Source of the DNA: Patescibacteria group bacterium
Lineage (GTDB): Bacteria > Patescibacteriota > UBA1384 > XYA2-FULL-43-10 > 1-14-0-10-43-13
Assembly (NCBI GenBank): GCA_041674765.1
Contig: JBAYVE010000002.1
Coordinates: 113,467-177,466 of the forward strand
Direction of reading: 5' to 3'
DNA: 64,000 nucleotides
Shown here: in pieces, positions 1-64,000 of the stretch
Layout of the letters: every line of letters begins with the position of its first letter
How positions within the stretch are numbered: the first letter of the stretch is position 1
Made by a program: the position numbers and the translations under genes
The notes under the pieces: generated by a model
What the model was told of the DNA's origin: nothing
Seen by the model: only the letters and a program-made list of their open reading frames with translations
The model's database searches: none

Positions 1-2
1 CT

Positions 3-113
3 AAGGACAAGGGAAAGAGAGCCGAGATCCGAAAACATTATAATCAAGCCTTGAAAGAGGCGAGAGAAGTCATGCAGGCAGCGAAGAAAGAAGCTGTGAT
101 CACTACCAGATAG
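3..113 (+). CDS. 3' end of an unidentified upstream gene (partial, runs off window start)
   Basis: Open frame from the window edge to TAG at 111-113 (…KDKGKRAEIRKHYNQALKEAREVMQAAKKEAVITTR*). Not in the ORF track because it is partial. Confidence 0.3.
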   Translation, partial: KDKGKRAEIRKHYNQALKEAREVMQAAKKEAVITTR

Positions 114-120
114 GATGCAG

Positions 121-190
121 AGTAGAAGGTGGAATGTGGAACGTGGAATGGGGAATGTAGGGAATGGGGAGTGTGGAATGGGGAACGGGT
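121..190. repeat. G-rich degenerate tandem repeat (GGAATGK / GTGGAAYGGG units); second copy of this family lies at 57187-57284
   Basis: ggaatgtggaacgtggaatggggaatgtagggaatggggagtgtggaatggggaacggg lies directly after a stop codon. It contains four GGG tracts compatible with a G-quadruplex. Confidence 0.6.
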
Positions 191-217
191 GAGAGGAGAA
201 TGGATCTGAGATTTTAG

Positions 218-250
218 AAATGCCGCTCTCTAACGGGCGGCATTTTTATA
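218..250 (+). terminator. Rho-independent terminator
   Basis: aaATGCCGCtctctaacggGCGGCATTTTTat is a 7-bp GC stem followed by a T-run. Confidence 0.6.
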
Positions 251-300
251 TTGTGGATAACGTGTTCAACTTTTGTTCGGTATAGTGTAGACTGATAAAT

Positions 301-1527
301 ATGTCTATTACTAATCAACCAAAAGACTATCAAGTTCTGTTCCTTGACATGAATTCCTTCTTTGCCTCTGTCGAGCAACAAGTTCAGCCGGCACTCCGGG
401 GAGTTCCTCTCGGAGTTGCGCCTTATACCGGCGATACCGGTTGCATTATCGCTGCTTCCAGAGAAGCGAAGGCATTGGGGATTAGCATATCCAGAATTGG
501 CGAAGCAAAGAAAATTTATCCCCAGATAAAAATTATTGAGGCGAGGCCGGCGCTTTATATGATTTATCATAAGGAGATCTGTAAAGTGATTGAGTCATTT
601 ACGCCATACTTTGAGGCTTTGAGCATTGATGAATTTGCAATCAGACTAACACCGCAAGATCAAAATTATTTTTCCTCAATCAAATTGGCCGATGAATTGA
701 AGAGGGCTATTTTGGCAAGAGTGGGAGATTGGCTTACCTGTTCAATCGGAATAGGACCGTCAGTCTTTTTGGCGAAAGTAGCGGGGGAGCGACACAAGCC
801 GAACGGCTTGACCACAGTGGCCTTAAAAGATTTAGAGGACTTTTATTCAAAATTGAGGTTGACCGACCTGGTTGGGATAAATTGGCGAATGGAGATTCGC
901 TTGAAAAATTTTGGGATTGACTCCCCTCTTACTTTTTATAAAACTTCGATGGGGGATTTGATCCAAATGTTGAAACATGGAGGCCGGCTCTGGTATTTTC
1001 GTCTCCGCGGTCACGAGGTCGACGATTATATTATTAAAAATAAAACCATTGGCCATTCCCATGTCCTTCCGCCAGAGTTCCGGACCAAGGAAGGTGCTCT
1101 GCAAGTATTACGACGATTAATATTCAAAGCCGGTTACCGTATTAGGAAGGAAAATTACTCTGCTGGTGGAGTCGCTATTTCCATCAATTTTGTAGATAGG
1201 CAGGGATTTCAGCAGAGCCGTAAATTTGCCTCTTTCTCAGATAACGATAGCTTTTTAAAAAACGCATATGAAATTCTCAAGGATTGTCCCTGGCGAAGCC
1301 GGCCCATCTTAGTTTCAGTTTCTGCTTTTAACTTGGTAAGAAGAGACGGCATTCAAATTTCTATTTTTGCGGACATTGAAAAATCCCGACGAATTTCTGA
1401 GGCTTTAGATCAGGTTAATGATGATTATGGCGCCGATACTATTTATCCCGCCTCGACGTTTCAGTCTCGAGAAACAGCGCCAGATCGAATTCCTTTCGGC
1501 AAACCGAGATACGAGATATTGCATTAA
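301..1527 (+). CDS. dinB: Y-family DNA polymerase (DNA polymerase IV-like)
   Basis: The N-terminal FLDMNSFFASVEQ motif is characteristic of the UmuC/DinB family. Length is 408 aa. Confidence 0.85.
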   Translation: MSITNQPKDYQVLFLDMNSFFASVEQQVQPALRGVPLGVAPYTGDTGCIIAASREAKALGISISRIGEAKKIYPQIKIIEARPALYMIYHKEICKVIESFTPYFEALSIDEFAIRLTPQDQNYFSSIKLADELKRAILARVGDWLTCSIGIGPSVFLAKVAGERHKPNGLTTVALKDLEDFYSKLRLTDLVGINWRMEIRLKNFGIDSPLTFYKTSMGDLIQMLKHGGRLWYFRLRGHEVDDYIIKNKTIGHSHVLPPEFRTKEGALQVLRRLIFKAGYRIRKENYSAGGVAISINFVDRQGFQQSRKFASFSDNDSFLKNAYEILKDCPWRSRPILVSVSAFNLVRRDGIQISIFADIEKSRRISEALDQVNDDYGADTIYPASTFQSRETAPDRIPFGKPRYEILH

Positions 1528-1634
1528 TTAGTGGAAAGTTCATAAAGTTAAAAGTCTTTTTTGAAGTGAGATACAAGTTGCTTTATAAACTTTAAGAACT
1601 TTCAGACTTTATAAACTTAATAAACTTATTTTTA

Positions 1635-1663
1635 TTGCAATAAAAAGGTGGCTTGTTTATAAT
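1635..1663 (+). promoter_or_regulatory. sigma70-like promoter (TTGCAA-N17-TATAAT)
   Basis: ttgcaa at 1635-1640 and tataat at 1658-1663 with a 17-nt spacer, upstream of the 1710 CDS. Confidence 0.45.
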
Positions 1664-1709
1664 GTAAGAAAGGCGTTTTGTGCCTAAGTTTTTAGTTAGG
1701 AAGGGATCT

Positions 1710-2045
1710 ATGGGCAAAATGACAATTGATGAGTTGGCGATGATTGTTGCTAAAGGATTTGAGGAAATGAGTGCAAAGATTGAATCTGAAGTCTCTTTGG
1801 TTCGAACTGACTTAAGCAATGAGATATCAGCTGTTCGAACTGACTTAAGCAACGAGATATCCTCAGTCAGGATGGATATTCACCGCCTTGATAGCAAGAC
1901 AACATCGATGCAGCAGGACATCGCTTTTATCAGAAAGAGGACGCTGGAAGACGATAATGCCATTGTAGCTGACGTCGTACAATTAACCAAAAAATTGGAT
2001 TCTTTTGATAAAAGAATCACCAAATTGGAAATTGCTAAAGTATAA
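1710..2045 (+). CDS. small coiled-coil protein with an internal tandem repeat (SLVRTDLSNEIS x2.5)
   Basis: The ATG at 1710 is preceded by AGGAAGGG. The track ORF 1680-2045 begins earlier without an RBS. Confidence 0.5.
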   Translation: MGKMTIDELAMIVAKGFEEMSAKIESEVSLVRTDLSNEISAVRTDLSNEISSVRMDIHRLDSKTTSMQQDIAFIRKRTLEDDNAIVADVVQLTKKLDSFDKRITKLEIAKV

Positions 2046-2066
2046 AACTATAAGTTGAGGGGAATA

Positions 2067-4778
2067 ATGGTAAAACTTTCTATTTCGAGAGTCTTTCATC
2101 GACGAAAAAAGATCAGGATTGTGTCGTTACTAGCGTTGATAATTTTGCTGGTTTTCTCATTTCAATTAATGACAAACGGACCAAGACAAACTCATGCTAT
2201 CGGTGAAACTCCCGATAATCCGATTGCTATAACGACTGACGGTTTTGTCCTGAATAACACTTTTTGTCCTGTCGGCAGCGGTAACTATATTGATGGGGGA
2301 GTTTATAACCCAAACGGAGAATTTTCGGGCGTTATTTGTAATAATTCAGTCGAGTTAGCTTCCTTTGGCTGGTATCAAAATAAATGGCAATATATTTATA
2401 AATATATTGAAATCAGAGGTAATATTACAGTCACTCTTTGGGGAACTCTAACTGCCAAGGGATTGACGCTCAAGGATGGGGCAAGTGTCACTCATGCGCC
2501 TCTGGTGTACTATGACAATACTCCCAAACTTGATTATAACAATACGTCATATGGTAATCTTCGGACTCCTGGATACCAGGTTACTGGCACAGAACATGAT
2601 TTCGACCAGAATACTGGGATTTTATCGAGTTTAGGCAGTCTCAAAAAAGTCGAAATCAGTGCGACTGATTTCATCCGAGTCGAGGATGGCAGTAAGCTTG
2701 ATGCAACTGGTCGTGGTTATCCGGGAGGAAATGCCAGTCATGTTGGATATCCTATCAACAACGGCGGCGGTTATCCGACCGTGATATCGGATGCAAACGA
2801 ATACGGCGTAGGGGTTTCCGGCGGCTCACCGGTGGTTGCGGGTGGAAGCGGACGAACTGCGGATGGCAACATTAACACCAGCAATGGGGTTGTCTATAAT
2901 AGCAAAAAGACCCCGACCTATTATGGCGGAGGCGGAGGAGCTGTCATGTATAGCTCGACACTTCAGGCTTTGGGTGGCAACGGCGGCGGTTATATCAAGA
3001 TTTACGGCCAAGGGCGGTTAGAATTGTTTCCAACTGCTCAGATATTAGCAAACGGTACGTCTGGCCTTCCTCAAGCCGGAGGAATTGGCGGCGGCGGCGC
3101 AGGAGGGGCCGGAACTATCGACATTGGCGTCAATACAATAAAATCGGTTCCAACCTTTAGCAAATCCCCGAATGTTGCCGGAGGTGTCTTGATCGGGGCC
3201 AAAAGTTATCCAAACATGACTCTGACACAACTAAGAGGCGGTTCCGGATCACTTACAAACGGAGCACCTTATCTTTTAATCGGTGATATCCAAGCTGTCG
3301 GGGGTAACGCTGTCGTATTAAGCACAAATGCGGCTGTTTCTGGTTATACGGGATCTAGCGGCGCCGGAGGGAGGATTACCATAGCCGGAGCGTATGAACC
3401 TTTATGTGAAATTACAGCCAATAGCGGTTTGACATCTATTCCGGCTCAGTGCGAAGGCAAAGACGTTACGCTAAATGGGCAGAACCAAGATAATTTTTAT
3501 GTTTACGCTGATGGCGTTACAATTTGGCAGCCAGGAGTAACCGGTCAAACCGCCGGAACCGCTTGTAACGATTCGAACAATCAATTTTGCAATACAAAAA
3601 GAGTTTTTAGCAGTTTGACGATTAGTAATAAAGCCATTTTGACTCATCAAGCTGTAAGCATACCGGAGATGTCAAATTCAACGGGAAATTCCTTGGCAAA
3701 TGCCGTCATAGGCACCGGCCGATGGCATAAAGTTGATATAACGACAGCCGGAAATATTAATTTCTCCGGTGGGGGTAAAATCGATGTGTCGAGCAAAGGT
3801 TATCCGGGCGGCACTTCTACCCATCTTCCGGGATATGGAATTGGCGGCGGTGGCGGTCAGCAGATCAATGAAGGAGACTCAGGAATCGGAAGCGGTGGCG
3901 GCGGACATGGTGGTGTTGGTGGTCGGGGTGAGTCTGATGGCGGCTTGACTGCAACTGGAGGGATTTCATATGAAAGCGAGAGTTCACCCGTAGATTTTGG
4001 CTCGGGGGGAGGTTGGGCTAACAATAGTGGCGATGGATCTATTAACGGTGCGCCTGGCGGAGGTAGAGTAAAGCTCGCGATAAATTCTCTGATCATCGGG
4101 ACCGGATGCACTGCTTCTACTTGCGGTGTTTTTGCCAATGGTGGAGACGGAGGTATCAGTGACGGTAGTTATGCTGGTGCTGGTTCGGGCGGGTCTATCT
4201 GGATCGAAGCTGAGGGATCAGTGGCCGGAATAGGGCAGGTAAATGGGGGAACGGGCAAAGAGAACGGCAGCAAAGGAACCTTCGTGTCGGCAAATGTTCT
4301 GATTTCTTCAAACGAATTCTATCTGACGGCAAATGGCGGTAACGCGAGTAATGCCGGCACCCGACGTGGTGGCGGAGGTGGGGGCGGCCGGATTTATCTC
4401 TTAAAACAGATTGAACAGATAAATGCAGTTTCGATTAAGAAAACGCTAAGAGCCCGGTTTAGAGATGGTAGCGGTGAAGCGATTCAATGTCCGGATGTGC
4501 CTAATAGTGACAATAAAAATTGTTTTAATCCTTATGCAATTCGCTACAAAGATACTATCGAGGTTCAGATTGATATTGCCAATCTCAATCTGGAGAAACC
4601 GGTGCTTATTGAGGATGAGTTTCTCAACTTGCATAACGCTTCCGGCACGAAATGTAGTCCCGTGGATGGCCATTATGTCGGTCCGACTCAGCCTATTGTC
4701 AGCGGAAGCAAGTTATCATGGTCATTTGTGCCATCGTACGAGACTGAAGTTTTAAAGTATTGGTGTAAAGTACAATGA
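2067..4778 (+). CDS. large glycine-rich secreted protein (putative beta-helix/adhesin-like surface protein)
   Basis: The ATG at 2067 follows GAGGGG. There is an N-terminal hydrophobic segment. GYPGG and GGxGGxG glycine runs recur throughout. Length is about 900 aa. Confidence 0.6.
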   Translation: MVKLSISRVFHRRKKIRIVSLLALIILLVFSFQLMTNGPRQTHAIGETPDNPIAITTDGFVLNNTFCPVGSGNYIDGGVYNPNGEFSGVICNNSVELASFGWYQNKWQYIYKYIEIRGNITVTLWGTLTAKGLTLKDGASVTHAPLVYYDNTPKLDYNNTSYGNLRTPGYQVTGTEHDFDQNTGILSSLGSLKKVEISATDFIRVEDGSKLDATGRGYPGGNASHVGYPINNGGGYPTVISDANEYGVGVSGGSPVVAGGSGRTADGNINTSNGVVYNSKKTPTYYGGGGGAVMYSSTLQALGGNGGGYIKIYGQGRLELFPTAQILANGTSGLPQAGGIGGGGAGGAGTIDIGVNTIKSVPTFSKSPNVAGGVLIGAKSYPNMTLTQLRGGSGSLTNGAPYLLIGDIQAVGGNAVVLSTNAAVSGYTGSSGAGGRITIAGAYEPLCEITANSGLTSIPAQCEGKDVTLNGQNQDNFYVYADGVTIWQPGVTGQTAGTACNDSNNQFCNTKRVFSSLTISNKAILTHQAVSIPEMSNSTGNSLANAVIGTGRWHKVDITTAGNINFSGGGKIDVSSKGYPGGTSTHLPGYGIGGGGGQQINEGDSGIGSGGGGHGGVGGRGESDGGLTATGGISYESESSPVDFGSGGGWANNSGDGSINGAPGGGRVKLAINSLIIGTGCTASTCGVFANGGDGGISDGSYAGAGSGGSIWIEAEGSVAGIGQVNGGTGKENGSKGTFVSANVLISSNEFYLTANGGNASNAGTRRGGGGGGGRIYLLKQIEQINAVSIKKTLRARFRDGSGEAIQCPDVPNSDNKNCFNPYAIRYKDTIEVQIDIANLNLEKPVLIEDEFLNLHNASGTKCSPVDGHYVGPTQPIVSGSKLSWSFVPSYETEVLKYWCKVQ

Positions 4779-5707
4779 TTCACCGATTGATAACAAAAAT
4801 TATATTTTGGTTATTGTTGATTGTTTTTTTTAGTAATAGTACTGCCAAAGCGGCTGATATGCCAAAGGATATGGCTGTGGGCCAAACCACGGTAACGCAA
4901 GGCGATACGATTACTTTCGGCGGCAATTCGGGTAATTTTTCTGTTTTGAACGATATCAATGCCAGCATGGATTATGGTTTTCAAAATAGTATTTTAAATA
5001 ACAGCGCTTGCTTTGATGTGCCCATCACTCGAGCTGGTTACTGTTTTATTTTGGGTACCGGTCTGACGGGGAACGGTTTAGCCGGATCGAACCGTTTATT
5101 AGTTAGCCGTACATACATTAAGGTTGGCGAGGAAGAAATGGCTGAGTTCTTAGAAACACCGGCTCTTTATCTGGGCGGTACAAATATAACCGGAGATGCG
5201 TATGGCAATGATTATCTGAAAGATTTTTCTTTTTGGGGAAAAAATTTGGCACAGGGCGAAGGACAAACAGGCTCAGTTGATAACGGAGCAACATGGCAGA
5301 TGGAAAACTACTCATTGAATTCCGATGCACAGTCCTCCTGGTTAGACGAGACCGGGCAGGAGGCACAGGTTTTTGAAGATTATCGTGCAAAAATTTCACA
5401 ATTGACTGGTGGCGCCGAATCAATTGACAGTGCAGTTTTGATGGGCCGGAATATCTGGAATCTACAATCATCAGTTCCAAAATTTGGTACTGAAGCTGAT
5501 GGAGGCTCAGAACAAAACAAATTTCCTGATGGCAAAGTTTGGATTGTTGACGCTGGAGGCTCAGAAATTGTGATCAGCCAAGATGTGACATATTATGGCT
5601 TGGGAACCCTTATCGTTAAAAATGGAATTTTCAAAATCGGCGATAATGTGGAGATTTCACCAAATAATCCCAGTACGGATCACTTAGGCATTATGATTAT
5701 AAACTAA
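4775..5707 (+). CDS. secreted hypothetical protein
   Basis: Start overlaps the upstream stop by 4 nt (ATGA). There is a signal-peptide-like N-terminus (LLLIVFFSNSTAKAAD). Confidence 0.55.
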   Translation: MIHRLITKIIFWLLLIVFFSNSTAKAADMPKDMAVGQTTVTQGDTITFGGNSGNFSVLNDINASMDYGFQNSILNNSACFDVPITRAGYCFILGTGLTGNGLAGSNRLLVSRTYIKVGEEEMAEFLETPALYLGGTNITGDAYGNDYLKDFSFWGKNLAQGEGQTGSVDNGATWQMENYSLNSDAQSSWLDETGQEAQVFEDYRAKISQLTGGAESIDSAVLMGRNIWNLQSSVPKFGTEADGGSEQNKFPDGKVWIVDAGGSEIVISQDVTYYGLGTLIVKNGIFKIGDNVEISPNNPSTDHLGIMIIN

Positions 5708-5712
5708 CAAAG

Positions 5713-7326
5713 ATGATGAAAGTAAAAATATTTAATCGGATTGCTACGAGAAAACGGCTTATTGCAATTTCAAGCCTTTCTGGTATCGGCTTGATCGTCG
5801 GTTCGTTTTTGGTTTTTAAATTCATTTTAGCGGCTCCGGGGGGGAGTTTGGCGATTACAAATTTTACTTCTAGCTGGTATTCGCCGCCGGCCACCCAGCG
5901 GATTACACTGACAACAAAGACGGCTGCCATCAATATCACTGATCCTATTGTTTATACCTACTATTGTGACACTAGTCTTAGCAGTCCGTCTGGTAGTGAA
6001 ATCAAGCAACCAGGGGAGGAAAGTCTTTTTTACTGTGTTTACAATACTGTAGGCGATAGGACCGCTCGAGTAACCGCAAGTGCGGAAGGTCTCAGCAACA
6101 GCGCCAGTTTGGTAATAAGTGTTGTTAGTGCGCCAACAAGCGGTTTTAAAAGTGTTAGCTTGACTCCCTCCAAAACGACGGTTGATTATGGAAAAAATGA
6201 TGTTACGCTCCACGCCACTGCTATTAGCGCTAGCGCGGGTTCGTCATCTACTTGTTATCTGTCCCCGGGGGAGTTAAATGGAGACTTCAACCAGATTCCG
6301 ACCCAACAGAGTATTGACGAAAATATCGCCAGAAGTTTTTGGAGAGACACAAAAACATGGCCGTCTGATATTGATAGTTTTGTGGATATTCCCTCGAACT
6401 TGACAGAGAATACTACCTTCAATTTATTTTGCTATTGTGACACATGCGGCAGCAAGCCCGAAAATCTATGGATTGATAAGGTGAATATCGCTGTTAACAC
6501 TGATCCTCCGAGTATTAATTTCTTGATAAATGAACAAGTGGGATCTTTTCAGATCGATGATTCCGCAAATCTAAATCTTCGATGGGCGGCAAGTGGAAAT
6601 TATCTTGACCCTCCGGTATTAGATATTTCCTCTTCTGGAGAATCTACGCTTCCTAACGGAAGCACGTCCAAAATAATTGATCATAGCGAATTAACGGTCG
6701 GTACAAATGTCCTCAAGATCGGTTATAGGTCATCTGTTACACAATCAGTTGTTTGGTCTGAGCCGGTTACTGTGGTTGTTAGCCAATCTCTGCCATATCC
6801 TATTGTCCGGCTATCCTTCTCTGATGACAGTGACCAGAAATCTGTTGATCAGGGAGGACAGGTCGGGGTTGAATGGAATATCACGACGTCTGAAGGAGGA
6901 GAAGTCAATTCCACCGATTATTCTTGCACATGGAAAAATATGACTGGCGGAACGAACTTGCCCCAACCGATAGGCAGTTTAAATTCTGGAACCGTCGAAA
7001 ATATTACCAAAAGCGGCGAGATCACCCTGACCTGTTGGATTTTAAACCATGAAGAGACTACAACCGCCAAGGATAGTATTAAGGTACTTATCAACTCTGC
7101 CCTGGTATTTGGAAAAAACAGTAAATTTCAGGGAGTTGTTTTTTCCGAGGGCACTATCACTATAAATAGTAATTCGGAGTTGAAGGGTTCATTTGTTGGT
7201 AAGGATTTCGATATGACTAGTATGTCAAATATTAATATTTTCTATGATTATAATTTAGATGAGGGATGGCCGCCTGGATTCCGGTATCTGAAAATGCCAT
7301 CGCCAAAAGAAATAGGCAACAGATAG
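5713..7326 (+). CDS. membrane-anchored extracellular hypothetical protein
   Basis: An N-terminal TM segment is followed by a 500-aa Ser/Thr-rich region. The gene sits immediately upstream of the pilus locus. Confidence 0.55.
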   Translation: MMKVKIFNRIATRKRLIAISSLSGIGLIVGSFLVFKFILAAPGGSLAITNFTSSWYSPPATQRITLTTKTAAINITDPIVYTYYCDTSLSSPSGSEIKQPGEESLFYCVYNTVGDRTARVTASAEGLSNSASLVISVVSAPTSGFKSVSLTPSKTTVDYGKNDVTLHATAISASAGSSSTCYLSPGELNGDFNQIPTQQSIDENIARSFWRDTKTWPSDIDSFVDIPSNLTENTTFNLFCYCDTCGSKPENLWIDKVNIAVNTDPPSINFLINEQVGSFQIDDSANLNLRWAASGNYLDPPVLDISSSGESTLPNGSTSKIIDHSELTVGTNVLKIGYRSSVTQSVVWSEPVTVVVSQSLPYPIVRLSFSDDSDQKSVDQGGQVGVEWNITTSEGGEVNSTDYSCTWKNMTGGTNLPQPIGSLNSGTVENITKSGEITLTCWILNHEETTTAKDSIKVLINSALVFGKNSKFQGVVFSEGTITINSNSELKGSFVGKDFDMTSMSNINIFYDYNLDEGWPPGFRYLKMPSPKEIGNR

Positions 7327-7422
7327 TAACTAAAGCCCGAGTTCTAAATATGGTAAGCCTTGTATTAATTTTCAAGTAAAGATAAAATATAAATGACTAC
7401 TGGTTAAGATCTAGGAGGGACA

Positions 7423-8130
7423 ATGGGAGGAACAATTCATGGAGGACAGGCGGCAATGCCAGCGATGGCACAGGTCTCTTCTGACGAATTCACGACCTTT
7501 TCCGACAAAAAGGGGACCAATCTCGGACTACTTTTTTGTTGGTTTGGAGCTATTATCGCACTCATTGCGACTATTTTATTTGGATTGATGCAATATAGCT
7601 CTAATCAGAGGTTGAATACGAAGAAGGGTGAATTAGAGCAGGTTGTTAGTGATATAAACAGCCGTTTTTCCGGTGTGGAAAGTCAGGCCACCTCTTTTAA
7701 ATCTGCTGTTGCCGGGCTTGCAAAAGCCGAAAAAGACAGATACGAAGTCGAGCCCTTTTTAAAAGAACTTTATACTAAAATCAGTAAGAACGTTGTCATC
7801 AGAAACCTTAGTATCAATAGCGATGGTCGGATAAGTATTGACGGTAATACAGATAGTTACCGGTCTGTTGCAGATCAGATGGTCACGTTAAAAGAATGGA
7901 AATCCGGCAAGAAGAATATCCTCAAGAATGTAGAATTGAAAGGGGTCAGTGAAAATATAAATTCTGGTACTCCGATAGTTCAGTTCTCTCTTTCGGCTCA
8001 GATTGACAAAGACGTCTCTCTGGAACTACCGGAGACGGCTGATCTGACAGGTGAAAGTACTGGTGCTGACTCTGAAGCAGATTCTTTGCCCGATATTATG
8101 CTTGATGGAGGTGATGATGCAGAAATCTAA
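7423..8130 (+). CDS. PilN-like type IV pilus assembly protein (bitopic)
   Basis: An AGGAGGG RBS precedes the start. A single TM is followed by a coiled coil and a C-terminal VVIRNLSINSDGRISIDG-type PilN fold signature. Position is 5' of pilO/pilB. Confidence 0.5.
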   Translation: MGGTIHGGQAAMPAMAQVSSDEFTTFSDKKGTNLGLLFCWFGAIIALIATILFGLMQYSSNQRLNTKKGELEQVVSDINSRFSGVESQATSFKSAVAGLAKAEKDRYEVEPFLKELYTKISKNVVIRNLSINSDGRISIDGNTDSYRSVADQMVTLKEWKSGKKNILKNVELKGVSENINSGTPIVQFSLSAQIDKDVSLELPETADLTGESTGADSEADSLPDIMLDGGDDAEI

Positions 8131-8704
8131 TAGAAACCCTCTTAGCGTTTTAACAGCAATTTTATTGATTGGTATTTGCTATATCGTTTCATACATCTTT
8201 TTGATTCCCAAATATACTAGTATCAGACAAGACCTAGCCCAGAAGGAAGCCGAGGTCACGGCGGCTGCGGCAAAGAGAGACTCTTTGGCAAAAAGTAAAG
8301 AGACTCTAAATGGATTAGGAAGCATCGTCGATCAACTGTTTGTTTCAATGCCCATTGATAAAGATGAACCAAACCTAATCGCTGAATTAGAGGCGATTGC
8401 TGCTAAAAATAAGACATATATACCTTCAATACAAATTTCCGATGGCAAAGCAGACATAAATAAAAATCTACTTACAACTGTTTCGTTCTCGGTAAATGGA
8501 TCTTTCTCGGACTTAAACCAATTCATCTCATCTCTAGAGAACAACATTAAATTTTTCTCGATTAAAAGCATGAGCCTGACAACTGCAGGATCCGACGTTG
8601 TCTCCCTCTCAATTTCTATGGATGCTTACCGGTTGCCCGATAACAGTTATTCTCTTTCGACGAGATTGGATCCAAGCAGTTCTTCACAGAATATAATACA
8701 ATAA
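8114..8704 (+). CDS. PilO-like type IV pilus assembly protein
   Basis: In-frame ATG ATG at 8114 overlaps the PilN-like stop. A TM is followed by a coiled coil and a C-terminal domain. The track start at 8051 lacks an RBS. Confidence 0.45.
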   Translation: MMQKSNRNPLSVLTAILLIGICYIVSYIFLIPKYTSIRQDLAQKEAEVTAAAAKRDSLAKSKETLNGLGSIVDQLFVSMPIDKDEPNLIAELEAIAAKNKTYIPSIQISDGKADINKNLLTTVSFSVNGSFSDLNQFISSLENNIKFFSIKSMSLTTAGSDVVSLSISMDAYRLPDNSYSLSTRLDPSSSSQNIIQ

Positions 8705-8712
8705 AGGAAACG

Positions 8713-8988
8713 ATGAAGAAGCAAATAAATTATAAAACACTGGGGATTATAGGGGGGGCATGCATTTTTGCTATTAGTGCTATCTTATTTTACGATCTTT
8801 GGAACAAAACCGTTCCGGAGATTGACTATACTGCTAGAGTCGGCGCTCAATACCAGGTTGTAAATATCGAGAACGAAAAGCAAGAGGCTGAAGAATTAGT
8901 CGCGGGCAAAGAAAATAATGTTCCCATGCCTATTTCACCGCTTTCTGGGGATAAAGTCGGTAAAGAAAACCCTTTTTCTAGTTTATAA
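8713..8988 (+). CDS. small membrane protein in pilus locus (PilP-like position)
   Basis: An AAGGAA RBS precedes the start. There is one TM. Length is 91 aa. Confidence 0.4.
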   Translation: MKKQINYKTLGIIGGACIFAISAILFYDLWNKTVPEIDYTARVGAQYQVVNIENEKQEAEELVAGKENNVPMPISPLSGDKVGKENPFSSL

Positions 8989-8998
8989 GAGATAAAAA

Positions 8999-11389
8999 AT
9001 GGATACCCAGGCGGAAAACTATTATAATTTTAGTAATAATCTTTTAGCTGACCAGTCGATTCTGGATGTTTTTGTTTTGCAAAACTTAATTGACCAGGAT
9101 GACGCAGGTAGAATCAAGAAACGGTATAAAACCAACAGAGAAATCGAGGATTTTCTTATAAAAAATAATATTGTTACTGCAGATACGATCAACAAGGCTT
9201 ATAGTATTATTTTGAAACTTCCGTTCATTGAAATCAAAAATGTGGAAATACCCGATAGTTTAAAAAGTGTAATTCCATTTAAGATTGCCAGAAAATTTGG
9301 GATCATCCCTTTTTCAATAGAGGATGGAATTATCAGACTCGCAGTATCGAGACCTTCGGACTTGCTGGTCGGATACCAATCAAGTATTGCCAAAATCATC
9401 AATCAAAAGAAACTGGAAGTTGAAATTTTCATCACGGGTGAGAGCGATTTTCGTGAGGCCTTAAGTCAATACAATCTGAAGGCCGATAAGCTATTGATGA
9501 AAAAAGGAAGTTTGCCGGTGGTTTATCTCCGCAATCAGCTGATACCCGATTCTTTTTTGAACAAGATTCCAGTCGAATTTATCTCAAAATATAGGATGGT
9601 AGTCTTCGGTCAGAATCATAAAGGAACCTATTTTCTCGCTTCTGCGCAACCAGACTCTCCGATTACTTTAAAAATTGTTGACTTTATAAAAAGGGAAAAC
9701 AATATAGATATCGAAGTGTTTGCGACTTCCAAGGAGGATATCGATTATGTTTTAGAGCAGATTGGAAAAGAAAAATCCTCTAAAATAGTGCCCGAAAAGA
9801 AACCTCTCAGCCGGCCGACTACTGTAATCAATGTAGAGCCTCAACCGGAGGAGCCGGTTGAAGACAAGGGCTCGATAAGGGATATCTTAGATTCTATTTT
9901 TAGTCCTGAACCTCAAGTTACTATCGATTCAGTTATCTCGAATGATCCGAATAACAAAAGTGACGAAGCTAGTGTACCGGAGAAAAATCTTATACAGGAG
10001 CCTGTGAAACAAGAACCAAAACATACCGATTATCAGGCAGACCAGATAAGCATAAATCAAAGTGAATCCAAGACAGAGCTCAAAAAGACCGATGAGAATG
10101 TAAACAACGACAACGATACCAAAGAAGCCAATATCGGTTCGCTTATTGAAACAGAGATCACCACTTTGGAGATGCTCAATAAGTCTGTAGCTAGCTCTTC
10201 TGTTCCAAAAGTTGTGGCAGCAATTATCAATTTTGCGTTGAATAGCAGAGCATCAGATATACATATTGAGCCTGAAAGCAAGATATTGCGTGTAAGATGC
10301 CGGATCGATGGGGTTTTGCGTGACATTGTTAAGTTGCCGCTCGCAATACACCCGCCGATGATCAGCAGAGTAAAGATTATGGCTAAATTAAAAATCGATG
10401 AGGCGAGAGTGCCTCAAGACGGCCGTTTTGATATTATTTTCAAGAGCAAGGAAGTTGATGTCCGAGTTTCGACTCTTCCGACTGTAAACGGAGAGAAAAT
10501 CGTGATGAGACTTTTAGACAAGAGTCAGGGTATCCTGTCGCTGGAAGATCTCGGAATGCAGGGTAGCGCTTTTCTGGCAACAAATGAGGCAATCAAAAAG
10601 CCGTATGGTATTGTCCTTTCTACCGGCCCGACAGGCTCAGGCAAATCAACCACACTTTATGCGATTTTAAACAGGATAAGCATTCCGGGTGTCAATATTG
10701 TTACACTAGAGGACCCTGTCGAATATGAAATTAAAGGTGTCAATCAGTGCCAAATCAAGCCTGAAATAGGTTTCACCTTCGCAACGGGGCTTCGTAGCAT
10801 CTTGCGTCAGGACCCCAATATTATTATGGTAGGTGAAATACGTGATGCTGAAACTGCTGGGATGGCTACTCATGCGGCGCTGACAGGGCACCTAGTTCTT
10901 TCGACGCTTCATACAAACGATACGGCAGGAGCATTGCCGAGAATGATAAACATGGGAGTAGAACCTTTTCTCATCACTTCTTCAATAAATCTAGTGATTG
11001 CTCAGCGTCTTGTCAGACGGATCTGTCCCAAATGTCGTGAAGAAATGAAGGTTCCACAGAAATTGATGGATGAGATTAAAACAGAAATGGCTAAAATCTC
11101 ACCCAAAAATATTGAGGATAGAAAGCGAATTCCTGCCGATTTCAAGCTTTATTATGGTAAAGGATGTTCGGAATGTGATCATGGCTATAAAGGCAGAATA
11201 GGTATCTTCGAAGTGATGCAGATTACACCGGAAATAGAGGAACTGGCAATCGCCAAAAAACCTGCAAGCGAGATCAAAGAAGCAGCAATACGGGACGGGA
11301 TGATAACAATGAAGCAGGATGGTATCATAAAAGCTTTCTTGGGTCAGACTAGTATCGATGAAGTTTTTCAGGCGGTTATCAATAACTAG
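8999..11389 (+). CDS. pilB: type IV pilus assembly ATPase PilB (GspE family) with a long low-complexity insertion
   Basis: An N-terminal GspE-N domain is present. The Walker A motif is GPTGSGKSTT. It also has the GEIRD…TGHLVLSTLHTN motif and a tetracysteine cluster (CPKC…CSECD). At 796 aa it is about 200 aa longer than typical PilB. Confidence 0.9.
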   Translation: MDTQAENYYNFSNNLLADQSILDVFVLQNLIDQDDAGRIKKRYKTNREIEDFLIKNNIVTADTINKAYSIILKLPFIEIKNVEIPDSLKSVIPFKIARKFGIIPFSIEDGIIRLAVSRPSDLLVGYQSSIAKIINQKKLEVEIFITGESDFREALSQYNLKADKLLMKKGSLPVVYLRNQLIPDSFLNKIPVEFISKYRMVVFGQNHKGTYFLASAQPDSPITLKIVDFIKRENNIDIEVFATSKEDIDYVLEQIGKEKSSKIVPEKKPLSRPTTVINVEPQPEEPVEDKGSIRDILDSIFSPEPQVTIDSVISNDPNNKSDEASVPEKNLIQEPVKQEPKHTDYQADQISINQSESKTELKKTDENVNNDNDTKEANIGSLIETEITTLEMLNKSVASSSVPKVVAAIINFALNSRASDIHIEPESKILRVRCRIDGVLRDIVKLPLAIHPPMISRVKIMAKLKIDEARVPQDGRFDIIFKSKEVDVRVSTLPTVNGEKIVMRLLDKSQGILSLEDLGMQGSAFLATNEAIKKPYGIVLSTGPTGSGKSTTLYAILNRISIPGVNIVTLEDPVEYEIKGVNQCQIKPEIGFTFATGLRSILRQDPNIIMVGEIRDAETAGMATHAALTGHLVLSTLHTNDTAGALPRMINMGVEPFLITSSINLVIAQRLVRRICPKCREEMKVPQKLMDEIKTEMAKISPKNIEDRKRIPADFKLYYGKGCSECDHGYKGRIGIFEVMQITPEIEELAIAKKPASEIKEAAIRDGMITMKQDGIIKAFLGQTSIDEVFQAVINN

Positions 11390-11453
11390 CCTATTTGCAA
11401 GTTTGTGACTTTGCAATAAAATAAAAGAGATATAATCAAGAAATTGGAGGGAA

Positions 11454-12521
11454 ATGGTTGATACAAATAAAACAGAGATTGCTAAATATCTGGATTACGC
11501 AATTGCGAAAAACGCGTCAGACGTACATATCACTGTCGGTGTCCCCGGGACTGTCCGCATCGATGGAAAGTTGGCGCCTATCCCCGATGCACAAATAATT
11601 ACTGATGAGAAAGCCGTTGAATTAATTAAAACATTTACCCCACCGGAGCTGCTTCTAGCTCTGAAGCAAAAAAGAGAGATTGATTTTTCTTTTGGTTATC
11701 AGAGTATGCGCTTTCGGGCCAACGCTTATTATCAGAAGGGTTCTTTATCTGCCTCCCTCAGGTTGATCCCCAAAGATCTGCGTAGTTTTACCGATTTGGG
11801 GCTTCCACCGATTCTAGAAAAATTCACAGAACCAAATCAGGGTTTTGTTATTATCACCGGCCCCACCGGCTCGGGGAAGTCGACCACTCTAGCGGCTCTG
11901 ATAAATAAAATAAACACCGAAAAGAAAAAGCATATTGTGACCATTGAAGATCCGATCGAATATGTTTTCGAGCATCGCGAGAGTCTAGTCTCTCAGCGAG
12001 AAGTCGGATCTGACACAAATTCTTTTGCCAGAGCTTTGAGATCTGCCCTGAGAGAAGATCCAGATGTTGTTCTGGTAGGGGAGATGCGTGATCTGGAGAC
12101 AATCGAGGCTGCCTTGACATTGGCCGAGACGGGACATTTGGTTTTCACTACTCTCCATACCAATTCGGCGGCTCAAACTGCAGACCGTATTATCTCTGTC
12201 TTTCCACCACATTTACAACAGCAAATATCAAGTCAGCTCGCCTCAGTTTTGTTAGGTGTTGTTTCACAGAGACTTGTGCCAAAAATTGGCGGGGGACGGG
12301 TGCTTGCATGTGAAATAATGATCGCAAACCCAGCGATCAAAAGTTTGATCCGTGACGGTAAGACATATCAAATTCCAAATGTTATTCAAACCTCCGCTTC
12401 TGAGGGTATGATCAGTCTGGATAAGGTCCTGGCCGAATACGTATCACGTGGTGATGTTCAGCTCGAGGAAGCCTTGAATTACTCTGTCGATCCTAAGAGC
12501 TTCAAAATGATGGTATACTAA
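11454..12521 (+). CDS. pilT: twitching-motility retraction ATPase PilT
   Basis: Carries the GPTGSGKSTT Walker A, EDPIEYVF and GEMRDLETI…TGHLVFTTLHTN motifs. Length is 355 aa. Confidence 0.9.
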   Translation: MVDTNKTEIAKYLDYAIAKNASDVHITVGVPGTVRIDGKLAPIPDAQIITDEKAVELIKTFTPPELLLALKQKREIDFSFGYQSMRFRANAYYQKGSLSASLRLIPKDLRSFTDLGLPPILEKFTEPNQGFVIITGPTGSGKSTTLAALINKINTEKKKHIVTIEDPIEYVFEHRESLVSQREVGSDTNSFARALRSALREDPDVVLVGEMRDLETIEAALTLAETGHLVFTTLHTNSAAQTADRIISVFPPHLQQQISSQLASVLLGVVSQRLVPKIGGGRVLACEIMIANPAIKSLIRDGKTYQIPNVIQTSASEGMISLDKVLAEYVSRGDVQLEEALNYSVDPKSFKMMVY

Positions 12522-12582
12522 ATAAGAATTACAGTTTCAATTTCTGGTTCAGTTTCATGTTATAAATTATAAGGTTAATCAG

Positions 12583-13785
12583 ATGCCAAAATTCCTCTAT
12601 AAGGCAAAGAACAGTAAAGGTGAGATAGTCACCGGAACTGTCAAGGCCTCTACTTCTCAGGAAGCAGAGAATATTTTAGTTAAGCACAATCTTGTTGCAA
12701 CTGAGCTTATCATAGAAAAGAGAACGTCTTGGGAAAAGTTTTCAATCAGGAAAGTATCTGCCAGGGATAAAGCAGTTTTTTCCCGACAAATGGCTACGAT
12801 GCTGAATGCGGGACTTTCACTTACCAAGACAGTCAGCGTGATTGCGAAACAGACTCAGAGCGATAAGATAAGACAAATATTTTTAGATGTTTATAATGAT
12901 CTGGAGGAAGGCTATAGTTTATCTTCTGCGATGTCTCGCCACCCAGAGGCCTTCGATCGTGTGTATGTTAGTGTTGTTAATTCCGGTGAAGCGACAGGCA
13001 AACTGGATTTAGTTTTGAATGAGATGGCCAATGAACTGGAAAATGATAGCCAATTCATGTCAAAAGTCAAATCCTCCCTTTATTATCCGGCATTTATTCT
13101 AATATGTTTAATTGCCGCCGGTATTTTCATGCTGACGTTTGTAATTCCTAAACTGAAATCGATGTTTGAGAGCGCGCAGCAACAGTTACCAATTTTGACA
13201 AGAATTTTGATTTTTGTCTCAAACGCTTTGGTAAATTGGTGGTGGCTGATTATCATACTTTTTATCGGGATTGTAATCGCTGTTAGATTTTGGTCCACTA
13301 CAGAAGCAGGCGCGCGTTTCATGCATAATATGCAACTTACATTGCCGGGGATATCTACAATTTTTACAGGTATGTACATGTATAGATTCAATCGAATACT
13401 TTCGATGTTAATCGGTGCCGGTGTACCTTTGCTTGATGCCTTAAGGATTGCCGGCTCAGTAATTAATAACGTTGTTTATGAAGAAAGTATTATGAATGTG
13501 GCGGCGCAAGTGGAAAAGGGTGTCGCTTTATCAAATCAACTTGAGAAAGAGGCCTTTTTCCCTCCTCTTGTTAGCCAAATGGTTGCAGTTGGGGAGGAAA
13601 CCGGTGAGCTAGACAAAATTCTATCCAAGCTGGCAGATTATTATGAACAGAGTACAAATGATGTCACAAAAGCAATAAGTTCCGTAATAGAACCAGCCGT
13701 CTTGGTCTTGGTCGGTATTGGAGTTGCTTTTATGGTGTTTGCAATTTATCTGCCAATCTATCAATTAAATCAAGTCATAAGCTAG
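12583..13785 (+). CDS. pilC: type IV pilus inner-membrane platform protein PilC (GspF family)
   Basis: 400 aa with two GspF repeats and three TM blocks. Confidence 0.9.
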   Translation: MPKFLYKAKNSKGEIVTGTVKASTSQEAENILVKHNLVATELIIEKRTSWEKFSIRKVSARDKAVFSRQMATMLNAGLSLTKTVSVIAKQTQSDKIRQIFLDVYNDLEEGYSLSSAMSRHPEAFDRVYVSVVNSGEATGKLDLVLNEMANELENDSQFMSKVKSSLYYPAFILICLIAAGIFMLTFVIPKLKSMFESAQQQLPILTRILIFVSNALVNWWWLIIILFIGIVIAVRFWSTTEAGARFMHNMQLTLPGISTIFTGMYMYRFNRILSMLIGAGVPLLDALRIAGSVINNVVYEESIMNVAAQVEKGVALSNQLEKEAFFPPLVSQMVAVGEETGELDKILSKLADYYEQSTNDVTKAISSVIEPAVLVLVGIGVAFMVFAIYLPIYQLNQVIS

Positions 13786-13847
13786 CTAAAAAGGACAGGT
13801 CGATCAGCTACAGAAATAATTATCAAATATTTAATATTGGAGGAAGA

Positions 13848-14258
13848 ATGCAGAAGAAATTTAATGGCTTTACTTTAATCGAACTTCTAGTTGTCATTGC
13901 AATTATCGGAATATTAGCCACAATTATCATTTTTAATTTTGGGAATGCAACTCAAAAGGCCAAGCGTGCAGCAGCGATAGAGAATTTAAACAATTCAATT
14001 AAAACCGCTCGAGCCTGTTTGGTTGGTGACGATTATTTGATACCCAAGGGTAATGTCGCAAAACCTGGGGACAAGATTTGCAATAGTGGCTCTGATGCCA
14101 CATGGCCGGTATTGAAGGGATATTATTATAAAGTCCTAATCAATGCAGACGGTGATGATTTTGGAAGTGCTAACCCATTTACTATTTATCAGGGCGAGTC
14201 TCCAACTGGCACCACCATTTCGACTGATTTTACCTGTACCAGTTATGGGTGTAAGTAG
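13848..14258 (+). CDS. pilA: type IV (major) pilin, prepilin-type N-terminus
   Basis: GGAGGAAG RBS. The GFTLIELLVVIAIIGILA class-III signal has Glu at +5. Confidence 0.8.
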   Translation: MQKKFNGFTLIELLVVIAIIGILATIIIFNFGNATQKAKRAAAIENLNNSIKTARACLVGDDYLIPKGNVAKPGDKICNSGSDATWPVLKGYYYKVLINADGDDFGSANPFTIYQGESPTGTTISTDFTCTSYGCK

Positions 14259-14703
14259 ATATCTTAAGGGATTTCTGGCATTGGAGTTTTTGTTATCGGC
14301 AGCAATCATTTGTGTATTGTTGGGCATAACATTTATCGGGGTGGATAATTCGCTCCGGTCCAGGAGGGATACTATCCGCAGAGACAATCTTCATGCGTTG
14401 AAAATTGCGATAGATATAAGCTTTGGAGTTGATATCGACGGGGTTAAAAAAGCCGGTTCTTACTATGCTGCTGAGACTCCAGTAGAAGTTTCATCGCTGA
14501 CATGGTTAGCTCCGGCCTACATCCCAACTATACCTCCAGACCCAAAAAAGAATGGTTATCTTTATCAAACAGATAGCGAAGGTAAAGTCTTCGCTGTTTA
14601 CGCAAAACTCGAAGACAATTCCAATACCGATCTTAAAAGTTCAGGCCCTTTTCCGGAATGGAAATTACCAGACGGTTTCAACTATTGGCTAAAAAATAAT
14701 TAA
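14245..14703 (+). CDS. minor pilin-like protein
   Basis: The in-frame ATG at 14245 overlaps the pilA 3' end. KGFLALEFLLSAAIICVLL has G-F-x-x-x-E spacing. The track ORF starts at 14143, inside pilA. Confidence 0.5.
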   Translation: MGVSRYLKGFLALEFLLSAAIICVLLGITFIGVDNSLRSRRDTIRRDNLHALKIAIDISFGVDIDGVKKAGSYYAAETPVEVSSLTWLAPAYIPTIPPDPKKNGYLYQTDSEGKVFAVYAKLEDNSNTDLKSSGPFPEWKLPDGFNYWLKNN

Positions 14704-14714
14704 ACAAGAGGCTT

Positions 14715-15482
14715 ATGGCTCTTACTTACAATATAATTCTATTTATACTGGGATTGACGGTCGGGTCATTTTTGAATGTGGTTATCTCGCGTATGGACGA
14801 ATTAAAAACAATTCTGACCGGGCGTTCTCATTGTCCGATATGCAAAGAAATGCTTTCATGGTATGAAATGATACCTTTATTATCCTTCTTGCTTCTTCGA
14901 GGAAAATGTAGGCATTGTGGAGTTAAAATATCTCTGCAATATCCAATTGTAGAGATAGTAACCGGTATTTTGTTTTTGATACTTTTTCAGTTCTTCGGAC
15001 TAAGCTTCGCTCTTCTTTTCTATCTGATACTTTTCTCAGTATTGATTGTGATTTTTGTCTATGATTTGCAAACTAACCAGACGCCTGAATATTTTGCTTG
15101 GTTTGCGCTGTTATTTGCTTTGATTTTCGGCTGGTACTTTACTGGATTGTCTTTTAGTCAGACGCTTTTTGGCGGACTGATATCCGGCGGGGTCCTGGCG
15201 TTTTTGGTGTACGGATCAGGTGAGAGGTGGATGGGCAAGGGGGATATCAAGATTGGAGCAATAATTGGTTTGTTGGCAGGGCCGAAGGGTGCGGTGTTAG
15301 GTTTGTTTATGGCCTTTGTGCTGGGTGCAATCATCAGCGTATTATTTTTATCGCTGAAAAAGAAGACCATGAAAGAGAGCCTCCCCTTTACACCTTTTTT
15401 GATTATATCAGCGCTGATTACTCTTCTTTATGGAAATTATATCATCAGCTGGTATACAGGTAACTTTTTCAGTTTTTATTAG
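14715..15482 (+). CDS. pilD: prepilin peptidase / N-methyltransferase PilD (A24 family)
   Basis: The N-terminus has CPxC…CxxC zinc-binding pairs. There are about eight TM segments and the protein is glycine-rich. Confidence 0.85.
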   Translation: MALTYNIILFILGLTVGSFLNVVISRMDELKTILTGRSHCPICKEMLSWYEMIPLLSFLLLRGKCRHCGVKISLQYPIVEIVTGILFLILFQFFGLSFALLFYLILFSVLIVIFVYDLQTNQTPEYFAWFALLFALIFGWYFTGLSFSQTLFGGLISGGVLAFLVYGSGERWMGKGDIKIGAIIGLLAGPKGAVLGLFMAFVLGAIISVLFLSLKKKTMKESLPFTPFLIISALITLLYGNYIISWYTGNFFSFY

Positions 15483-15492
15483 GAGGTCGATA

Positions 15493-16002
15493 TTGGTTAA
15501 AGCGGAGGCATATACTTTAATAGAACTGTTGATCGTGATAGTCATAATAAGCTTGACTATCGCTTTCGGTATTCCTGCTTTTTCTGAATATGGCAAGAAG
15601 GTGGAATTTAATCAAAAGATTGGTGAGGTCAAAGAGTTAATAAGTCAAGTCCGTCTTCTGGCCAAAAATCCCTCGAAAGATGGTAATTTTTACCAGGTTA
15701 GTCATATCCCTGAATCCGGTTTTGTTTTGGAGAGCTGCCAGGATTTTATTAATAAAGTTTGTACGGATAGAAAAAAGATTAGGGAAGTGAAATTCAACGA
15801 GTTTGAGTCTGTGCCGCCAAACTATGCCACCCTGGCCTATATCTGCCCCGCGAACTTATCTCAAGGCTGTAGTTATTATTACACTGGCAGCGATATTATT
15901 AATGATCCGATCCTGACTTTTCAGAACGCAGAGTTTCAGAAGATAGTTAGATTTCTGCTGAAGAATGACGGTTCGGTAATTGAAGAAATTACAAATCTAT
16001 GA
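15493..16002 (+). CDS. pilin-like protein with non-canonical Ala at the cleavage position (AYTLIELLIV)
   Basis: The TTG at 15493 lies 8 nt after AGGAGG. The prepilin-like hydrophobic helix has Glu at +5. Confidence 0.5.
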   Translation: MVKAEAYTLIELLIVIVIISLTIAFGIPAFSEYGKKVEFNQKIGEVKELISQVRLLAKNPSKDGNFYQVSHIPESGFVLESCQDFINKVCTDRKKIREVKFNEFESVPPNYATLAYICPANLSQGCSYYYTGSDIINDPILTFQNAEFQKIVRFLLKNDGSVIEEITNL

Positions 16003-16673
16003 AGCAAGATATCTCCAAAAAAAATGGTTTTGGCATCATTGAAGTACTAGTAGCCGCAACAATTATAATAGTGATCTTGGCAGCTTTGACTTCCGTCGGA
16101 AAGGCGGCCCTGACAAACAATTCCTCTCTTCAGGAAAGATCAAATGCTATCTATCTGGCTCAGGAGGGTTTAGAGATAGTAAGACAGATCAGAGATTCCA
16201 ATTGGATAGACGATCAGGGTAATAATGCAGTCGGTATCGACGGTCAATCCAGAAATTCTGAGTGGCATGATCTTACTTTTGATGAGAACAGAAAAATGCT
16301 CAGGGAGGTGACTATTTCAAATACGGGGGTTGTTAACCCCAATTTAAGCCATTGTTATGCTATAGGTTTTATCAATGATGGTTTAGCTACAAATCGTTTT
16401 GCTTTGATCAACGAAGGTTTATGCGAATTGTATGACAAAAAAGAGATTGTTGATTTGAATATAATCGGCCAGCAATCAAAAAAGATTTCATTCAATCGTC
16501 ATATAAGAATCGAGGCAACGGGAGGTTTAATTCCGTCATTACCCAATGGCACAAACCAGCTTTTCGATGTTCATACTGAGCAAAATGCCCTGAAAATAAC
16601 TTCGATCGTTGAATGGAAAAATAGGAAGGTCGAGACTAGCGAGATTCTGACAAACTGGCGTCCGAATTATTAA
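15999..16673 (+). CDS. minor pilin-like protein (PilV/PilW-like)
   Basis: Start overlaps the upstream stop (ATGA). The motif is NGFGIIEVLVAATIII. Confidence 0.6.
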   Translation: MKQDISKKNGFGIIEVLVAATIIIVILAALTSVGKAALTNNSSLQERSNAIYLAQEGLEIVRQIRDSNWIDDQGNNAVGIDGQSRNSEWHDLTFDENRKMLREVTISNTGVVNPNLSHCYAIGFINDGLATNRFALINEGLCELYDKKEIVDLNIIGQQSKKISFNRHIRIEATGGLIPSLPNGTNQLFDVHTEQNALKITSIVEWKNRKVETSEILTNWRPNY

Positions 16674-16702
16674 CAGCTGTCCAGAGCAGGAGAAAACGTT
16701 CA

Positions 16703-17515
16703 ATGAAAAAAAATCAAAATATGAAAGCTTTTACCTTACTTGAGGTCTTAATAGCAACCGCAATTTTTGCCTCAGTTATGGTGATTGTAAGTATAGTTGT
16801 GATGCAAAGCTCCAATATCAGCATGAAGCTAAAGGCTGAGAGGGATGTCAACGAAGAGAGCAGCCGCATTGGCGATATCTTAAGCAGAGATATCAAGTCT
16901 GCAAGAAATGCTGTGAATATTACAATTGATAATATTTGCGATATCACAACGGGAGTTTGCGACGCAAGTCCCAAGACGTTTGAATACAAATCTGGACTAG
17001 CGCTTTTTTCGATGACCGCCGATGAGAAGATATACAAAAGTTACAGCAGTGCCCCCGAAAGTTATGACCATTTTATTGCCCCAACCAATTTTTCTGCCTT
17101 TGAAAAAAGTCTTTTAGTCATCTCCGGCAATCAGCTTCAGGGAGAAACGCTCAATTCAATCTTTATCGTCTATCTGGCGAAGAAAGATATTATGGATGTT
17201 TCCGGACAAACAGAGTATTCAAATGGAAAGTTATATAGAACTGTGATACCTGCTGATTCTTCATATAGTATAAACATAAGTCAATTTTCTAATTTTGAAA
17301 AGGACGAAAACCTTGTGTCAGGAAACGATGAATCATCAATAATCTCCTTTTATGGCTATGCTCCGGGTGAGGGCAGTTGTCTGGAGCAAAGCTGGTGCAA
17401 ACAGCAACCGTATATAGGCTTTTTGCTGCAGATTGATACAATCGAGCAAAGCCAATATAGGAAGGCGACAGCCATACTTCGTTCTCTCATAACCGTTAGA
17501 AACTATAATATATAA
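16703..17515 (+). CDS. minor pilin-like protein
   Basis: AGGAGA RBS. The motif is KAFTLLEVLIATAIF. Confidence 0.6.
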   Translation: MKKNQNMKAFTLLEVLIATAIFASVMVIVSIVVMQSSNISMKLKAERDVNEESSRIGDILSRDIKSARNAVNITIDNICDITTGVCDASPKTFEYKSGLALFSMTADEKIYKSYSSAPESYDHFIAPTNFSAFEKSLLVISGNQLQGETLNSIFIVYLAKKDIMDVSGQTEYSNGKLYRTVIPADSSYSINISQFSNFEKDENLVSGNDESSIISFYGYAPGEGSCLEQSWCKQQPYIGFLLQIDTIEQSQYRKATAILRSLITVRNYNI

Positions 17516-17581
17516 CTTGTTTTAATATCTTGCTTTGGATATTATTAGACCAGTGTTTACAAAATAGCGAAAGGGCAAATA

Positions 17582-18571
17582 GTGAATCGAATATTCTCGG
17601 GCATTAAACCAACTGGACTCTTGCATATTGGTAATTATTTTGGTGCTATCAAGCAATGGGTTGATCTTGCAAAGGAGTCTAGCCAATCGGTTTTTTGTAT
17701 TGTTGATCTACACGCTATTACAGTTCCGGAAGAGCCGAGTGAATTAGCCCACAATACTCTATCAATCGCTGCCTGGTATCTAGCCGCTGGTATTGATCCA
17801 GATAAATCTATTGTTTTTGTCCAATCAACAAGACCTGAGCATTCTGAATTAGCTTGGATTTTGAACTGTCAGACCAAGATGGGGGAACTTTCTCGGATGA
17901 CTCAATTCAAAGATAAAATGTCAGGAGGATCAGCAGAAGCAGCAGGCGTAGGCCTATTTGATTATCCTGTGTTAATGGCGGCGGATATTTTGTTATACAA
18001 TACGGATAAGGTACCGGTAGGACAGGATCAAAAGCAACACGTGGAATTGACTAGAGACTTGGCGATTAGATTTAATAATAAATTTGGTGAGACATTTGTT
18101 ATCCCAGAACCGGTTATCACCAAGACCGGAGCCAGGATTATGGGGCTGGATAATCCATTGAAGAAAATGAGCAAAACGGCTGTTACTCCTTTGAATTACA
18201 TCGCTTTGACCGATGATGAAGACAGTATTCGGGAAAAGTTGAAAAAAGCAGTGACAGATTCTGGCGCTGAAATCAAAGCCGTTCCAGGAAAGCCCGCACT
18301 TACAAATTTACTAAATATATTTAGTGAAGTTTCGGGTAAAACTGTCGTCGAAATTGAAGAACAATTCGAACACTCTGGTTATGGAGAATTCAAAAGTTCC
18401 CTCGCCGAGGCGATTATCGAATATTTAAAGCCGGTCAGAAAAAGGTATGATGATTTAATCAGCGATCACGAGGAGTTAAAAAAGATTTTGAAAAGAGGTA
18501 GTGACAAAGCCGCACCTATAGCCGAGAAAACCCTTAAGCAAGTTAAAGAAAAGATAGGATTGGGAATATAA
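17582..18571 (+). CDS. trpS: tryptophanyl-tRNA synthetase
   Basis: GTG start. Carries the HIGN (HIGH) and KMSKT motifs. Length is 329 aa. Confidence 0.9.
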   Translation: MNRIFSGIKPTGLLHIGNYFGAIKQWVDLAKESSQSVFCIVDLHAITVPEEPSELAHNTLSIAAWYLAAGIDPDKSIVFVQSTRPEHSELAWILNCQTKMGELSRMTQFKDKMSGGSAEAAGVGLFDYPVLMAADILLYNTDKVPVGQDQKQHVELTRDLAIRFNNKFGETFVIPEPVITKTGARIMGLDNPLKKMSKTAVTPLNYIALTDDEDSIREKLKKAVTDSGAEIKAVPGKPALTNLLNIFSEVSGKTVVEIEEQFEHSGYGEFKSSLAEAIIEYLKPVRKRYDDLISDHEELKKILKRGSDKAAPIAEKTLKQVKEKIGLGI

Positions 18572-18617
18572 AGAATAGTTTATAAAGTCAAAAGTTTATC
18601 AAGTTTATAAGGTAGGG

Positions 18618-19082
18618 ATGAAGCAAAATAATAACTCAACAATCTATATTAATACCGATGGCGGATCCAGGGGCAATCCAGGCCCAGCGGCGATAGGTGT
18701 TGTTTTCACCGATGATGATGGAGAAGAAATTTACTGCTGCCAGAAGTTTATCGGCAGGGGTACTAATAATGAGGCGGAATATCAGGCCATAATTACTGCG
18801 CTCGAGGTTCTTCTAAAAAGCAAATGGTTTGTTGAAAATAATTCTGACTCACACAATGTCATATGCCGCTTGGACAGCAAATTGGTTGTTGAACAGATAA
18901 ATGGAAATTGGAAAATAAAGCAGGATCATATCGCCGTATTTATCAAAACAATCAGGGAATTGATCGCCCGGATGAAGTTGAGGATTTCTTTTATTCATAT
19001 TCCGAGGGAACAGAATAAACGGGCTGATTGTTTGGTAAACCTGGCTCTAGATGAAGAACTAAAATCAAAGACCGTTTCATGA
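18618..19082 (+). CDS. rnhA: ribonuclease HI
   Basis: INTDGGSRGNPGPAAIG…EAEYQAIITALE…NKRADCLVN gives the catalytic DEDD arrangement. Confidence 0.85.
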   Translation: MKQNNNSTIYINTDGGSRGNPGPAAIGVVFTDDDGEEIYCCQKFIGRGTNNEAEYQAIITALEVLLKSKWFVENNSDSHNVICRLDSKLVVEQINGNWKIKQDHIAVFIKTIRELIARMKLRISFIHIPREQNKRADCLVNLALDEELKSKTVS

Positions 19083-19303
19083 TGATAAATGTCAGAGTTA
19101 TCCCGAATAGAGCTCGAGAAGAAATCGAACGGTTGAAGGACGGTTCTTTGAAAGTCTGGATTAAGGCCAAACCAATCGAAGGCGAAGCGAATAAGCGTCT
19201 GACCGAAGTTCTAGCGAAACATTTTAATATCCCCAAAAGTTTTATTGAAATAGTGAAAGGCCAGAAAAGTCGCGATAAGATAGTAGATATTCTAGAAGTT
19301 TAA
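19079..19303 (+). CDS. DUF167 (YggU-like) protein
   Basis: 74 aa. Contains the KAKPIEGEANKRLTEVLAKHFNIPKSFIEIVKGQKSRDK pattern. The ATGA start overlaps the rnhA stop. Confidence 0.7.
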   Translation: MMINVRVIPNRAREEIERLKDGSLKVWIKAKPIEGEANKRLTEVLAKHFNIPKSFIEIVKGQKSRDKIVDILEV

Positions 19304-19316
19304 TTATTAGGATTTA

Positions 19317-19646
19317 ATGCAAAATTTTATTCTGGGATTTGTGGTTGGGGGCGGGCTTGCAAGCTTGTTGTTCTTTTTTAAAAATAAAAAAGAGATTGTC
19401 CGAGATACTAGTGATGACTCCAAAAAGGAATTTATTACTGAAAAAGAGGAGATAAAATCGGCGAATCTGGAGAAATTGAAAGTGATGATATTTGATTCGA
19501 GCGATAAAGTTACAAACAGACAAGTATGCGAACTCCTTAAAGTATCTGACGCTACGGCTGTTCGGTACTTGGACGAGCTTGAGAAAGAGGGGATAGTCAG
19601 GCAGATCGGCAGAACCGGCCGTTCGTCTTATTACGAAAAGGCTTAA
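19317..19646 (+). CDS. small membrane-anchored winged-helix (HTH) protein
   Basis: An N-terminal TM is followed by a C-terminal RQVCELLKVSDATAVRYLDELEKEGIV helix-turn-helix. Confidence 0.45.
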   Translation: MQNFILGFVVGGGLASLLFFFKNKKEIVRDTSDDSKKEFITEKEEIKSANLEKLKVMIFDSSDKVTNRQVCELLKVSDATAVRYLDELEKEGIVRQIGRTGRSSYYEKA

Positions 19647-19670
19647 ACACCTCAATGGATCGAGGTGTTT
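19646..19670 (+). terminator. hairpin after HTH gene
   Basis: AAACACCTCaatggatcGAGGTGTTT is a 9-bp stem with a weak T-tract. Confidence 0.35.
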
Positions 19671-19802
19671 AAGTAGTTGTATCTGAGATTGAAAGGGGGG
19701 GTATTTTATTGTATGATTAGCATGCAAAGAGACCGGTTAATTTTGGATTTTGCATACAACTATTATATAGATCCCGGTTTTGCCGGGAACGATAAGGAAC
19801 AA

Positions 19803-22742
19803 ATGTTTAAAGAAATTGATTCAAAGATGAATTTGCCCAAGGTCGAGGAAGAAATCCTTGATTTTTGGGATATGGGTAAAACATTTGAGAAATCTATTGA
19901 AAATCGCAAAGATGCCAAATTATATAGCTTCTATGACGGGCCGCCTTTTGCGACCGGAACTCCTCACTATGGCCACATTGTAGCCAGCACGATGAAGGAT
20001 GTTGTGCCAAGATATTGGACGATGAAAGGAAAAAGAGTAGACAGAGTTTGGGGCTGGGATTGCCATGGTTTGCCGATCGAAAATATTGCCGAAAAAGAGC
20101 TCGGATTTACGCATAAGAAAGAAATTCTGGATCTGGGGGTAGAAAAATTTAACGCAGTTTGCCGCTCAAAAGTTTTGGGCTATGTTTCCGAGTGGGAAAA
20201 AGTTATCCGGCGGCTTGGGCGCTGGGCCGATATGAAAAATGCCTACAAAACGATGGATCTCTCCTATATGGAGTCTGTCTGGTGGGTGTTTAAGCAGCTT
20301 TGGGACAAAGGGTTAATATATGAAGGATACCGTTCGATGCATATATGTCCCCGTTGCGAAACCACACTTTCGCAATCAGAAGTTAGTGAAGGCTATAAGA
20401 CAGTTAAGGATCTTTCTGCGATTGCCAAATTTGAAATGGTAGATGAGCGATCGACTTACTTTCTGGCTTGGACCACAACACCTTGGACATTGATTGGCAA
20501 TGTTGCATTGGCGGTTGGTCGGGATATCGATTATGTAAAAATCGAAACTCAAAATGAAGACGGGAAAATAGAAAACTATATCATGGCCAAAGATCGGTTG
20601 AAAGATGTAATGAAGGAGCGAGAATACCGGGTTGTAGATAATTATACTGGTCTTAATCTGGTTGGCCGGGCATATGAGCCACTTTTTGATTATTATATAA
20701 AAAAGCCAGGCCTTCTGAATAAGGAAAATGGCTGGAAAACAGTCACTGCAGACTTCGTGACTACTGAAGAGGGGACTGGTATTGTCCATATCGCTCCGGC
20801 TTTTGGTGAAGATGATATGGCTTTGGGCAAGGACCAAAACCTGCCGTTTATTCAACACGTGGGAATGGATGGTGTTATTAAACCTGAAGCCGGTGAATTT
20901 GCCGGTATGCACGTCAAAGATATTGAGGATAACCAAAAAACCGATATTGAAATTATAAAATACCTTGCGAAGAAAGAACTGCTTTTCTTCAAAGAAAAAT
21001 ACGAGCACTCTTATCCGCATTGTTGGCGCTGTGATACGCCGCTTCTAAATTATGCTACTTCCTCCTGGTTTGTCGCAGTTACCAAGGTAAAAGAGGATGC
21101 TTTGGAATTGGCCAAGGAGATCAATTGGTCGCCAAAACATATCAAGGAAGGTCGTTTCGGCAAGTGGCTTAAAGGCGCCAGAGATTGGTCTATTAGCCGC
21201 CAGCGCTTCTGGGCTTCAGTCATTCCGATTTGGAAATGCGATAAATGTGGAGAGATGAAGGTTTTCGGATCAGTCGCCGAATTGGAAGATCTAAGCGGTC
21301 AAACTATTTCGGATATTCATAAGGATACCGTTGATAAAATTATCTTTCCTTGTCAAAAGTGCGAGGGCCGGATGAAGAGGATTCCAGACGTGCTCGATAC
21401 CTGGTTTGATTCAGGTTCGATGCCTTATGCCCAGCTTCACTATCCTTTTGCAAATCAGGAAAAATTTGAGCAGACTTTCCCGGCTGATTTTATTGCTGAA
21501 GGACAAGACCAGACAAGAGCCTGGTTTTATTATTTGCATATTATCGCCACCGCAATTCAGAAAAAAGTGGCTTTCAAAAATGTCGAGGTCAACGGAATTG
21601 TTCTGGCGGAAGACGGCAAGAAGATGTCCAAGAAATTGCAAAATTATCCCGATCCTACGCTGATGTTTGACAAATATGGCGCTGATACAATGAGACTTTA
21701 TCTTCTGACTTCGCCTGTAATGCAAGCGGAAAATCTGAATTTCAAGGAAGCCGATATGGCCGAATTGTCCAGAGGCATCTTCCGGATGCTTTGGAACTCT
21801 TATTCCTTTTTCACTCTCTATGCGAATATAGATCGCTGGACACCAGCTCAAAGTCAAAAGTCAAAAGCCAAAAGCCTGAATTTGCTAGACCGTTGGATTA
21901 TTTCTGAATTAAATACCTTAATTCTTGAAGTGGATAAGTCCATGGAGAGCTATGAATTGATGAAGGCGTCCCGTCTTTTTCAGCCGTTTATCGACAACTT
22001 ATCAAACTGGTATATTCGCCGCTCGAGAAAGAGATTTTGGAAGTCAGAAAATGACGGAGACAAAGAAAATGCATACCAAACTCTCTGGACGGTGCTCGTT
22101 GAACTGTCGAAATTGATGGCGCCATTTACTCCATTTGTCGCAGAGGAAATATTCAAAAATCTGACAGGCAAGGAGTCTGTTCATCTGGAAAATTATCCTT
22201 CGGCTGATCAAGAAATGATTGATAATGATTTGAATTTGGCTATGGCGGAGACCAGGAAAGTGGTTGAACTCGGCCTATCTGCTAGAGCACAAGAAAGAAT
22301 TAAAGTCCGTCAACCGCTAAAGTCATTACAATATTCCGGGAGAAAATTAGAATCTGAGCTAGAGTCAATTATCGCGGAAGAAGTCAATGTTAAAGAGATT
22401 GTTCATATCGATGAAAGCAAGGATGCCCCGGGGCTAACGGTCGGCTTAGACTATAGCATTACAAAAGAGCTAAAACTCGAGGGATATGCCCGGGAAATCA
22501 TCAGAAATATTCAATCTTTACGTAAAGAAAGCGGATTCAACGTTGCCGATAGGATTTGCGTTTATTACAAGACTGATTCTGCGGAAATTGGAAAAACGTT
22601 TGAAAACTTCAGTAGTCTGATTGCTCATGAAGTTCTGGCAAATGAGATAATTGCTGGTTTGCCGGAAAAAATAGAAGGACGGCAGTTATTCAAAATTGAT
22701 GGCGAAGAAATATTGATTGGTTTAAACAGAGCTGCTAGATGA
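19803..22742 (+). CDS. ileS: isoleucyl-tRNA synthetase
   Basis: ATG at 19803 after AAGGAA. The conserved N-terminus begins MFKEIDSK…ILDFW. Carries the PHYGH and KMSKK motifs. The track ORF is extended 42 codons upstream with no RBS. Confidence 0.9.
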   Translation: MFKEIDSKMNLPKVEEEILDFWDMGKTFEKSIENRKDAKLYSFYDGPPFATGTPHYGHIVASTMKDVVPRYWTMKGKRVDRVWGWDCHGLPIENIAEKELGFTHKKEILDLGVEKFNAVCRSKVLGYVSEWEKVIRRLGRWADMKNAYKTMDLSYMESVWWVFKQLWDKGLIYEGYRSMHICPRCETTLSQSEVSEGYKTVKDLSAIAKFEMVDERSTYFLAWTTTPWTLIGNVALAVGRDIDYVKIETQNEDGKIENYIMAKDRLKDVMKEREYRVVDNYTGLNLVGRAYEPLFDYYIKKPGLLNKENGWKTVTADFVTTEEGTGIVHIAPAFGEDDMALGKDQNLPFIQHVGMDGVIKPEAGEFAGMHVKDIEDNQKTDIEIIKYLAKKELLFFKEKYEHSYPHCWRCDTPLLNYATSSWFVAVTKVKEDALELAKEINWSPKHIKEGRFGKWLKGARDWSISRQRFWASVIPIWKCDKCGEMKVFGSVAELEDLSGQTISDIHKDTVDKIIFPCQKCEGRMKRIPDVLDTWFDSGSMPYAQLHYPFANQEKFEQTFPADFIAEGQDQTRAWFYYLHIIATAIQKKVAFKNVEVNGIVLAEDGKKMSKKLQNYPDPTLMFDKYGADTMRLYLLTSPVMQAENLNFKEADMAELSRGIFRMLWNSYSFFTLYANIDRWTPAQSQKSKAKSLNLLDRWIISELNTLILEVDKSMESYELMKASRLFQPFIDNLSNWYIRRSRKRFWKSENDGDKENAYQTLWTVLVELSKLMAPFTPFVAEEIFKNLTGKESVHLENYPSADQEMIDNDLNLAMAETRKVVELGLSARAQERIKVRQPLKSLQYSGRKLESELESIIAEEVNVKEIVHIDESKDAPGLTVGLDYSITKELKLEGYAREIIRNIQSLRKESGFNVADRICVYYKTDSAEIGKTFENFSSLIAHEVLANEIIAGLPEKIEGRQLFKIDGEEILIGLNRAAR

Positions 22743-23857
22743 ATAGAAGAGCCGACTTTATGGATTGGCGGATTGTGATTATCCCGATACTTTTGATAGC
22801 GGTAGGGGTAGCAGTGATTTATAGCCTGGTTATGGGATCACCGAGTTCCGGTATAGCCTTGAAGCAGGGTATTATAGCGATGATCGGACTTTCATTGGCA
22901 GTAATAGTCTCTTTTGTCGATTATCGTCTGTACAAAGGTTTCTTTTGGATCTTCTATCTAATTTCGATTTTGCTGTTGCTTTACGTCGGATTATTCGGCA
23001 AGACCGTCAATGGAGCGATGAACTGGATTGATCTTCGGTATTTTCAGTTACAACCATCTGAAGTAGCGAAAATTTCTCTTATCATTTCATTAGCTTCTTT
23101 TTTCTCAGATAAAGTGGGTAAACTTCGCTGGAGGGACTTTTTGTTCTCCTTTGCCATGATGGCCTTTCCGCTATTTTTGATTTTGAAGGAGCCTGATATG
23201 GGTACAGGGATGGTTCTCTGTTTTATCTATCTAATTATGCTCCTAGTCGCCAAACCAACAAAAATTCAATTGGCGATTATTTTCACATCTCTATTTATCT
23301 TCTTTGCTTCAGTTTTCTTGGCATACAAGGATATCCAGCCATTTGGCTCCATGATGAAACAATATCAGAGAGACCGCATCTCTGTTTTTCTAGACCCAGC
23401 CAAATATCCGACCGACAGTGGCTACAATGTGCGTCAGGCCCAAATCACCATTGGTTCAGGAGGGCTGACAGGCAAAGGGCTCGGCAAGGGTTTGCAAAGT
23501 CAACTTAAATTCCTACCTGAAGTAGAGACTGATTTTATTTTTGCAGGGATTGCCGAATCATTTGGCTTTACCGGTTGTATAATAATCCTTGGTCTGCTTA
23601 GTTATCTGATTCTTCGGCTGGTAGAAATAGGTTCTATCGCGAGAGATAATTTTGGGTCTCTAATGGTATACGGAATTGCAGCCATGCTTTTTTTCCATGT
23701 CCTAGTTAATGTTGGGATGAACATGGGGATATTACCAGTGGCGGGAATTCCCTTGCCCTTTTTGAGTTCCGGTGGCACTTCCTTGTTAGTTTCACTTTTC
23801 TCAATTGGTCTGGCTCAGAGCGTATTTATTCGTCACAGGAAAATTACTTTTAGTTAG
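22739..23857 (+). CDS. ftsW: SEDS-family peptidoglycan glycosyltransferase (FtsW/RodA)
   Basis: Ten TM segments. Contains the FAGIAESFGF motif. Start overlaps the ileS stop by 4 nt. Confidence 0.85.
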   Translation: MNRRADFMDWRIVIIPILLIAVGVAVIYSLVMGSPSSGIALKQGIIAMIGLSLAVIVSFVDYRLYKGFFWIFYLISILLLLYVGLFGKTVNGAMNWIDLRYFQLQPSEVAKISLIISLASFFSDKVGKLRWRDFLFSFAMMAFPLFLILKEPDMGTGMVLCFIYLIMLLVAKPTKIQLAIIFTSLFIFFASVFLAYKDIQPFGSMMKQYQRDRISVFLDPAKYPTDSGYNVRQAQITIGSGGLTGKGLGKGLQSQLKFLPEVETDFIFAGIAESFGFTGCIIILGLLSYLILRLVEIGSIARDNFGSLMVYGIAAMLFFHVLVNVGMNMGILPVAGIPLPFLSSGGTSLLVSLFSIGLAQSVFIRHRKITFS

Positions 23858-23966
23858 CAATATCATGTATAGGCTACATAAAATAAGCGGTGATCTTGAC
23901 AATTCTATAGGTTATGATAATATTTATTTATTAGACCTCGGGTCTTTTTTAAGTTAGGAGAGAATT

Positions 23967-24275
23967 ATGTTTGCAGTAGTATCTTATCAGGGCAATCAGA
24001 CGAAGGTTGAGGCAGGGAAAGAATATAAAATGGATATCACCGAATCTGACGATAAAAAGATAACCTTCGATGAGGTTCTTTTGATCAGCGACGGAGAAGA
24101 GATCAAAGTCGGTGCACCATTCATCGAAGGAGCTAAAGTCGAGGCAGAAGTTATTGCTTCCGGCAGGGGCGAAAAAGTTTCCGGGATCAAGTTCAAGGCC
24201 AAAAAGAGGTACAAGCGGACTTTTGGTCACAGACAGCAGTATCAGCTAGTCAAAATTCTAAGCATTAATGCTTAA
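23967..24275 (+). CDS. rplU: 50S ribosomal protein L21
   Basis: AGGAG RBS. The sequence MFAVVSYQGNQTKV…RQQYQLVKI is typical of L21. Confidence 0.9.
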   Translation: MFAVVSYQGNQTKVEAGKEYKMDITESDDKKITFDEVLLISDGEEIKVGAPFIEGAKVEAEVIASGRGEKVSGIKFKAKKRYKRTFGHRQQYQLVKILSINA

Positions 24276-24277
24276 TT

Positions 24278-24472
24278 ATGGTCAATACAATTACAAATTA
24301 TTTTAAAGGTGTTTGGTCGGAAATGAAAAAGGTCAGTTGGCCGACCAGAGCAACCGTATTAAATCATACAATCATTGTGATAGCATCAATTGTTATCGCG
24401 ATTGGTCTAACAGCAGCTATCGACGCCGGGCTTACTAAACTGGTCCAGCTGATAGTTCAAAGTAAAAACTAG
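24278..24472 (+). CDS. secE: preprotein translocase subunit SecE
   Basis: 64 aa with a single C-terminal TM. Contains EMKKVSWPTR. Position is immediately 5' of nusG. Confidence 0.8.
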   Translation: MVNTITNYFKGVWSEMKKVSWPTRATVLNHTIIVIASIVIAIGLTAAIDAGLTKLVQLIVQSKN

Positions 24473-24480
24473 GGGTAAAA

Positions 24481-25092
24481 ATGGCATTGAAAGTCAAAAG
24501 TGAGGACGAAAACGTGCAAACAGAGAAAAAGGAAGAAGGGAAGAAATTCCTTACTTTAAAGCAGACAGGTGAGCGTAATTGGTATGTAATACATACTTAT
24601 TCTGGCTACGAAGAACAGGTTGCCGACTCTCTTAAACAGAGAATTGAATCTCTTGGTATGCAAGAGAAGATATTCGATGTGATTGTTCCTAAAGAAAAAC
24701 AGATCGAGATCAAGAATGGCAAACGCAAAATTGTCGAGAAAAAAATATATCCCGGCTATGTGCTTGTTGATATGATCGTCACAGATGACTCCTGGTACGT
24801 TGTAAGAAATACACCAAATGTGACAGGTTTTATCGGTTTCGGTGTTAGACCTACACCAATGTCAAAAGAGGAAATCGATCGTATCAAAAAGCGGATGGGT
24901 GTAGAAGAGCCGAAATACCAGGTTGATCTTACTGTCGGAGATCTTGTAAAGATCAATGATGGGGCGTTGAAGGGTTTTGAGGGTAAAATTGAAGAAGTTG
25001 ATCACAACAAAGGCAAGGTTAAAGTCTTGGTAAATATGTTCGGCAGAGAAACTCCGGTAAATTTAGATTTCTTGCAAGTTAATAAGATATAA
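24481..25092 (+). CDS. nusG: transcription termination/antitermination factor NusG
   Basis: An NGN domain (NWYVIHTYSGYE) and a KOW domain (GDLVKINDGALKGFEG). Confidence 0.9.
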   Translation: MALKVKSEDENVQTEKKEEGKKFLTLKQTGERNWYVIHTYSGYEEQVADSLKQRIESLGMQEKIFDVIVPKEKQIEIKNGKRKIVEKKIYPGYVLVDMIVTDDSWYVVRNTPNVTGFIGFGVRPTPMSKEEIDRIKKRMGVEEPKYQVDLTVGDLVKINDGALKGFEGKIEEVDHNKGKVKVLVNMFGRETPVNLDFLQVNKI

Positions 25093-25101
25093 ACAATAAT
25101 T

Positions 25102-25140
25102 AAAATTCGAAATCCTAAATTCGAAATCCGAAACAAGTTC
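25102..25140. repeat. AAATTYGAAATCC repeat element (intergenic copy)
   Basis: aaaattcgaaatcctaaattcgaaatccgaaacaagttc. A near-identical copy sits in-frame inside dus at 34728-34765. Confidence 0.6.
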
Positions 25141-25210
25141 TAGATGAAATTTAAAAATTGTTTCGAATATCGTGCTTCTAATTTAGCGCTTCCGAGTATA
25201 ACGAGGTAAC

Positions 25211-25636
25211 ATGGCAAAAGCAATAAAAGCAATTATAAAATTACAGTGTCCGGCTGGGAAGGCAAATCCTGCTCCTCCTGTTGGTCCTGCTTTGGGTCAG
25301 CATGGTGTGAATATTATGGAGTTTTGCCAACAGTTTAACGAAAAGACCAGAGAAAAGGGTGATACAATCATCCCTGTGGAAATCACCGTATATGAAGACC
25401 GTACTTTCTCCTTCATTATGAAACAGCCCCCGGCAGCAATCTTAATTTTGAAGGCACTCGGAATCAAATCCGGATCTGATAATTCCAAAAAGAAGAAAGT
25501 CGGAAAACTAACTCAGGCTCAGCTTGAAGAGATCGCAAAAGCCAAAATTGAGGATTTGAACGCAAATGACGTTGAAGCCGCAAAGAAGGTTATTGCAGGG
25601 ACTGCCAGAAGCATGGGTATTGAGATCGAAAAATAG
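25211..25636 (+). CDS. rplK: 50S ribosomal protein L11
   Basis: [38 protein letters not shown] is a canonical L11 sequence. Confidence 0.95.
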
Positions 25637-25665
25637 ACATCAAACTCGAAATATGATAGAAAAAA

Positions 25666-25697
25666 GAATCCCCCGAAATATCGTGGGATTCTTTTCT
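25666..25697 (+). terminator. Rho-independent terminator after rplK
   Basis: GAATCCCccgaaatatcgtGGGATTCTTTT. Confidence 0.55.
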
Positions 25698-25808
25698 TAA
25701 AGTAGGTGCCGTCTGTGATTTGAAAGTGAAAGGAGGGGCAACACTTTGAAAAATCACAGACAACACTAAGTCAATAAAAACTTAGCATTTAATGATAGTG
25801 CTTGTCAA

Positions 25809-27653
25809 ATGATGGAAAAATCTCTTTTCATAAAAGTAGGAAGAAATCATACTCCAAATAAATTAGCCTCAGAGCTGATCGTATTAGGTTATGATAGGTC
25901 AGACGGGCAGACGTTAAAACCAGGGCAGTTTTTTAATATCGGTGATCTCTTTAAACTATATAATATTAATGATGGTTTGCCCCTGAAAATTGATTTTTTT
26001 GGAGACGAAATAGAGAGGATGTCCTATTACGATCAAGTTACCGGTAAAAAAGTATCGGACACCAATTCTATTGAGATCTTGCCCAATATACTTTTATTGC
26101 CTGATAAAACAATAATTCATGTAGATGATTATGTGGTCCACGACGATCATGGGATTGGTCTTTTCGCTGGTTTTGAGAATAAGAATGTTGACGGTGAAAT
26201 AATAAAATATGTTTTGATAAAGTATTTAAAGGATGACCTTCTATACTTGCCGATAAATCAACTTATTAAGTTGACTCCATATATAGGAATCGGTAGAAGA
26301 AAGCCGAAGTTGAATCGGCTAGGAAGCGGAAGCTGGACCAGAACCTATAAAAAAACGTATGAAGATATCATAAAAATGGCCAGAGAACTTCTTCTAATCT
26401 ATGCCGAAAGAGAGGTAACAAGAAGACCTAGCTATAAAATTAATCCTGAATGGAATGCTGTATTGGAGTCAAACTTTGGATTTGATGAGACTATCGACCA
26501 GGTAAAAGCAATCGAAGAAGTTATGAATGATCTTTCATCGGAGAAACCGATGGATCGTCTAATTTGCGGTGATGTCGGCTTTGGCAAAACAGAGGTAGCT
26601 ATCCGGGCTGCAGCTCAGGTCATTGCTAATGGCGGCCAAGTGGCATTGCTCGTTCCGACAACCATCTTAGCGGAGCAACACTTCACAACTTTATCAAAAA
26701 GATTTGCTGCTTTACCGGTGAGAATAGAGAGAGTTAGCCGTTTTATTGATGGTCAATCACAAAATACAATTCTAAAAGATCTGATTGACGGCCGGGTAGA
26801 CTTGCTAATTGGCACGCATCGTCTTCTTTCCGAAAAGATAGTCTTTCGAAATTTGAAGCTCGTAATTATTGATGAAGAACAAAAGTTTGGTGTCAAACAT
26901 AAGGAAAAGCTCAAAGATATTAATAAAGAGGTAGATGCCCTAACTCTCACAGCAACACCAATACCGCGGACACTATTCATGTCTCTTTCAGGTATTAGGG
27001 ATATATCGATGATCGCTTCATCTCCGGCAGGTCGAAAATCAGTTGATACTGAAGTTTCGAAATTTGATGAGTCAAAAATCAAGAAATATATTGATAGGGA
27101 ACTTAGCAGAGGCGGCCAAATATATTATCTGCATAACGAAGTCTCAACTATTAACGGCAAGAAACGAAAACTTGATAGATTGCTGCCGGGATTGAGAATT
27201 GAAGTTGCGCATGGCCAGATGGGCGAGATGGCTTTGGCAAAAACAATGTCAGCCTTTGCAAGGGGAGATATAGATGTATTAGTGTGTTCTACTATTGTTG
27301 AGAATGGCCTAGACCTTCCCAATGTGAACACTTTGATCGTCGAAAACGCAGATAAATTTGGTCTATCTCAACTTTATCAGATCCGAGGCAGGATCGGCCG
27401 TAGCAAGAAGCAGTCTTATGCTTTGTTTACTTTTCCTCAAAAAGAAATTACTGCCAATGCAGTAAAGAGACTCAAGGTATTGGTTGAAAATACGGAGTTA
27501 GGTACGGGGTATAATATTGCACTTCGTGATTTAGAGATAAGGGGTGGCGGCAATATTTTGGGTAGAGATCAACATGGTAGTATGGAGGCAGTCGGATTGG
27601 TTCTTTATTCCAAGCTGCTAAAAATGGCGGTAGAGAAGATCAAAGAGGTATAG
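25809..27653 (+). CDS. mfd: transcription-repair coupling factor, short form (Mfd lacking N-terminal UvrB-homology domains)
   Basis: Has a CarD/TRCF RNAP-interaction segment (DYVVHDDHGIGLF). The superfamily-2 helicase motifs are GFGKTEVA, IIDEEQKFG and TATPIPRT. At 614 aa it is about half the length of E. coli Mfd. Confidence 0.8.
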   Translation: MMEKSLFIKVGRNHTPNKLASELIVLGYDRSDGQTLKPGQFFNIGDLFKLYNINDGLPLKIDFFGDEIERMSYYDQVTGKKVSDTNSIEILPNILLLPDKTIIHVDDYVVHDDHGIGLFAGFENKNVDGEIIKYVLIKYLKDDLLYLPINQLIKLTPYIGIGRRKPKLNRLGSGSWTRTYKKTYEDIIKMARELLLIYAEREVTRRPSYKINPEWNAVLESNFGFDETIDQVKAIEEVMNDLSSEKPMDRLICGDVGFGKTEVAIRAAAQVIANGGQVALLVPTTILAEQHFTTLSKRFAALPVRIERVSRFIDGQSQNTILKDLIDGRVDLLIGTHRLLSEKIVFRNLKLVIIDEEQKFGVKHKEKLKDINKEVDALTLTATPIPRTLFMSLSGIRDISMIASSPAGRKSVDTEVSKFDESKIKKYIDRELSRGGQIYYLHNEVSTINGKKRKLDRLLPGLRIEVAHGQMGEMALAKTMSAFARGDIDVLVCSTIVENGLDLPNVNTLIVENADKFGLSQLYQIRGRIGRSKKQSYALFTFPQKEITANAVKRLKVLVENTELGTGYNIALRDLEIRGGGNILGRDQHGSMEAVGLVLYSKLLKMAVEKIKEV

Positions 27654-27899
27654 AGTCAAAAGTATTCAGTATAAGTTATAAATATACTTTGCAAGGATAA
27701 CACGAGAATGTGCTCTTAGGTACTTGGAAGGAGCAATATAGCTGCTTGAAGACAAGTTAAGATTGGCAAACGAATTCTTTCGGGAGGACTATTTGTCCAA
27801 ATTTGCTATAATATAGAAAATGGAGGGATTATCGATACTAAATATTTACTTGCTTTAAATGCTCACCCGAAGATCGGCAGTCAAACTCTCAAAAAGATT

Positions 27900-28910
27900 T
27901 TGGCAGCTTTCGGCGATCCTGCAAAGATATGGAAGGCTGAATCTGTAACTAATCAAGTTAAACTTGATGAAAAAATTATGGCTCTGGTTAGAGAGTGTAG
28001 GAAGAACTATGATCCAGACCGAGAGCTTCTGAAGTTGGCCAAATTGGATTTGGGATATGTTACGTTGTATGACAAAGAATATCCAGCACTGCTGAAAGAA
28101 GTGTATGATGGCCCGGTGGTTTTATACATTCGAGGCAATGCATCAGTTTTGAATACCCAGTCTCTTGCTGTTGTGGGGAGCAGAAAGTTCACTAACTATG
28201 GCAAGAGAATCGCATATTCATTGGCCAAAGAATGCGCCTTGGCCGGCTTGACCATCGTTTCTGGCCTCGCCCTGGGAATTGATGCTGAGGCTCATCAAGC
28301 GGCGCTTGATGTCGATGGCATCACCATTGGGGTCGTCGGGAACGGGCTCGACCGTATCTACCCTGTCAGCAACTACGATCTGGGTCGAAAGATCATTCAA
28401 AAAGGCGGAGCAATAATTTCTGAATTTCCACCGGGTACGCCACCTATGAAACATAATTTTCCGGCGAGAAATCGTATTATCGCAGGCCTCTCACAGGGTA
28501 CTTTGGTGATTGAGGCCGCCTCTCAGTCCGGTGCTCTGATCACCGCTATTCAAGCGTTGGAATATAATAGGGAAGTCTTTGCGATCCCCGGCAATATTGA
28601 TTCCCCGACTTCAGAGGGTACAAATGCCCTGATCCAAAAAGGGGCAAAATTGATTACAAAAGCAGAAGATGTTCTGGTTGAATTAAATGTCGAAGTTAAA
28701 AACCACCAAGCTAAAGCCAAAGCAATTTTGCCCGATACCGAAGAGGAAAGCCAGATAGTTGAGACACTAAAAAGAGGTGAAATGCTCGCCGATGAAATTA
28801 TTAGGGTCACCGGCTTAAATGTGATCCTTGTAAACTCGACATTGACAATGATGGAGATGAAGGGAATAATAACAAATCTGGGCGGGGGAAGATATTGTTT
28901 GATCAAATAA
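27900..28910 (+). CDS. dprA: DNA processing protein DprA (Smf)
   Basis: Rossmann-fold DprA core (VVGSRKFTNYGKR…GLALGIDAEAHQ…FAIPGNIDS). The first canonical start is the TTG at 27900, but conserved N-terminal sequence continues in-frame upstream (see finding). Confidence 0.85.
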   Translation: MAAFGDPAKIWKAESVTNQVKLDEKIMALVRECRKNYDPDRELLKLAKLDLGYVTLYDKEYPALLKEVYDGPVVLYIRGNASVLNTQSLAVVGSRKFTNYGKRIAYSLAKECALAGLTIVSGLALGIDAEAHQAALDVDGITIGVVGNGLDRIYPVSNYDLGRKIIQKGGAIISEFPPGTPPMKHNFPARNRIIAGLSQGTLVIEAASQSGALITAIQALEYNREVFAIPGNIDSPTSEGTNALIQKGAKLITKAEDVLVELNVEVKNHQAKAKAILPDTEEESQIVETLKRGEMLADEIIRVTGLNVILVNSTLTMMEMKGIITNLGGGRYCLIK

Positions 28911-29098
28911 CTAAAGTTTGTAAAGAATAATATTAGTTAGGATTTTTCGTTAGGTTTTCTTTATAGCTTTGAACTATATAAACTTTATCAACCTTCAACT
29001 TTATAAACTTTATAAACTCTCTTATTTGAATAAAATCCTCTCTTCTGTTAATTTAAGTAATAGTTTCAAAAACCAAAACAAAATAATTTAAGGAATAA

Positions 29099-31201
29099 AT
29101 GAATTTAGTAATCGTTGAGTCGCCGGCAAAGGCAAAAACAATTGAGAAATTTCTTGGCAAGGATTATAAGGTTCTTGCTTCTTTTGGCCACGTCCGTGAC
29201 TTGCCGCAGAAGTCCCTTGGTATAAATGTTGAAAAAAATTATGCTCCTGAATATTCGATTCTACCAAAGGCGAAGAAAACTATCTCAGATCTCAAGGGCT
29301 ATGCGGATAAGGCGGATATAATCTATCTGGCAACCGACTTAGACCGTGAAGGGGAGGCAATCTCCTGGCATCTGGCAGAAGCGTTGAAAATCAAGGATAA
29401 AGGTAGATCAAAAAGAATTGTTTTTCATGAGATCACCAAATCTGCTCTGGAAAAAGCGGTCCAAAATCCTCGGGACCTTGATATGAATTTGGTTGATGCG
29501 CAGCAAGCCAGAAGAGTTTTAGACAGGCTCGTCGGTTATAAACTTTCTCCCTTTCTCTGGAAAAAGGTAAAAGCCGGATTGTCAGCCGGACGCGTCCAAT
29601 CCGTGGCAGTCAGATTAGTCGTTGAGAAAGAACGTGAAATCATAGCTTTCAAACCGAGGGAATTCTGGGTTTTGGGGGTAGATTTATCTAAACAAAATAA
29701 CAAAAAAGTATTCTCGGCATACCTTGTTGAAATTGACGGTAAAGGTATGACAAAGTATGACATTGGTGATAAAAAAGCTGCTGATCTGATTGAAAAAGAT
29801 CTAAAAGATGCGTCTTACAAAGTTCTTGATGTCAAGGAAAAGGAAAGCATTCGCAAACCCTCGATTCCTTTCACAACATCCGCTCTTCAGATCGAAGCTT
29901 CGAGGAAGCTTGGTTTTTCGCCAAAGCAGACGATGATGCTGGCACAACATCTTTATGAGGCAGGTCATATTACCTATATGCGTACTGACTCAACTAACTT
30001 ATCGGACGAGGCGTTATCTGCTATTCAAAAAGTTATCATCGGTGAATTCGGCCAGAATTATTTGGAGTCCAGAAAATTTAAGACTAAGGCCAAACATGCA
30101 CAAGAGGCTCACGAGGCTATCCGTCCTTCGCATTTTGAAAATAAAAAGGTAACAGACGATGCGCGCGGTCAAAGACTTTATGATCTAATCTGGCGCCGAA
30201 CGGTAGCCTCCCAAATGAAAGATGCAATTTTCACAGTCATCAATGCTAGAATTAGTGCAAAGACAGCTAAAGAATTCATTTTCTTAACCAGCGGCGAGAA
30301 AATGAAATTTGACGGCTTTATGAAAGTTTATGTTGAGAGTTCAGAGGAAGAGGAGATAAAGGAGAGCACAATTCCGGCGCTTGCAGCGGGTGAAATTCTT
30401 GACTTCCACGAACTAATTAAAGATCAGAAATTTACAGAACCGCCAAAACGCTACTCTGAGGCTATGCTTGTCAAAAAGTTAGAAGGTCTCGGAATTGGCC
30501 GTCCATCGACTTATGCGCCGACCTTGGAGACTATTCAGCATAGAGGATATGTAATTTTAGAGGAGAAGAGGTTTAAGCCCCAGGAAATCGGCATGATCGT
30601 AACTGATCTATTGGTTGCCAACTTCCCCCAAATCGTAGATTACAAATTTACTGCAGAGATGGAAGATGAACTTGATGATATCGCGGACGGAAAACGTGAA
30701 TGGGTCTCGGTCATCGACGAATTTTATAAACCTTTTGAGAAAAATTTAGAGGTGAAGAGCAAAGAGATCAATAAAAAAGATATCATCAAAGATGAAATTT
30801 TGGAAGAAAAATGTCCCGAATGTGGTGAGCATCTGGTTATCAAACTGGGCCGTTATGGCAAATTTATTGCCTGTTCCGGATATCCGAAATGTAAATATTC
30901 GAGGCCTCTGGAGATTAGCGCTGAGGAAAAAGTGGAGGCAGCGGGCGAGGTTTGTGAAAAATGCGGGGGAAAGATGATTTTGAAAGAGGGTCGTTTTGGT
31001 AAATTCCTAGCCTGCGAAAATTATCCTAAATGCAAGAACACAAAACCGATTTCAAGCAAGACTGGTATTAAATGTCCCAAATGTGATAGTGGTGAGCTGG
31101 TTGAGAAGAAAACCAAAAGAAGAAGAACTTTTTGGGGTTGCTCGCGTTACCCGGAGTGCGATTATGCAACTTGGGAAGACCCGGCCAAAAAACCCGAATG
31201 A
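29099..31201 (+). CDS. topA: DNA topoisomerase I with C-terminal zinc ribbons
   Basis: Toprim N-terminus (MNLVIVESPAKAKTIEKFLG). There are three C-terminal C4 zinc fingers. Length is 700 aa. Confidence 0.9.
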   Translation: MNLVIVESPAKAKTIEKFLGKDYKVLASFGHVRDLPQKSLGINVEKNYAPEYSILPKAKKTISDLKGYADKADIIYLATDLDREGEAISWHLAEALKIKDKGRSKRIVFHEITKSALEKAVQNPRDLDMNLVDAQQARRVLDRLVGYKLSPFLWKKVKAGLSAGRVQSVAVRLVVEKEREIIAFKPREFWVLGVDLSKQNNKKVFSAYLVEIDGKGMTKYDIGDKKAADLIEKDLKDASYKVLDVKEKESIRKPSIPFTTSALQIEASRKLGFSPKQTMMLAQHLYEAGHITYMRTDSTNLSDEALSAIQKVIIGEFGQNYLESRKFKTKAKHAQEAHEAIRPSHFENKKVTDDARGQRLYDLIWRRTVASQMKDAIFTVINARISAKTAKEFIFLTSGEKMKFDGFMKVYVESSEEEEIKESTIPALAAGEILDFHELIKDQKFTEPPKRYSEAMLVKKLEGLGIGRPSTYAPTLETIQHRGYVILEEKRFKPQEIGMIVTDLLVANFPQIVDYKFTAEMEDELDDIADGKREWVSVIDEFYKPFEKNLEVKSKEINKKDIIKDEILEEKCPECGEHLVIKLGRYGKFIACSGYPKCKYSRPLEISAEEKVEAAGEVCEKCGGKMILKEGRFGKFLACENYPKCKNTKPISSKTGIKCPKCDSGELVEKKTKRRRTFWGCSRYPECDYATWEDPAKKPE

Positions 31202-31295
31202 TTTTTTGGAATTTCTAGATGCAGATCCCTCGGCAGGTTTTCAACCGCTCGGGACGACAGAGGCGCTGCGATTTCTAAACAAATCCTAATGACCG

Positions 31296-31445
31296 TGATT
31301 CCAAAAACCTTGCTATTACCCTGTTTATTATTGTTCGAGGAGGAACGACGAGAACTTTGGTCATTTGTTAGTATGGTGACAGACTTCTCATTTTTAAGAG
31401 CACCATTCGAAGAATAAATACATTTGATGGGTTTTAGGGAATTAC
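31296..31445 (-). mobile_element. MITE-like 150-bp repeat element, copy A (inverted relative to copies B and C)
   Basis: The reverse complement matches copy B (35687-35838) nearly base-for-base, including gttctcgtcgttcctcctcgaacaata. The ends are tgattccaaaaacc and gggttttagggaat. Confidence 0.6.
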
Positions 31446-31526
31446 TGCCAATGATTTAATTTCTAGATGACAAAATCTGAGTTTAAAAATTGAATAAAAA
31501 TTAAGAATTAAAAATTAATAATTTTA

Positions 31527-32126
31527 ATGTTGCCAACAAGTATCCAAAATCTAATCGATGAGTTCTCAAAACTTCCGGGAGTAGGGCCGAAAAGTGCGGC
31601 AAGACTGACCTTTTATCTGCTTACCAAGCCAAAAGGCGATATAGAGCAGCTTGGCAGTTCTGTTTTAAATTTGGCTCGGAATTTGAAATATTGTAAAGAG
31701 TGTTTTAATATTTGCGAAAACGATCTTTGTCAGATTTGTGCCGATGATCGTCGGAACCACCAGATTGTGATTGTTGTAGAAGAGCCTCTTGATGTTTTGG
31801 CGTTGGAAAAATCGGGCGGAATAGACGGAATTTACCATGTTCTTGGAGGCGTGATTTCTCCGATTAATGGCATCGGTCCGGATGATCTACGTATCAGTCA
31901 GCTCCTCGACCGGCTCGACGAAAGTGAAGATTTGGAAGTAATTTTGGCCACCAATCCAAACCTAGAAGGTGAAGCGACCGCAACTTATGTTAAAAACAAA
32001 ATTGCAGCATTGGGCAAAAATATCAAAATCACCAGAATCGCCCGGGGATTGCCTATCGGTGGTGATCTCGAATATGCCGATCAGGTCACTCTGAAACGAT
32101 CTCTCGAAGGAAGACGCGAATACTAG
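31527..32126 (+). CDS. recR: recombination protein RecR
   Basis: Has a helix-hairpin-helix (PGVGPKSAARL), a C4 zinc finger (CKEC…CQIC) and a Toprim domain. Confidence 0.9.
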   Translation: MLPTSIQNLIDEFSKLPGVGPKSAARLTFYLLTKPKGDIEQLGSSVLNLARNLKYCKECFNICENDLCQICADDRRNHQIVIVVEEPLDVLALEKSGGIDGIYHVLGGVISPINGIGPDDLRISQLLDRLDESEDLEVILATNPNLEGEATATYVKNKIAALGKNIKITRIARGLPIGGDLEYADQVTLKRSLEGRREY

Positions 32127-32357
32127 ATCCACCTTCGGTGGAATTTTTAAGTCCTAATTTCTAATTTTTAATCAAATTATAATTAAAAAATTAAAAATTC
32201 AATAAAAATTAAGAACTAAAAATTAAGAAATTATTTCGCATCAGACAAGCAAAAGCAATGCGCTAAATAGTTGGGGATAAGTTTACTTGACATTACCGAA
32301 AAATCACCGCTAAAATCGTTTAGTTAGCTTAAAATTAAAAACAAAAAAAGAGGTCAA

Positions 32358-32591
32358 ATGAGGGTCGAAGATAAATACTGTTGCCCCAATCCGGATTGTG
32401 CTTATATCGATTACAATGATGGCGAATGTCCTGAGTGCGGGAAAAAATTAGACAAAATAAAGGGTGATGAGTATCTTGCCTCCAATGATAATTTCGAGGA
32501 TGATAAAATTCAGCCGTTGGTATCGGATTTTGACGATGACCCTGATATGTGGTACGTAGATGGGGCTGACGAACAACTTGGCGCTATGTAA
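32358..32591 (+). CDS. small zinc-ribbon protein with acidic C-terminus
   Basis: AGAGG RBS. Contains CCPNPDC…CPEC. Confidence 0.5.
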   Translation: MRVEDKYCCPNPDCAYIDYNDGECPECGKKLDKIKGDEYLASNDNFEDDKIQPLVSDFDDDPDMWYVDGADEQLGAM

Positions 32592-32724
32592 TTGATAAAG
32601 TCCAACAAGATATAAAATTGAAAATTTAATAAAGTCTAACAAATAAAATAAATCGCTTCATCTACCTGAGGCGATTTTATTTTAGAATCATTTGTGCTAG
32701 GATTAGGGTAAAATTAAGGAGAAA

Positions 32725-34074
32725 ATGAAATTTTTTAACACTTTGAGTTCGAAAATCGAAGAATTTAAACCGATGAATCCGAGCGAGGTTACGATGTACA
32801 CTTGCGGACCTACAGTCTATGATTCGGTCCATATTGGCAATCTGCGTGCCTACGTTTTTGTTGACCTTCTAAAAAGAGCCCTGATTGCCGAAGGCTACGG
32901 AGTGAAACACGTAATGAATATCACCGATGTTGATGATAAGACCATAAGGAAATCGGATGGCAAAAGGGATAAGATTAAATCTTTGACGAAGAAATATGAG
33001 GATAAATTTTGGCAAGATTTCGATGAATCGAACAATATCCGACCCGATGTTGTAACGCGGGCGACTGAGTATGTGGAGAAAATGATTGTTTTCATCGAGG
33101 AATTGATTAAAAAAGGTTTTGCCTACAAAGCTACTGACGGCTCGGTATATTTTTCGATTGCTAAATTCACGGATTACGGTAAATTGGCAAAGTTGGATTT
33201 GTCAGAGCTAAAATCTGGTGCCAGAGTGGCCCAGGATGATTATACAAAAGAGAATCCTGCCGACTTTGTCCTTTGGAAAGCCTGGGACGAAAAAGACGGC
33301 GAAATCTTCTGGGATTCTTCTTTGGGTAAGGGCCGTCCTGGCTGGCATGTCGAATGCTCTGTTATGTCTACTGATGTCCTAGGGCCAACTATCGATATCC
33401 ATGCCGGTGGCATTGACCTTGTTTTTCCCCATCATGAAAATGAGATTGCACAATCAGAAGCCAAATCAGGTCAGAAGTTTGTCAACTTTTGGGTGCATAA
33501 TGAGCATCTACTGGTTAGCGGACAGAAGATGTCCAAGAGTTTGTCTAATTTTTACACGCTGGATGATATCAGGGAAAAAGGATTTTCAGCACTTGATTTC
33601 CGCTACTATGCTCTTGGCGCTCATTACCGTTCCAAGATGAACTACACTTGGGAAGGAATTGAGGGGGCTAAAAATGCGAGAGAGAGGCTGATGCGTTTGG
33701 TTGCGGGAATGAAAAGTCATAACGGCAAGGTTATTCAAAAGTATCTATCACAATTTAATGAAAAAATCTTTGATGATTTGAATGTTCCGGAGGCATTGGC
33801 GATTCTTTGGGAACTTGTTCGAGATGCTGAAATCCAACCTGAGAATAAACTTACGACAATTCTGGAGATGGACAAAGTTCTAGGATTGAACCTAGGTAAA
33901 AAACAGGAACCAGAAGTAATTCCGGCCGAGATCATTAAATTGGCGGATGAGCGTAAACAAGCTAGAAATGATAAAAAATTTGGCAGATCAGATGAGATAC
34001 GGGAAGAAATGCTAGAAAAGGGTTGGAGAGTAGAGGACTTGGCTAATAATAATTATAAGATAGTTAAAGCATAA
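32725..34074 (+). CDS. cysS: cysteinyl-tRNA synthetase
   Basis: AAGGAG RBS. Carries the CGPTVYDSVHIGN (HIGH) and KMSKSLSN motifs. Confidence 0.9.
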   Translation: MKFFNTLSSKIEEFKPMNPSEVTMYTCGPTVYDSVHIGNLRAYVFVDLLKRALIAEGYGVKHVMNITDVDDKTIRKSDGKRDKIKSLTKKYEDKFWQDFDESNNIRPDVVTRATEYVEKMIVFIEELIKKGFAYKATDGSVYFSIAKFTDYGKLAKLDLSELKSGARVAQDDYTKENPADFVLWKAWDEKDGEIFWDSSLGKGRPGWHVECSVMSTDVLGPTIDIHAGGIDLVFPHHENEIAQSEAKSGQKFVNFWVHNEHLLVSGQKMSKSLSNFYTLDDIREKGFSALDFRYYALGAHYRSKMNYTWEGIEGAKNARERLMRLVAGMKSHNGKVIQKYLSQFNEKIFDDLNVPEALAILWELVRDAEIQPENKLTTILEMDKVLGLNLGKKQEPEVIPAEIIKLADERKQARNDKKFGRSDEIREEMLEKGWRVEDLANNNYKIVKA

Positions 34075-34176
34075 AGCTTAAAGCGAAAAGCATAAAGCCT
34101 AAAGCCGAAAGCGAAAAGCTTAAAGCATAAAGCAGAAAGCATAAAGCATAAAGCAGAAAGCATAAAGCATAAAGCG
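34064..34176. repeat. heptamer/nonamer tandem array (NNAAAGC)n, left arm of an inverted repeat flanking the four-helix-bundle gene
   Basis: ttaaagcataaagcttaaagcgaaaagcataaagcctaaagccgaaagc…cataaagcataaagcg. The array starts inside the cysS 3' end. A partner array with reversed polarity lies at 34541-34569 (ggctttcggctttgagctttttgcttta). Confidence 0.6.
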
Positions 34177-34182
34177 ATTGTG

Positions 34183-34536
34183 ATGAATACGATAAAAAAA
34201 TTTGAGGATCTCATTGTTTGGCAAAAATCCAGGTTATTGGTAACTGACTGTTATTTCACTTTTGAGTTTATCAAGGATTTTTCATTTAAAGATCAATTAT
34301 GCAGGGCTGCCGTTTCTATTATGAACAATATTGCTGAGGGTTATGAAAGAAAAGGAGACAAGGAATTCGGACGGTTTCTTTATATCGCAAAAGGCTCTTC
34401 AGGTGAATTTAGATCCATGCTTTATGCGGCTTCAGATCTAAAGTATATTACAAAAGACCAATTTTTAAATTTTTGTGGCCGATCCGAAGAGATCTCTCGG
34501 CTTTTAGTTGGTTTAATAAAAAGAATGAATACTTAA
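34183..34536 (+). CDS. four-helix-bundle protein (23S rRNA intervening-sequence-type protein family)
   Basis: About 117 aa. The IKKFEDLIVWQKSRLL…IAEGYER…GSSGEF pattern is typical of this family. Confidence 0.75.
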   Translation: MNTIKKFEDLIVWQKSRLLVTDCYFTFEFIKDFSFKDQLCRAAVSIMNNIAEGYERKGDKEFGRFLYIAKGSSGEFRSMLYAASDLKYITKDQFLNFCGRSEEISRLLVGLIKRMNT

Positions 34537-34576
34537 TGGAGGCTTTCGGCTTTGAGCTTTTTGCTTTAAACTTATT

Positions 34577-35626
34577 ATGAATTTTTGGAAAGATGTTGAT
34601 AGACCAATCAAAGTTCTCTCACCGATGGCCGGATATACCGACTCGGCTTTTCGTGTTCTGTGCCGCGAATTTGGCGCTGATGTGGTGATCACGGAGCTGA
34701 TTTCTGCAGATGCTATAGCCTACGGCAAATTTGAAATCCAAAATTTGAAATCCGAAACAAATTCTAATTCTAAAATTCAAAAACTAAATCAAACAATAGT
34801 TACAGGAAAAAATACTTCTACGGCGGAGATGTTATCTTTTTGCGAAGAAGAACGGCCTTTGGTGGTCCAATTATTTGGAAAATATCCAGCAAAATTTGGC
34901 ATAGCGGCTAAATGGGTTACTGAAAATTTAAAGCCAGATGGGATCGATATCAATATGGGTTGTCCCGCTAGAAAAGTGGTCAATTCTGATCATGGCGCAG
35001 CATTGCTAAAAAATCCTGATTTAGCTATCGAAATTGTAAAAGCAGTGAAGGAAAATACCGATTTGCCGGTCTCTGTCAAAACAAGACTTGGCTGGGACAA
35101 TGACGACCAAATTCTAGAGTTCGCGCCGAAACTCGCCAGCGCGGGGATTGACGCTTTGATTGTTCATGGGCGAACCTATAAAGATGGGTTCAAAGGGAAG
35201 GCTAGGTGGGAAAATATTTATAAGGTGAAAGCGTTGCTTCCGAATTTAACTGTAGTTGGCAACGGAGACATAGATTCAATTTTCAGTGTCATGCCCGTGA
35301 AGGCGGACCAGGAAAATAATGAATTGGATCCCCGGGTCAGGCCCGAGGATGACACTATTGGGCTGGACGGCTATGCCATCGGCCGAGCAACTTTTGGCAA
35401 GCCATGGATATTTTCGAAAGCTGAAGTTTCGAAAGACGAGTTGAAGGTGATAATTTTGCGGCATGCTAAACTTGTCTATCGAACAAAGGGTGATTATGGC
35501 ATGGTTGAATTTAGAAAACATCTCCTGGCTTATCTAAAAGATTTTCCAGGGGCTAAAGAGCTGAGGAAGAAAGCAGTTGCGATTAAAACACTTGATGAGG
35601 TTAAAGGAATTCTGGAATTGGTTTAA
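34577..35626 (+). CDS. dus: tRNA-dihydrouridine synthase with an in-frame repeat-derived insertion
   Basis: Flavin-binding TIM-barrel motifs are present (LSPMAGYTDSAFR…VQLFG…DINMGCPARKV…KTRLGWD). The segment YGKFEIQNLKSETNSNSKIQ is encoded by a copy of the AAATTYGAAATCC repeat. Confidence 0.85.
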   Translation: MNFWKDVDRPIKVLSPMAGYTDSAFRVLCREFGADVVITELISADAIAYGKFEIQNLKSETNSNSKIQKLNQTIVTGKNTSTAEMLSFCEEERPLVVQLFGKYPAKFGIAAKWVTENLKPDGIDINMGCPARKVVNSDHGAALLKNPDLAIEIVKAVKENTDLPVSVKTRLGWDNDDQILEFAPKLASAGIDALIVHGRTYKDGFKGKARWENIYKVKALLPNLTVVGNGDIDSIFSVMPVKADQENNELDPRVRPEDDTIGLDGYAIGRATFGKPWIFSKAEVSKDELKVIILRHAKLVYRTKGDYGMVEFRKHLLAYLKDFPGAKELRKKAVAIKTLDEVKGILELV

Positions 35627-35686
35627 GGTCTATCGTTCGAACAAGGTGAGAACTAATCTATTTTTACGTGAGAACAAAACAAAACC

Positions 35687-35838
35687 GTCATTCCCTAAAA
35701 CCCTATTAAATGTATTTATTCTTCGAATGGTGCTCTTAAAAATGAGAAGTCTGTCACTGTATTAATAAATGACCATAGTTCTCGTCGTTCCTCCTCGAAC
35801 AATAAGAAACAGGGAAATAGCAAGGTTTTTGGAATCAC
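35687..35838 (+). mobile_element. MITE-like 150-bp repeat element, copy B
   Basis: Begins immediately after the dus stop. The termini are cgtcattccctaaaacc and ggtttttggaatca. It shares an internal core with copies A and C. Confidence 0.6.
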
Positions 35839-35850
35839 AGAACGAAACTA

Positions 35851-35879
35851 TTGACAAGATAATAATCTTATGGTAATAT
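35851..35879 (+). promoter_or_regulatory. candidate promoter abutting MITE copy B (TTGACA-N17-TAATAT)
   Basis: ttgaca at 35851-35856 and taatat at 35874-35879. It would drive the structured leader and the GC-rich gene pair at 36352-38450. Confidence 0.4.
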
Positions 35880-36351
35880 AACAAAGTAAGTTAACGCTTA
35901 GGCGTTTAATTCACAAAGCGAGGGCTGGGACGCAAATTTTTTTTTATTTGCATTCCATTCTCGTTTTTTGTTTCTTCAAATCCGACTGGGACCTTGGGAC
36001 ATTAGGGCACTAGGTTTTCCGGCTGACTAGCAGAGAGGCCCCTTAAAAAATGCGGGTCTTGCCAAGTCAGCTTCTAGCGTTTCTCACCTTCTTCCTGGTT
36101 GGATTCGAGGAAACAATTTGTGAAAATTTTACAAATAGGTAGTCGAATGCTTGTACAATTGAACAAATTTGCTAAAAAAATAGAGCGTTGTAGAGATTAA
36201 AATAGTGTTTAAATATTCTGATTGCCAGAGTTAAGCTTTAACTTTGGCAAGCGGAATTTTCCGCTAATCGACTCAACCATGACGTGCCAATCCCATGGTG
36301 GGGTGGCACATTTTCATTTTGAGGACCTTTTAGGACAAGGAGGCGCACAAG

Positions 36352-37614
36352 ATGCGTAAACTGCTGGCCGTATTAACGGTAGTTCTTCTGCTGACCATTG
36401 CGGTCAGCACCGGCGCTTATGCCGAAGGATTTCTTTTGCTTCCACTGACGTTTACCCACAGCGAGAAGGAGGCTAAGGCAGCGATTTTTGTCGAGGCCAA
36501 CAAGTATGACCCCAGTGGAAAACCACAGGGTTGGACTGACGCGGAGAAAAAAATGCTCAGTCCCGTCTTCGGGAGCACGCTGGAACTCCGATTTACCGCA
36601 GCTCTAAAAACAGTGACAGAGAATAAGAGCCATAAGGTAAAACGGCCCGTTTCCACGGAGTGGTACAGCCCAAGATCAACTACATCGGGCGTGCCTTATG
36701 ATTATTCGGATAATGCGAAGGCACGTGCCGAAAATGAGGCACTGAGATTAAGGCCTTCGGATCCGACTGACGCGTGTTCGCCAGTAAAGCTCATGTTGTA
36801 TCCGGCGCAAGTGTTGAATAGGAACACTTATACACCGGGTATCAATAACAAGTCGATGTGGTTACGAGTGGTCAACGGATTGTACATCGTAGACCAGCTC
36901 AAGATGATCTTCAAGATTACCCAGGTATCGGGAAATGATATCTGGGTGCAGGTCGTCTGTCAGTTCGTTGCCACTTGCGACGAGATCTATCCTGTCGACA
37001 CCGGCAATGCCGGAAAGAAAACGGCGACACAGGATGTGATCGATGATATCTTCTGCCGGCTGGATGAGCTTGATGAGATAGACACTGATCATGCCGATCA
37101 GATCACCGCTGTAAAAAACGATATCTGCACGCTAGCGGCTCAGATCGGCATCATCACTGATGACATTGCCGAACTGAAGCGCAAGCTGAACGAGTATGCG
37201 GCGGAGGCTAACAAGCCAAGACCGCCAATCGTTGTCTACGGAGGTCACCAGGGTCAACCTGGTCCTATCACGCACCAGACTCGCAGAGTCAGGTTTACCA
37301 TCGCGTTCGTTGATTATATCAGCGCGAAGATGCCGGTCGACAGTAAAGGTCGGTATGTGGCCGGTTCTCTCGAGGAACTGCGCCGTTATGGCTGCCGTCT
37401 GACGGCAACGACGATGGAGTGTATCAGCGGGAACGAGTGGATCGGAGACGGGCTTGCCCGTTATCATGATACGCCCATTGAGGAAGGAGTTCAGATGTTC
37501 AGCATCCTTGCGGCGAAGGACGATTGGCGCGAGAAGACGATATTCGTGGACTTCGGCCTGGAAAATCGATATCTTGTTGTCCCTGTGAAGGGGCGAGAGT
37601 ATGAGGTGAGATGA
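36352..37614 (+). CDS. secreted hypothetical protein (GC-rich island gene 1)
   Basis: AAGGAGG RBS. The signal peptide is MRKLLAVLTVVLLLTIAVSTGAYA. Composition is clearly GC-richer than the flanks. Confidence 0.55.
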   Translation: MRKLLAVLTVVLLLTIAVSTGAYAEGFLLLPLTFTHSEKEAKAAIFVEANKYDPSGKPQGWTDAEKKMLSPVFGSTLELRFTAALKTVTENKSHKVKRPVSTEWYSPRSTTSGVPYDYSDNAKARAENEALRLRPSDPTDACSPVKLMLYPAQVLNRNTYTPGINNKSMWLRVVNGLYIVDQLKMIFKITQVSGNDIWVQVVCQFVATCDEIYPVDTGNAGKKTATQDVIDDIFCRLDELDEIDTDHADQITAVKNDICTLAAQIGIITDDIAELKRKLNEYAAEANKPRPPIVVYGGHQGQPGPITHQTRRVRFTIAFVDYISAKMPVDSKGRYVAGSLEELRRYGCRLTATTMECISGNEWIGDGLARYHDTPIEEGVQMFSILAAKDDWREKTIFVDFGLENRYLVVPVKGREYEVR

Positions 37615-38450
37615 TGATGAAATTATTCATACTGTTGGCGTTTATCGCCTGCTCATTCGCGGCAGCAATGCCTGCACCGGACAAATCTTATGCCCAGAAT
37701 CATTCTGGGCAGCCGGAGACGGCAATGACACCCGTTGGTCTCGAAGGCGCTGTTGTGACCACGGATTGGGTCAAACAGCGGATTACGATCATCATTCCTG
37801 CTCAGAAGATCGTCGGTGATGTCATCATCGACTTGCCGAAGATCTCAAACGAACAGGAAGTTCGTGCGAAAATCCGAGTGTGGATTCGCGAGCAGGAGCG
37901 TTGCCGCAAAGGCAAATGGAGCGCCAATTACAAGTGGGGCCTTGAGGAAAGGATGGTTCAACTTGTCCGCGGCAAAGCGGCGCATTTCCCGCTCTACCGT
38001 GACAACTTGAGCTACGATGCCCAATATCAGGGCATCGAAGTGATCGCGGAATTCGCGAAAGCGATCGGCTACACCTCGGAGATTTGTATCGAGGTGGATA
38101 TACCCATCGCGCCGAAATTTCCTTCTTTCGAGACGAGGAGCTCCTCCTTTACGTTAGAGTCGACGAAGCTTGGCGAACCGCTTCGTCCGACAATTCACAA
38201 GAAGGATCGTGAGGAAAAGCAGGAATGTAAAGAAACTCCTGTGGTAAGCGAAGCATTGGTTAACCCCGGGCTTCGCATTGCGGATCTGCTCCGCACTCGC
38301 GATTCCCAGATCGGGTACTTCGGGTATGGCTGGTGGAGTAGACAGATACAGCAGTGCACTCCACCTCAACCGGGGCCAAACCCGACCCCGCCCTGTACGC
38401 CCCTACCTCCGGTCCAAAACCCGCCCGGAATTTCGACCGGCAACACCTAA
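37611..38450 (+). CDS. secreted hypothetical protein with Pro-rich C-terminus (GC-rich island gene 2)
   Basis: ATGA overlap with the upstream gene. There is a signal peptide. The C-terminus is CTPPQPGPNPTPPCTPLPPVQNPPG. Confidence 0.5.
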   Translation: MMMKLFILLAFIACSFAAAMPAPDKSYAQNHSGQPETAMTPVGLEGAVVTTDWVKQRITIIIPAQKIVGDVIIDLPKISNEQEVRAKIRVWIREQERCRKGKWSANYKWGLEERMVQLVRGKAAHFPLYRDNLSYDAQYQGIEVIAEFAKAIGYTSEICIEVDIPIAPKFPSFETRSSSFTLESTKLGEPLRPTIHKKDREEKQECKETPVVSEALVNPGLRIADLLRTRDSQIGYFGYGWWSRQIQQCTPPQPGPNPTPPCTPLPPVQNPPGISTGNT

Positions 38451-38671
38451 GGAGTGTTTGCCGGATATATCCTCCCCCGACCGCCACGTGTAACGTGGGG
38501 CGGGGGTCTCTCTAGAGCGATCAACAGATCAATATTAAGGCATGAATATCAAGCTTTAAGTCGAAATGTTTATCCCTCTAGTAGCGATTAAAAAGAATTG
38601 CTATTGAATTATTTGAACAAGTAGGTATTAATTAATTAGCTTTATGCTAAAAGTTATCAAGAAAGGTAAAA

Positions 38672-39883
38672 ATGCGTTTTCTTAAATGCAAAAACGGTAA
38701 AATAAGTAAGTTCCTGTTCGCCGGAGCTGCTCTTTTACTGACTGTGTCTCAGTTTCTTACTCCCGGTGTCGCTTTGGCTGATGGCCCGAGATTCAATGAT
38801 GTACAGGGAGATTATCAGCTAATTCGTGGCACAAACAAGACCAGGAACGATTCTACTTGGCAAAATCCGGTTTCCGGAAATGCCGGAGATGAATTTTCCG
38901 CGATTGTTTACTATCACAACGGGGTACTAAACACGACCGCGAACGATGTCCGGATCAAGGTCAATTTGCCAAGTCAGACGACCAACAAATCGGCACTTAT
39001 TACGGCATCTATCTCTGCAGACAATGCACCTACAGTCACTGATACTATTGTAGGTGGCCAGATTGTTGGCAGCCACGGTTTAAGGGTAAATTTGGACCAG
39101 GATGCAGATATTACTTTTGTCCCAGGATCGACGAAATGGTTTTCTGATGTGACTTATGCAGATAAACCGGCTGGCCCTTTGCTTTTTGGGCAGGATGGTA
39201 GCGAATTATTTTCTACCGGTGGCCTGAAAATCGGCAATATCGCTGGGTGCTGGGAACATATCGGTTATGTTTCCTTCCGTTTCAAGACTAGTGCCAAGAC
39301 GGTAACCGCACCAAAGTTCACAATTGATAAGTTTGTCAGAAATGTGACTGTAAATGAAGCTAACTTCATCAAATACAATGATGCGAAGCCAACAGATATT
39401 TTGGAATATAAGATTGCATTTGCCAACACTGGTAACGCTTCAGCCAGCAATGTTTATTTAACCGATGTTATTCCCACAAACACTGCTTATGTCGCTGGAA
39501 GTACAAGGCTCTTTCTTGGTAATACCGCCACAAGCTTGCCTGATAAGATAACCGGAAATGATGGTCTGAATATCGGCACACTTGAAGCTGGCCAATCTGG
39601 TTATCTTCTTTTCAGAGTCAAAATTGCAAGCGGAGTCGCTAATGGCGAAATTCTCGTTAATACAGCAACATTGATTTTCAACAAAGAGAAAATCAGCGCA
39701 ACTGCACGGACAAAAGTGGTCGTTACACCAGTAACGCCCGGCCAACCAGACACAGGACCGGGTCTGCCCGAGACAGGAGCAGGTACCATACTGCTCTCGA
39801 CTCTAGCGGCGGCAGGAGCGATCATTTTCCTGAAATACAACCAAATCCGAACAAAAATGAAAATGCTTTCAAAGACTCTATAA
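38672..39883 (+). CDS. LPXTG-anchored cell-surface protein with DUF11-type repeats
   Basis: There is a signal peptide and a DUF11-like repeat (NVYLTDVIPTNTAYVAGSTRL). The C-terminus is LPETGAG followed by a hydrophobic helix and a KYNQIRTKMK tail, which is a sortase sorting signal. Confidence 0.75.
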   Translation: MRFLKCKNGKISKFLFAGAALLLTVSQFLTPGVALADGPRFNDVQGDYQLIRGTNKTRNDSTWQNPVSGNAGDEFSAIVYYHNGVLNTTANDVRIKVNLPSQTTNKSALITASISADNAPTVTDTIVGGQIVGSHGLRVNLDQDADITFVPGSTKWFSDVTYADKPAGPLLFGQDGSELFSTGGLKIGNIAGCWEHIGYVSFRFKTSAKTVTAPKFTIDKFVRNVTVNEANFIKYNDAKPTDILEYKIAFANTGNASASNVYLTDVIPTNTAYVAGSTRLFLGNTATSLPDKITGNDGLNIGTLEAGQSGYLLFRVKIASGVANGEILVNTATLIFNKEKISATARTKVVVTPVTPGQPDTGPGLPETGAGTILLSTLAAAGAIIFLKYNQIRTKMKMLSKTL

Positions 39884-39891
39884 CAAATAAA

Positions 39892-39920
39892 ATCATCCCG
39901 CCGGCGGCGGGATGATTTTA
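39892..39920 (+). terminator. Rho-independent terminator
   Basis: ATCATCCCGCCGGCGGCGGGATGATTTTA is a perfect 12-bp palindromic stem with a T-tract. Confidence 0.75.
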
Positions 39921-39949
39921 TTAAAGCTCTGTGATAAACTATTTGGTAT

Positions 39950-40975
39950 ATGGATCTAAGAGAACGACTCTCACAACTCAAAGCGATTCTTCAAATCGAT
40001 GCAAAGAAGACTGAAATTCATAAACTCCAGGCGGAAATGAATCAGCCCGGATTTTGGCTCGATGACAAAACCGCCGGTCAAGTCAGCCAGAGACTAAAAA
40101 ATCTACTGCAGGAAGTGGAGCCTTTTGATGACTTATATGATTTAGCTCAAATTTCCTCTCTTCAGGAACTTGAAGTCTTAAGGCCTGAAATCGAAAAATT
40201 GGAGATCCTAGCTCTGCTCTCGGAAAAATATGACCAAAACAATGCCATAATCAATTTCTATGCCGGCGCGGGTGGGGTAGATGCGCAGGACTGGACCGAA
40301 ATGCTCCTTCGGATGTATCTTAGGTTTGCGGAAGAGAATGGTTTCAAAAGTAACATCATCGATGAAACCAAGGGGACGGAGGCCGGTATAAAGAGTGCGA
40401 CTGTTGAAATTACCGGACCTTATGCCTACGGTAAATTGAGAGGGGAATCTGGCGTTCATCGGCTGGTCCGCCAATCACCATTTAACGCAAAATCCTTGCG
40501 TCAGACTTCATTTGCGCTAGTCCAAATTTTCCCCGAAGTAGAATCTTCAGCAGAAGTTAATATTGATCAGAAGGATCTTCGAATTGATGTGTATCGTGCA
40601 GGCGGACATGGCGGGCAGTCTGTCAATACGACCGATTCAGCTGTTAGAATTACTCATATTCCGACTGGGATTGTTGCTACCTGTCAAAACGAAAGAAGTC
40701 AGTTGCAGAATAAAGAGATGGCCATGAAGATACTACGTTCCAGATTGGCTAAATTGATGCTAGAGCAACACAAAGAGAGAATAGAGGAGTTAAAAGGGGA
40801 TTACTCCGCCCCTGAATGGGGAAACCAAATTAGATCTTATGTCTTGCATCCATATAAAATGGTTAAGGACCATCGCACCGGGTATGAATCAAAGAATCCA
40901 GATGCAGTTCTAAATGGAGAAATAAGCGGGTTTATTGAAGCAGAGCTTAAACAAGCAGTAAGTAGTAAGCAGTAA
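39950..40975 (+). CDS. prfB: peptide chain release factor 2 (uninterrupted ORF, no programmed frameshift)
   Basis: Carries the SPF (QSPFNAK) and GGQ (GGHGGQSVN) motifs. The 3' end (SSKQ*) is encoded by an AGTAAGC heptamer array at 40955-40980. Confidence 0.85.
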   Translation: MDLRERLSQLKAILQIDAKKTEIHKLQAEMNQPGFWLDDKTAGQVSQRLKNLLQEVEPFDDLYDLAQISSLQELEVLRPEIEKLEILALLSEKYDQNNAIINFYAGAGGVDAQDWTEMLLRMYLRFAEENGFKSNIIDETKGTEAGIKSATVEITGPYAYGKLRGESGVHRLVRQSPFNAKSLRQTSFALVQIFPEVESSAEVNIDQKDLRIDVYRAGGHGGQSVNTTDSAVRITHIPTGIVATCQNERSQLQNKEMAMKILRSRLAKLMLEQHKERIEELKGDYSAPEWGNQIRSYVLHPYKMVKDHRTGYESKNPDAVLNGEISGFIEAELKQAVSSKQ

Positions 40976-41039
40976 GCAGTATCGGCCAGAGGCCGACCGG
41001 CCTTTAATCATAGCAATAAGTAATTGCATCGGAGGGGAT

Positions 41040-41795
41040 ATGAATTTACCAAAAATGAACGTTAATTTCGAAACAGAAAAGATCAAAGATTACTTTCTGC
41101 AGATCAATTGGCATTCGGGCTATTTTCAACTCATGTTACTTATCATAATCGTATTTCTGCTCTCATATATTATCGATTTTCTTTTGTCGAGATCAATCTT
41201 TGGTAAGCGTTACCGAATATTTGTGGCTCCGGGCATTATTCTGCATGAGCTCTCGCATGCTTTGTTCTGCCTTGTCACTGGTGCCAAGATTACCAAGGTC
41301 TCTTTATTCGAAGCGGAAGGCGGTAGCGTCGAACACTCTGCTCCGAAGTTGCCAATTCTAGGACAGATGATGATTTCTCTGGCTCCTTTTATCACTGGTA
41401 TTGTTGCTATTTACTTTCTCGCACATTTTATCGGCATCAAACCGATAGAGTTTAGCCCGACAGACCTGTCGTATGAAAAGATCATACATTATTTTGTTGC
41501 CTCTTTTTCGGCCATCAATGTGTCCAGTTATCGTAACTGGATTATCTTATATTTTATTATCTCAATAATTGTTACTATGACCCCTAGCATTCAAGATTTC
41601 AAAAATTTATTAATGTCTACCTTGGTGTTCACGTTATTGATAATACTAGCTGCTCAGCTTAGGCTTTTGAACTTTATCGCCAATTTACAATATGCGCCGG
41701 CTATATCGATAATGTCTTCAGTTGTTTCCTTGTTGCTTTTGGCCTGCCTTTTCAGTATTATCATATTTGGCATAACGAAGTTTATAAAAAGATAA
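41040..41795 (+). CDS. polytopic membrane protein with HExxH motif (putative intramembrane zinc metalloprotease)
   Basis: GGAGGGG RBS. HELSH lies within a TM helix. There are six or more TM segments. Confidence 0.5.
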   Translation: MNLPKMNVNFETEKIKDYFLQINWHSGYFQLMLLIIIVFLLSYIIDFLLSRSIFGKRYRIFVAPGIILHELSHALFCLVTGAKITKVSLFEAEGGSVEHSAPKLPILGQMMISLAPFITGIVAIYFLAHFIGIKPIEFSPTDLSYEKIIHYFVASFSAINVSSYRNWIILYFIISIIVTMTPSIQDFKNLLMSTLVFTLLIILAAQLRLLNFIANLQYAPAISIMSSVVSLLLLACLFSIIIFGITKFIKR

Positions 41796-41858
41796 TTTGA
41801 GCTTAAAAGACAAAGATTTTTTTCATTATTTAGTATTTAATAAGAATCAGGGAGCAAT

Positions 41859-42164
41859 ATGGTTGATTTGGGAAAGATGAAGGATCTCTACGCATTACAG
41901 AAAAAGGCTAGACAGATCCAAAAAGAATTAAAAAACGTCGAAGTTGAAGCATCTAGTAACGATGGCTGGGTTACTGTAGTTTTCAATGGAGAACAGCATC
42001 TTACTGAAATTAATTTGGCAGAAGAAGCGCTCCGACCTGAAAACAAGAGAGAACTCGAAAAAGATCTGAAAAATTCAATCTCCCAGGCTATTTCAAGGGC
42101 TCAAGCAGTCGCAGCTGAAAAGATGAAAGATATTGCAGGGGGAATGGGAATACCGGGACTTTAA
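41859..42164 (+). CDS. ybaB: nucleoid-associated protein YbaB/EbfC
   Basis: 101 aa with the typical YbaB pattern (DLGKMKDLYALQKKARQIQKEL…GGMGIPGL). The last codons lie inside the 69-bp repeat. Confidence 0.85.
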   Translation: MVDLGKMKDLYALQKKARQIQKELKNVEVEASSNDGWVTVVFNGEQHLTEINLAEEALRPENKRELEKDLKNSISQAISRAQAVAAEKMKDIAGGMGIPGL

Positions 42165-42316
42165 GACCCAGCTACCCTAAAGTCCCCATACGAATTACGA
42201 ATGTACGAATCTTACGAATGCTGAAGGAAACTATTTGTTGGATTTAGTACCGGGACTTTAAGACCCAGCTACCCTAAAGTCCCCATACGAATTACGAATG
42301 TACGAATCTTACGAAT
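42151..42316. repeat. two identical 69-bp direct repeats (42151-42219 and 42248-42316), each a 9-bp-stem hairpin plus (TACGAAT)x4
   Basis: taccGGGACTTTAagacccagctacccTAAAGTCCCcatacgaattacgaatgtacgaatcttacgaat is present twice, separated by 28 bp. Confidence 0.8.
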
Positions 42317-42332
42317 ATAATTTTCCTAAAAT

Positions 42333-42430
42333 GTCATCCTCGGGCAGGCAACGCCATGACCCGGGGATCCAATTCCTTATACTGGATTCCAGCCCGCCAG
42401 CTGGCGGATCAAGCTCCAGTCTGGAATGAC
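42333..42430. repeat. GTCATCC-type palindromic repeat element (copy 1)
   Basis: gtcatcctcgggcaggcaacgccatgacccggggatccaattcc…cgccagctggcg…tggaatgac. The termini gtcatcc and ggaatgac are inverted repeats. There is an internal 12-bp perfect palindrome. Confidence 0.6.
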
Positions 42431-42474
42431 AAATGTAATAATTTGAAATTAGTTTAATTTGGAATTGTAAAATT

Positions 42475-43104
42475 ATGCTGCTGATCGTCGGTCTTGGTAA
42501 TCCAGGGAAAGAATATGAAGGCACCCGTCATAATGCCGGTTTTATGTTTGTCGAAAAAATGGCTGGCCAGCCAGAAATTGCTCCAGTTGAAGGTCCTCTC
42601 AATTTTAGACTAGAAAAAAAGTTTAGCGGATTGATTGCGGAGACAGAGGCCAAGGGCGAAAAAATAATCTTACTAAAGCCTCTGACCTTTATGAATCTAT
42701 CGGGGCAAGCTGTTCAAAAAGTAATGGATTATTATAAAATTTTACCTAAAGATTTGATTGTTGTGTCTGATGATGTTGATATACCGCTTGGAACAGCCAG
42801 AATTCGCCACGAGGGCTCGAGTGGGGGACAGAAAGGATTGCAGAATATTATTGACAGTGTTGGAACTGATCAATTCACAAGAATCCGGATTGGGATCAAT
42901 GCAATCGGCGGTGATGCTGACCAAACTTTTGAAATCACAAATAGGCCCGACACTACGCAATTTGTATTAAGTCAATTCAACAAGAGGGAAGCGGATATAA
43001 TCGATAATACAATGCAGGAAGCAGTTCGCTATCTCATTCAATATATCGGCGAAAAAGGCGAAATGCCGGCACATACGATTGAGGTGAAAATAGATTCATT
43101 GTAG
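42475..43104 (+). CDS. pth: peptidyl-tRNA hydrolase
   Basis: MLLIVGLGNPGKEYEGTRHNAGFMFV is a canonical Pth N-terminus. Confidence 0.9.
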   Translation: MLLIVGLGNPGKEYEGTRHNAGFMFVEKMAGQPEIAPVEGPLNFRLEKKFSGLIAETEAKGEKIILLKPLTFMNLSGQAVQKVMDYYKILPKDLIVVSDDVDIPLGTARIRHEGSSGGQKGLQNIIDSVGTDQFTRIRIGINAIGGDADQTFEITNRPDTTQFVLSQFNKREADIIDNTMQEAVRYLIQYIGEKGEMPAHTIEVKIDSL

Positions 43105-43110
43105 CGCTTG

Positions 43111-43524
43111 CCCTATGGACTATCATTTTTAGGATGAAAAAGGGCTATTCTAAATAGTGTCATCCTCGGGACCAATGGTGTTCTTGGAAATGGTGTCCGG
43201 GGATCCAATACCATATTATTGTTCGAACAAAGTGAGAAGTGATTCTTAGAACGTCATCCTGAACCGACGCAGTCGTCCCGAGCAGAGTCGAGGGATCTGT
43301 ATCTTGTTTCAGGATCTAATTCTTTTATTTGAGGACAAAGGGGCTCTTTCCGACCTGCCCGCAGATGCTAAAGCATCAGCTTTTGCAGGCGGGGGTCGCC
43401 CCTCTATCCTCAAACTCCAACTCCCTACACGGTATAGAGGAATTCTTTTTCTTCATAAAAAATCACTGGCTACGCCGTGGTCCTATGGGCTATCATTTTT
43501 TATGACGCAAAAGGACTATTGTAG
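43111..43524. repeat. ~45-bp direct repeats (43111-43157 and 43482-43524) bracketing two GTCATCC-type elements (43159-43212 and 43253-43316)
   Basis: ccctatggactatcatttttaggatgaaaaagggctattctaaatag is matched by cctatgggctatcattttttatgacgcaaaaggactattgtag. Between them lie gtgtcatcctcggga…tccggggatccaata and gtcatcctgaaccgacgcagtcgtcccgagcag. Confidence 0.5.
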
Positions 43525-43616
43525 TTGCTACAAATCAATTTTTCTGTTATATTTTATCAAATATTAATAATGTGGGAGCTTATAAAATAGGCGTTTGCAC
43601 CACAAAGGAGAACATT

Positions 43617-44423
43617 ATGTCCAAGAAAGACGAACTAGAGACAGCGGGAACAGAGGAAGTTTCCGAGAAAGAGCTGCTGAAGGAAGCAGAAGAGAGAGAA
43701 AAGCTTCGAAAAGAAAAAGAGGAAGCAGAAAAAGAAGCTCAAAAGGAAGAAGAAGCTGAGCAGAAAAAAGAGGAGAAAGCAGAGAAGGAAGCAAAGCGCC
43801 AGCAAACACAACGCCGAAAGCCACGACACGGTAAAAAATACAGAGCTTTGGCTGAAAAAGTCGAGAAAGACAAAGAGTACTCAATCGATGAATCAATTGA
43901 GCTCGCGATTAATACAAATCCATCAAAATTCGATGCGACTGTTGAAATGCACGTGAAAATAAATCCAAAGGAAAAGAGCGTTATTCGCGGAATGGTGAAG
44001 TTGCCTGGAGGCGTCACCAAGGAAAAGAAAGTTTTGGAAGTTACTATCGAAAATGTCGACGAAGTTGTTGCTAGCATTAAGGCTGGAAAAATTGATTTTG
44101 ATATTATGATCGCTGATATTAAGGTTATGCCAAAATTGGCTCAGCTTGCAAAGGTCTTAGGACCAAAGGGATTGATGCCTTCGCCAAAAGCGGGAACAGT
44201 GGTTCCGGACGTGAAAAAAGCAGCAGAGGAAATGGCCGGTGGAAAAGTTGAATATCGCGCTGACAAACAAAATATCGTGCATATGGCGATCGGAAAAATC
44301 TCGTTCGGACCAGAAAAGATAAAGCAAAATTTTGAAGCAATCTTAAGTCATCTGCCGAAAAAAATTGATTCTATCTATCTTACGACAACAATGGGTCCAA
44401 GCATCAGAGTCGCCAAGAAATAA
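43617..44423 (+). CDS. rplA: 50S ribosomal protein L1 with ~75-aa Lys/Glu-rich N-terminal extension
   Basis: AAGGAG RBS precedes the ATG at 43617. The L1 core runs from KYRALAEKV… to GPSIRVAKK. The track ORF starts at 43572. Confidence 0.9.
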   Translation: MSKKDELETAGTEEVSEKELLKEAEEREKLRKEKEEAEKEAQKEEEAEQKKEEKAEKEAKRQQTQRRKPRHGKKYRALAEKVEKDKEYSIDESIELAINTNPSKFDATVEMHVKINPKEKSVIRGMVKLPGGVTKEKKVLEVTIENVDEVVASIKAGKIDFDIMIADIKVMPKLAQLAKVLGPKGLMPSPKAGTVVPDVKKAAEEMAGGKVEYRADKQNIVHMAIGKISFGPEKIKQNFEAILSHLPKKIDSIYLTTTMGPSIRVAKK

Positions 44424-44566
44424 CATGACATAGATAGCAAATAAATTGATAGAGGATTGAGATAAAGTATAGAATAGGGCTGCCAAAAGGCGGCTCTATT
44501 TTATACTTTACGAACTTTACAGACTTTAAGAACTTTATAAACTTTACGAACTTCTTAAACTGTCTG

Positions 44567-44596
44567 TTGCACTATTTTTCACTTATTTGTTATAAT
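44567..44596 (+). promoter_or_regulatory. sigma70-like promoter of the giant gene (TTGCAC-N18-TATAAT)
   Basis: ttgcac at 44567-44572 and tataat at 44591-44596, 25 nt upstream of a GAGGGG RBS. Confidence 0.5.
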
Positions 44597-44621
44597 GTAG
44601 ACAAGTTAATTCGCGAGGGGA

Positions 44622-47600
44622 ATGAACCCGGACCAGTTTAAAAATCTTGATCGATTAGATCAGGAACTTGCACGAATTCAAAGAAGTACGAAGACATCGT
44701 GGCGGTTTTTTGCTGCACCACATGACTGGCTCCGAATGAAATTTCGCTGGTACTATAAGTGGCACCTAAACCCTTGGGCTCAAATGGTGCACAAATTCAG
44801 TTTTGGTCTTGTTACTGCAGGGATTTTGCTTATTGTGCTGACTCAATTCGGTCTGTTTGACTTTAATCAATCCACAAAAGCAGCAGCTGTTTCTGTTGAT
44901 ACCTCTACGACTGGGGAAGCGACCAATAATAGCTCTCAAAGAAAAACCTTTACCGATACTGTTAATAATACTCAATGGGCTTTTTATAATAATGGAGAAG
45001 CGATAGAATATTCGTACTCTTCTGATGGAAGTTCGTGGGTAAGCGCTGGAACATTGGCGCATAATACTCAATATTTTAGTACTAATTACAAAGCCATATC
45101 CGGCGCTGGTTACGTTCTCTTGGCTACGGAATGCAATACTTATGATGTTTGTATTTACCAAGGTTCATTGACTGGAACTAGCATTTCCTTTGGCAGTGCG
45201 GCAACTGTTTTTGACGGCGTATCTTTATCAAATAATTATTCTAGACCCACAGTTACTTATGATGGCGACAACTATATTTGGGTTGGAGCGGTAAAGGATT
45301 TCGGTAATTCTTCTCCCGATCACCTTCAAGCTCAGACTAAAAAATCATCTTCTGCTAACAATATCTCCGGCTGGGGATCAGTTCTGACAGCAGGTAATAA
45401 GATGAAAATACTCACCAATGTAATTATCCTCAATCAGTCCGGTTCAAGTATGTATCTTGTTGCCTCAAATGGTTCTAGTGTTACCGGATTTAAATATACA
45501 ACCGAAGTTCCGGTGTGGACGAGTGCCAATGATGGTGGGGAGGCTGCCTGGTTTGAGTTTGGGGATGGGGGATTCAGTGCGGCGGTTAATGCGGTAGCTA
45601 TATCCGGAACTGATGTTTATGTCGGTGGCAGTTTTATCAAAATTGATTCGTTGACAACGAACTTCATTGCTAAATGGAATGGCTCTTCGTGGTCTACTCT
45701 CGGAAGTGGTGTCGGCGGCCCAGTTTATGCCCTAGAGGTTGTTGGGACGGATCTTTATGTCGGCGGAAGTTTCAATAGCGCCGGAGCGGTTGCTGTCAAC
45801 AATCTTGCCAAATTTAATACACTTACTTCTGAATGGTCAAGTGTTGGTGGCGGCGTAGTTGGTGTGGAAGAAAATAGTGCCATTGTATATTCTTTAATCG
45901 AATCAAATTCCAGCCTCTATATCGGAGGAAGCTTTGTTTTAGCAGGTGAAACGAGCGCAAAATCAATTGCTAAATGGGATATTGCGGCTGAGTCATGGAG
46001 CGCTCTAGGGAATGGCCTTATTGATATGAATGATAGCACCGCAATTGTACGCAGTATTGCGATTGATGGTTCAAGTGTTTATGCAGGTGGGATGTTCGTT
46101 CAGGCTGGCGAGGTAGCCGCCAATGTAGTGGCGGTCTGGGATGGTAATTCATGGTCCAGTATGGGGTCTCCTCAAATGGATATGGCGATGACGGTCGCAA
46201 TTTATAATTCGGAAGTGTATATCGGTGGTCTGGGCTGGAGTGAGGGCAATGCAGCAAAATGGAATGGTTCTGCGTGGGAATATATTAATTTTACGAGCGA
46301 AGTCAGAACCCTTGTAGTCAATGATGGCAAATTGTATGCGGGTGGAGGTTTTCAGGCTCTTGGCGAGGATTCTTTTAAGTTTATCGCTGTTTATAATGGA
46401 GTTTCTTGGAGTGGGCTCGAGCAAGATCTAAACAATACTGTGTCTCAGCTAACTTTTTCAGGTAACGATTTATATACCGTGGGATCCTATACGGCTGCAG
46501 GCACTGTTGCAGCGAAGTATTTTGCAAAATATAGTGATGGACAATGGCAGGCCCAAGGGAGTGTTGGGGGGATAGACGGTGATGTAAATACAATCGCAGT
46601 TGATGACAGTAACAATATTTATATTGGGGGCACTTTCAGAACAGCTGGCGGTATTTCTGCTAACAGAATTGCGAAATATGACGGAGATACCTGGAGCGCT
46701 CTTGGGACAGGGACTTCTGGCGAAGTTAAGGTAATAAAAGTGGTTGATGATATTGTTTACGTAGGCGGATCCTTTGCAAGTGCGGGAGGGGAAGCTACCT
46801 CAAACATCGCGTCATGGAATCCTGCAACTAGTACATGGAGTGCTTTGGGCAGCGGCACCGATAGCACGGTTTATACACTTGCTGATTTTGGGAGTTCTCT
46901 ATACGCAGGAGGTAATTTCTCTACGGCTGGAGGAGGAGCTGCTAGCAAAGTGGCAACATGGAATATGACTGCAGGAACTTGGAGTGCTCTTGGTAGTGGC
47001 GTTAACGACTTAGTTCTTTCAGTCGCCACCGATCCAGAAGGGAATTTATATGTTGGCGGAAGCTTTACTTCGCCTGGCTCGAAAATTGCTAAGTGGAATG
47101 GCTTGGAGTGGTCGGCATTAGGAACTGGCGTCAATAATTTGGTTCGATCATTGATATTTGTTGATAGTAAACTATATGTGAGTGGACATTTTACAACGGC
47201 TGGCGGCGTATCGTCAAACTTGGTGGCAATGTGGGATGGGGAAAACTGGAATAGTATGGGTCTGGCTGGGAGCGTTGTATACACGATCGCTGCTGACGCT
47301 TCAAATAATATTTATGCTAGTGTTCCGACTAATGGAAACCGCAGTGCTCAAGTAAAATGGAATGGCGAAGTTTGGGATAACTATAGTAACGGTTTTGCTG
47401 GTTCTGGAGTTTATTCGTCTTTATTTATTGGCGATAGATTGTACATCGGCGGTTCAACAACAGTTTTTTCTTCTTATGGAATGAGCGGAACTTCCCTCGG
47501 CTACCTTGAGAATGCTATCGCAAGGAGTACAGATTCAGGGTCAGAAGTGTCTGCAGTAACCGACTCTCTCGGTAATATTCATCTGGCATATTCTGCTTGG

Positions 47601-50600
47601 TATAATTCCGGACGAGCAATGTATAGTAAGCATTTTGATGCATCTACCAGCCGATGGGGGATTGATTACTCGATTGGAACCGAAGGATCACAACCTTCTC
47701 CGAGCATTGCGGTAAATCCTTCCAACAATGATATTTATGTGTTTTTGATTGCTAGCAACAACAGTGTTAAATACTACAAATGGGCCCTATCGACTGATCC
47801 AGAAGTACCTTCGTCTTGGGAACTTGTCGATAATATTTATAGCACAGGCACTAATACAGGTGTTTCTGTTAGTGAATATGTTTCAGGGTATAAGCTTGGA
47901 ATGATATGGACCAACGGCACTGGCTCTCCTTATACTGTTTATGCTGATTCCTTAAATTTTATTACATATGGTACTTTGAGTGGTACTGTTTACACGGATC
48001 GTACGGCAGCTACTCATGCTGGTGCCGGTGTGCAGGTCAGATTGGTAATCGATGGTACTTTAAACGAAGAAGTTGCTACTACCGATGAGAATGGCGCTTA
48101 CTCTTTTGTAACAGAGGTTGGGACGAACGATAACGTCCTAATATTTGCTGATCCTAGCGCCGGCAATATTTATGGAAATGTCGTGATGACTGCAAGCGGT
48201 GCAGATTTAACGGGCATCGATATTTACGGTAATGCTGTTATTGCTAGAAACGAAACGGCTTCGCAGGTTACAAATGAAACATTTCAAGCTGCTCACGGCT
48301 CTCTCACAGAGACAGGGATATTGTATTCCTCCGGGTTACCCATCGATTCGTCGGTGGATGGAACTTATTTTGACCTTTTGGTTTGGCCTGGCAAGAGTAT
48401 GACAGCTAGTGCGGACGTTCGTGTTGAAGATCTTGTGATAGGTACTGGTGCTACTCTAAGTGGAATGGCCTCTGCAGGTGAAAATGCATTTATGGTTTCC
48501 GGAGACTTTGTGAATAATGGTACTTTTGTTGCCAATCAGCAAAAGCTTATAGTTGAATGCTACGAAGGCTTTTGTAATGGCAGCAGTTCCCAAATTGTCA
48601 CTACTGGGGGAACCAATGCCACCTTTTACGATATTGATATTTCTAAACAGATTGGAGATTCTGTAATTATCGATGGAGACCTTAAAATTACACATGATCT
48701 CAATGTGATACACGGAACAATTGATTTGCTCACAAATACCCCTGATATAGATCTTTCTAATGATCTCTATATTTATACAAATGGTGATATGACAACAATG
48801 CCAGGAGATCTAACTTTTCTTGGGGACAGTGAATCCGAGCTGAGATTGATGAATTCTGATGTTTTTAGCCATATCATCATCGGCGGAGGAGAGGGCAAAA
48901 TTTTATCGTTGATCACATCATCCCTCTTGGCTGATACATTTACTATCAATGCCGGCAATATTTTCAAGCCGCCATACGAAGCGACGGCCACGATCAATGT
49001 GAATTGGGAAAATTATGGTACTCTTGATACTTCAAGCGGAAACTTGGCGTTGGTTTTAGAAGGTTCCGCGGAATCAAAAATATACGGCAACAATACTTTT
49101 TCTCAATTTTACTGCACAACCCCTGATAAAACGATTAAATTTGAAAGTGGTAAAACTCAAAATATTACCGGTGCTTTGAATATTACTGGTACCTCTGGGC
49201 ATAATGTTGTCTTGGCAATGCAGGGCGGGACTTCTGGTGTCGACTTTTGGAATATCGATCCCGATACCAGCTCTAGGACGGTTGATTACGTTAAAGTTAC
49301 TGATTCGACAAATTTAGACGAAGTTTATATCGATCCTCCAAATTACGATCCGGAGAGCAGCCATACTGTAAATTGGTTTCCAGCCGCTCCAACGGTAACA
49401 ACAGGAGCAAAGGATTCTTATCTAACGACGGATTTTTCATCCGACTGGATTGAGGCAAAGGGATCCATCACTGCTACTGGAGGTAAAAATCCGACTATTC
49501 GGGGTTTAAAATATAGCACTGTTGGCGAGCAGGACGATAGCTCTTCGTTTGACAGCGGTGATTACTCAACAGGCGATTTCACAAAAACTCTTTCCAATCT
49601 TGAAGTGAATACTCTCTATTATATCCGCGCCTATGCTACAAATACCGGCGGGACAGGTTACGGCAGCTGGATTTCAATGTATACCAAGGCCAATACTCCG
49701 GGCATTTCCGTTGCCGGGGATTATGACGAGGTCAGCGGCTATCATCTGGACGCTACTATTTCGCCGAATCTAAATTCCGATGGTACAGAATATTACTTGC
49801 AATATTCAACCGACGGAACCAATTTTTATGATCCAACGGGAATGGCTTGGGGGCAGACTGAAAAATCATACATTTTCACAACTGATAAAGACGGTGCTCA
49901 TATTCAACCATATACCCAATACTGGCTAAAGGTTAAAGCTCGAAACGGGGATAATATCGAGACCGACTATTCATCTTCATCAGCCGATGTTACGCCGCCA
50001 GCTGCACCAACAATAACAAATCCGGCAGTTTCAAATATCTGCAGCACTACAGCAACTGTGTCTTGGACAGCTTCCGTAAGTGGGGACAAATACGACCTAT
50101 CTTATGGTACTGATGCTAGCGCCAGCAATACCGCAGTTATCAATAATATCGCAACAACTAGTTATGAGTTGACGAATTTAGTAGAAGGTGACAAGTATTA
50201 TTTCAAAGTAAGGGCAGTTTCGAATGCAAATGGAACGGGTGCTTATTCATCAATTTCTGATCCTTTTACTCCAACAGCATGTGTGGCTCCTATTGCGCCA
50301 AATGATTTTTCGGGGACCCCTGCTTCAGCCTCAAGTATTGATTGGTCCTGGACTGATAGCTCGACGATCGAAACGGGCTACAAAGTGCATAATTTGACGC
50401 ATAGTTCTTTGTCCGGCGATCTTCCTGCAGATTCTATTGCCTGGAGCGAACAAAGTTTGGAAGTCAATACTGCGTATACTCGCCACGTTAATATTTTTAA
50501 CGAGATAGGCAATAATGATTCAAATTCGGCCACGGTTTACACAAAAGCAAATACTCCGGGCCAACCATCGGTTAACCAAATTGATTCAATTTCCTTAAAA

Positions 50601-53600
50601 GTTATTGTTTCTGAAGGGACAGATAATCCAAGCTATACCCATTATGAAATATATGAAACAACTACCGGTAAATATGTCAGGCAAAGTGATGGCACGCTGC
50701 AAGCAACTGAGGATTGGCAAACTTATTCCGGCTGGGGTGGAGCGAGTGGAATAACAATCAACGGATTAGACAGCAATACAAGCTACACCTTCCAAGTTCG
50801 AGCTGCTAACAAAGCTGCTATGGGTCTAGACAATGTTTTGACAGATTGGTCTGCTAGCACAACCAATTCGACTTATCCAAAATATTCTATAACTATCTCT
50901 ATAGACGGCACGGGAGAAGGCACTGTTTCTCCTTCCGCTGTTGATCCGGTCAATAGAGGAACAAGTGTTGACCTTACAGCCTCTCCATCGATTAACTCAA
51001 ATTTCACAACTTGGACCGGATGCACCTCTGTATCTGGCAATGTTTGCCATCTTTCCAATATTACTTCGGACAAATCTGTCACAGCTACTTTTGCGATCAA
51101 AACTTTCACCGTCCAGATATCCAAAGCAGGAAACGGAGCTTCCGTAAGTGATACTTCGCCAAATACAGAGCAGACAGTAAATTATGACGGAAGCATCGAC
51201 ATCACGGCTTTACCCCATATTTCAGCGAACTTTACCTCCTGGTCTGGATGCGATTCTGTCGAAGGTGCAGTCTGTCACCTCACAAATATCACATCCAACA
51301 AATCTGTCACAGCTACTTTTGCGATCAAAACTTTCACTGTTGCGGCAACATCCACCGGTTGTGGTTCGGTTTCAAACTCTTCGCAAGCAATAAATTACGG
51401 CTCGGATTCTGCTGTTATGACCTTCATTCCAAACTCAGGCTGCTATGTCTTCAATGTTGTCGCCGATGGCGATTCAGTCGGTTCGCCATCTTCCAAACAA
51501 TTTACAAATATCACACAAAATCATACCGTCGACGTGGAATTTCGTGAATATCCTACGGCAACGCTATCGATTAATTCCGGTAGCCTAAAAACCAATCAGG
51601 ATACAGTATCATTATCAATAACCCACAATACTACTGCCTTGGAAATGAAAATATCAAATAGCTCTGATTTAACGGGTGCAGAGTATACGCCGGTTCGATC
51701 ATCTATTAGCAATTGGATTTTGGCCGATTCATCTAACGACGGCGTTAAGACGGTCTATCTAAAGGTGAAAGACTCAGTTGGCCATGAGTCTGGAGTGGTT
51801 TCCGCCACCATATCACTCGATAAAACTCCGACTGATGCCCCGCTTAACTTAGTGGCTGTTGGCGGTAAAACCACTACTTCTCTCTCCTGGAAGAATCCTG
51901 TGGCCACCGACTTTACAAAAATGGCGGTTTTTCGTTCTACATCGCCGAATTTCATTCCGGATCTGGGTGCAAACAAGATCGGCGACACCAGAAATAACCT
52001 TGAGCATAGTTATATCGATACCAACGTAGCCAATGGTGTTCTTTACTATTATCGGATAAAAGCAGTTGATGATGCTGATAATTATTCAATATCCTCTAAT
52101 GAGGCATCAGCAAAAGCTGATAACGATCTACCTTCCGCACCAGGTCTGCCGACAATCACCGAAAAAACAAACTCAATTGATGATATAGAGTACACAAATA
52201 GGGGAAATAATACGATAACATGGCCAGCCTCTACAGATCTTAACTCTGGCTTGAAGCATTACTCAATTATGCTTACCATACCCCCGCTAGCTTCGAACAA
52301 TTGCGCTGAAACCACTACCGCTAATTCCCTAACATGTAATTTTTCAGATGGTATCTATAGTATCGCCGTTCAGGCACATGACAATACCGGTAATTCCAGT
52401 GCTTTCTCGCAAACATTATATTTTAATGTCGATACGTCAGCCCCGACGCTGACTGAACCACTTAGTATCTCCGATGCTCCTACCGATAGGTCAGCGCTCG
52501 ATTACAAAGCGCTTCTCTCGTGGAGCAAAGCTTCAGATGGCAATACGGGCGGTATCAGCAGCGGAATACTGGGCTATATCGTCTATCGGTATGAAGATCC
52601 GATCTTACTTCCAAATCAAATAGTAACGAAGGTCAGTACTGATTCCAGCGGAAATCCAAGCTATGTTGACGCAATTACCCCTGATAAAAACTATGATTAT
52701 TCGGTGCTTGCTGTAGACAAAGCAATGAACCGCTCGAGTAAAATCTCAAATAGTATAAATGTTGCCGGAATATTGCCAGGGGAGGGAGAACTGATAATCT
52801 CTGATATAACATCAACACCATCTGATCAGATGGGAGAGAAAACATTTGCTACTATTTCGTGGAAAACATCTGTTCCTTCTACCAGTATGGTCAGTTATGG
52901 TCTTGATACCGGTTATTCTCTGCAATCTCCACTTGACACCGGTCTAAATACGATCCATACAATGGTACTTAGCGATTTGGAGTTCAGCAAAACTTATCAC
53001 TTCAAAGTTTTCTCCGAGGCGGCAAATGGAGATCGTGCAAATTCTGATGATTACACTTTTACTACCAAGGATATCTTGAAGGATGATGATGTCTGGAGTG
53101 TTATACCAGGGGTGATTATTCGAATTGACGATGTTATTTCAAGAATAATCAATGAAATCAACGTTCGAGGGACTGCGCAGACTGTAGCCTTGCCTGTCGC
53201 TAGTTCGGCTGCTGTAGTTGCGGCATCTGGGGCAGCTGCTGCCGCTGCGCCGATTGCCAATGCGATGACCCTCTTTTCATTCCCAGAATATTTACGGGCA
53301 TTGTTATATTCAATATTATCAATCGGTTCAAGGCGTAAAAGGCGGGAATGGGGCAAGGTTGTCGAAGAGGGGACTGGCATCCCGATCGCACAAGCACGGC
53401 TAAGCCTGATTAGGTTGGAAAAGAATATTGCCGGTAACCCAATTGAAAAGATAGTTGCAACTACATATTCTGACAAGAAGGGCAATTATGCTTTCATCGC
53501 GGAGAAAGGTTCCTACCGTCTCTCAGTAGATAAAGATCTTTACAAAGTCTCGAATCTAAAGGACGTTTATCATCCCTCTGATGTTATAAAGGTAAAGGAA

Positions 53601-54116
53601 GACAAAGAAGGGCTGATTATTCCAAGTATCGTCCTTTCGATGGACAGCCATTCTGCAAAAAAGAAATTGTTGAGTTTAAATAGACTTAGTAAGTTTGAAA
53701 AAGTACTTTTCTATGTTTCCCTGGTCTTCCTGATTTTCGGCACTTATACATCGATACTAAATCTTCTAGCCAATCCCCGAAATCCGCTGAACTTTCTGAT
53801 TATTATTTATCCGATTCTCTGGGTTGTTACTCTGGCGAGTTTATTCAAAGTCTCCCCATGGGGCAATGTCGTTGATAAAACAAATTCTCAGGGTGTTTCA
53901 TTGGCTTTGGTTAGGATTATGGATAAAGGCGGAAAAGTGCTCGTAAAGACAGCAATTACCGACCAACAGGGCAAATACCAGACCACCGTGCCTAAAGGTG
54001 AGTACAAGATTCTGGTAGCCAAACAGGGCTACTTCCAAGCTGAGCCGGAGACCTTGAATGCGACAAATGAACTAAATGCTTTGAACAAACAGATTGAGGT
54101 CGTTCAAAGAAATTAG
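44622..54116 (+). CDS. giant (3164 aa) membrane-anchored surface protein with repeated beta-propeller-like, fibronectin-III/Ig-like and carboxypeptidase-regulatory-like domains
   Basis: An N-terminal TM is present. There are about 15 units of LYVGGSF…AGG…IAKWNG..WSALG (~50 aa). These are followed by fn3-like blocks (TPPAAPTITNP…VSWTAS) and a near-duplicated segment (CHLSNITSDKSVTATFAIKTFTV and CHLTNITSNKSVTATFAIKTFTV). The C-terminus has 3-4 TM segments flanked by CarbopepD_reg-like motifs (DKKGNYAF…GSYRLSV; DQQGKYQTTVPKGEYKILV). Confidence 0.8.
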   Translation: MNPDQFKNLDRLDQELARIQRSTKTSWRFFAAPHDWLRMKFRWYYKWHLNPWAQMVHKFSFGLVTAGILLIVLTQFGLFDFNQSTKAAAVSVDTSTTGEATNNSSQRKTFTDTVNNTQWAFYNNGEAIEYSYSSDGSSWVSAGTLAHNTQYFSTNYKAISGAGYVLLATECNTYDVCIYQGSLTGTSISFGSAATVFDGVSLSNNYSRPTVTYDGDNYIWVGAVKDFGNSSPDHLQAQTKKSSSANNISGWGSVLTAGNKMKILTNVIILNQSGSSMYLVASNGSSVTGFKYTTEVPVWTSANDGGEAAWFEFGDGGFSAAVNAVAISGTDVYVGGSFIKIDSLTTNFIAKWNGSSWSTLGSGVGGPVYALEVVGTDLYVGGSFNSAGAVAVNNLAKFNTLTSEWSSVGGGVVGVEENSAIVYSLIESNSSLYIGGSFVLAGETSAKSIAKWDIAAESWSALGNGLIDMNDSTAIVRSIAIDGSSVYAGGMFVQAGEVAANVVAVWDGNSWSSMGSPQMDMAMTVAIYNSEVYIGGLGWSEGNAAKWNGSAWEYINFTSEVRTLVVNDGKLYAGGGFQALGEDSFKFIAVYNGVSWSGLEQDLNNTVSQLTFSGNDLYTVGSYTAAGTVAAKYFAKYSDGQWQAQGSVGGIDGDVNTIAVDDSNNIYIGGTFRTAGGISANRIAKYDGDTWSALGTGTSGEVKVIKVVDDIVYVGGSFASAGGEATSNIASWNPATSTWSALGSGTDSTVYTLADFGSSLYAGGNFSTAGGGAASKVATWNMTAGTWSALGSGVNDLVLSVATDPEGNLYVGGSFTSPGSKIAKWNGLEWSALGTGVNNLVRSLIFVDSKLYVSGHFTTAGGVSSNLVAMWDGENWNSMGLAGSVVYTIAADASNNIYASVPTNGNRSAQVKWNGEVWDNYSNGFAGSGVYSSLFIGDRLYIGGSTTVFSSYGMSGTSLGYLENAIARSTDSGSEVSAVTDSLGNIHLAYSAWYNSGRAMYSKHFDASTSRWGIDYSIGTEGSQPSPSIAVNPSNNDIYVFLIASNNSVKYYKWALSTDPEVPSSWELVDNIYSTGTNTGVSVSEYVSGYKLGMIWTNGTGSPYTVYADSLNFITYGTLSGTVYTDRTAATHAGAGVQVRLVIDGTLNEEVATTDENGAYSFVTEVGTNDNVLIFADPSAGNIYGNVVMTASGADLTGIDIYGNAVIARNETASQVTNETFQAAHGSLTETGILYSSGLPIDSSVDGTYFDLLVWPGKSMTASADVRVEDLVIGTGATLSGMASAGENAFMVSGDFVNNGTFVANQQKLIVECYEGFCNGSSSQIVTTGGTNATFYDIDISKQIGDSVIIDGDLKITHDLNVIHGTIDLLTNTPDIDLSNDLYIYTNGDMTTMPGDLTFLGDSESELRLMNSDVFSHIIIGGGEGKILSLITSSLLADTFTINAGNIFKPPYEATATINVNWENYGTLDTSSGNLALVLEGSAESKIYGNNTFSQFYCTTPDKTIKFESGKTQNITGALNITGTSGHNVVLAMQGGTSGVDFWNIDPDTSSRTVDYVKVTDSTNLDEVYIDPPNYDPESSHTVNWFPAAPTVTTGAKDSYLTTDFSSDWIEAKGSITATGGKNPTIRGLKYSTVGEQDDSSSFDSGDYSTGDFTKTLSNLEVNTLYYIRAYATNTGGTGYGSWISMYTKANTPGISVAGDYDEVSGYHLDATISPNLNSDGTEYYLQYSTDGTNFYDPTGMAWGQTEKSYIFTTDKDGAHIQPYTQYWLKVKARNGDNIETDYSSSSADVTPPAAPTITNPAVSNICSTTATVSWTASVSGDKYDLSYGTDASASNTAVINNIATTSYELTNLVEGDKYYFKVRAVSNANGTGAYSSISDPFTPTACVAPIAPNDFSGTPASASSIDWSWTDSSTIETGYKVHNLTHSSLSGDLPADSIAWSEQSLEVNTAYTRHVNIFNEIGNNDSNSATVYTKANTPGQPSVNQIDSISLKVIVSEGTDNPSYTHYEIYETTTGKYVRQSDGTLQATEDWQTYSGWGGASGITINGLDSNTSYTFQVRAANKAAMGLDNVLTDWSASTTNSTYPKYSITISIDGTGEGTVSPSAVDPVNRGTSVDLTASPSINSNFTTWTGCTSVSGNVCHLSNITSDKSVTATFAIKTFTVQISKAGNGASVSDTSPNTEQTVNYDGSIDITALPHISANFTSWSGCDSVEGAVCHLTNITSNKSVTATFAIKTFTVAATSTGCGSVSNSSQAINYGSDSAVMTFIPNSGCYVFNVVADGDSVGSPSSKQFTNITQNHTVDVEFREYPTATLSINSGSLKTNQDTVSLSITHNTTALEMKISNSSDLTGAEYTPVRSSISNWILADSSNDGVKTVYLKVKDSVGHESGVVSATISLDKTPTDAPLNLVAVGGKTTTSLSWKNPVATDFTKMAVFRSTSPNFIPDLGANKIGDTRNNLEHSYIDTNVANGVLYYYRIKAVDDADNYSISSNEASAKADNDLPSAPGLPTITEKTNSIDDIEYTNRGNNTITWPASTDLNSGLKHYSIMLTIPPLASNNCAETTTANSLTCNFSDGIYSIAVQAHDNTGNSSAFSQTLYFNVDTSAPTLTEPLSISDAPTDRSALDYKALLSWSKASDGNTGGISSGILGYIVYRYEDPILLPNQIVTKVSTDSSGNPSYVDAITPDKNYDYSVLAVDKAMNRSSKISNSINVAGILPGEGELIISDITSTPSDQMGEKTFATISWKTSVPSTSMVSYGLDTGYSLQSPLDTGLNTIHTMVLSDLEFSKTYHFKVFSEAANGDRANSDDYTFTTKDILKDDDVWSVIPGVIIRIDDVISRIINEINVRGTAQTVALPVASSAAVVAASGAAAAAAPIANAMTLFSFPEYLRALLYSILSIGSRRKRREWGKVVEEGTGIPIAQARLSLIRLEKNIAGNPIEKIVATTYSDKKGNYAFIAEKGSYRLSVDKDLYKVSNLKDVYHPSDVIKVKEDKEGLIIPSIVLSMDSHSAKKKLLSLNRLSKFEKVLFYVSLVFLIFGTYTSILNLLANPRNPLNFLIIIYPILWVVTLASLFKVSPWGNVVDKTNSQGVSLALVRIMDKGGKVLVKTAITDQQGKYQTTVPKGEYKILVAKQGYFQAEPETLNATNELNALNKQIEVVQRN

Positions 54117-54129
54117 AGTCCTATGACCA

Positions 54130-54279
54130 TGATTCCGAAAACCCTAATAAACGTATTTATTCTTTAAATGGTGCTCTTAAAAATGAGAACTTCTGTCACT
54201 GTACTAATAAGTGACAGAAGTTCTCGTCGTTCCTCCTCGAACAATAAGAAACAGGGAAAGGGTAAGGTTTTCGGAATCA
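54130..54279 (+). mobile_element. MITE-like 150-bp repeat element, copy C (perfect 14-bp TIRs)
   Basis: Begins 14 bp after the giant-gene stop. The 5' TIR is tgattccgaaaacc and the 3' TIR is ggttttcggaatca. There is an internal perfect hairpin (CTTCTGTCACtgtactaataaGTGACAGAAG). Confidence 0.65.
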
Positions 54280-54564
54280 CGTTTGATGATTATTGACAGC
54301 TTACTTAAATTATGATAAATTAATAGAGTCCAAAGACCACTAGCCTTCGCTAAAACTACAGCCGGCAAACCAGCCCGGATAGCGATAGAAGTCTTGTGCA
54401 GGAATTCCGTTAGTATAGAGTAAATATTATTGATATATGTCTATCAGCATTCTGCTGCCATCATATACAATAAATTTTATACTTTCTTGATTTCTGCGCT
54501 AGTCGCAGATTTTTTTAAATAGAGTCACAAAAAAGTAACGAAATTTACGAAAGTAAAGGAATTC

Positions 54565-55083
54565 ATGGCAAAAACAAGAGAGAAAAAAGAGGAATTGATT
54601 GCTAGATTAGAAGAGGAAATTTCTGGTGCCAAAGCTGCAGTGTTAGTTGACTACAAAGGTCTGAAAGTCAAAGAAACTGAGGATTTGAGGAACGCTTTGC
54701 GTGAGAAGGGCATTAGTTTCAATGTTGCTAAAAACTCCTTGGTTAAAATCGCTTTAAAGAAAAATGGGATTACTTTTGAGGAAGGTATCTTCAAAAAACC
54801 TATTGCGATCGCTTTTGGCAAAAACGATGAGGTTGCCGCTGCAAAAGAGATAGATCTTTTCGCAAAGAAACATGAGGCCATGGAAATTCTTGGCGGAATT
54901 CTTGAAAAGAAGATGATTGATGCTGAAATGGTCAAGAAATTAGCTTCCTTGCCATCACGCGAAGAGCTTTTGGCCAAAATGGTCGGATCGATCGCTTCAC
55001 CACTATCCGGCATGGTCAACGTTCTTGCCGGCAATCTTCGGGGTTTGGTCAACGTGTTAAAAGCTGTAAACAACAAGCAGTAA
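54565..55083 (+). CDS. rplJ: 50S ribosomal protein L10
   Basis: MAKTREKKEELIARLEEEISGAKAAVLVDYKGLKV is a canonical L10 sequence. Confidence 0.9.
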   Translation: MAKTREKKEELIARLEEEISGAKAAVLVDYKGLKVKETEDLRNALREKGISFNVAKNSLVKIALKKNGITFEEGIFKKPIAIAFGKNDEVAAAKEIDLFAKKHEAMEILGGILEKKMIDAEMVKKLASLPSREELLAKMVGSIASPLSGMVNVLAGNLRGLVNVLKAVNNKQ

Positions 55084-55103
55084 TCTTATAAACTGAGTAT
55101 AGT

Positions 55104-55144
55104 GTCATTCTCGGGCAGGCAACGCCATGACCCGGGAATCCAAT
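55104..55144. repeat. GTCATCC-type palindromic element (copy between rplJ and rplL)
   Basis: gtcattctcgggcaggcaacgccatgacccgggaatccaat. Confidence 0.5.
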
Positions 55145-55181
55145 ACATTAGGTTAATTAAAAACGTTTAATAAGGAGAATC

Positions 55182-55589
55182 ATGGAAGAGAAGAAAGAAG
55201 TAGAGGTTCCTGAGAAATTCAAGGATCTCGTCGAAAAAATTGAGAAATTAACAGTTCTCGAATTGGCAGAACTTGTAAAAGTTCTCGAAGAGAAGTTTGG
55301 TGTCTCAGCCGCTGCTCCAATGATGATGGGCGCGATGCCTGCCGCTGGTGCCTCATCTGAGCCAGTTGAAGAGAAAACAGCATTTGATGTTGTTCTGACT
55401 AGCGCAGGCGCACAGAAGATCAACGTTATCAAAGCTGTTCGTGAAATCAAGCCAGAACTTGGTTTGAAAGAAGCCAAGGATTTAGTTGATGCTGCTCCAA
55501 AAGATATCTTGAAAGGTGCTAAGAAAGAAGATGCTGAAGCTGCAAAGGCAAAGCTTGAAGCTGCCGGCGCAACTGTCGAAATGAAATAA
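55182..55589 (+). CDS. rplL: 50S ribosomal protein L7/L12
   Basis: AAGGAGA RBS. Has an Ala-rich hinge. The C-terminal domain runs [24 protein letters not shown]…[14 protein letters not shown]. Confidence 0.95.
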
Positions 55590-55645
55590 GCAAGCGAATA
55601 AGCTAGTAAGCTGATAAGCTTGTAAGTGATAAGAATATACCACCT

Positions 55646-55667
55646 GGAGCCGAAAGGCTCCTTTTGG
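55646..55667 (+). terminator. Rho-independent terminator after rplL
   Basis: GGAGCCgaaaGGCTCCTTTTGG. A second hairpin (CCTCCCCttttcgaGGGGAGG) follows about 50 bp later. Confidence 0.6.
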
Positions 55668-55794
55668 TATAATATTAATAGTCTTTTTACATCCTTTCTT
55701 TTGTCATTCTTGGGTTTCATTCCTCCCCTTTTCGAGGGGAGGTTAGGTGGGGTTTATTGAATTTCAATACCTTGTATTAGTTGCTTGCAAATAA

Positions 55795-55842
55795 GGAATT
55801 GGATCCCCGTGTCATGGCTGCCGCCTGCCCGAGGATGACACT
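55795..55842. repeat. GTCATCC-type palindromic element (reverse orientation, between rplL and tgt)
   Basis: ggaattggatccccgtgtcatggctgccgcctgcccgaggatgacac is the reverse complement of the copy-1 core. Confidence 0.55.
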
Positions 55843-55871
55843 ATTGAGAAGACCAATTAAAAATTTACAAA

Positions 55872-57206
55872 ATGTCTTTTAAATTAATCAAAAAATTAGA
55901 TAACGGTACCCGAATCGGGGAACTGGCGACGCCTCATGGTAAGATTGAGACGCCCTTTTTCATGCCGGTTGGAACTGTCGGCAGCGTGAAATCGGTTTCG
56001 CCGAATGAATTAAAAGAGCTAGGTTCAGAGATCATACTTAGTAATACTTATCATTTGTACTTGCGACCAGGGGAGAAACTGATCAAGGATTTTGGCGGAC
56101 TCCACAAATTTATGAGATGGGATCGGCCAATCCTTACAGACTCTGGGGGATACCAAGTTTTTTCTTTGGCAAGAGGGGACAACCATAATAAGAATGTCAT
56201 TTATGGTTCTGTCATTCCCGCGGAGGCGGGAATCCAGAAGACCAAGGAATTGGATCCCCGGGTCACCGTTCGACCCCGAGCGACTCACGGTCGAGGGGAG
56301 CCCGAGGATGACACCATTATTAGGGACAGCAAAAGGGGTCTTGTCAAAATTACCGAGGAAGGTGTGGAATTTAAATCATTTCTCGATGGCAGCAAACATT
56401 TTTTCACTCCTGAGAAAGTTATCCAAATTCAGCTTGATCTGGGCGTCGATATTCTGATGCCGCTAGATGTTTGTCCGAGCGGCAAAGCAACTCGAAAAGA
56501 AGTGGAAGAATCGGTTCGATTAACTATTTTATGGGCAAAAAGAGCAAAAGAATATTTTGATTGCAAGATACAAGAAACAAGAGACAATAATCAAAAAAAT
56601 AACAATACAACAATAAAACAATATGACAATCGACCTCTTCTTCATGGTATCGTTCAGGGTGGTTTATATGAAGATTTAAGAAGAGAGTGCGCCAAAGAAC
56701 TTATCAAATTGGACTTCGATGGCTATTCGGTCGGCGGATTGGCTGTTGATCATGAAACAAGGGATATGTGGGAGACGGTAAAACTGATGGGGGAGATATT
56801 GCCTCAGGATAAACAAAGGTATCTGATGGGTGTCGGTACACCGGATGATATTATAAAAGCTACAGAATTAGGCATGGATATGTTTGATTGTGTCTTGCCG
56901 ACACGTTTGGCGAGACACGGAAATGTGTATGTCAGAGCAGAAAGCCAAAAACAAAAAGCTAAAAATATTAACCTATATGAACTCATTAACCTCCTCAAAT
57001 CCGAATATCGAACCGATAGGGGAGTGATAGATGAAAATTGTGGCTGTGAAGCTTGCCAGAAGGGAACGGGTTTCTCAAAGGCCTACATTTCCCATCTAAT
57101 TCGTTCAAATGAGATTTTAGGGCTCAGACTTGCGACGTTGCACAATCTCTATCAATATCTGGAGCTTATGAGAGAACTCGGTTGGAGAGTGGAACGGGGA
57201 AAGTAG
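55872..57206 (+). CDS. tgt: queuine tRNA-ribosyltransferase carrying an in-frame repeat-element insertion
   Basis: Conserved Tgt blocks are present (FMPVGTVGSVK, PILTDSGGYQVFSL, YLMGVGTPDD, CxCxxC zinc site). An extra ~45-aa segment (…NVIYGSVIPAEAGIQKTKELDPRVTVRPRATHGRGEPEDDTII…) is encoded by a GTCATCC-type element. Confidence 0.85.
   Translation: MSFKLIKKLDNGTRIGELATPHGKIETPFFMPVGTVGSVKSVSPNELKELGSEIILSNTYHLYLRPGEKLIKDFGGLHKFMRWDRPILTDSGGYQVFSLARGDNHNKNVIYGSVIPAEAGIQKTKELDPRVTVRPRATHGRGEPEDDTIIRDSKRGLVKITEEGVEFKSFLDGSKHFFTPEKVIQIQLDLGVDILMPLDVCPSGKATRKEVEESVRLTILWAKRAKEYFDCKIQETRDNNQKNNNTTIKQYDNRPLLHGIVQGGLYEDLRRECAKELIKLDFDGYSVGGLAVDHETRDMWETVKLMGEILPQDKQRYLMGVGTPDDIIKATELGMDMFDCVLPTRLARHGNVYVRAESQKQKAKNINLYELINLLKSEYRTDRGVIDENCGCEACQKGTGFSKAYISHLIRSNEILGLRLATLHNLYQYLELMRELGWRVERGK
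56211..56316. repeat. GTCATCC-type palindromic element inserted in-frame inside tgt
   Basis: gtcattcccgcggaggcgggaatcc…ggaattggatccccgggtcacc…gggagcccgaggatgacacc. It includes an 8-bp perfect hairpin (ATTCCCGCggagGCGGGAAT). Confidence 0.6.
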
Positions 57207-57284
57207 AATGTAGAGAGTGGAATGTAGAATGGGGAGTGTAGAGCGTAGAATGTAGAACGTAGAATGGGGGGTGTGGAACGGGGC
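57187..57284. repeat. G-rich GTAGAATG/GGAATG tandem repeat (second copy of the 121-190 family)
   Basis: gagtggaacggggaaagtagaatgtagagagtggaatgtagaatggggagtgtagagcgtagaatgtagaacgtagaatggggggtgtggaacgggg. It starts within the last codons of tgt. Confidence 0.55.
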
Positions 57285-57389
57285 ATGTTCATCTGTGGAT
57301 TAGCCTTGACAGTCTTCTCTAGTTGCTTGATAATTGAATTAGCGATAGTCCAATCAATTCAAAGCATCATTTTTAAAATTTGGAGGAAG

Positions 57390-58766
57390 ATGACAAATAG
57401 TGCCGAACAGCAAGCGCCAGCCGAAGCGCGGCAAGCTGAGGCTGAGCAACAAGCACCTCAGATGACTCCCGAACAGCAACTGGCAGCCAATCGATCCACT
57501 GTATTGCAGAAGTCGCGGCAGGAAGCAGGATTTCTAAACTTCTTAACGAAAGCTTCAAAAGCTGCCGGAAATCTTGAGAAAGGTGGCGTTTTAGCTGAAG
57601 GTAGTGCAGAAGATTTAGAGGGATATATCCAGAAATATGAGCAGGTCAAGGAAGTTACAAAAGACCTCTCGGACGTTTATGAAAAGTCTATCTTCAAGGG
57701 GGTCGGCAAGATACCAAATGAGGCAAAGGCGAAAATTGTCGAATATTTAAATGAGTTGGCAATCAACGATGGATCAGAGTTTCAAAGAATCACCCAAGAT
57801 GTCAAAGATTTCAAGCAATTAGAAGGAGCTATCGGTCAGCAAGAAAAAGAACTTGAGAAATATGGTGATCTTGAAAAAATAAGAGAGGAAAGAGAGAAAT
57901 CGGATTCTGCCGCACAGGAGAAAGAGGCAGAGTTGGAGGCACTCAGGAGCGAGCGAGAAGAAAATGGTGACCTTTACGCTGGTGCCTCTATAAAAGTTGG
58001 TTGGATAAAGAAGAGAGATACTGATCCTGATGAGGCCGCAAGGCTTGCAAAGCTTATCCAGGAAAACGATGGCAAAATCAAGGCAGTTAGCGGCGAACTC
58101 GAGGCTTTGCGAAAAAAATCCAATGATGCAGGGGAAGCGATTCAAAAAGCTAAGGATACAGATACGGAAAAGTCACAGTCTGAATTCCGCTATGATGTCT
58201 TGAAAAAACAATTTATCGAAGAGGTTGGCGTCGTCAAGGATTTGAAGAATATCGCTATCAAAACTGTTGAGGAGCGATGCAAGGCACAAGCCTATACGAC
58301 AGAGACTGTCCACAATGATGATACCGACGAAGACGAGGAAGTGACTGAATTATCTGAAGACTTTGATAGTCTGTCAGCCGCAGCCGCCCAATTCGAAAGG
58401 GTGGCGGATAATCAGGAGCTTGATGTCGCCGGTACTGGTGGAGCGACCGCGAAAGGCGCTAGGGAAACTTATAAGACTGTCTTTGAGCAGCTGAAAGCGG
58501 TTATGTCGCTGAAGGTTTCCGATACTGTTTCCAATACCTCCTTCACCATAGAAAGTAATCTTGGTCAGATGGAGAAGGCGCTTGGTAATTTCGTTAAAAA
58601 AACTGAGGGCAATCCAGGGCAGCGGGCAGAATTGATAAATGCGTTGAAGGATACCAGAAAAGAGATGGCAGGATCTATCCAAAAGAAAGAGGCGGTCACG
58701 GGCGAGGAACAGAAGCTGATGGCGCTCAATTTGATTATTGGTGATTTAGAGACAGGAGGTAAATAA
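57390..58766 (+). CDS. cytoplasmic Glu/Lys-rich coiled-coil protein (GC-rich island 2)
   Basis: The ATG at 57390 is preceded by GGAGGAAG. The track ORF begins 42 codons earlier without an RBS. Composition is GC-rich. Confidence 0.55.
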   Translation: MTNSAEQQAPAEARQAEAEQQAPQMTPEQQLAANRSTVLQKSRQEAGFLNFLTKASKAAGNLEKGGVLAEGSAEDLEGYIQKYEQVKEVTKDLSDVYEKSIFKGVGKIPNEAKAKIVEYLNELAINDGSEFQRITQDVKDFKQLEGAIGQQEKELEKYGDLEKIREEREKSDSAAQEKEAELEALRSEREENGDLYAGASIKVGWIKKRDTDPDEAARLAKLIQENDGKIKAVSGELEALRKKSNDAGEAIQKAKDTDTEKSQSEFRYDVLKKQFIEEVGVVKDLKNIAIKTVEERCKAQAYTTETVHNDDTDEDEEVTELSEDFDSLSAAAAQFERVADNQELDVAGTGGATAKGARETYKTVFEQLKAVMSLKVSDTVSNTSFTIESNLGQMEKALGNFVKKTEGNPGQRAELINALKDTRKEMAGSIQKKEAVTGEEQKLMALNLIIGDLETGGK

Positions 58767-59059
58767 TGGCTAATTTCGATTATACAAGACTAGAGCAGCT
58801 GCAAGATGCAGGGGATTGGGCCGGCGCCAAGGCGATGATCAAAGGTTTCTTTGAAACTGAAGTAACCGCGGGGGATATCGGCGAGGTTTATGCTCGTCTC
58901 TCAATTGCTTATATCAGGGTTAGTAATGAGATCAATCAAAAGTATTCTCAGTTTTTGGCGGCCACTCTGGATGCGCTAAAAAAGGTGGATCAGGCAAAAA
59001 ATGAGAACGATAAGCAGATTGATATTGAGGCAGTCAGGAATCAAATCGCGGGATTGTAA
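58766..59059 (+). CDS. small hypothetical protein, translationally coupled to upstream gene
   Basis: AGGAGG RBS. The taATGg start overlaps the upstream stop. Length is 97 aa. Confidence 0.5.
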   Translation: MANFDYTRLEQLQDAGDWAGAKAMIKGFFETEVTAGDIGEVYARLSIAYIRVSNEINQKYSQFLAATLDALKKVDQAKNENDKQIDIEAVRNQIAGL

Positions 59060-59086
59060 TATTTGAAACAGGTGTCGAAACGAGAT

Positions 59087-59116
59087 AGCGCCGGGATAAG
59101 TTCGGCGCTTTTTTTG
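59087..59116 (+). terminator. Rho-independent terminator
   Basis: AGCGCCGggataagttCGGCGCTTTTTTTG. Confidence 0.7.
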
Positions 59117-59135
59117 TATGACGGAACCAAAACTC

Positions 59136-59163
59136 TTGACAAAAAATATAATTCTGATACAAT
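59136..59163 (+). promoter_or_regulatory. near-consensus promoter P1 (TTGACA-N16-TACAAT)
   Basis: ctcttgacaaaaaatataattctgatacaat. It shares the CTCTTGACAAAAA -35 context with P2. Confidence 0.55.
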
Positions 59164-59169
59164 GATCAG

Positions 59170-59530
59170 TTCTGAGGGTATGGTTCGACTTAGCTCGCCA
59201 TGAAGGAGTGCGGAAGTCCTCAGGAGGTAAATACATCTTTTAAAAAACAGATTACAGATAATACGGATATACAGAATATTCGTAAATTCATATCCATTCG
59301 TAATCTTCGTTTAGTACTTGCGTCAATGTGCTGGTAGTCAATCCATTTAATTGGAAATGTAGGTTCCCCCTCCGCCTGCATGATTATCAGCACAGTGCTG
59401 CAAGTCATATTACACCAATCTGATATTCTTCGACTCCGCGGTAATTCGAGGGTGGAGAAGTTCTCCACCTACTACGTAGAGTCGAACAATAGATATGTCA
59501 GAACGGCAGACGAGTTATTGATAAAGGGGC
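59170..59530 (+). ncRNA. candidate small RNA 1 (C-rich loop hairpin at 59357-59381)
   Basis: Lies downstream of P1. The hairpin is ATGTAGG-ttccccctccg-CCTGCAT. No RBS-led ORF is convincing. The 3' end is undefined. Confidence 0.3.
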
Positions 59531-59539
59531 GTATTCCTC

Positions 59540-59568
59540 TTGACAAAAACAAAGCAGTGTGATATAAT
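59540..59568 (+). promoter_or_regulatory. consensus promoter P2 (TTGACA-N17-TATAAT)
   Basis: ctcttgacaaaaacaaagcagtgtgatataat. Confidence 0.6.
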
Positions 59569-59574
59569 ATAAAG

Positions 59575-59790
59575 TGTTGGTTGATAGACCAGCAGTAAAA
59601 GATTACTTGATCATAAGATTGGCAGGTGGGAATGAGGGATCGGATGCCGATATAATGAATCGAAGAAATTGCAGGCGGCAGCGTCCTGCATAGCTCACAC
59701 CATCGCAAGATGGACAATGGGTTCCCCCTCCGCCCATTGAAGAGTTATGTAGGACATTGTTGCCTGTTTTTTAAAGCAAAACGGCATCAA
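59575..59790 (+). ncRNA. candidate small RNA 2 (C-rich loop hairpin at 59715-59739)
   Basis: The hairpin is CAATGGG-ttccccctccg-CCCATTG, with an 11-nt loop identical to that of sRNA 1. It is followed by a T-tract (tgcctgtttttt). Confidence 0.3.
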
Positions 59791-59930
59791 AACAGATTAC
59801 GGATTATTTAAGTATACAAATTTTGGATATTTAAGTAATCCTTTGAACTTTGACAATAGAATATTTATCCGGAGCAAGAAATTTTCATACATTGTTCGGC
59901 AATATTTGCATGCGAGATTCCCGCCTTCGC

Positions 59931-60063
59931 GGGAATGACAAAGAAATAGGGGAATGACAGAAAGTCTGGGGAATGACAAAGAAAACAGGAGAATGACAAA
60001 AAAAGGGGGAATATCAGAGAAATATGGGAATAATAGAGAAATAAGGGAATAGTAGATAGACAG
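59931..60063. repeat. iteron-like array: seven ~19-bp direct repeats of GGGAATGACAAAGAAA decaying 5'->3'
   Basis: gggaatgacaaagaaatag / gggaatgacagaaagtctg / gggaatgacaaagaaaacag / gagaatgacaaaaaaag / ggggaatatcagagaaatat / gggaataatagagaaataa / gggaatagtag. It is preceded by the hairpin ATTCCCGCcttcGCGGGAAT and lies 105 bp upstream of the 60169 gene. Confidence 0.6.
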
Positions 60064-60168
60064 AGAAGTTGGCAAACTATTGAAAATTTCTTTGCTCCGT
60101 ATAAAGCAGAGTCCGTCGATGCAATCCTGCTAGACGGTTGACACATATATCCTGAGGAGGATACGACG

Positions 60169-61017
60169 ATGAGGTTTTTATTCCTCTTAGTGTTGGCCGT
60201 CGCATTATTGTCGACGACGGCAGCGTGGGCAAGTGGCTCAACCATGCCCGCGCCGGACAAAAAAGGTGCCCCGTCGGCTTCGCTGAAAAAAGACGGAAGT
60301 ACCTATGAATTCCACTTCCATTTCGATGGCAGTGGAAATCGGCGTACTACCCGCCGTCAGCATTCGCAGCCCTCTGTGTCTCCTGCAACCACCCGGTCGC
60401 AGGAAGACAGCCAGAACAAAAACATCTCCCGTTTGGACAGCAATCAGCAGGAGATGGGGGCAGCGATCAATCAGCTCGCTGCCAATGACACCTCACAGAA
60501 TCAGGCGATTGCAGCTGGCCAGCAAAAAGACCAGCAGCAAGACAATCAAATCCAGGCGAATGAAAAAAAATTGGAGGAGAACATTATGCCGATGTGGGCA
60601 ATAATCTTAGGCCTTGTACTGCTGTTCTTGTTAGTTGCTGGCACGATCACATTCATGTGGATCCGTGCATCCATCGCTGGTAAGGCAGCAGCTGCGGCAA
60701 CACCGCCGCCGACTACTCCTGGCGATCCACCCCTGAACCCTCCGTTGCTCCCTGTCGATCTTAACCTCGACGGGATCAAGGAGGTCAACCCCGACGAAGT
60801 CATCAAAGCGAATTTCGCTTTGGATTACCGAAATGATAGGCTTCGAGGGGTTCGATTGAGCCTACGTCCGGGATCTGCGCCGGCTGAGTCCGCCTCGGAC
60901 CGCAGCGGAGGTGGAAATGTTATTAACAATAGCATTTTCCTGAATGGCGCGAAATCCCTCGGAGATGCTCTTCGGGGCGACGCGCCGGAGCCCGAGGCCC
61001 CTCCGCAAACATCTTAA
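60169..61017 (+). CDS. signal-peptide + mid-protein TM hypothetical protein, Gln-rich, Pro-rich linker (GC-rich island 2)
   Basis: GGAGG RBS. The signal peptide is MRFLFLLVLAVALLSTTAAWA. The internal TM is WAIILGLVLLFLLVAGTITFMWI. Confidence 0.55.
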   Translation: MRFLFLLVLAVALLSTTAAWASGSTMPAPDKKGAPSASLKKDGSTYEFHFHFDGSGNRRTTRRQHSQPSVSPATTRSQEDSQNKNISRLDSNQQEMGAAINQLAANDTSQNQAIAAGQQKDQQQDNQIQANEKKLEENIMPMWAIILGLVLLFLLVAGTITFMWIRASIAGKAAAAATPPPTTPGDPPLNPPLLPVDLNLDGIKEVNPDEVIKANFALDYRNDRLRGVRLSLRPGSAPAESASDRSGGGNVINNSIFLNGAKSLGDALRGDAPEPEAPPQTS

Positions 61018-61162
61018 CTGCCCCGCCCCCAGGGATGGGAAACGAGGGAATACCGAATGGGAAGTTGCTCAAGTCTTCGGACAAGGGCTCTTCCCATTTT
61101 TTTATTACTAAAATACCACCTGCAAGTGCCAGGTGGTATTTCAAAAAGGTTATCATTTTATG

Positions 61163-64000
61163 CTAAGCGTGGCCGTGTCTTGCTTCCATATCTTTCTTCC
61201 ATTTCTCGAAATTCCCAGTTAGAAAAGAATACTTTTGCGCCGTCAAATTCTTCTGAAATTCCCCAACAGAGATCGGTTTGAGCGGCGCTGAGGTGAAAAT
61301 AATTTTTCCTTTTTGATCTAGTCCGAAGGGAGTGGTAGTAATTTTGCCGTCACTGATATTATCTACCTTCAGGAATTCCATTGTGCCGTCGGTTAGCTCC
61401 CGTATGAAAACCTGTTCCGGCTTAACTTCGAGTTCCGAAGCTGCCTCAATGTTGCCTTCTGGAGTCAACCTCGGCACGCTGATCTTTGGGGCGGCTTGTG
61501 GTTCTTTCTCTTTCTTAAACTCAGTGACGATGGCATAAAAATCATTGAACTTTGCGTTCTTACTTTTGCCTGCTTTTATGAGCGCATCGATAATCTCAGG
61601 GAGAGATCTGGAATCCTCTTTTAGTAGAGTAGCGCTAATCTTTTTCTTGTCTTTATCTTGCAAGGCAGCCAGATAGGGATCCAGCAAAGCGATTCGGTCT
61701 CCATCGGACATAATCTGATCGCCGAAAAAATAATCGGTATTCTTCTTTTGTTTCGAAAAGATTTCCTCAACTTCGCCGACTTTCGGTATTTGCAGGACAA
61801 GGGCTTTGTCATCGTTATGACGGTAGGCGAAAAATTTGCCTTCTTGTGTCGTCACTATCAGAGTAAGGGAGATATCCGCCCCGGCAACTCTAGCACAGAG
61901 ATCGGAGAGTTTTTTTGTATTTTTATCGGCGGCTGCATCAGACTGCTCAAGATCATCGGCAATTCCAGCATAGGCGCTACCCAATTCTGCGGCTGCTTTT
62001 TTCAAATCTGCGATTTTCTTTTCACTTTTATCCGGAGAAGAGATAGAAACAACTAATTGCTGTCCGTTCGGTAGTCGGCCAAACGTAAATGTTTCCCGAA
62101 GGGCCTTTTCTTTTTGGTCAGGGTTGGCTTCATGTTGTCCGGCTGTTTCATAATTACCGACTCGGCCTGACTGTTTTTCGAGGAGTTTGCCGCCCTCGGT
62201 TTTCTGCATACCTTCGGGCACGTTTTCCGCTGGTTCTTGTACGGGCGTAGGGCCTTCGCTACCGCTTTCGCCGGATCCGAAGCTTGATGGTCCTCGCCCA
62301 GATGGTGCGGCTCCAGCACCGGTACTAGCGGTTCCTCTTCTTTCCTCTTCTTTTTTCTTGGCAAATTTTTCATTTCGGATAACCATAATGAACCGGGAAT
62401 CGGCGCGTACCAAGTCTATCAGGGGTACTCTTTGAACAGGGTTGAATTCCTTGGCCTCATTAACAACTTGCATATCAACACAACTTCTCTCGGGATGATC
62501 CAGATCAATCTCATCGGTACGAATAACTTTCATAATTTGGTTAGCTGAATTATCTCCATTTTCGCTTAAATCCTGAAGATAATATTGACCGGGGAGAGGC
62601 AGACGGTTGTTCCTCGCCATTTCTAGAAGTTGATCACGAACGTCGCCTTCGGGCAGCAGACGGCGGCGCTTCATCTCCTGATTGTGGATAAATTCTGTTC
62701 TGGTATCAGCATCTCTCTGGTGACGGCCGTCATTGAAAAATTTACCGATAAAGAATCTGCCGACGGTTGCTGCCATTACTCCCGCAAGCTGGATACCGAC
62801 TCGTTTGACTGCTTCGCGGTAAAAAGCTTCTTTGCCCAGCTGCCCCAAAGCAATTGCTCCCTCATAAAGCAGATGCCCGCCATGTTCGGCGATACCTTTA
62901 AAACCATCCAATGCGGCTGCCCCGACATCGCCGATTCTCTCGGCTGCCAGGCGCTCACCAACACTTTTATATAGATAGTAAGCCTGATCTTGAATTTGCT
63001 TGACGGGATGAGAAACGCCATCGCGGTCAATATCGATGCCTTTGACAGTTTCTCCGCTATTGTATGCATTCGTCATATTGTCATAGGCTTTGCCGGTCAG
63101 ATGACCCCAGCCGCCGTTTAGAAGAGTTACTGCCGTTACTGCCATGCTGCCGATCATATCGCCCCATTCCGAACGGTTTTCCCAGTTGTGACGCTCTGAC
63201 TCTAACTTATTGCGAAGCTCTGCCATTGTTGTTGAATCGGGCGAAACGTAACTAGGTTGATACATCTCTGTCCCGTCGCGTTTTTCCGGATTGTTATCGC
63301 TGTGCTCTAGGTCTATATATGGATCAATATCGGCTTCTTTGCCAAAAAGTTTACCGAGGAATCCCTTTGTCTTCTTGTTTGGAGTACCGTCATCGTTTTC
63401 CTCTTCGCCCTGTTGGTATTGAATGTCGACTGAGAGATGTTCGAAGCTGTTTTGAAAATTGACGCGATCGATAACTGCTTGATTATGCCGAAGTTCCCAA
63501 GTCTCTCGTGTGATCGGTTCGTCGGTGAATGGATCGGTCGGATCTGTTTCATCAAATTTCTGGTAGGCAATTTCTCGTTCATTTAACTTATTTAGTTTTT
63601 TGAAGTATCGAAGCGTGGCAGCAATTTCTTGTTGTTTTAAGTGCCGTTCCTGGCTACTGAAATGTCTGGTGAGTTCGACGGATCCACGTCCGATTGCACT
63701 GCCCAAGACTGTTCGGCCAACCATATCAGCAACTGCCGCTGAGCCCACCTCCGCGCCCAAAAGCCAATTCATGGCCATAGCAACGCCGGCCGTAATTGCG
63801 CCTTTTAAGACTATCTTTTCAGCAAAGTTAATAGTCTCCCGAAGGGCGGCGTGACCCCTTCTGTATTCAACCGAACCGGTCCGTTTGTTTATCCGAAAAT
63901 CGCTACCTTGTAGATCAATATCTACTATTTTTTTATTTTCATCCCGCTTGATTTCCCAATGTCCATCGCCCGAGAGATATGACTGAGCCCGTCCCCAAAA
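61163..64000 (-). CDS. large (>945 aa) hypothetical protein, 5'-partial (continues past window end); N-terminal glycine-zipper-like hydrophobic region
   Basis: The frame is open from 64000 down to the stop at 61163. The track called only 871 aa from the internal Met at 63778. There is an upstream GxxxG-rich segment (GAITAGVAMAMNWLLGAEVGSAAVADMVGRTVLGSAIGRG). Composition is GC-rich. Confidence 0.6.
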   Translation of the reverse strand, partial: FWGRAQSYLSGDGHWEIKRDENKKIVDIDLQGSDFRINKRTGSVEYRRGHAALRETINFAEKIVLKGAITAGVAMAMNWLLGAEVGSAAVADMVGRTVLGSAIGRGSVELTRHFSSQERHLKQQEIAATLRYFKKLNKLNEREIAYQKFDETDPTDPFTDEPITRETWELRHNQAVIDRVNFQNSFEHLSVDIQYQQGEEENDDGTPNKKTKGFLGKLFGKEADIDPYIDLEHSDNNPEKRDGTEMYQPSYVSPDSTTMAELRNKLESERHNWENRSEWGDMIGSMAVTAVTLLNGGWGHLTGKAYDNMTNAYNSGETVKGIDIDRDGVSHPVKQIQDQAYYLYKSVGERLAAERIGDVGAAALDGFKGIAEHGGHLLYEGAIALGQLGKEAFYREAVKRVGIQLAGVMAATVGRFFIGKFFNDGRHQRDADTRTEFIHNQEMKRRRLLPEGDVRDQLLEMARNNRLPLPGQYYLQDLSENGDNSANQIMKVIRTDEIDLDHPERSCVDMQVVNEAKEFNPVQRVPLIDLVRADSRFIMVIRNEKFAKKKEEERRGTASTGAGAAPSGRGPSSFGSGESGSEGPTPVQEPAENVPEGMQKTEGGKLLEKQSGRVGNYETAGQHEANPDQKEKALRETFTFGRLPNGQQLVVSISSPDKSEKKIADLKKAAAELGSAYAGIADDLEQSDAAADKNTKKLSDLCARVAGADISLTLIVTTQEGKFFAYRHNDDKALVLQIPKVGEVEEIFSKQKKNTDYFFGDQIMSDGDRIALLDPYLAALQDKDKKKISATLLKEDSRSLPEIIDALIKAGKSKNAKFNDFYAIVTEFKKEKEPQAAPKISVPRLTPEGNIEAASELEVKPEQVFIRELTDGTMEFLKVDNISDGKITTTPFGLDQKGKIIFTSAPLKPISVGEFQKNLTAQKYSFLTGNFEKWKKDMEARHGHA

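Follow-up and report, generated by a model that had tools for sequence, protein, structure and literature searches.

The prokaryotic MITEs described to date range in size from 50 to 800 bp (PMC11602168), and MITEAba12, from Acinetobacter and the Moraxellaceae, is a 113-bp, non-coding element with imperfect, 16-bp terminal inverted repeats (TIRs) and target-site duplications (TSDs) of 9 bp, or sometimes 8 bp, that are recognisable in only ~40% of the copies (PMC6382973). Copies of MITEAba12 are dispersed and mostly intergenic, and the element possesses its own outward-facing promoters, an AT-rich target preference, and an identified parent, ISAba12 (PMC6382973). The Correia/NEMIS elements of Neisseria are classic MITEs that affect neighbouring transcription; these ~155-bp elements lie in intergenic DNA near gene starts, form long hairpins when transcribed, and possess TIRs of 24-26 bp with TA termini, a TA duplication, internal promoters, and an IHF site (PMC2229807). 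Finally, the RUP elements of S. pneumoniae and the ERIC/IRU elements of enterobacteria are intergenic, non-coding, TIR-bearing sequences of 107-127 bp with TA-type targets and with short TIRs of 7-9 bp, and the orientation of ERIC relative to flanking genes matters (PMC2229807).

The family described here was found in a 64,000-nucleotide stretch of a Patescibacteria (CPR) metagenome-assembled genome (the window), where an initial annotation had proposed three related, MITE-like copies of roughly 150 bp. All three are real and were placed correctly to within 1-2 nt; similarity runs 1-2 nt past the ends originally assigned (..CGTGATTCC / GGAATCACG..). A fourth copy is located on the same contig:

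31295..31445, minus strand: MITE copy A, 151 bp (nhmmer E=3e-49)
35687..35838, plus strand: MITE copy B, 152 bp (nhmmer E=1e-52)
54129..54280, plus strand: MITE copy C, 152 bp (nhmmer E=9e-47)
L026 7398-7552: MITE copy D, 2.2 kb to the left of the window on its 222-kb contig

These four copies lie within 81 kb, and 11 others are spread over six contigs of the metagenome Ga0172380, bringing the full-length family members to 15, so the family is not confined to A, B, and C. Genes flanking the copies are unrelated to each other, both on this contig and in Ga0172380. The element spans 146-152 bp between its GT..AC termini among the 15 copies, and typically ~152 bp. Copies A, B, and C are 83-92% identical, with sharp boundaries and with A and B at 92%, and both core sequences (28 and 23 nt) that they were said to share occur exactly three times each with no mismatches, where shuffled sequences are expected to yield none. 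In an alignment of 14 copies, similarity extends over the full 152 bp rather than over a short shared motif and ends abruptly on both sides. Pairwise identities run from 79% to 94%, with the window and Ga0172380 copies intermixed; B, for example, is 94% identical to two of the latter (L004 and L013). The Ga0172380 copies may derive from a sister population rather than from the same genome, and the minor repeat families common to the window and the Ga0172380 contigs suggest the same or a sister population. At least three other families of short repeats are present in the genome, and its repeats outside the MITE family persist between co-transcribed genes and even in frame inside dus. Short-read contigs of another run, SRR6484325, end inside or next to copies A, C, and D, which a multi-copy repeat would be expected to cause.

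The TIRs are imperfect and 14-17 bp long, beginning CGTGATTCC..AAAACC, with the consensus 5'-CGTGATTCC[C/G][T]AAAACC.. / ..GGTTTT[C/T/A]GGAATCACG-3'. Copy C does possess the perfect 14-bp TIRs (54130-54143 / 54266-54279) and the perfect internal hairpin (15-bp, 54185-54225) attributed to it, and the TIRs of L013 are perfect over 16 bp (GTGATTCCCTAAAACC / GGTTTTAGGGAATCAC), while those of the remaining copies depart from perfection by a 1-nt indel or 1-2 mismatches. The check for target-site duplications that had been recommended revealed 8-bp TSDs, including the following in the window:

35678..35685, plus strand: left TSD copy of B, AACAAAAC, a 7/8 match to the right copy
35841..35848, plus strand: right TSD copy of B, AACGAAAC, separated by 2 nt from the downstream -35 hexamer
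31286..31293, plus strand: TSD of A on its right-end side, CTAATGAC, a 6/8 match to 31448-31455
31448..31455, plus strand: TSD of A on its left-end side, CCAATGAT

Four TSDs are perfect (L003, L006, L008, and L013), three match at 7/8, and three at 6/8; the best own-flank 8-mer matches for 14 copies are 8, 8, 8, 8, 7, 7, 7, 6, 6, 6, 5, 4, 4, and 4, versus a mean of 3.98 and a maximum of 7 in mismatched flank pairs (n=182). In 20000 permutations of the flank pairings, neither the observed mean nor the observed count at 7/8 or better was ever attained (p<5e-5). The TSDs share no common target motif. As for coding capacity, the sole ORF in the element (40-42 aa, reverse strand, MIPKTLLFPCFLLFEEERRELW..) was rejected as a small protein gene, since frame-shifting indels of 1 or 2 nt break it in 5 of 14 copies.

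Size, TIRs of at least 10-15 bp, a TSD in the 2-10-bp range, dispersed copies, orthologous sites filled in one genome and empty in another, and the absence of coding capacity are all features by which MITEs are recognised. Together, the 15 copies, the full-length alignment, the TIRs, and the 8-bp TSDs strongly support the initial description of the element as MITE-like, and we regard the family as a new MITE of a patescibacterial genome, with insertion or survival biased toward promoters, at a probability of roughly 0.88. In architecture and in the kind of evidence available it matches MITEAba12, but it differs in having no sequence similarity to that element, no internal promoter, and no visible compositional target preference, in keeping a fixed distance to resident promoters, and in that no parent was found in the searches performed. 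It likewise resembles Correia/NEMIS in size class and in bearing TIRs, although its GT..AC termini, 8-bp TSD, and lack of an internal promoter-like site rule out an element of that type. RUP and ERIC/IRU resemble it as small, intergenic repeats with TIRs and without coding capacity but differ in target type and TIR length, and a fixed relation to -35 hexamers is not reported for them in the review consulted (PMC2229807). The TIRs, the 8-bp TSDs, and the want of a common TSD motif also eliminate PATE and REP/RAYT as candidates. Those elements, which derive from IS200/IS605, have neither TIRs nor a TSD, carry subterminal hairpins, and insert 3' of a short fixed motif.

Each copy is ~152 bp of non-coding DNA, and its insertion would have followed a cut-and-paste or copy-in DDE-type mechanism, generating the 8-bp TSD, presumably after mobilisation in trans by a transposase. 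Several observations temper this reading. An autonomous partner IS in the same genome, with matching TIRs and an equal TSD length, was sought without success, as no further TIR occurs in ~190 kb of host DNA (the window plus fetched loci), and a scan of 185,579 GTDB species representatives for the TIR returned 92 single, unrelated chance matches and five loose TIR pairs, none of them credible. A 21-mer core is absent from the same 185,579 genomes, and the element has no viral, plasmid, or phage matches. Syntenic loci in three relatives (L017, L022, and L024) lack the element, which favours insertion, but these empty sites come from organisms only 60-80% identical in protein (68%/60% for CysS and 66%/79% for L10). 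No strain-level polymorphism between filled and empty sites emerged from look-ups of identical proteins, which lead only to the same organism, in records that either contain the element or come from a contig that breaks at it. Finally, two internal blocks are more conserved (0.94-0.96) than the TIRs and the hairpin region (0.76-0.82), the opposite of simple MITE decay, although this core conservation is partly an ascertainment effect, 11 of the copies having been retrieved with a 20-mer query.

Copy A lies between topA (which ends at 31201) and recR (which starts at 31527), 92 nt downstream of the true topA end; the TAA at 31287-31289 closes a spurious, overlapping ORF of 68 aa rather than topA. 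Copy B begins 59 nt past the dus stop (35626), and copy C 11 nt past the stop (54116) of a giant gene of 3164 aa, such that the description of all three as lying immediately after stop codons is correct for C only. Across the family, the distance to the upstream gene ranges from 1 to 265 nt, both orientations relative to flanking genes are found, and the adjoining genes include rplJ, rpsL, rpmH, a tRNA operon, and spoVS. A consensus scan for promoter-like sites recovered both of the TTGACA-N17 promoters that had been noted close downstream of B and C:

35851..35879, plus strand: sigma-70-type promoter beside B, TTGACA-17-TAATAT with a TG-extended -10, 12 nt beyond the right end of B
54293..54321, plus strand: rplJ promoter beside C, TTGACA-17-TAAATT with a TG-extended -10, 12 nt beyond the right end of C

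The promoter downstream of dus has orthologues directly after dus in the element-free relatives L017 and L022, and at site B the latter carries ACGAAC-TA-TTGACA once, in place of the TSD pair of the window. Similarly, the rplJ promoter and the conserved L10 leader that follows it are orthologous in L024 and L022, both without the element. The promoters beside B and C lie outside the TSD, and relatives devoid of the element have them too; on sequence comparison, they are therefore resident promoters and no part of the element. The scan identified no internal or hybrid promoter, the adjoining promoters being beyond the TSD, and no terminator-like site inside any copy, and the earlier proposal that the element supplies a promoter plus a terminator is thus not supported. 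A reverse-strand terminator (hairpin plus T5) is a weak candidate, with its T-run broken in L003, L006, L008, and L009.

By a strict rule, 7 of the 15 copies have a -35 hexamer that starts 11-13 nt beyond the right end (p~1e-13, given a background rate of 0.0013 per position). When weaker hexamers and a 7-nt case are admitted, the number rises to 11 of the 15, with 7-13 nt (mostly 11-13) between the right end and the downstream -35, and in most copies the TSD sits 1-4 nt upstream of the hexamer. A promoter is faced by the right end only in nine copies and by the left end only in one (p=0.02). Copies A, L002, and L013 have no promoter at the 11-13-nt spacing, and no promoter-like site comes within 30 nt of an end in any of ten other short repeats in the window.

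Two readings in which the element acts at its present sites other than through promoters can be weighed against these data. Copies A and B were proposed initially as an inverted pair ~4.2 kb apart, and they are in fact inverted, 93% complementary over 141 nt, and 4262 nt apart; their 50-nt identical run makes recombination physically possible. That they constitute a switch inverting the 4.2-kb recR / zinc-ribbon / cysS / dus block is nonetheless very improbable. The recR-cysS-dus block has the same order and orientation in the element-free L017 and in an independent assembly (L015), the match with the syntenic L017 indicating the ancestral orientation. The similarity between A and B does not exceed that of B to copies on other contigs and hence gives no sign of ongoing exchange. 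Moreover, inversion would set essential genes on the strand opposite to all of their neighbours. A multi-copy, structured non-coding or cis-regulatory RNA (a 3'-UTR stabiliser, a terminator, or an sRNA gene) is likewise disfavoured and extremely unlikely. It is true that the elements occupy transcribed intergenic regions and that copy C forms a very stable fold on either strand (z = -9.0 and -7.8), but A and B fold like shuffled sequence (z = -0.9 to -1.7), and RNAalifold on 14 copies yielded 0 compensatory pairs, a covariation term of +0.3, and a consensus fold that misses even the central hairpin. At gathering scores, Rfam gave no matches over the window elements or in 11 loci, and relaxed E-values gave generic hairpin matches only (best 25.5 bits versus a threshold of 100). 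The lack of a terminator-like site and an internal promoter, the occurrence of both orientations relative to flanking genes, and the TSDs, which show arrival by insertion, likewise oppose an RNA function.

As to why a MITE should adjoin promoters, its insertion, or the survival of its insertions, is strongly biased to the 8 bp located 1-4 nt upstream of a resident sigma-70-type -35, with the right end usually facing the promoter. It is possible, albeit doubtful, that the element or its transposase is directed to this position in a preferred orientation, in which case it could read the TTGACA hexamer or the bent upstream DNA bound by RNA polymerase/sigma; in a variant of this scenario, the reduced CPR genome would have recruited the element as a mobile upstream promoter module. 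Precedents include Tn7, which TnsD brings to attTn7, and yeast Ty3 at Pol III start sites, each at a fixed short distance and orientation to a DNA-protein landmark, through dedicated targeting proteins and with one or few target classes. By analogy, guidance by such a target selector would, if targeting is at work, appear as the spacing of 11-13 nt and the orientation bias of 9:1, but the present element, unlike Tn7 and Ty3, has no known targeting protein, and selection could yield part of the pattern. Passive tolerance, whereby insertion is random and survivors pile up in the short gap from a terminator or stop codon to the next -35, which would be the sole neutral DNA of so compact a genome, is similarly tentative. 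The crowding of some sites is consistent with it: C is only 11 nt from a stop codon, a stop codon abuts the element at L011, a terminator hairpin abuts the TSD at L006, and in the relative L024 a terminator T-tract touches the -35. However, six copies (B, D, L003, L008, L009, and L012) have 50-265 nt of upstream intergenic DNA, mostly without an abutting hairpin, and yet keep the 11-13-nt spacing; other repeats survive between co-transcribed genes and inside dus; and the orientation bias is not predicted. Less likely still, a former MITE may have been domesticated and kept because, from about -47 and in a single orientation, it influences the neighbouring promoter, its possible roles there being a binding platform for a regulator or nucleoid protein, a UP-like element, or an insulator against read-through. 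The distance to the -35, fixed in comparison with that to the upstream gene, the orientation bias, the more conserved internal blocks (subject to the 20-mer ascertainment), and the failure of other repeats in this genome to adjoin promoters would all fit such a role, against which stand the element-free orthologous promoters of three relatives, the three copies without a promoter at that spacing, and the absence of an identified binding motif or factor.

MITEs are common, and the bare existence of another family is therefore of modest interest. No description of MITEs in CPR/Patescibacteria was found in the literature searched, though, and CPR genomes are usually seen as streamlined and repeat-poor, in contrast to the present one, with its three or more short repeat families besides the MITE. 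If the elements are indeed targeted, promoter-directed transposition in bacteria would gain both a natural tool and a model open to testing, the active promoters of an uncultured lineage could be mapped independently, and the promoter-targeted integration of eukaryotic elements would have a bacterial counterpart. If selection is responsible instead, the geometry would gauge the scarcity of neutral DNA in a CPR genome, and, if the element has been domesticated, rplJ, rpsL, rpmH, the tRNA operon, and spoVS would form one regulatory set.

The 150-bp repeat that the initial annotation had described in three copies was recovered in full, together with a fourth copy to the left of the window and the promoter-like sites claimed beside two of the copies:

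31295-31445, reverse strand: copy A, between topA and recR
35687-35838, forward strand: copy B, downstream of dus
54129-54280, forward strand: copy C, upstream of rplJ
7398-7552 of locus L026, same contig: copy D, 2.2 kb outside the left edge of the window
35851-35879: promoter-like site beside B
54293-54321: promoter-like site beside C

When aligned with their flanks in MAFFT, A, B and C show a mean column identity of 86%, and their similarity breaks off sharply at both borders. The two long cores quoted earlier each occur exactly three times with 0 mismatches, none being expected in shuffled sequence, and a repeat finder returned A and B as an inverted pair of 141 nt whose arms are 93% complementary and lie 4262 nt apart. 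The placement of the copies directly after stop codons stands for C only; topA ends at 31201, in agreement with its orthologue, and A lies 92 nt past its stop, while B starts 59 nt past the stop of dus.

CysS and L10 of the window are identical to their counterparts in a Patescibacteria group bacterium MAG, encoded on a 222,484-bp contig. The conserved 21-mer core had no match among 185,579 GTDB species representatives and none in viral contigs. A 20-mer scan of the JGI metagenomes returned 14 loci, comprising 3 chance matches and 11 full-length copies, all of the latter from one metagenome, Ga0172380, on six contigs. Look-ups that extended the window contig revealed D, and no further copy was present in the 7 kb to the right of the window. 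The resulting 15 copies are 79-94% identical (median 88.5%), and those of the window and of Ga0172380 are mixed together by similarity rather than forming two separate groups. Three other short repeat families are common to the Ga0172380 loci and the window, and these loci are therefore taken to represent the same or a sister population. Contigs of another short-read run (SRR6484325) terminate in or beside A, C and D, which is the usual mark of a multi-copy repeat.

In a 14-copy alignment, the shared sequence spans ..CGTGATTCC to GGAATCACG.., about 152 bp, and direct repeats of flanking DNA sit immediately outside the element ends. These 8-bp target-site duplications (TSDs) are perfect in four Ga0172380 copies, L008 (GTTTCTAT), L006 (TGGAGTAC(C)), L003 (GACAGTAA) and L013 (GCAAATCA), match at 7/8 positions in B, L010 and L011, and at 6/8 in A, L004 and L009. 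Scored as the best 8-mer match, a copy's own two flanks average 6.29, versus 3.98 (maximum 7) for all 182 mismatched flank pairs, and 0/20000 permutations were as high as the observed values. The element is absent, without a trace, from relatives of the same gene order, namely L017/L024 (an 868-kb contig of Ga0376277) and L022 (GCA_964406145.1). A protein gene within it was rejected, because in five copies the sole ORF (40-42 aa, reverse strand) is broken by indels of 1 or 2 nt; a structured RNA was rejected too, with 0 compensatory pairs, a positive covariation term and no Rfam family. With the published definition as a yardstick (PMC11602168), the element qualifies as a MITE by the combination of its size, terminal inverted repeats (TIRs), TSDs, non-coding nature, spread over multiple contexts and empty sites at orthologous loci, and its initial description as MITE-like was right. 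The 15-copy repeat is thus a genuine and hitherto undescribed MITE family of a CPR bacterium. It has an 8-bp TSD and GT..AC termini, unlike the TA-type bacterial MITEs Correia, RUP and ERIC (PMC2229807); the nearest architecture is of the type of MITEAba12, whose TIRs are imperfect and 16 bp long and whose TSDs are 8/9 bp (PMC6382973).

In copy C, both the 14-bp TIRs and a 15-bp internal hairpin are perfect, and its fold is much more stable than that of shuffled sequence (z = -9.0), whereas A and B fold no better than shuffled sequence (z = -0.9 to -1.7). The combination is found in C only (TIRs at 54130-54143 and 54266-54279), and its 4-5 hairpin changes relative to the family consensus (54185-54225) every one raise complementarity. 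The hairpin looks like the product of template-switch “quasipalindrome correction” and not the ancestral state.

Several other repeats were noted. Compared with the orthologues in L017 and L022, the dus gene (34577-35626) contains two insertions that keep the reading frame, at 34727-34798 and 35312-35359; one is an AT-rich repeat with another copy at 25103-25142 (90% identical), and the other is a copy of a palindromic “GTCATCCTCGGG..CCCGGGGATCCAAT” repeat, translated as ..NELDPRVRPEDD.. This is reminiscent of the Rickettsia palindromic elements, whose insertions into genes preserve the reading frame. Short palindromic repeats rich in GC form at least one more family, of TGTCATYCTCGGG.. and ..GGGAATGACA types, which occurs at 42332-42380, 43158-43217, 55100-55150, 55790-55845, 56210-56270 and 59916-59940, as well as in L002, L004, L010 and L011, with 84-100% identity between the window and the Ga0172380 contigs. 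Its members are located between genes transcribed together (rplJ-rplL) and, it appears, within tgt, and none adjoins a promoter. Heptamer tandem arrays are found at 34050-34196, 117-185 and 57184-57284, with the form (TAAAGCN)n in the array that follows cysS and (GGAATGN)n in the rest; the array near 34.1 kb is length-polymorphic, because its length in the ENA assembly L015 departs from that in the window by exactly three units (21 bp). Just after ybaB, an exact 69-bp direct duplication (42151-42219 and 42248-42316, 97 bp apart) includes (TACGAAT)-like repeats. Finally, the left flanks of two MITE copies share TGTTTCCAAGGTnTTGAAA (L012 ~7315-7335; L013 ~100-120), 14-21 nt outside the element and out of register with it; this motif may be where another repeat ends, or it may be a favoured feature of the neighbourhood.

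Homologous exchange between A and B is conceivable, because they share an identical run of 50 nt. The proposed inversion of the intervening recR-cysS-dus block is not supported; its order and orientation are the same as in an element-free relative and in an independent assembly, L015, whose sole difference from the window is a 21-bp repeat-length change. B resembles copies on other contigs at least as closely as it resembles A.

When the copies are anchored at their ends, a -35-like hexamer, a 16-18-nt spacer and an often TG-extended -10 hexamer appear at a constant offset from the right end, as follows.

Distance from the right end of the element to the -35 hexamer
7 nt: L005
11 nt: D, L008, L011
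12 nt: B, C, L003, L006, L009, L012
13 nt: L004

The adjoining promoters serve rplJ, rpsL, rpmH-rnpA, a tRNA-Phe/Cys/Gly cluster, spoVS and others. In L010, a promoter of this kind lies 11 nt beyond the left end, and L004 and L005 are each placed between two promoters that diverge back to back. By a strict consensus rule, the -35 starts 11-13 nt from the right end in 7/15 copies (p ~1e-13 at the genome-wide rate of 0.0013 per position); assuming exactly one outward promoter per element within 100 nt, we estimate the chance at ~1e-6. Among copies with a promoter at one end only, the right end faces it in 9 and the left end in 1 (p = 0.02). The gap to the upstream gene varies from 1 to 265 nt, unlike the -35 distance, and no promoter-like site lies within 30 nt of any of ten other short repeats in the window.

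Both promoter-like sites beside B and C were recovered at exactly the positions first claimed. The right-end distances imply that the right TSD copy stops 1-4 nt before the -35 hexamer, and the promoter thus lies outside the mobile unit, because the TSD separates it from the element end. Directly after dus, the B-side promoter has orthologues in L017 (stop, 5 nt, TTGACA-17-TAAAGT) and in L022 (..ACGAACTA-TTGACA-17-TAGAAT), both followed by a conserved non-coding region; in L024 and L022, the sequence after the rplA terminator is orthologous to the C-side promoter and L10 leader. Since these relatives lack the element, it landed beside pre-existing promoters. A scan found no terminator-like site inside any copy, and the suggestion that the elements supply promoter and terminator modules is not supported on either count.

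Around these sites, the non-coding stretch conserved in three genomes (~35975-36130), which lies downstream of the 35851 promoter and ahead of the gene at 36352, contains CGACTGGGAnnTnGGGACATTAG and CTTCTTCCTGGTTGG, with a hairpin and T-run upstream; it had no Rfam match even at E<0.1 and is a candidate ncRNA or leader. A 3164-aa gene (44622-54116; fn3, Rax2 and Flg_new_2 matches) lies between rplA and rplJ; these two are neighbours in both syntenic relatives, separated by no more than a 150-aa ORF or not at all, and the giant gene is therefore an insertion into the ribosomal protein cluster that is specific to this lineage. L017 packs an HD-domain gene between topA and recR (8204-8815) without spacers, where the window has only a 326-bp gap (31202-31526) holding A; the HD gene was therefore either lost in the window lineage or gained in L017.

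How the promoter adjacency arose admits three readings. Passive tolerance in a compact genome accounts for sites such as C, L006 and L011, at which the insertion directly adjoins a stop codon or terminator, but leaves unexplained both the orientation bias and the position of B, D, L003, L008, L009 and L012, which had 50-265 nt of upstream spacer free; that it acted alone is possible but somewhat unlikely. Distance and orientation alike would be accounted for by active targeting of DNA just upstream of the -35, via sequence or a polymerase-bound, bent promoter, a reading that we consider about as probable as tolerance alone. They would also follow from domestication, with selection acting after insertion in favour of a role at about -47, and this fits the odd conservation of the element, whose two internal blocks (0.94-0.96) exceed its TIRs (0.76-0.82); we nonetheless consider it rather improbable. 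Roughly the remaining probability falls to mixtures of targeting, domestication and tolerance. The noteworthy feature of this family is the near-constant position and orientation of its members just upstream of resident -35 hexamers.

What the first reader, a model, noticed from the sequence alone, without database searches (positions are those of the whole stretch)
34064..34569. Four-helix-bundle (rRNA-IVS-type) protein gene embedded between inverted heptamer-repeat arms
The 117-aa four-helix-bundle gene (34183-34536) is flanked on the left by a ~110-bp array of (NNAAAGC) units (aaagcataaagcctaaagccgaaagc…) that starts within the cysS stop region. On the right it is flanked by the reverse-complement array ggctttcggctttgagctttttgcttta. 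The two arms can pair, enclosing the gene in a long imperfect stem. That is exactly the architecture of 23S rRNA intervening sequences, in which this protein family was first noticed. Here the cassette sits between cysS and dus rather than in rRNA, consistent with it being a mobile cassette.
Basis: partly seen in the sequence, partly recalled or inferred. Interest (0 to 1): 0.6.

Follow-up and report, generated by a model that had tools for sequence, protein, structure and literature searches.

The report
Four-helix-bundle gene inside heptamer-repeat hairpin
A small, conserved gene of unknown function sits between cysS and dus wrapped in two complementary arrays of 7-base repeats, and I find the same packaging around relatives of this gene in many bacterial phyla and inside a real 23S rRNA gene, so it looks like an insertable cassette whose way of moving is unknown.

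Summary
Window 34065-34175 holds 16 exact AAAGC cores at 7-nt spacing, starting inside the cysS stop region. ORF 34183-34536 is a PF05635/TIGR02436 four-helix-bundle protein. 34541-34573 is the reverse-complement array, and the arms pair.

Around 80 homologues from many phyla, arrays of AAAGT units lie in the 100 nt just upstream (44 loci). ACTTT arrays lie in the 100 nt just downstream (39 loci). Such arrays are almost absent elsewhere. Each locus's arms match each other better than arms of other loci (p=4e-10). Distant homologues on plasmids of cultured bacteria carry the same layout with other units. In Azospirillum lipoferum the gene lies inside 23S rRNA between heptamer arms.

Relatives of this genome keep topA-recR-x-cysS-dus but lack the gene. 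At another locus (ftsE|ftsX) empty sites show that arms and ORF entered together. The protein is under purifying selection (pN/pS 0.10-0.19).

Not shown: RNase III cutting, how it moves, and what the protein does. There is no G·U bias, no target-site duplication and no second copy in the window.

I found no paper describing this family-wide rule outside rRNA. Verdict: a new variant of a known kind, moderately to highly interesting.

The parts
34065..34175 (+). Left (5') arm: 16 tandem heptamers with an exact AAAGC core. The first unit overlaps the last codons and the stop of cysS (TAA at 34072-34074). The stretch 34129-34175 is a 21-nt (3-unit) higher-order repeat, probably a recent slippage expansion.
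   Evidence: Tandem Repeats Finder period 7, 15.9 copies, score 145. Unit list. Pattern expected 0 times by chance. This is the largest upstream array among the 63 scored loci, where 4-5 units is typical.
34074..34112 (+). Part of the left arm with the best complementarity to the right arm. These are the units carrying the CC/CG spacers that mirror ggctttcggcttt.
   Evidence: Inverted repeats I2 (34074-34106 with 34541-34573, 33 nt, 85%) and I10 (34087-34112 with 34542-34567, 26 nt, 88%). Paired in the MFE and centroid folds. Duplex energy -40.4 kcal/mol.
34176..34182 (+). 7-nt spacer (gattgtg) between the last unit and the ATG. No Shine-Dalgarno-like sequence is visible.
   Evidence: Read directly from the sequence.
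34183..34536 (+). [quoted passage not shown] It is Avd-like.
   Evidence: Pfam E=1.2e-32. TIGR02436 105 bits against a cut-off of 24. PDB 2gsc E=3.5e-9 by sequence. AlphaFold2 pLDDT 94.5, four helices. Foldseek: 2gsc TM 0.88, 2rld 0.83, Avd 4dwl 0.77. Identical to an NCBI protein named 'MAG: four helix bundle protein [Patescibacteria group bacterium]'.
34541..34573 (+). Right (3') arm: 4 GCTTT units (ggctttcggctttgagctttttgcttta) plus aaactt. It is the reverse complement of the left-arm units and ends 3 nt before the dus ATG (34577).
32725..34074 (+). Context: cysS (cysteine-tRNA ligase), co-oriented with the cassette. Its stop codon lies inside the left arm.
   Evidence: Pfam tRNA-synt_1e E=6.5e-111. 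Relatives keep cysS next to dus without the cassette.
34577..35626 (+). Context: dus (tRNA dihydrouridine synthase), co-oriented with the cassette. It starts 3 nt after the extended right arm.
   Evidence: Pfam Dus E=1.1e-70.

Best explanation
This is an IVS-type cassette: a PF05635 (Avd-like, probably pentameric) four-helix-bundle gene that travels together with two inverted arrays of short tandem units. Here it is inserted into the cysS-dus spacer of a conserved, co-directional gene string (topA-recR-x-cysS-dus).

Shown:
- The cassette's anatomy.
- The same anatomy surrounds homologues in many phyla and in a genuine 23S rRNA IVS.
- The two arms of each locus match each other specifically, even though unit sequence differs between lineages.
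- Arms and ORF are absent together from empty sites.
- The protein is under purifying selection.
- The cassette is almost always co-oriented with its neighbours.

Inferred:
- The cassette has no promoter or terminator of its own and is transcribed by read-through from cysS.
- In that transcript the purine-rich 5' array pairs with the pyrimidine-rich 3' array into a helix of about 26-33 bp. Because the units repeat, the helix can slide between registers.
- RNase III cuts the helix, as shown experimentally for the rRNA versions. This releases the cassette RNA and keeps the insertion tolerable in operon junctions and in rRNA hairpin loops.

Most speculative:
- The protein ring recognises the tandem units. 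The typical 4-5 units per arm would match five subunits.
- That binding would control its own expression or promote maintenance or spread of the cassette.

The 16-unit left arm here is a local slippage expansion.
For: Anatomy and chance controls.

Family-wide rule:
- In 80 homologue loci, arrays of at least 3 AAAGT cores fall 44 times in the 100 nt just upstream. ACTTT arrays fall 39 times in the 100 nt just downstream. Other 100-nt bins out to +/-1.5 kb hold 0-3.
- Own-arm complementarity scores 17.5, against 10.9 for cross-locus pairs (Wilcoxon p=4e-10) and 7.7 for a control segment 1 kb away.
- In the window the core is AAAGC in all 16+4 units, whereas most of the related loci have AAAGT. 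The change is mirrored on both arms.
- Distant homologues (28-45% identity) on plasmids of cultured bacteria show the same layout with other units: GGGGAAA, TCAGGAG, GGAGATAA, AAGGTTN, GGTGACA, GGAGGGC.

Link to rRNA IVSs:
- A true rRNA IVS with heptamer arms in Azospirillum.
- RNase III excision and heptamers in the Coxiella IVS (PMC4990558).

Insertion as a unit:
- ftsE|ftsX empty sites have 4-16 nt between the genes. The filled site has 442 nt containing arms plus ORF.
- Relatives of this genome lack the gene in cysS-dus spacers of 132-704 nt.

Other support:
- Co-orientation: upstream neighbour 73 of 77, downstream 63 of 72. Purine fraction 0.62 upstream against 0.44 downstream.
- Purifying selection: pN/pS 0.10-0.19 in four pairs.
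- Units per arm are most often 4-5, with spacing of 7 or 9 nt.
- Fold as in the pentameric XCC0516 (pentamer from PMC4990558 citing Lin 2006).
Against: - Mismatches in the arms show no G·U bias. There are 38 sense-compatible against 50 antisense-compatible (p=0.24). Selection on a sense-strand RNA helix is therefore not demonstrated.
- The whole region is not more stable than shuffles on the + strand (z=-0.29).
- No RNase III signature is present in the 64-kb window. This is uninformative about the rest of the genome.
- No Shine-Dalgarno sequence precedes the ORF.
- One weak promoter-like site lies at 34024-34053, so read-through is not the only transcription option.
- One homologue (Pseudanabaena, cas6|cas4) has AAAAGC-type arrays in direct, not inverted, orientation. 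One (Calothrix) has none.
- No target-site duplication was found.
- Only one PF05635 gene occurs in the window, and there are no viral copies.
- The P0079 cassette is identical at one fixed site in six samples, so there is no sign of recent movement.
- The closest relative of this genome is only 68% identical in CysS. Insertion here therefore cannot be told apart from loss elsewhere at this particular locus.
Confidence: 0.6

Rival explanations
1. DNA-level element. The inverted arrays act as DNA, through hairpin or cruciform extrusion or as terminal inverted repeats. They would be recombination or insertion sites, kept complementary by intramolecular templated repair. The PF05635 protein would be a nucleic-acid-binding accessory for that process. 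RNA pairing would be a by-product.
For: - No G·U excess in arm mismatches (38 against 50).
- Concerted replacement of the core on both arms, AAAGC here against AAAGT in relatives.
- Arms and ORF inserted as one unit into 4-16-nt spacers.
- ORF-less inverted arrays exist in the window (1533-1610, 28915-29015), at ftsE|ftsX in L233 and in L140. This resembles MITE-type derivatives.
Against: - No transposase, integrase or nuclease domain in the 117-aa protein.
- No target-site duplication.
- No multi-copy identical elements seen.
- The strict polarity (purine-rich arm always upstream on the coding strand, 70 of 77) and the 95% co-orientation with the upstream gene point to a transcript-level constraint.
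- RNase III processing of the rRNA versions is experimentally shown (PMC4990558).
Confidence: 0.22
2. Cis-regulatory module. The purine-rich upstream units (often SD-like in other lineages: GGAG, GAGG, AAGG) are binding sites for the encoded pentamer or for the ribosome. The pyrimidine-rich downstream arm sequesters them. The arrays would then mainly control translation of the four-helix-bundle protein. This partly overlaps the best explanation.
For: - The upstream arm ends a median of 14 nt before the ATG. The downstream arm starts a median of 9 nt after the stop codon. Units per arm are most often 4-5.
- Purine/pyrimidine polarity is kept although unit sequences differ completely between lineages.
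- In Coxiella the AG-rich SD region lies in the stem and is removed by RNase III (PMC4990558).
Against: - AAAGC/AAAGT units are not SD-like, and this genome does use GGAGG-type sites elsewhere (for example upstream of the ORF starting at 57391).
- The idea does not explain why the gene appears and disappears with its arms at operon junctions.
- It does not explain the ORF-less arrays.
Confidence: 0.12
3. Coincidence. This genome is simply rich in intergenic 7-9-nt tandem repeats made by polymerase slippage, and two of them happen to flank a small gene.
For: - The window has many other short-period arrays at gene ends: 125-185, 25103-25133, 31483-31523, 32142-32233, 40953-40981, 55599-55633 and 57185-57280.
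- In a metagenome scan, 76 of 80 (AAAGCNN)x4 arrays had no PF05635 gene beside them.
Against: - The right arm is the specific reverse complement of the left (own score 20.5 against 6-9.5 with arms of other loci; 0 of 303 window segments pair as well).
- The same arrangement flanks homologues across phyla with a sharp positional peak.
- It also occurs in complete genomes of cultured bacteria.
Confidence: 0.03
4. Remnant of a diversity-generating retroelement, with the protein acting as an Avd.
For: Structural similarity to Avd (4dwl TM 0.77; DGR RNP 8ub7). PF05635 is the Pfam most often found in DGR neighbourhoods (PMC10053308).
Against: - No reverse transcriptase or other DGR gene among the ten neighbouring genes scanned, which span 25.8-41.8 kb: an Mfd-like helicase, dprA, topA, recR, cysS, dus, a release factor and unknowns.
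- Only 15-16% identity to Avd, against 32% to XCC0516.
- The heptamer arms are not template and variable repeats.
Confidence: 0.02

Closest known systems
23S rRNA intervening sequences carrying an S23p/PF05635 ORF (Coxiella burnetii IVS, PMC4990558; Leptospira IVS, Ralph & McClelland 1993, from my own knowledge and as cited in PMC4990558; Azospirillum lipoferum AZO_p2 copy examined here)
   Same: - A PF05635 ORF enclosed by complementary termini that form a stem.
- Tandem heptamers make up the 5' arm: GACAGAT x3 in Coxiella and GAGGACG-type units in Azospirillum.
- The heptamer count differs between copies (unequal counts among Coxiella strains; array lengths differ between related loci here).
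- A selfish or mobile origin has been proposed.
   Different: - Here the host is not rRNA but an intergenic spacer between two protein-coding genes. There is no rRNA in the window.
- RNase III cutting is shown only for the rRNA copies.
- The left arm here is far longer (16 units).
- The Coxiella ORF is reported as decaying and probably untranslated. This subfamily is under purifying selection.
XCC0516 (PDB 2gsc) and BT_0352 (PDB 2rld), structural-genomics four-helix-bundle proteins of the 'S23 ribosomal protein' family
   Same: Same Pfam and TIGRFAM family and the same fold (TM 0.88 and 0.83). The QxxRxxxSxxxNxxE stretch corresponds to the GxxRxxxSxxxNxxE motif.
   Different: Their function is unknown too. 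Their genomic flanks were not examined here, because the Xanthomonas and Bacteroides chromosomes are outside the collections I could still scan.
Avd, the accessory variability determinant of diversity-generating retroelements (PDB 4dwl, 8ub7)
   Same: A homologous four-helix-bundle fold (TM 0.77). From my own knowledge, Avd forms a pentamer and binds nucleic acid; I did not test either property.
   Different: No reverse transcriptase or template/variable repeats nearby. Only 15-16% identity. Avd works as part of a reverse-transcriptase complex, and nothing of that kind is linked here.
Unexplained intergenic heptamer arrays: Xanthomonas GGGAATC with about 70 convergent pairs and Nostoc GGGGAYT (PMC4692102); Beggiatoaceae TAACTGA (PMC4679880)
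   Same: - Intergenic tandem heptamers next to start or stop codons, sometimes as convergent (inverted) pairs.
- Lineage-specific unit sequence.
- No known function.
- The forward units carry stop codons in all frames, as ATAAAGC does here.
   Different: - Those papers do not mention PF05635/S23p (0 occurrences of 'S23', 'intervening' and, in the Beggiatoaceae paper, 'four helix').
- Most of their arrays have no gene between them.
- Whether they are relatives or derivatives of the cassette arms is untested.
MITEs, REP/BIME-type extragenic palindromes and integron cassettes
   Same: A small intergenic insertion bounded by inverted repeats. ORF-less versions exist. Found at operon junctions.
   Different: No transposase or integrase partner has been identified. 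No target-site duplication. The arms are tandem arrays of 7/9-nt units rather than a unique terminal sequence. No multi-copy identical family was seen.

Membership tests
PF05635 / TIGR02436 four-helix-bundle protein (23S rRNA IVS protein, S23p) | Score above the curated Pfam and NCBIfam cut-offs over the full domain | tested here: met
   PF05635 112.7 bits (cut-off 33.8), profile positions 1-105 of 106. TIGR02436 105 bits (cut-off 24).
PF05635 / TIGR02436 four-helix-bundle protein (23S rRNA IVS protein, S23p) | Four-helix-bundle fold like XCC0516 and BT_0352 | tested here: met
   AlphaFold2 pLDDT 94.5 with helices at 11-26, 33-55, 59-85 and 91-116. Foldseek 2gsc TM 0.88 at rmsd 1.2, 2rld TM 0.83.
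PF05635 / TIGR02436 four-helix-bundle protein (23S rRNA IVS protein, S23p) | Conserved motif GxxRxxxSxxxNxxE (Zhang et al. 2013; Lin et al. 2006) | tested here: met
   Q38-x2-R41-x3-S45-x3-N49-x2-E52. R, S, N and E are invariant in 30 homologues, and the first position is Q instead of G (motif from PMC3936711).
PF05635 / TIGR02436 four-helix-bundle protein (23S rRNA IVS protein, S23p) | Homopentameric ring | not testable with these tools
   Only a monomer was modelled. The pentamer is known for 2gsc (PMC4990558 citing Lin 2006).
23S rRNA intervening sequence (IVS) | Inserted in a 23S rRNA helix (helix 25 or 45) | tested here: not met
   No rRNA or tRNA in the window. The flanks are cysS and dus.
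23S rRNA intervening sequence (IVS) | Complementary termini forming a stem that encloses the ORF | tested here: met
23S rRNA intervening sequence (IVS) | Tandem heptamers in the 5' arm upstream of the ORF | tested here: met
   16 AAAGC heptamers. Compare Coxiella GACAGAT x3 and the Azospirillum rRNA IVS.
23S rRNA intervening sequence (IVS) | Excision from the precursor by RNase III | not testable with these tools
   Needs RNA-end mapping. No RNase III signature in the 64-kb window, which says nothing about the rest of the genome.
DGR accessory protein Avd | Linked reverse transcriptase with template and variable repeats | tested here: not met
   Pfam scan of ten neighbouring genes spanning 25.8-41.8 kb found no RVT domain. 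Immediate neighbours are cysS and dus.
Transposon or MITE | Target-site duplication flanking the terminal repeats | tested here: not met
   Longest shared direct word outside the arms: 4.53 within a locus against 4.38 across loci, 49 loci. The boundaries are fuzzy, so short duplications could be missed.
Transposon or MITE | Encoded or trans-acting transposase, and several near-identical copies per genome | tested here: inconclusive
   No transposase domain in the ORF. Only one PF05635 gene and one AAAGC arm pair in the window. The rest of the genome was not available.
CRISPR array or cas-associated gene | Repeats of 23-50 nt separated by unique spacers, with linked cas genes | tested here: not met
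   The units are 7 nt with no spacers, and no cas genes are nearby. Homologues do sit inside cas operons: cas10|cmr3, cas6|cas4 and one next to cas4. This may explain why PF05635 has been reported as cas- or CRISPR-associated; I did not test that link.

The most novel reading that the evidence does not exclude
PF05635 genes with their inverted tandem-unit arms are a widespread, so far unrecognised class of self-contained bacterial cassette. Its proposed features:

- It encodes no transposase or integrase.
- It inserts into operon junctions, cas operons and rRNA hairpin loops.
- It is neutralised at the RNA level by RNase III.
- Its pentameric Avd-like protein reads the 4-5 tandem units of each arm.

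The many unexplained intergenic heptamer arrays and convergent heptamer pairs of bacteria would then be ORF-less derivatives or targets of the same system. Examples are Xanthomonas GGGAATC, the Nostoc arrays, and the ORF-less hairpins in this window.
Probability: 0.25. Interest if true: 0.85.

Novelty: new variant of a known kind. Interest (0 to 1): 0.62.

Why it matters
Intervening sequences with an S23p ORF have been known since the early 1990s, and PF05635 proteins are annotated in large numbers of genomes. Neither their origin nor the protein's function is known.

This work shows that the gene carries its heptamer-array stem wherever it sits: operon junctions, cas operons, plasmids and rRNA. 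It also shows that the arms co-vary, and that ORF and arms are gained together. That turns the open question into experiments that can be done:
- Does RNase III cut the arms in mRNA?
- Does the pentamer bind five tandem units?

It may also explain why this family has been listed as 'CRISPR-associated', and it gives a candidate origin for unexplained heptamer arrays. For annotation, it defines a recognisable element instead of 'hypothetical four helix bundle protein' plus 'tandem repeat'.

Tried and rejected
- G·U wobble test for an RNA helix on the sense strand: 38 against 50, no bias, inconclusive.
- Target-site duplications: none above the cross-locus background. The ATGTAAT duplication at L089 looks like chance.
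- Closer relatives of this genome, to define the empty cysS-dus site exactly: the best CysS match is only 68% identical. Their spacers are unrelated in sequence.
- Known RNA families in the window and in the relatives' spacers: none.
- Phage or viral carriers: no match in INPHARED or IMG/VR.
- Defence-system models (PADLOC): none.
- DGR context: no reverse transcriptase.
- Hypervariability of arm length within a population: six samples of the P0079 cassette are identical.
- Reverse search from the repeat, (AAAGCNN)x4 in metagenomes: only 4 of 80 loci have a PF05635 ORF directly downstream. The repeat alone is therefore not diagnostic.
- RNase III signature in the window: absent, uninformative.
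- Literature: no paper in the held library links PF05635 genes in general to flanking inverted heptamer arrays. The library lacks most subscription journals, and Ralph & McClelland 1993 could not be opened.
Full report
**1. The observation**

The region reads as described.
- Tandem Repeats Finder reports 34065-34175 as 15.9 copies of a 7-nt unit with score 145, the highest in the window.
- The array is 16 exact AAAGC cores at exactly 7-nt spacing. Only the 2-nt spacers vary: AT TT GA AT CT CG GA TT AT AG AT AT AG AT AT. The last seven units form a 21-nt higher-order repeat, which suggests a recent slippage expansion.
- The cysS stop codon (34072-34074) lies inside the first units.
- The ORF 34183-34536 (117 aa) is a full-length PF05635 domain (E=1.2e-32) and matches TIGR02436.
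- The right arm, ggctttcggctttgagctttttgcttta (34541-34568), has four GCTTT units. With the aaactt that follows, it ends 3 nt before the dus ATG at 34577.
- The arms are 85-88% complementary over 26-33 nt.
- The pattern AAAGCNNAAAGCNNAAAGC is expected 0 times in shuffles.
- Both the MFE and the centroid folds pair the arms.
- The arm-arm duplex is -40.4 kcal/mol. A shuffled right arm gives -17.7 +/- 3.9, and none of 303 other window segments pairs as well.
- Because all units share the core, the right arm can pair in 13 registers.
- The whole 561-nt region is not more stable than its shuffles on the + strand (z=-0.29).

**2. What the gene is**

- The protein is identical to an NCBI entry from a Patescibacteria MAG on a 222-kb contig.
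- It matches the pentameric XCC0516 (2gsc) by sequence.
- It models as a confident four-helix bundle (pLDDT 94.5).
- The model superposes on 2gsc (TM 0.88), on BT_0352 (0.83) and, more distantly, on the DGR protein Avd (0.77, 15-16% identity).
- No reverse transcriptase was found among the ten neighbouring genes scanned, which span 25.8-41.8 kb. They are an Mfd-like helicase, dprA, topA, recR, a release factor and unknowns, with cysS and dus as the immediate flanks.
- There are no rRNA or tRNA genes in the window.
- There is no match to defence-system models.

**3. The same packaging surrounds the whole family**

I fetched 80 loci encoding close homologues (51-63% identity). They come from Patescibacteria, Bacteroidota, Spirochaetota, Bdellovibrionota, Gammaproteobacteria, Nitrospirota, Omnitrophota and others.
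- Reading their flanks shows, almost without exception, an upstream array of (NN or NNNN)AAAGT units and a downstream array of ACTTT(NN or NNNN) units.
- Arrays of at least 3 AAAGT cores occur 44 times in the 100 nt directly upstream of the ORF. ACTTT arrays occur 39 times in the 100 nt directly downstream. Other 100-nt bins out to +/-1.5 kb hold 0-3.
- Unit spacing is bimodal at 7 and 9 nt, and the commonest arm has 4-5 units. The 16-unit arm of the window is the largest upstream arm seen.
- The two arms of a locus match each other, spacers included, better than they match arms of other loci. Scores are 17.5 against 10.9 (Wilcoxon p=4e-10), and 7.7 for a control segment 1 kb away.
- In the window the core is AAAGC on all 16+4 units, whereas most of the related loci have AAAGT. 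The change is mirrored on both arms. For the window, the own-arm score is 20.5 against 6-9.5 with other loci.

**4. Distant family members and a true rRNA IVS**

A tblastn search of finished plasmids found 28 records, of which I inspected 14.
- At 28-45% identity the layout persists with quite different units:

| Organism | Unit type |
|---|---|
| Nostoc | GGGGAAA-type and TCAGGAG-type |
| Picosynechococcus (between cas10 and cmr3) | GGAGATAA |
| Riemerella | AAGGTTN |
| Anabaena 90 (next to cas4) | GGTGACA |
| Geminocystis | GGGAARA |
| Gemmatirosa | GGAGGGC |

- In every case the purine-rich array is upstream on the coding strand.
- There are three departures. The Pseudanabaena copy (cas6|cas4) has AAAAGC-type arrays on both sides in direct orientation. 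A Calothrix copy has no visible arrays. The Nostoc 7120 gamma copy is unclear and lies next to an ISL3 transposase gene.
- In Azospirillum lipoferum 4B plasmid AZO_p2 the ORF lies inside a complete 23S rRNA gene (Rfam LSU, 2692.8 bits).
- That insertion follows ...ACCGAAGCUGCGGA and precedes GUGGUAGCGGAGCG. From my own reading, not a test, I take this to be helix 45.
- Its arms are cagagga cggatga cagagga cggagga and ccgtcct ctgtctt ctgtcat ccgtctt.
- The literature reports three tandem GACAGAT heptamers upstream of the S23p ORF in the Coxiella IVS. It also reports a 28-bp terminal stem and RNase III cleavage in that stem (PMC4990558).

**5. Insertion as a unit**

- Relatives of this genome (CysS 64-68% identical) keep the order topA-recR-small ORF-cysS-dus. 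Their cysS-dus spacers of 132-704 nt have no called gene and no AAAGC arrays.
- These relatives are too distant to tell gain here from loss elsewhere.
- A cleaner case is the cassette encoding P0079 in Zambryskibacteria, which lies between ftsE and ftsX.
- Genomes whose FtsX is 77-89% identical have only 4, 8 or 16 nt between ftsE and ftsX.
- The filled site has 442 nt consisting of left arm, ORF and right arm.
- Two further relatives have other small inserts at the same junction. One is an ORF-less hairpin of TACGAAT/ATTCGTA units.
- So the arms come and go with the ORF, and operon junctions are repeatedly hit by such hairpin elements.
- I found no target-site duplication and no viral copies.
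- I found no sign of recent movement. The P0079 cassette is identical at one fixed site in six samples.

**6. Constraints that bear on mechanism**

- The cassette is co-oriented with its upstream neighbour in 73 of 77 loci and with its downstream neighbour in 63 of 72. I computed no control for gene-strand bias.
- The upstream 60 nt are purine-rich (0.62) and the downstream 60 nt purine-poor (0.44), in 70 of 77 loci.
- No terminator-like site lies in the window cassette on the + strand. Only one weak promoter-like site lies at 34024-34053, within a scan that found 4 sites against 2.6 expected.
- The protein is under purifying selection (pN/pS 0.10-0.19 in four pairs). The arrays of those same pairs differ in unit number and spacers. 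The ORF is therefore functional, and the arms turn over faster than the ORF.
- Arm mismatches show no G·U excess (38 against 50). Selection specifically on a sense-strand RNA helix is not demonstrated.

**7. Most likely mechanism**

I think this is an IVS-type cassette with the following steps.
- It is transcribed by read-through.
- Its arms pair in the transcript.
- The helix is cut by RNase III, as in the rRNA copies.

This makes insertion tolerable in rRNA loops and operon junctions.

The protein is Avd-like and probably a pentameric ring. It may read the tandem units, since 4-5 units per arm would match five subunits.

The anatomy, family-wide association, arm covariation, gain as a unit and selection on the protein are shown. 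Read-through, RNA pairing in vivo, RNase III cutting and protein-unit binding are inferred.

The main rival is a DNA-level hairpin or cruciform mechanism. A purely cis-regulatory role is a partial alternative. Coincidence and a DGR remnant are effectively excluded.

**8. Known or new**

- S23p-bearing IVSs, the PF05635 family, its scattered 'cas-associated' occurrence (PMC3936711; PMC10910872) and heptamers in the Coxiella IVS are all known.
- Unexplained intergenic heptamer arrays, including convergent pairs, are described for Xanthomonas, Nostoc and Beggiatoaceae. Those papers make no mention of this protein family.
- I found no paper stating that PF05635 genes in general carry inverted tandem-unit arms outside rRNA. 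The library lacks most subscription journals, so this is absence in what I could search.
- I therefore rate the finding as a new variant of a known kind.

**9. The reverse question**

- An (AAAGCNN)x4 scan of metagenomes returned 80 loci.
- Only four have a PF05635 ORF directly downstream on the sense strand (L118, L123, L126, L149). One of these is so diverged that tblastn missed it.
- One locus is an ORF-less AAAGC/GCTTT hairpin (L140).
- The arms alone are thus not diagnostic of the gene.
- ORF-less hairpins of the same build exist, including two in this window (1533-1610 and 28915-29015).

Noticed in passing
window 1533-1610 and 28915-29015: ORF-less hairpins. (AAAGTNN..)n units on the left are followed, after an intervening segment of about 25 nt at the first site and about 40 nt at the second, by (ACTTTNN..)n units. 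These are the canonical units that flank PF05635 genes in other genomes. They sit in intergenic spacers (after ORF 301-1527; between dprA 27900-28910 and topA 29099-31201). The arms pair in folds, with modest energies (z -1.4 and -1.5).
   Followed up: partly
window 31483-31523 and 32142-32233; L081 and L087 downstream of recR: recR (31527-32126) is preceded by a (TAAAAAT)n array. It is followed by an inverted pair, aatttttaag..aatttctaatttttaat and attaaaaaattaaaaatt... Relatives have an (aatttct)n...(agaaatt)n hairpin at the same place downstream of recR. The position is conserved while the sequence drifts.
   Followed up: partly
window 125-185 and 57185-57280: Two long purine-rich arrays of GGAATGN/GTAGAAN heptamers (8-13 units) lie directly after the stop codons of + strand genes. 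The first is followed by a terminator-like hairpin (aaatgccgctctctaacgggcggcattttt). No complementary arm was seen nearby.
   Followed up: no
window 42151-42219 and 42248-42316; L233 1039-1174: A 69-nt sequence is directly repeated 28 nt apart, and each copy ends in (TACGAAT)-type units. An ORF-less hairpin of TACGAAT/ATTCGTA units occupies the ftsE|ftsX junction in an unrelated Zambryskibacteria genome (L233).
   Followed up: no
window 34727-34788 (inside dus), 21850-21875 (inside ORF 19677-22742), 56936-56964 (inside ORF 55872-57206): Heptamer-type arrays lie inside coding regions: AAATTTGAAATCC units, AAAGTCA/AAAGCCA units and AGCAAAA units. In Dus they encode a low-complexity stretch (KFEIQNLKSETNSNSKIQKLNQ) upstream of the best-scoring Pfam Dus segment (residues 78-343). 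This suggests arrays absorbed into ORFs.
   Followed up: no
window 43330-43412; L083 4348-4434: An 83-nt GC-rich hairpin (ttgaggacaaaggggctc...gcccctctatcctcaa) is 86% identical to the start of the cysS-dus spacer of a relative whose CysS is only 64% identical. No Rfam family reaches threshold. It could be another mobile hairpin or an unknown small RNA. The L081 and L087 cysS-dus spacers share a different GC-rich segment (gaccccatgg...ccatgggg).
   Followed up: partly
window 44470-44561: A strong GC-rich hairpin at 44470-44503 contributes to a fold of 44470-44585 at -33.6 kcal/mol (z=-7.3). It is followed by a right-arm-type (ACTTTNNNN)x6 array with no obvious left arm. It lies just upstream of a 3164-aa ORF (44622-54116).
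   Followed up: no
window 59931-60056: A tandem array with a 19-nt period (GGGAATGACAAAGAAATAG, about 6 copies), with 38- and 57-nt higher-order periods. Its context was not examined.
   Followed up: no
L228 (Pseudanabaena galeata pPg_01, between cas6 and cas4): A PF05635 gene is flanked by (AAAAGCT)x14 upstream and (AAAAGCC)x9 downstream in the same (direct) orientation. This is the only clear exception to the inverted rule, and it uses the same AAAGC core as the window.
   Followed up: no
L097, L224, L228 (cyanobacterial plasmids): PF05635 cassettes sit inside cas operons (cas10|cmr3, cas6|cas4 and one next to cas4). This may account for the family being listed as cas- or CRISPR-associated in earlier surveys (PMC3936711, PMC10910872) without any functional link; I did not test that.
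   Followed up: partly
L001 and L052: In these loci the PF05635 ORF is flanked by complete ORF-less hairpins (left arm, loop, right arm) on both sides. The array next to the ORF therefore has the opposite polarity. These look like nested or composite arrangements.
   Followed up: no

Follow-up and report, generated by a model that had tools for sequence, protein, structure and literature searches.

The window, by which we mean the whole 64,000-nt stretch of DNA analysed, holds two matching sites, one in the spacer between nusG and rplK and the other inside the gene for a tRNA-dihydrouridine synthase (dus). The genes and repeat features at these sites are as follows.

24481..25092, + strand: nusG, upstream of the spacer element (Pfam NusG/KOW)
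25103-25140, + strand: spacer copy AAATTCGAAATCCTAAATTCGAAATCCGAAACAAGTTC, in the nusG-rplK spacer
25103..25136, + strand: left (A-rich) arm of the spacer element, AAATTCG AAATCCT AAATTCG AAATCCG AAACAA
25137..25157, + strand: interior (loop) of the spacer element, 21 nt
25158..25185, + strand: right (T-rich) arm of the spacer element, TTGTTT CGAATAT CGTGCTT CTAATTT
25211..25636, + strand: rplK (L11), downstream of the spacer element (Pfam Ribosomal_L11_N, Ribosomal_L11)
34577..35626, + strand: dus, host of a half-element (PF01207, E=1e-70)
34727-34764, + strand: dus copy AAATTTGAAATCCAAAATTTGAAATCCGAAACAAATTC, inside the Dus ORF
34727..34760, + strand: left arm in dus, AAATTTG AAATCCA AAATTTG AAATCCG AAACAA, encoding K51 FEIQNLKSET
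34761..34790, + strand: interior-proximal part in dus, ATTCTAATTCTAAAATTCAAAAACTAAATC, encoding NSNSKIQKLN and followed by no right arm
35320..35359, + strand: second, unrelated in-frame repeat in dus, NELDPRVRPEDDTI

The spacer and dus copies are identical at 34 of 38 positions, and a gapped alignment widens the similarity to about 55 nt (25103-25157 versus 34727-34783). A degenerate 38-mer with up to 3 mismatches occurs at these two sites only and at none in 100 dinucleotide shuffles; a 13-mer of the heptamer repeat (≤1 mismatch) has four positions, all of them within the two copies. A left-arm profile made from copies in other genomes recovers both sites (E=5.5e-13 for the spacer, E=8.1e-10 for dus), and each copy is nearer to the cross-phylum consensus than to its partner. 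The two sites are homologous DNA copies of one element. The original observation of a sequence that recurs between genes and in dus thus holds, with none expected by chance, as do its repeat sequence and coordinates to within 1 nt. At both sites TRF detects tandem head-to-tail 7-nt units (period 7 and 14 at 25103-25133; period 14 at 34727-34757 and 34759-34788), and periodicity at lag 7 is uniquely enriched in this genome (41 windows versus 0 for lags 5, 6, 8, 9 and 10). The repeat had also been taken for a family spreading through the genome. This we did not find: 80.7 kb of the source contig contain two copies only, a poor fit to a spreading selfish repeat.

The spacer between nusG and rplK is 118 nt long; the 25103-25140 copy starts 11 nt past the nusG stop and ends 71 nt before the L11 start. 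Together with the right arm (right-arm profile, E=3.9e-4) it makes up a complete compact element just past nusG, at 25103-25185, with the shortest interior in the family, which forms a small inner stem in the minimum-free-energy fold. Its right arm carries a non-complementary GTGCTTC unit, a signature also found in four other copies (L049, L114, L116 and L002). As RNA or single-stranded DNA the element is predicted to form a hairpin (CGAAACAA/TTGTTTCG; –19.3 kcal/mol, z=–3.2) with a stem of 8+5 bp, a 21-nt loop and no U-tract or T-run. A scan of 24900-25400 found no terminator-like site, promoter-like matches in the spacer are at background level, and Rfam 15 gave no match at gathering score, either in the window or on the element in 18 loci, and chance-level matches only on the spacer at E up to 10. 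An unannotated gene was considered and rejected, the sole ORF being one of 21 unsupported codons (25144-25209); the spacer copy, which has intergenic relatives in many genomes, is truly intergenic, as had been proposed. If the spacer element has a role, it would most likely be that of a hairpin for 3'-end formation or processing that separates the transcripts of nusG and rplK. An RNase III-processed stem like that of an intervening sequence (IVS) would be expected to have ~20 bp or more, and full-size members of the family have ~34 bp; the short 8+5 bp stem without a U-tract makes a terminator or RNase III role weak for this copy.

Copies in other genomes define the full element. Its 34-nt A-rich arm, (AAATTCG AAATCCG)x2 AAACAA, is followed by a variable interior of 21 to ~140 nt, usually beginning ATTC.AAA, and by a T-rich arm of TTGTTT and four CGRATTT-type heptamers, often including the GTGCTTC unit and with a recurrent T.G mismatch at the outermost heptamer. 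The repeat unit is therefore this discrete arm and not the 13-mer first put forward. The exact 27-nt core has at least 123 copies in GTDB representative genomes of about ten phyla. Among the matches listed, these are Patescibacteria, Planctomycetota, Acidobacteriota, Nitrospirota, Verrucomicrobiota, Desulfobacterota, Chloroflexota, Bacteroidota, Gammaproteobacteria and WOR-3. Also among the matches listed, 116 of 123 copies have a sharp 5' boundary with no additional upstream heptamer, and hence a core of exactly four units, and 30 copies show the xAAACAA continuation. The copies listed are AT-rich in flanks of varied composition (arm GC 0.32 versus a flank median of 0.59, range 0.34 to 0.71). 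Separate copies share the continuation GAAACAAATTC beyond the heptamers, unlike open-ended arrays. About 15 clean full hairpins, with stems 79% Watson-Crick and energies of about –37 to –70 kcal/mol, show the 34-nt arms as terminal inverted repeats around a short non-coding interior, the layout of a MITE. Overall, the heptamer family is a discrete hairpin element and not a loose microsatellite. Element starts often lie 0-26 nt past the stop of a co-oriented gene in low-GC genomes (the window, L012, L025, L045, L096 and L114).

The flanks of full copies show no direct repeats, although flanks alone cannot show duplications of 1-2 nt. In one Planctomycetota genome dozens of copies lie within a longer dispersed repeat. 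No transposase was found by the copies at the two loci of that genome examined, where MurJ, peptidase M64 and other ordinary genes are the neighbours, and inverted pairs ~4.7 kb apart enclose ordinary genes as well; a transposase link was rejected. Carriage by phage was likewise rejected (2 exact matches in 2.9 million viral contigs). A strand asymmetry was considered as a sign of an RNA-level stem and found too weak (34 G.T versus 24 A.C mismatches). In the library searched, neither the exact motif nor IVP with heptamer returned a relevant paper.

The host of the second copy is a sound member of its family. The Dus ORF scores 238.6 bits against PF01207 (cut-off 20.4), matches PDB Dus structures to 1e-39, shares 84 invariant columns with 37 homologues and gives an AF2 model of mean pLDDT 86.6. 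The dus copy (34727-34790) consists of the A-rich arm and ~30 nt of interior, translated as KFEIQNLKSETNSNSKIQKLN; the reading frame, K51-F-E-I-Q-N-L-K-S-E-T-N-S-N-S-K-I-Q, is the one originally stated, in a protein that retains the invariant residues of its family and a confident model. The interior part resembles GAGACAAATTCTAATACCGAAATTCAAAAG of another copy (L017) and the recurrent AAAATTCAAA of others. A right-arm profile found no match on the + strand of dus, and the RNA fold of the copy is no better than that of shuffles (z=–1.1). Both odd units share one C-to-T change (AAATTTG twice). In the AF2 model the stretch comprises a strand (53-58), a low-confidence tip and a second strand (69-75), so that in a surface beta-hairpin the element peptide is predicted to make up the first strand together with the disordered tip, and to contribute to the return strand. 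The second repeat in dus (35320..35359) derives from a GC-rich, palindromic intergenic repeat, of which it lacks 12 internal nt; intergenic copies lie at 42310-42390, 55080-55160, 55778-55858 and 56228-56300 (repeats D13, D14, I5, I9 and I12). In the AF2 model pLDDT is <50 at Dus residues 241-253. Small repeats are thus read in frame in coding DNA, as had been suggested: the first stretch is homologous to an intergenic repeat and the second is also in frame. The picture of a canonical Dus simply interrupted by a repeat did not stand.

The reason lies in the homologues. Against the distant solved Dus of T. maritima (1vhn), query residues 48-82 align with chain residues 43-49, leaving ~28 extra residues, and in this comparison the stretch indeed has no counterpart. 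All Patescibacteria Dus homologues, however, carry a variable beta-hairpin here. Its first strand, GKFE[IV], is conserved, with different codons in P0004 (AAGTTCGAGGTA), and is ancestral. Since KFE[IV] is kept in relatives and written with other codons in P0004, the repeat overlaps ancestral coding sequence at its 5' end. The repeat-derived stretch of dus reads AAATTYGAAATCC...GAAACAAATTC. The loop DNA of five homologues was obtained by exact look-up. The same peptide encoded by unrelated DNA was looked for in orthologues; the longer peptide occurs only in P0011 (65% identity), where the same element DNA encodes it in the matching position and frame, a result that does not refute the original idea. 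The Dus of P0029 holds a whole mini-hairpin in loop 2, in frame, and that of P0032 another piece in loop 3, together with a member of the TAACTGA family in the same loop (TCAGTTA; peptide LSVVSYQLS). Identity at lag 7 is 0.43 in the variable loops of Patescibacteria Dus versus 0.24 in the core (p about 3e–32). An alignment-based metagenome search for dus gave, among the matches listed, identities of 31-41% only and was uninformative on the loop.

Other proteins carry the element in the same manner. At least nine of the exact-core copies are in frame in real genes (IleRS, LeuRS, Sua5 and others). Sense copies in the same phase occur in other CPR genomes in LeuRS (L081, KFEIRNSKSETNSKSQ), the tail of ATP synthase delta (L008, KFEILNSKSETNLNVQ), GT1 (L047) and IleRS (L004 and L087), and same-phase copies give near-identical peptides in these unrelated CPR proteins; in other phyla, a HAD hydrolase, Sua5 and a T9SS protein contain the element in frame and in antisense. 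The element is therefore both intergenic and in frame in unrelated conserved genes with a conserved peptide, in the manner of Rickettsia palindromic elements (RPE), with Dus, LeuRS (2), IleRS (2), GT1, ATP synthase delta, HAD hydrolase, Sua5 and T9SS protein as hosts. In the LeuRS of L081 the element adds 10 aa. At the homologous site of L109 the exact 27-mer overlays a homologous beta-hairpin with length unchanged, a replacement and not an insertion. Coding copies are cut off at differing points, in both orientations. A search of 5.8 billion proteins with the array translation returned 13 short hypothetical ORFs, short embedded matches being unable to reach significance.

We suggest, with a probability of roughly 0.6, that the spacer and dus sites are copies of one heptamer hairpin element and that the half-element in dus was patch-copied there and is a tolerated passenger. 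Element DNA would have been copied into the Dus loop by a patch-like event, either gene conversion or template switching, for which the GKFE[IV] codons already present (AAR TTY GAR RTN), similar to the first 12 nt of the arm, would have served as the seed. We infer this event and its boundaries from comparisons in which the Dus nearest to that of the window is only 68% identical. The sequence (AAATTCGAAATCCG)n is stop-free in all six frames. Persistence in dus may owe to this stop-free repeat, to its hydrophilic sense translation, to a tolerant loop and to the lone arm, which would form no hairpin in the mRNA; the copy would be a passenger and not a functional module of Dus. Several observations weigh against this explanation, among them the low copy number in this genome. 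Neither a target-site duplication nor an associated transposase was found, in the flanks of full copies and at the two loci of the high-copy genome, respectively. Moreover, near-perfect conservation over 27-34 nt across phyla, synonymous positions included, suggests a constraint at the DNA or RNA level, which a passenger leaves unexplained.

Such a constraint is what one would expect if the element were a DNA- or RNA-binding or processing motif of a widespread factor, kept by nucleotide-level selection like parS, Chi or uptake sequences. We regard this as possible, although unlikely. Exact conservation of 27-34 nt in about ten phyla, amid flanks of GC 0.34 to 0.71, fits such a site, as does conservation at synonymous positions in IleRS, LeuRS, Dus and Sua5; so do the low number of copies in most genomes, the recurrent T.G mismatch and GTGCTTC unit of the right arm and the position of low-GC-genome copies just past stop codons. 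However, no candidate factor and no Rfam family match were found, the genomic contexts are mutually unrelated, and the dozens of copies in the longer dispersed repeat of the Planctomycetota genome are typical of selfish amplification. The varied truncation and both orientations of the coding copies also argue against one defined functional unit.

The repeat in dus might instead have grown in place, by slippage of the ancestral KFEI codons (AAATTTGAAATC) into a heptamer or 14-mer microsatellite, its likeness to sequences elsewhere reflecting convergence of stop-free AT-rich heptamers. Among long SSRs in bacteria heptamers are the most frequent, and they have been ascribed to polymerase slippage (Mrazek 2007, as cited in PMC4679880 and PMC4692102), a background that lends this idea some weight; the ancestral KFE[IV], the lag-7 enrichment in the genome and the C-to-T change in both odd units, as by local duplication or homogenisation, point the same way. 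Slippage cannot, however, make the non-repetitive continuation GAAACAAATTCTAAT..AAAATTCAAAAA that dus has in common with the spacer copy and other phyla. An arm fixed at four units in 116 of the 123 listed copies is unlike a microsatellite, and a lone 14-nt duplication would shift the frame. We consider growth in place improbable.

Transposition of the whole hairpin into the Dus loop as a MITE, by a transposase acting on the 34-nt arms and with later loss of the T-rich arm, is most improbable: the inverted conserved arms, variable interior, sharp ends, unrelated flanks and the complete in-frame mini-hairpin in P0029 would suit it, and in-frame RPE and MITE fusions are documented (PMC10969869), but no target-site duplication is evident, copies at the two loci of the high-copy genome have beside or between them no autonomous parent and no transposase with matching ends, viral contigs hardly carry the sequence, the LeuRS of L109 shows replacement with zero length change, and the element start coincides with ancestral codons in both Dus and LeuRS.

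A copied, tolerated hairpin element has partial parallels among known repeats. RPEs are palindromic repeats found both between genes and in frame in housekeeping genes (Ogata et al. 2000, as cited in PMC10969869). Like them, the element is a small palindrome, intergenic and in frame in unrelated housekeeping genes with a conserved peptide, and it sits where the fold tolerates it, here a surface beta-hairpin. Unlike them, it has arms of tandem heptamers with no sequence relationship to RPEs, spans about ten phyla and not one genus, and is present in few copies in this genome; its coding copies are mostly one arm, and in one case (LeuRS L109) a replacement without change of length. From the host phyla and the heptamer construction, membership in the ten described Rickettsia RPE families appears unlikely.

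Closer in construction are the TAACTGA arrays and the STRR heptamers of cyanobacteria, the latter reportedly described by Mazel in 1990. They share with the element tandem 7-nt units that are mostly intergenic, a single heptamer recurring in distant phyla with no known vector, and copies inside ORFs that are confined to the orientation without stops and to variable parts of the protein surface (such as LSVISYQ in an RpoC-like loop). TAACTGA direct repeats occur in Beggiatoaceae, Cyanobacteria and Bacteroidetes (MacGregor 2015, PMC4679880). These arrays are open-ended, are found for the most part directly before start codons and have no predicted fold; in contrast, the arm of the element is fixed at four units, runs on into a unique continuation (GAAACAAATTC) and forms a hairpin with an inverted partner.

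MITEs and REP/BIME repeats (Correia, ERIC, REP with RAYT) are likewise short, non-coding, capable of forming hairpins from inverted arms and placed between genes, often near the 3' end of the upstream gene; Correia elements are known to be processed by RNase III. The element differs in its heptamer-array arms, in that neither a target-site duplication nor a parent IS or RAYT-like gene came to light, and in a cross-phylum conservation that far exceeds that of known MITE families. With the IVS of 23S rRNA, which come with or without an IVP (four-helix-bundle) ORF (PF05635), it shares a long stem and a variable or ORF-bearing loop within a transcript; unlike them it is neither in rRNA nor adjoining IVP genes, and the stem of the spacer copy is too short for a typical RNase III substrate.

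IVP genes have heptamer associations of their own. Short-period arrays bracket all 11 of the four-helix-bundle genes examined and are mutually inverted in 9 of the 11, namely around the one next to dus (34180-34536) and 8 of the 10 others. The GAAATCC element was also considered as a satellite of IVP genes and rejected, such a gene being present at 2 of 119 loci and both times >3 kb away; the link between IVP genes and arrays holds for other heptamer units and not for the GAAATCC family. It is conceivable, although we think it doubtful, that heptamer-armed hairpins form one undescribed cross-phylum class, whose ORF form would be the IVP (Avd-like) cassette in inverted arrays and whose ORF-less form would be the GAAATCC-type hairpins. 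The stem would then allow harmless residence in operons, rRNA and protein loops, through excision or processing at the RNA level or through retention of a single arm in ORFs, with recognition or propagation of the arrays falling to the four-helix-bundle protein or some other conserved factor. If true, this would account for the recurrence, in phyla far apart, of a few shared heptamers (GAAATCC, TAACTGA, GTACTCA, GGGAAAA and others).

Heptanucleotide repeats have been on record in bacteria since 1990. Arms of a fixed 34 nt, near-unchanged from Patescibacteria to Planctomycetota and Acidobacteriota, require either a mechanism of transfer or a conserved partner, and the inverted arrays around IVP genes offer a way to study how arrays originate and how operons tolerate them. 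Annotation and alignment call for caution where low-complexity inserts show recurrent KFEIRNSKSE or RISDFEF peptides, because such inserts are repeat DNA and not homology. Essential enzymes (Dus, LeuRS, IleRS and Sua5) have lineage-specific surface loops built from element DNA, and heptamer DNA thereby contributes to variation in protein length in CPR bacteria, whose genomes are small and streamlined.

The original prediction that one short repeat lies in both the nusG-rplK spacer and the dus gene was confirmed: the spacer and dus copies share 34 of their 38 positions, and shuffled versions of the window never produced such a pair. The window (GC content 42%) belongs to a 222-kb contig of a Patescibacteria (CPR) MAG. 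The features concerned are as follows.

24481-25092, nusG, upstream neighbour of the spacer copy
25103-25140, spacer copy stretch AAATTCGAAATCCTAAATTCGAAATCCGAAACAAGTTC, 11 nt past the nusG stop and upstream of rplK
25103-25136, left arm of the spacer copy
25158-25185, right arm of the spacer copy, TTGTTTCGAATATCGTGCTTCTAATTT
25211-25636, rplK, downstream neighbour of the spacer copy
34577-35626, Dus ORF, 349 aa (PF01207, E = 1e–70)
34727-34764, dus copy stretch AAATTTGAAATCCAAAATTTGAAATCCGAAACAAATTC, inside the Dus ORF

Once two small gaps are allowed, the alignment reaches 25157 and 34783, and the reading frame of the dus copy agrees with the one first reported. Both copies belong to what we call the GAAATCC element, a heptamer-built hairpin with an A-rich 34-nt left arm, a variable interior and a T-rich right arm. 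They are the sole family members in the 80.7 kb of source contig searched, and each is nearer the cross-phylum consensus than the other copy. The spacer copy has the full family layout in compact form (21-nt interior between 25136 and 25158), and its fold beats 199 of 200 shuffles (z = –3.2). The dus copy comprises a left-arm profile match (E = 8e–10) and ~30 nt of interior; the profile search found no right arm, and the fold is not significant against shuffles (z = –1.1).

We scanned GTDB, one genome per species, for the 27-nt core AAATTYGAAATCCNAAATTYGAAATCC and found at least 123 copies at no fewer than 119 loci. Among the matches listed are Patescibacteria, Planctomycetota, Acidobacteriota, Nitrospirota, Verrucomicrobiota, Desulfobacterota, Chloroflexota, Bacteroidota, Gammaproteobacteria and WOR-3. 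These cross-phylum occurrences are genuine; in the matches listed, flank GC is 0.34–0.71 (median 0.59) and arm GC 32%. The element is discrete: 116 of the 123 copies listed have no extra heptamer 5' of the four-unit core. At least 30 copies continue as xAAACAA, often as GAAACAAATTC, and ~15 clean cases among the matches listed have an inverted downstream partner, TTGTTT plus four CGRATTT-type heptamers. Stems of full elements are 79% Watson-Crick, a non-complementary GTGCTTC unit is frequent in their right arms, and whole-element folds reach about –37 to –70 kcal/mol. No target-site duplication was found flanking full copies, and a viral contig search found no viral vector for the core. In the Planctomycetota MAG MFD04716.bin.2.187 the core sits within a longer dispersed repeat (>190 nt, intergenic), with at least 20 copies among the loci fetched (L003, L014, L016, L021, L029, L033, L043, L046, L048, L075, L080, L085, L095, L099, L101, L102, L120); the two of these loci examined contained no transposase.

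The dus segment had been described as lacking a counterpart in canonical Dus proteins. This holds against solved structures, with ~28 extra residues (residues 48–82 lie opposite T. maritima Dus residues 43–49), but not within Patescibacteria, where all 37 homologues aligned (identity to the window Dus ≤68%) have SADAIAYGKF and KNxSTAELLSF separated by a variable segment. The first repeat-encoded residues, GKFE[IV], are kept in P0003, P0004, P0011 and P0078, and P0004 encodes KFEV with other codons (AAGTTCGAGGTA); hence the repeat 5' end coincides with ancestral coding sequence. In the AlphaFold2 model (mean pLDDT 86.6), the repeat stretch forms a beta-hairpin of strand 53–58, a low-confidence tip (average pLDDT 52 over residues 61–70) and strand 69–75. 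Hence the segment is a surface hairpin found clade-wide, its tip filled by repeat DNA in the source genome.

We compared loop DNA of four Dus orthologues. P0011 (L121, 2314-3432) carries the GAAATCC element at the window-Dus site, in loop 1, in the identical frame. A hairpin-like piece of 44 nt, rich in GC (TCTTCGACAAGCTCAGATCGCCCTGAGCAACAGTCGAACGGGCG), breaks this copy and is translated in frame as SSTSSDRPEQQSNGR, a nested repeat insertion. Loop 2 of P0029 holds a whole mini-hairpin of the family (SISNLEYRNTKQIQSTKDENSNNFRISDLEFRISP), P0032 has (TCAGTTA/TCAGTTG)x4 in loop 1 and (AAGTATC)x3 with a further GGAACAAATTTCAAATAAATTCGAAATC piece in loop 3, and P0004 has a degenerate GTAGAAA-type array in loop 1. 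Over five dus genes, lag-7 identity is 0.43 in variable loops versus 0.24 in the conserved core (Fisher P-value = 3e–32), and for four of these genes identity is higher at lag 7 than at lags 6, 8 and 9. Over its whole length the window is strongly self-similar at lags 7, 14 and 21 only. The claim that conserved genes here carry repeat DNA in frame proved right, since a second, unrelated intergenic repeat is also in frame in the window dus (35320-35359, residues ~248–261, as NELDPRVRPEDDTI). It is GC-rich and palindromic (GAATTGGATCCCCGGGTCA...CCCGAGGATGACAC), sits where AlphaFold2 pLDDT is <50, and differs by a frame-neutral 12-nt internal deletion from the intergenic copies (42316-42379, 55087-55150, 55783-55850, 56234-56265).

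As read from the sequence, (AAATTCGAAATCCG)n is stop-free in all six frames: each of the three sense frames translates to the cyclic peptide KFEIRNSKSEIRNP, and the antisense frames yield peptides of RISDFEF type. Of the 123 exact copies listed, nine lie in frame in Pfam-confirmed genes:

L004 and L087, sense, IleRS-type synthetase, identical site in the two
L081 and L109, sense, LeuRS, identical site in the two
L047, sense, GT1 glycosyltransferase, NGVDINKFEIRNSKSEIEERKK
L008, sense, ATP synthase delta, C-terminal tail
L022, antisense, HAD hydrolase, GFQISDFEF
L032, antisense, Sua5/TsaC, GFQISDFKF
L060, antisense, T9SS-sorted protein, SDFEFRISNF

Three unrelated CPR proteins carry near-identical peptides: KFEIQNLKSETNSNSK in Dus, KFEIRNSKSETNSKSQ in LeuRS and KFEILNSKSETNLNVQ in the tail of ATP synthase delta. 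The L109 LeuRS aligns to T. thermophilus LeuRS without gaps (NVKFEILNSKSEINVYTTR versus EILFPVEGKEVRIPVFTTR), so here the exact 27-mer took the place of an equally long segment; against the same protein, L081 has 10 additional residues at the hairpin homologous to the L109 site. In both Dus and LeuRS the element start coincides with ancestral KF-type codons. Other arrays also enter window genes. (AAAGTCA)2(AAAGCCA)(AAAGCCT) at 21845-21880 is in frame in a class I aminoacyl-tRNA synthetase ORF (19677-22742, 1021 aa), encoding AQSQKSKAKSLN within a linker ahead of the DRWI motif; (AAGCAGT)x4 at 40947-40984 overlaps the 3' end and stop of prfA (39950-40975), giving the release factor an array-encoded C-terminus.

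Beyond the observed homology, anatomy, in-frame translation, structural position and recurrence in other hosts, we infer that element DNA may be copied as a patch into tolerant loops by microhomology-seeded conversion or template switching. Inside ORFs only stop-free, hydrophilic, non-hairpin copies would survive, and this would account for single arms being prevalent there. The main rival, a predicted nucleotide-level function such as a binding or processing site, we consider improbable; we retain it because the sequence is near-perfectly conserved across phyla, copy number in the source genome is low, and target-site duplication, transposase and viral vector were not found in these searches. 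Outside genes, the most plausible role of the spacer copy is a putative 3'-end or processing hairpin. In low-GC genomes the element often starts 0–26 nt past the stop of a co-oriented gene; the spacer copy stem is short, and terminator scan and fold showed no U-tract.

The window holds further repeats. A ~145-nt repeat occurs in three copies 87–93% identical, each downstream of a gene:

31295-31442, minus strand, copy one
35694-35838, plus strand, copy two
54132-54281, plus strand, copy three

Copies one and two form an inverted pair around the 4.2-kb recR-cysS-IVP-dus block; folding the consensus of the three copies gives a weak structure that shows no covariation, and Rfam has no match for the repeat. 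Within the block, an AT-rich heptamer array of 42 nt, TTAAAAATTGAATAAAAATTAAGAA..., stands on either side of recR (31527-32126), at 31483-31524 and 32191-32232, as direct copies that share 90% identity. The GTGGAAT/GTAGAAT family, which the P0004 loop-1 array resembles, forms two arrays 57 kb apart (117-185 and 57184-57284), the latter crossing the junction of the TGT gene (55872-57206) with the ORF that follows (57264-58766). Between a YbaB-family gene and pth lies a direct repeat of 69 nt (42151-42219 and 42248-42316); its two copies match perfectly, and both end in a TACGAAT-type array. Upstream of ORF 60169-61017, a 19-nt-period tandem array of GGGAATGACAAAGAAATAG (~6 copies, 59931-60056) adjoins a copy of the TGTCATTCCCGCGGAGGCGGGAATC palindrome.

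The 23S rRNA IVP (four-helix-bundle) gene at 34180-34536 is wedged between cysS and dus, preceded by (TAAAGCA)x16 (34064-34179) and followed by an inverted array (34542-34567); relatives retain recR-x-cysS-dus synteny and lack the IVP gene. All 11 IVP genes examined (window, L041, L091 and L209-L216; five phyla: CPR, Acidobacteriota, Cyanobacteria, Bacteroidota, and Azospirillum) have short-period arrays, mostly of 7 nt, on both flanks, mutually inverted in nine; units match within a cassette and differ between cassettes. Several of these genes are wedged between cas genes. We found no literature linking IVP genes with such arrays. This bracketing supports a doubtful wider reading in which heptamer-armed hairpins form one class, with the IVP cassette as its ORF-bearing form and short hairpins as the ORF-less one. 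A long GTACTCA/GTACTTA/GAACTCA array lies just past the window end (L208 14908-15002, window coordinates 65076-65170), and its GTACTCA unit also flanks the IVP gene of acidobacterial L041; GTACTCA is another heptamer common to distant phyla.

The nearest functional analogue of the GAAATCC element is the Rickettsia palindromic elements, palindromic repeats with in-frame fusions in unrelated metabolic genes (PMC10969869); its nearest structural relatives are the heptamer repeats STRR, GGGAATC and TAACTGA. TAACTGA has been found in distant phyla, occurs within ORFs only in its stop-free orientation (LSVISYQ), and, in an RpoC-like protein, occupies a variable loop on the surface (MacGregor, PMC4679880); the P0032 Dus loop holds this family itself. 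In view of these reports, the concept of in-frame repeats in loops is not new. The searchable literature yielded no mention of the GAAATCC motif. What appears to be new is the family itself, a discrete hairpin whose 34-nt arms are conserved, together with its phylum breadth and its part in building the loops of CPR housekeeping enzymes.
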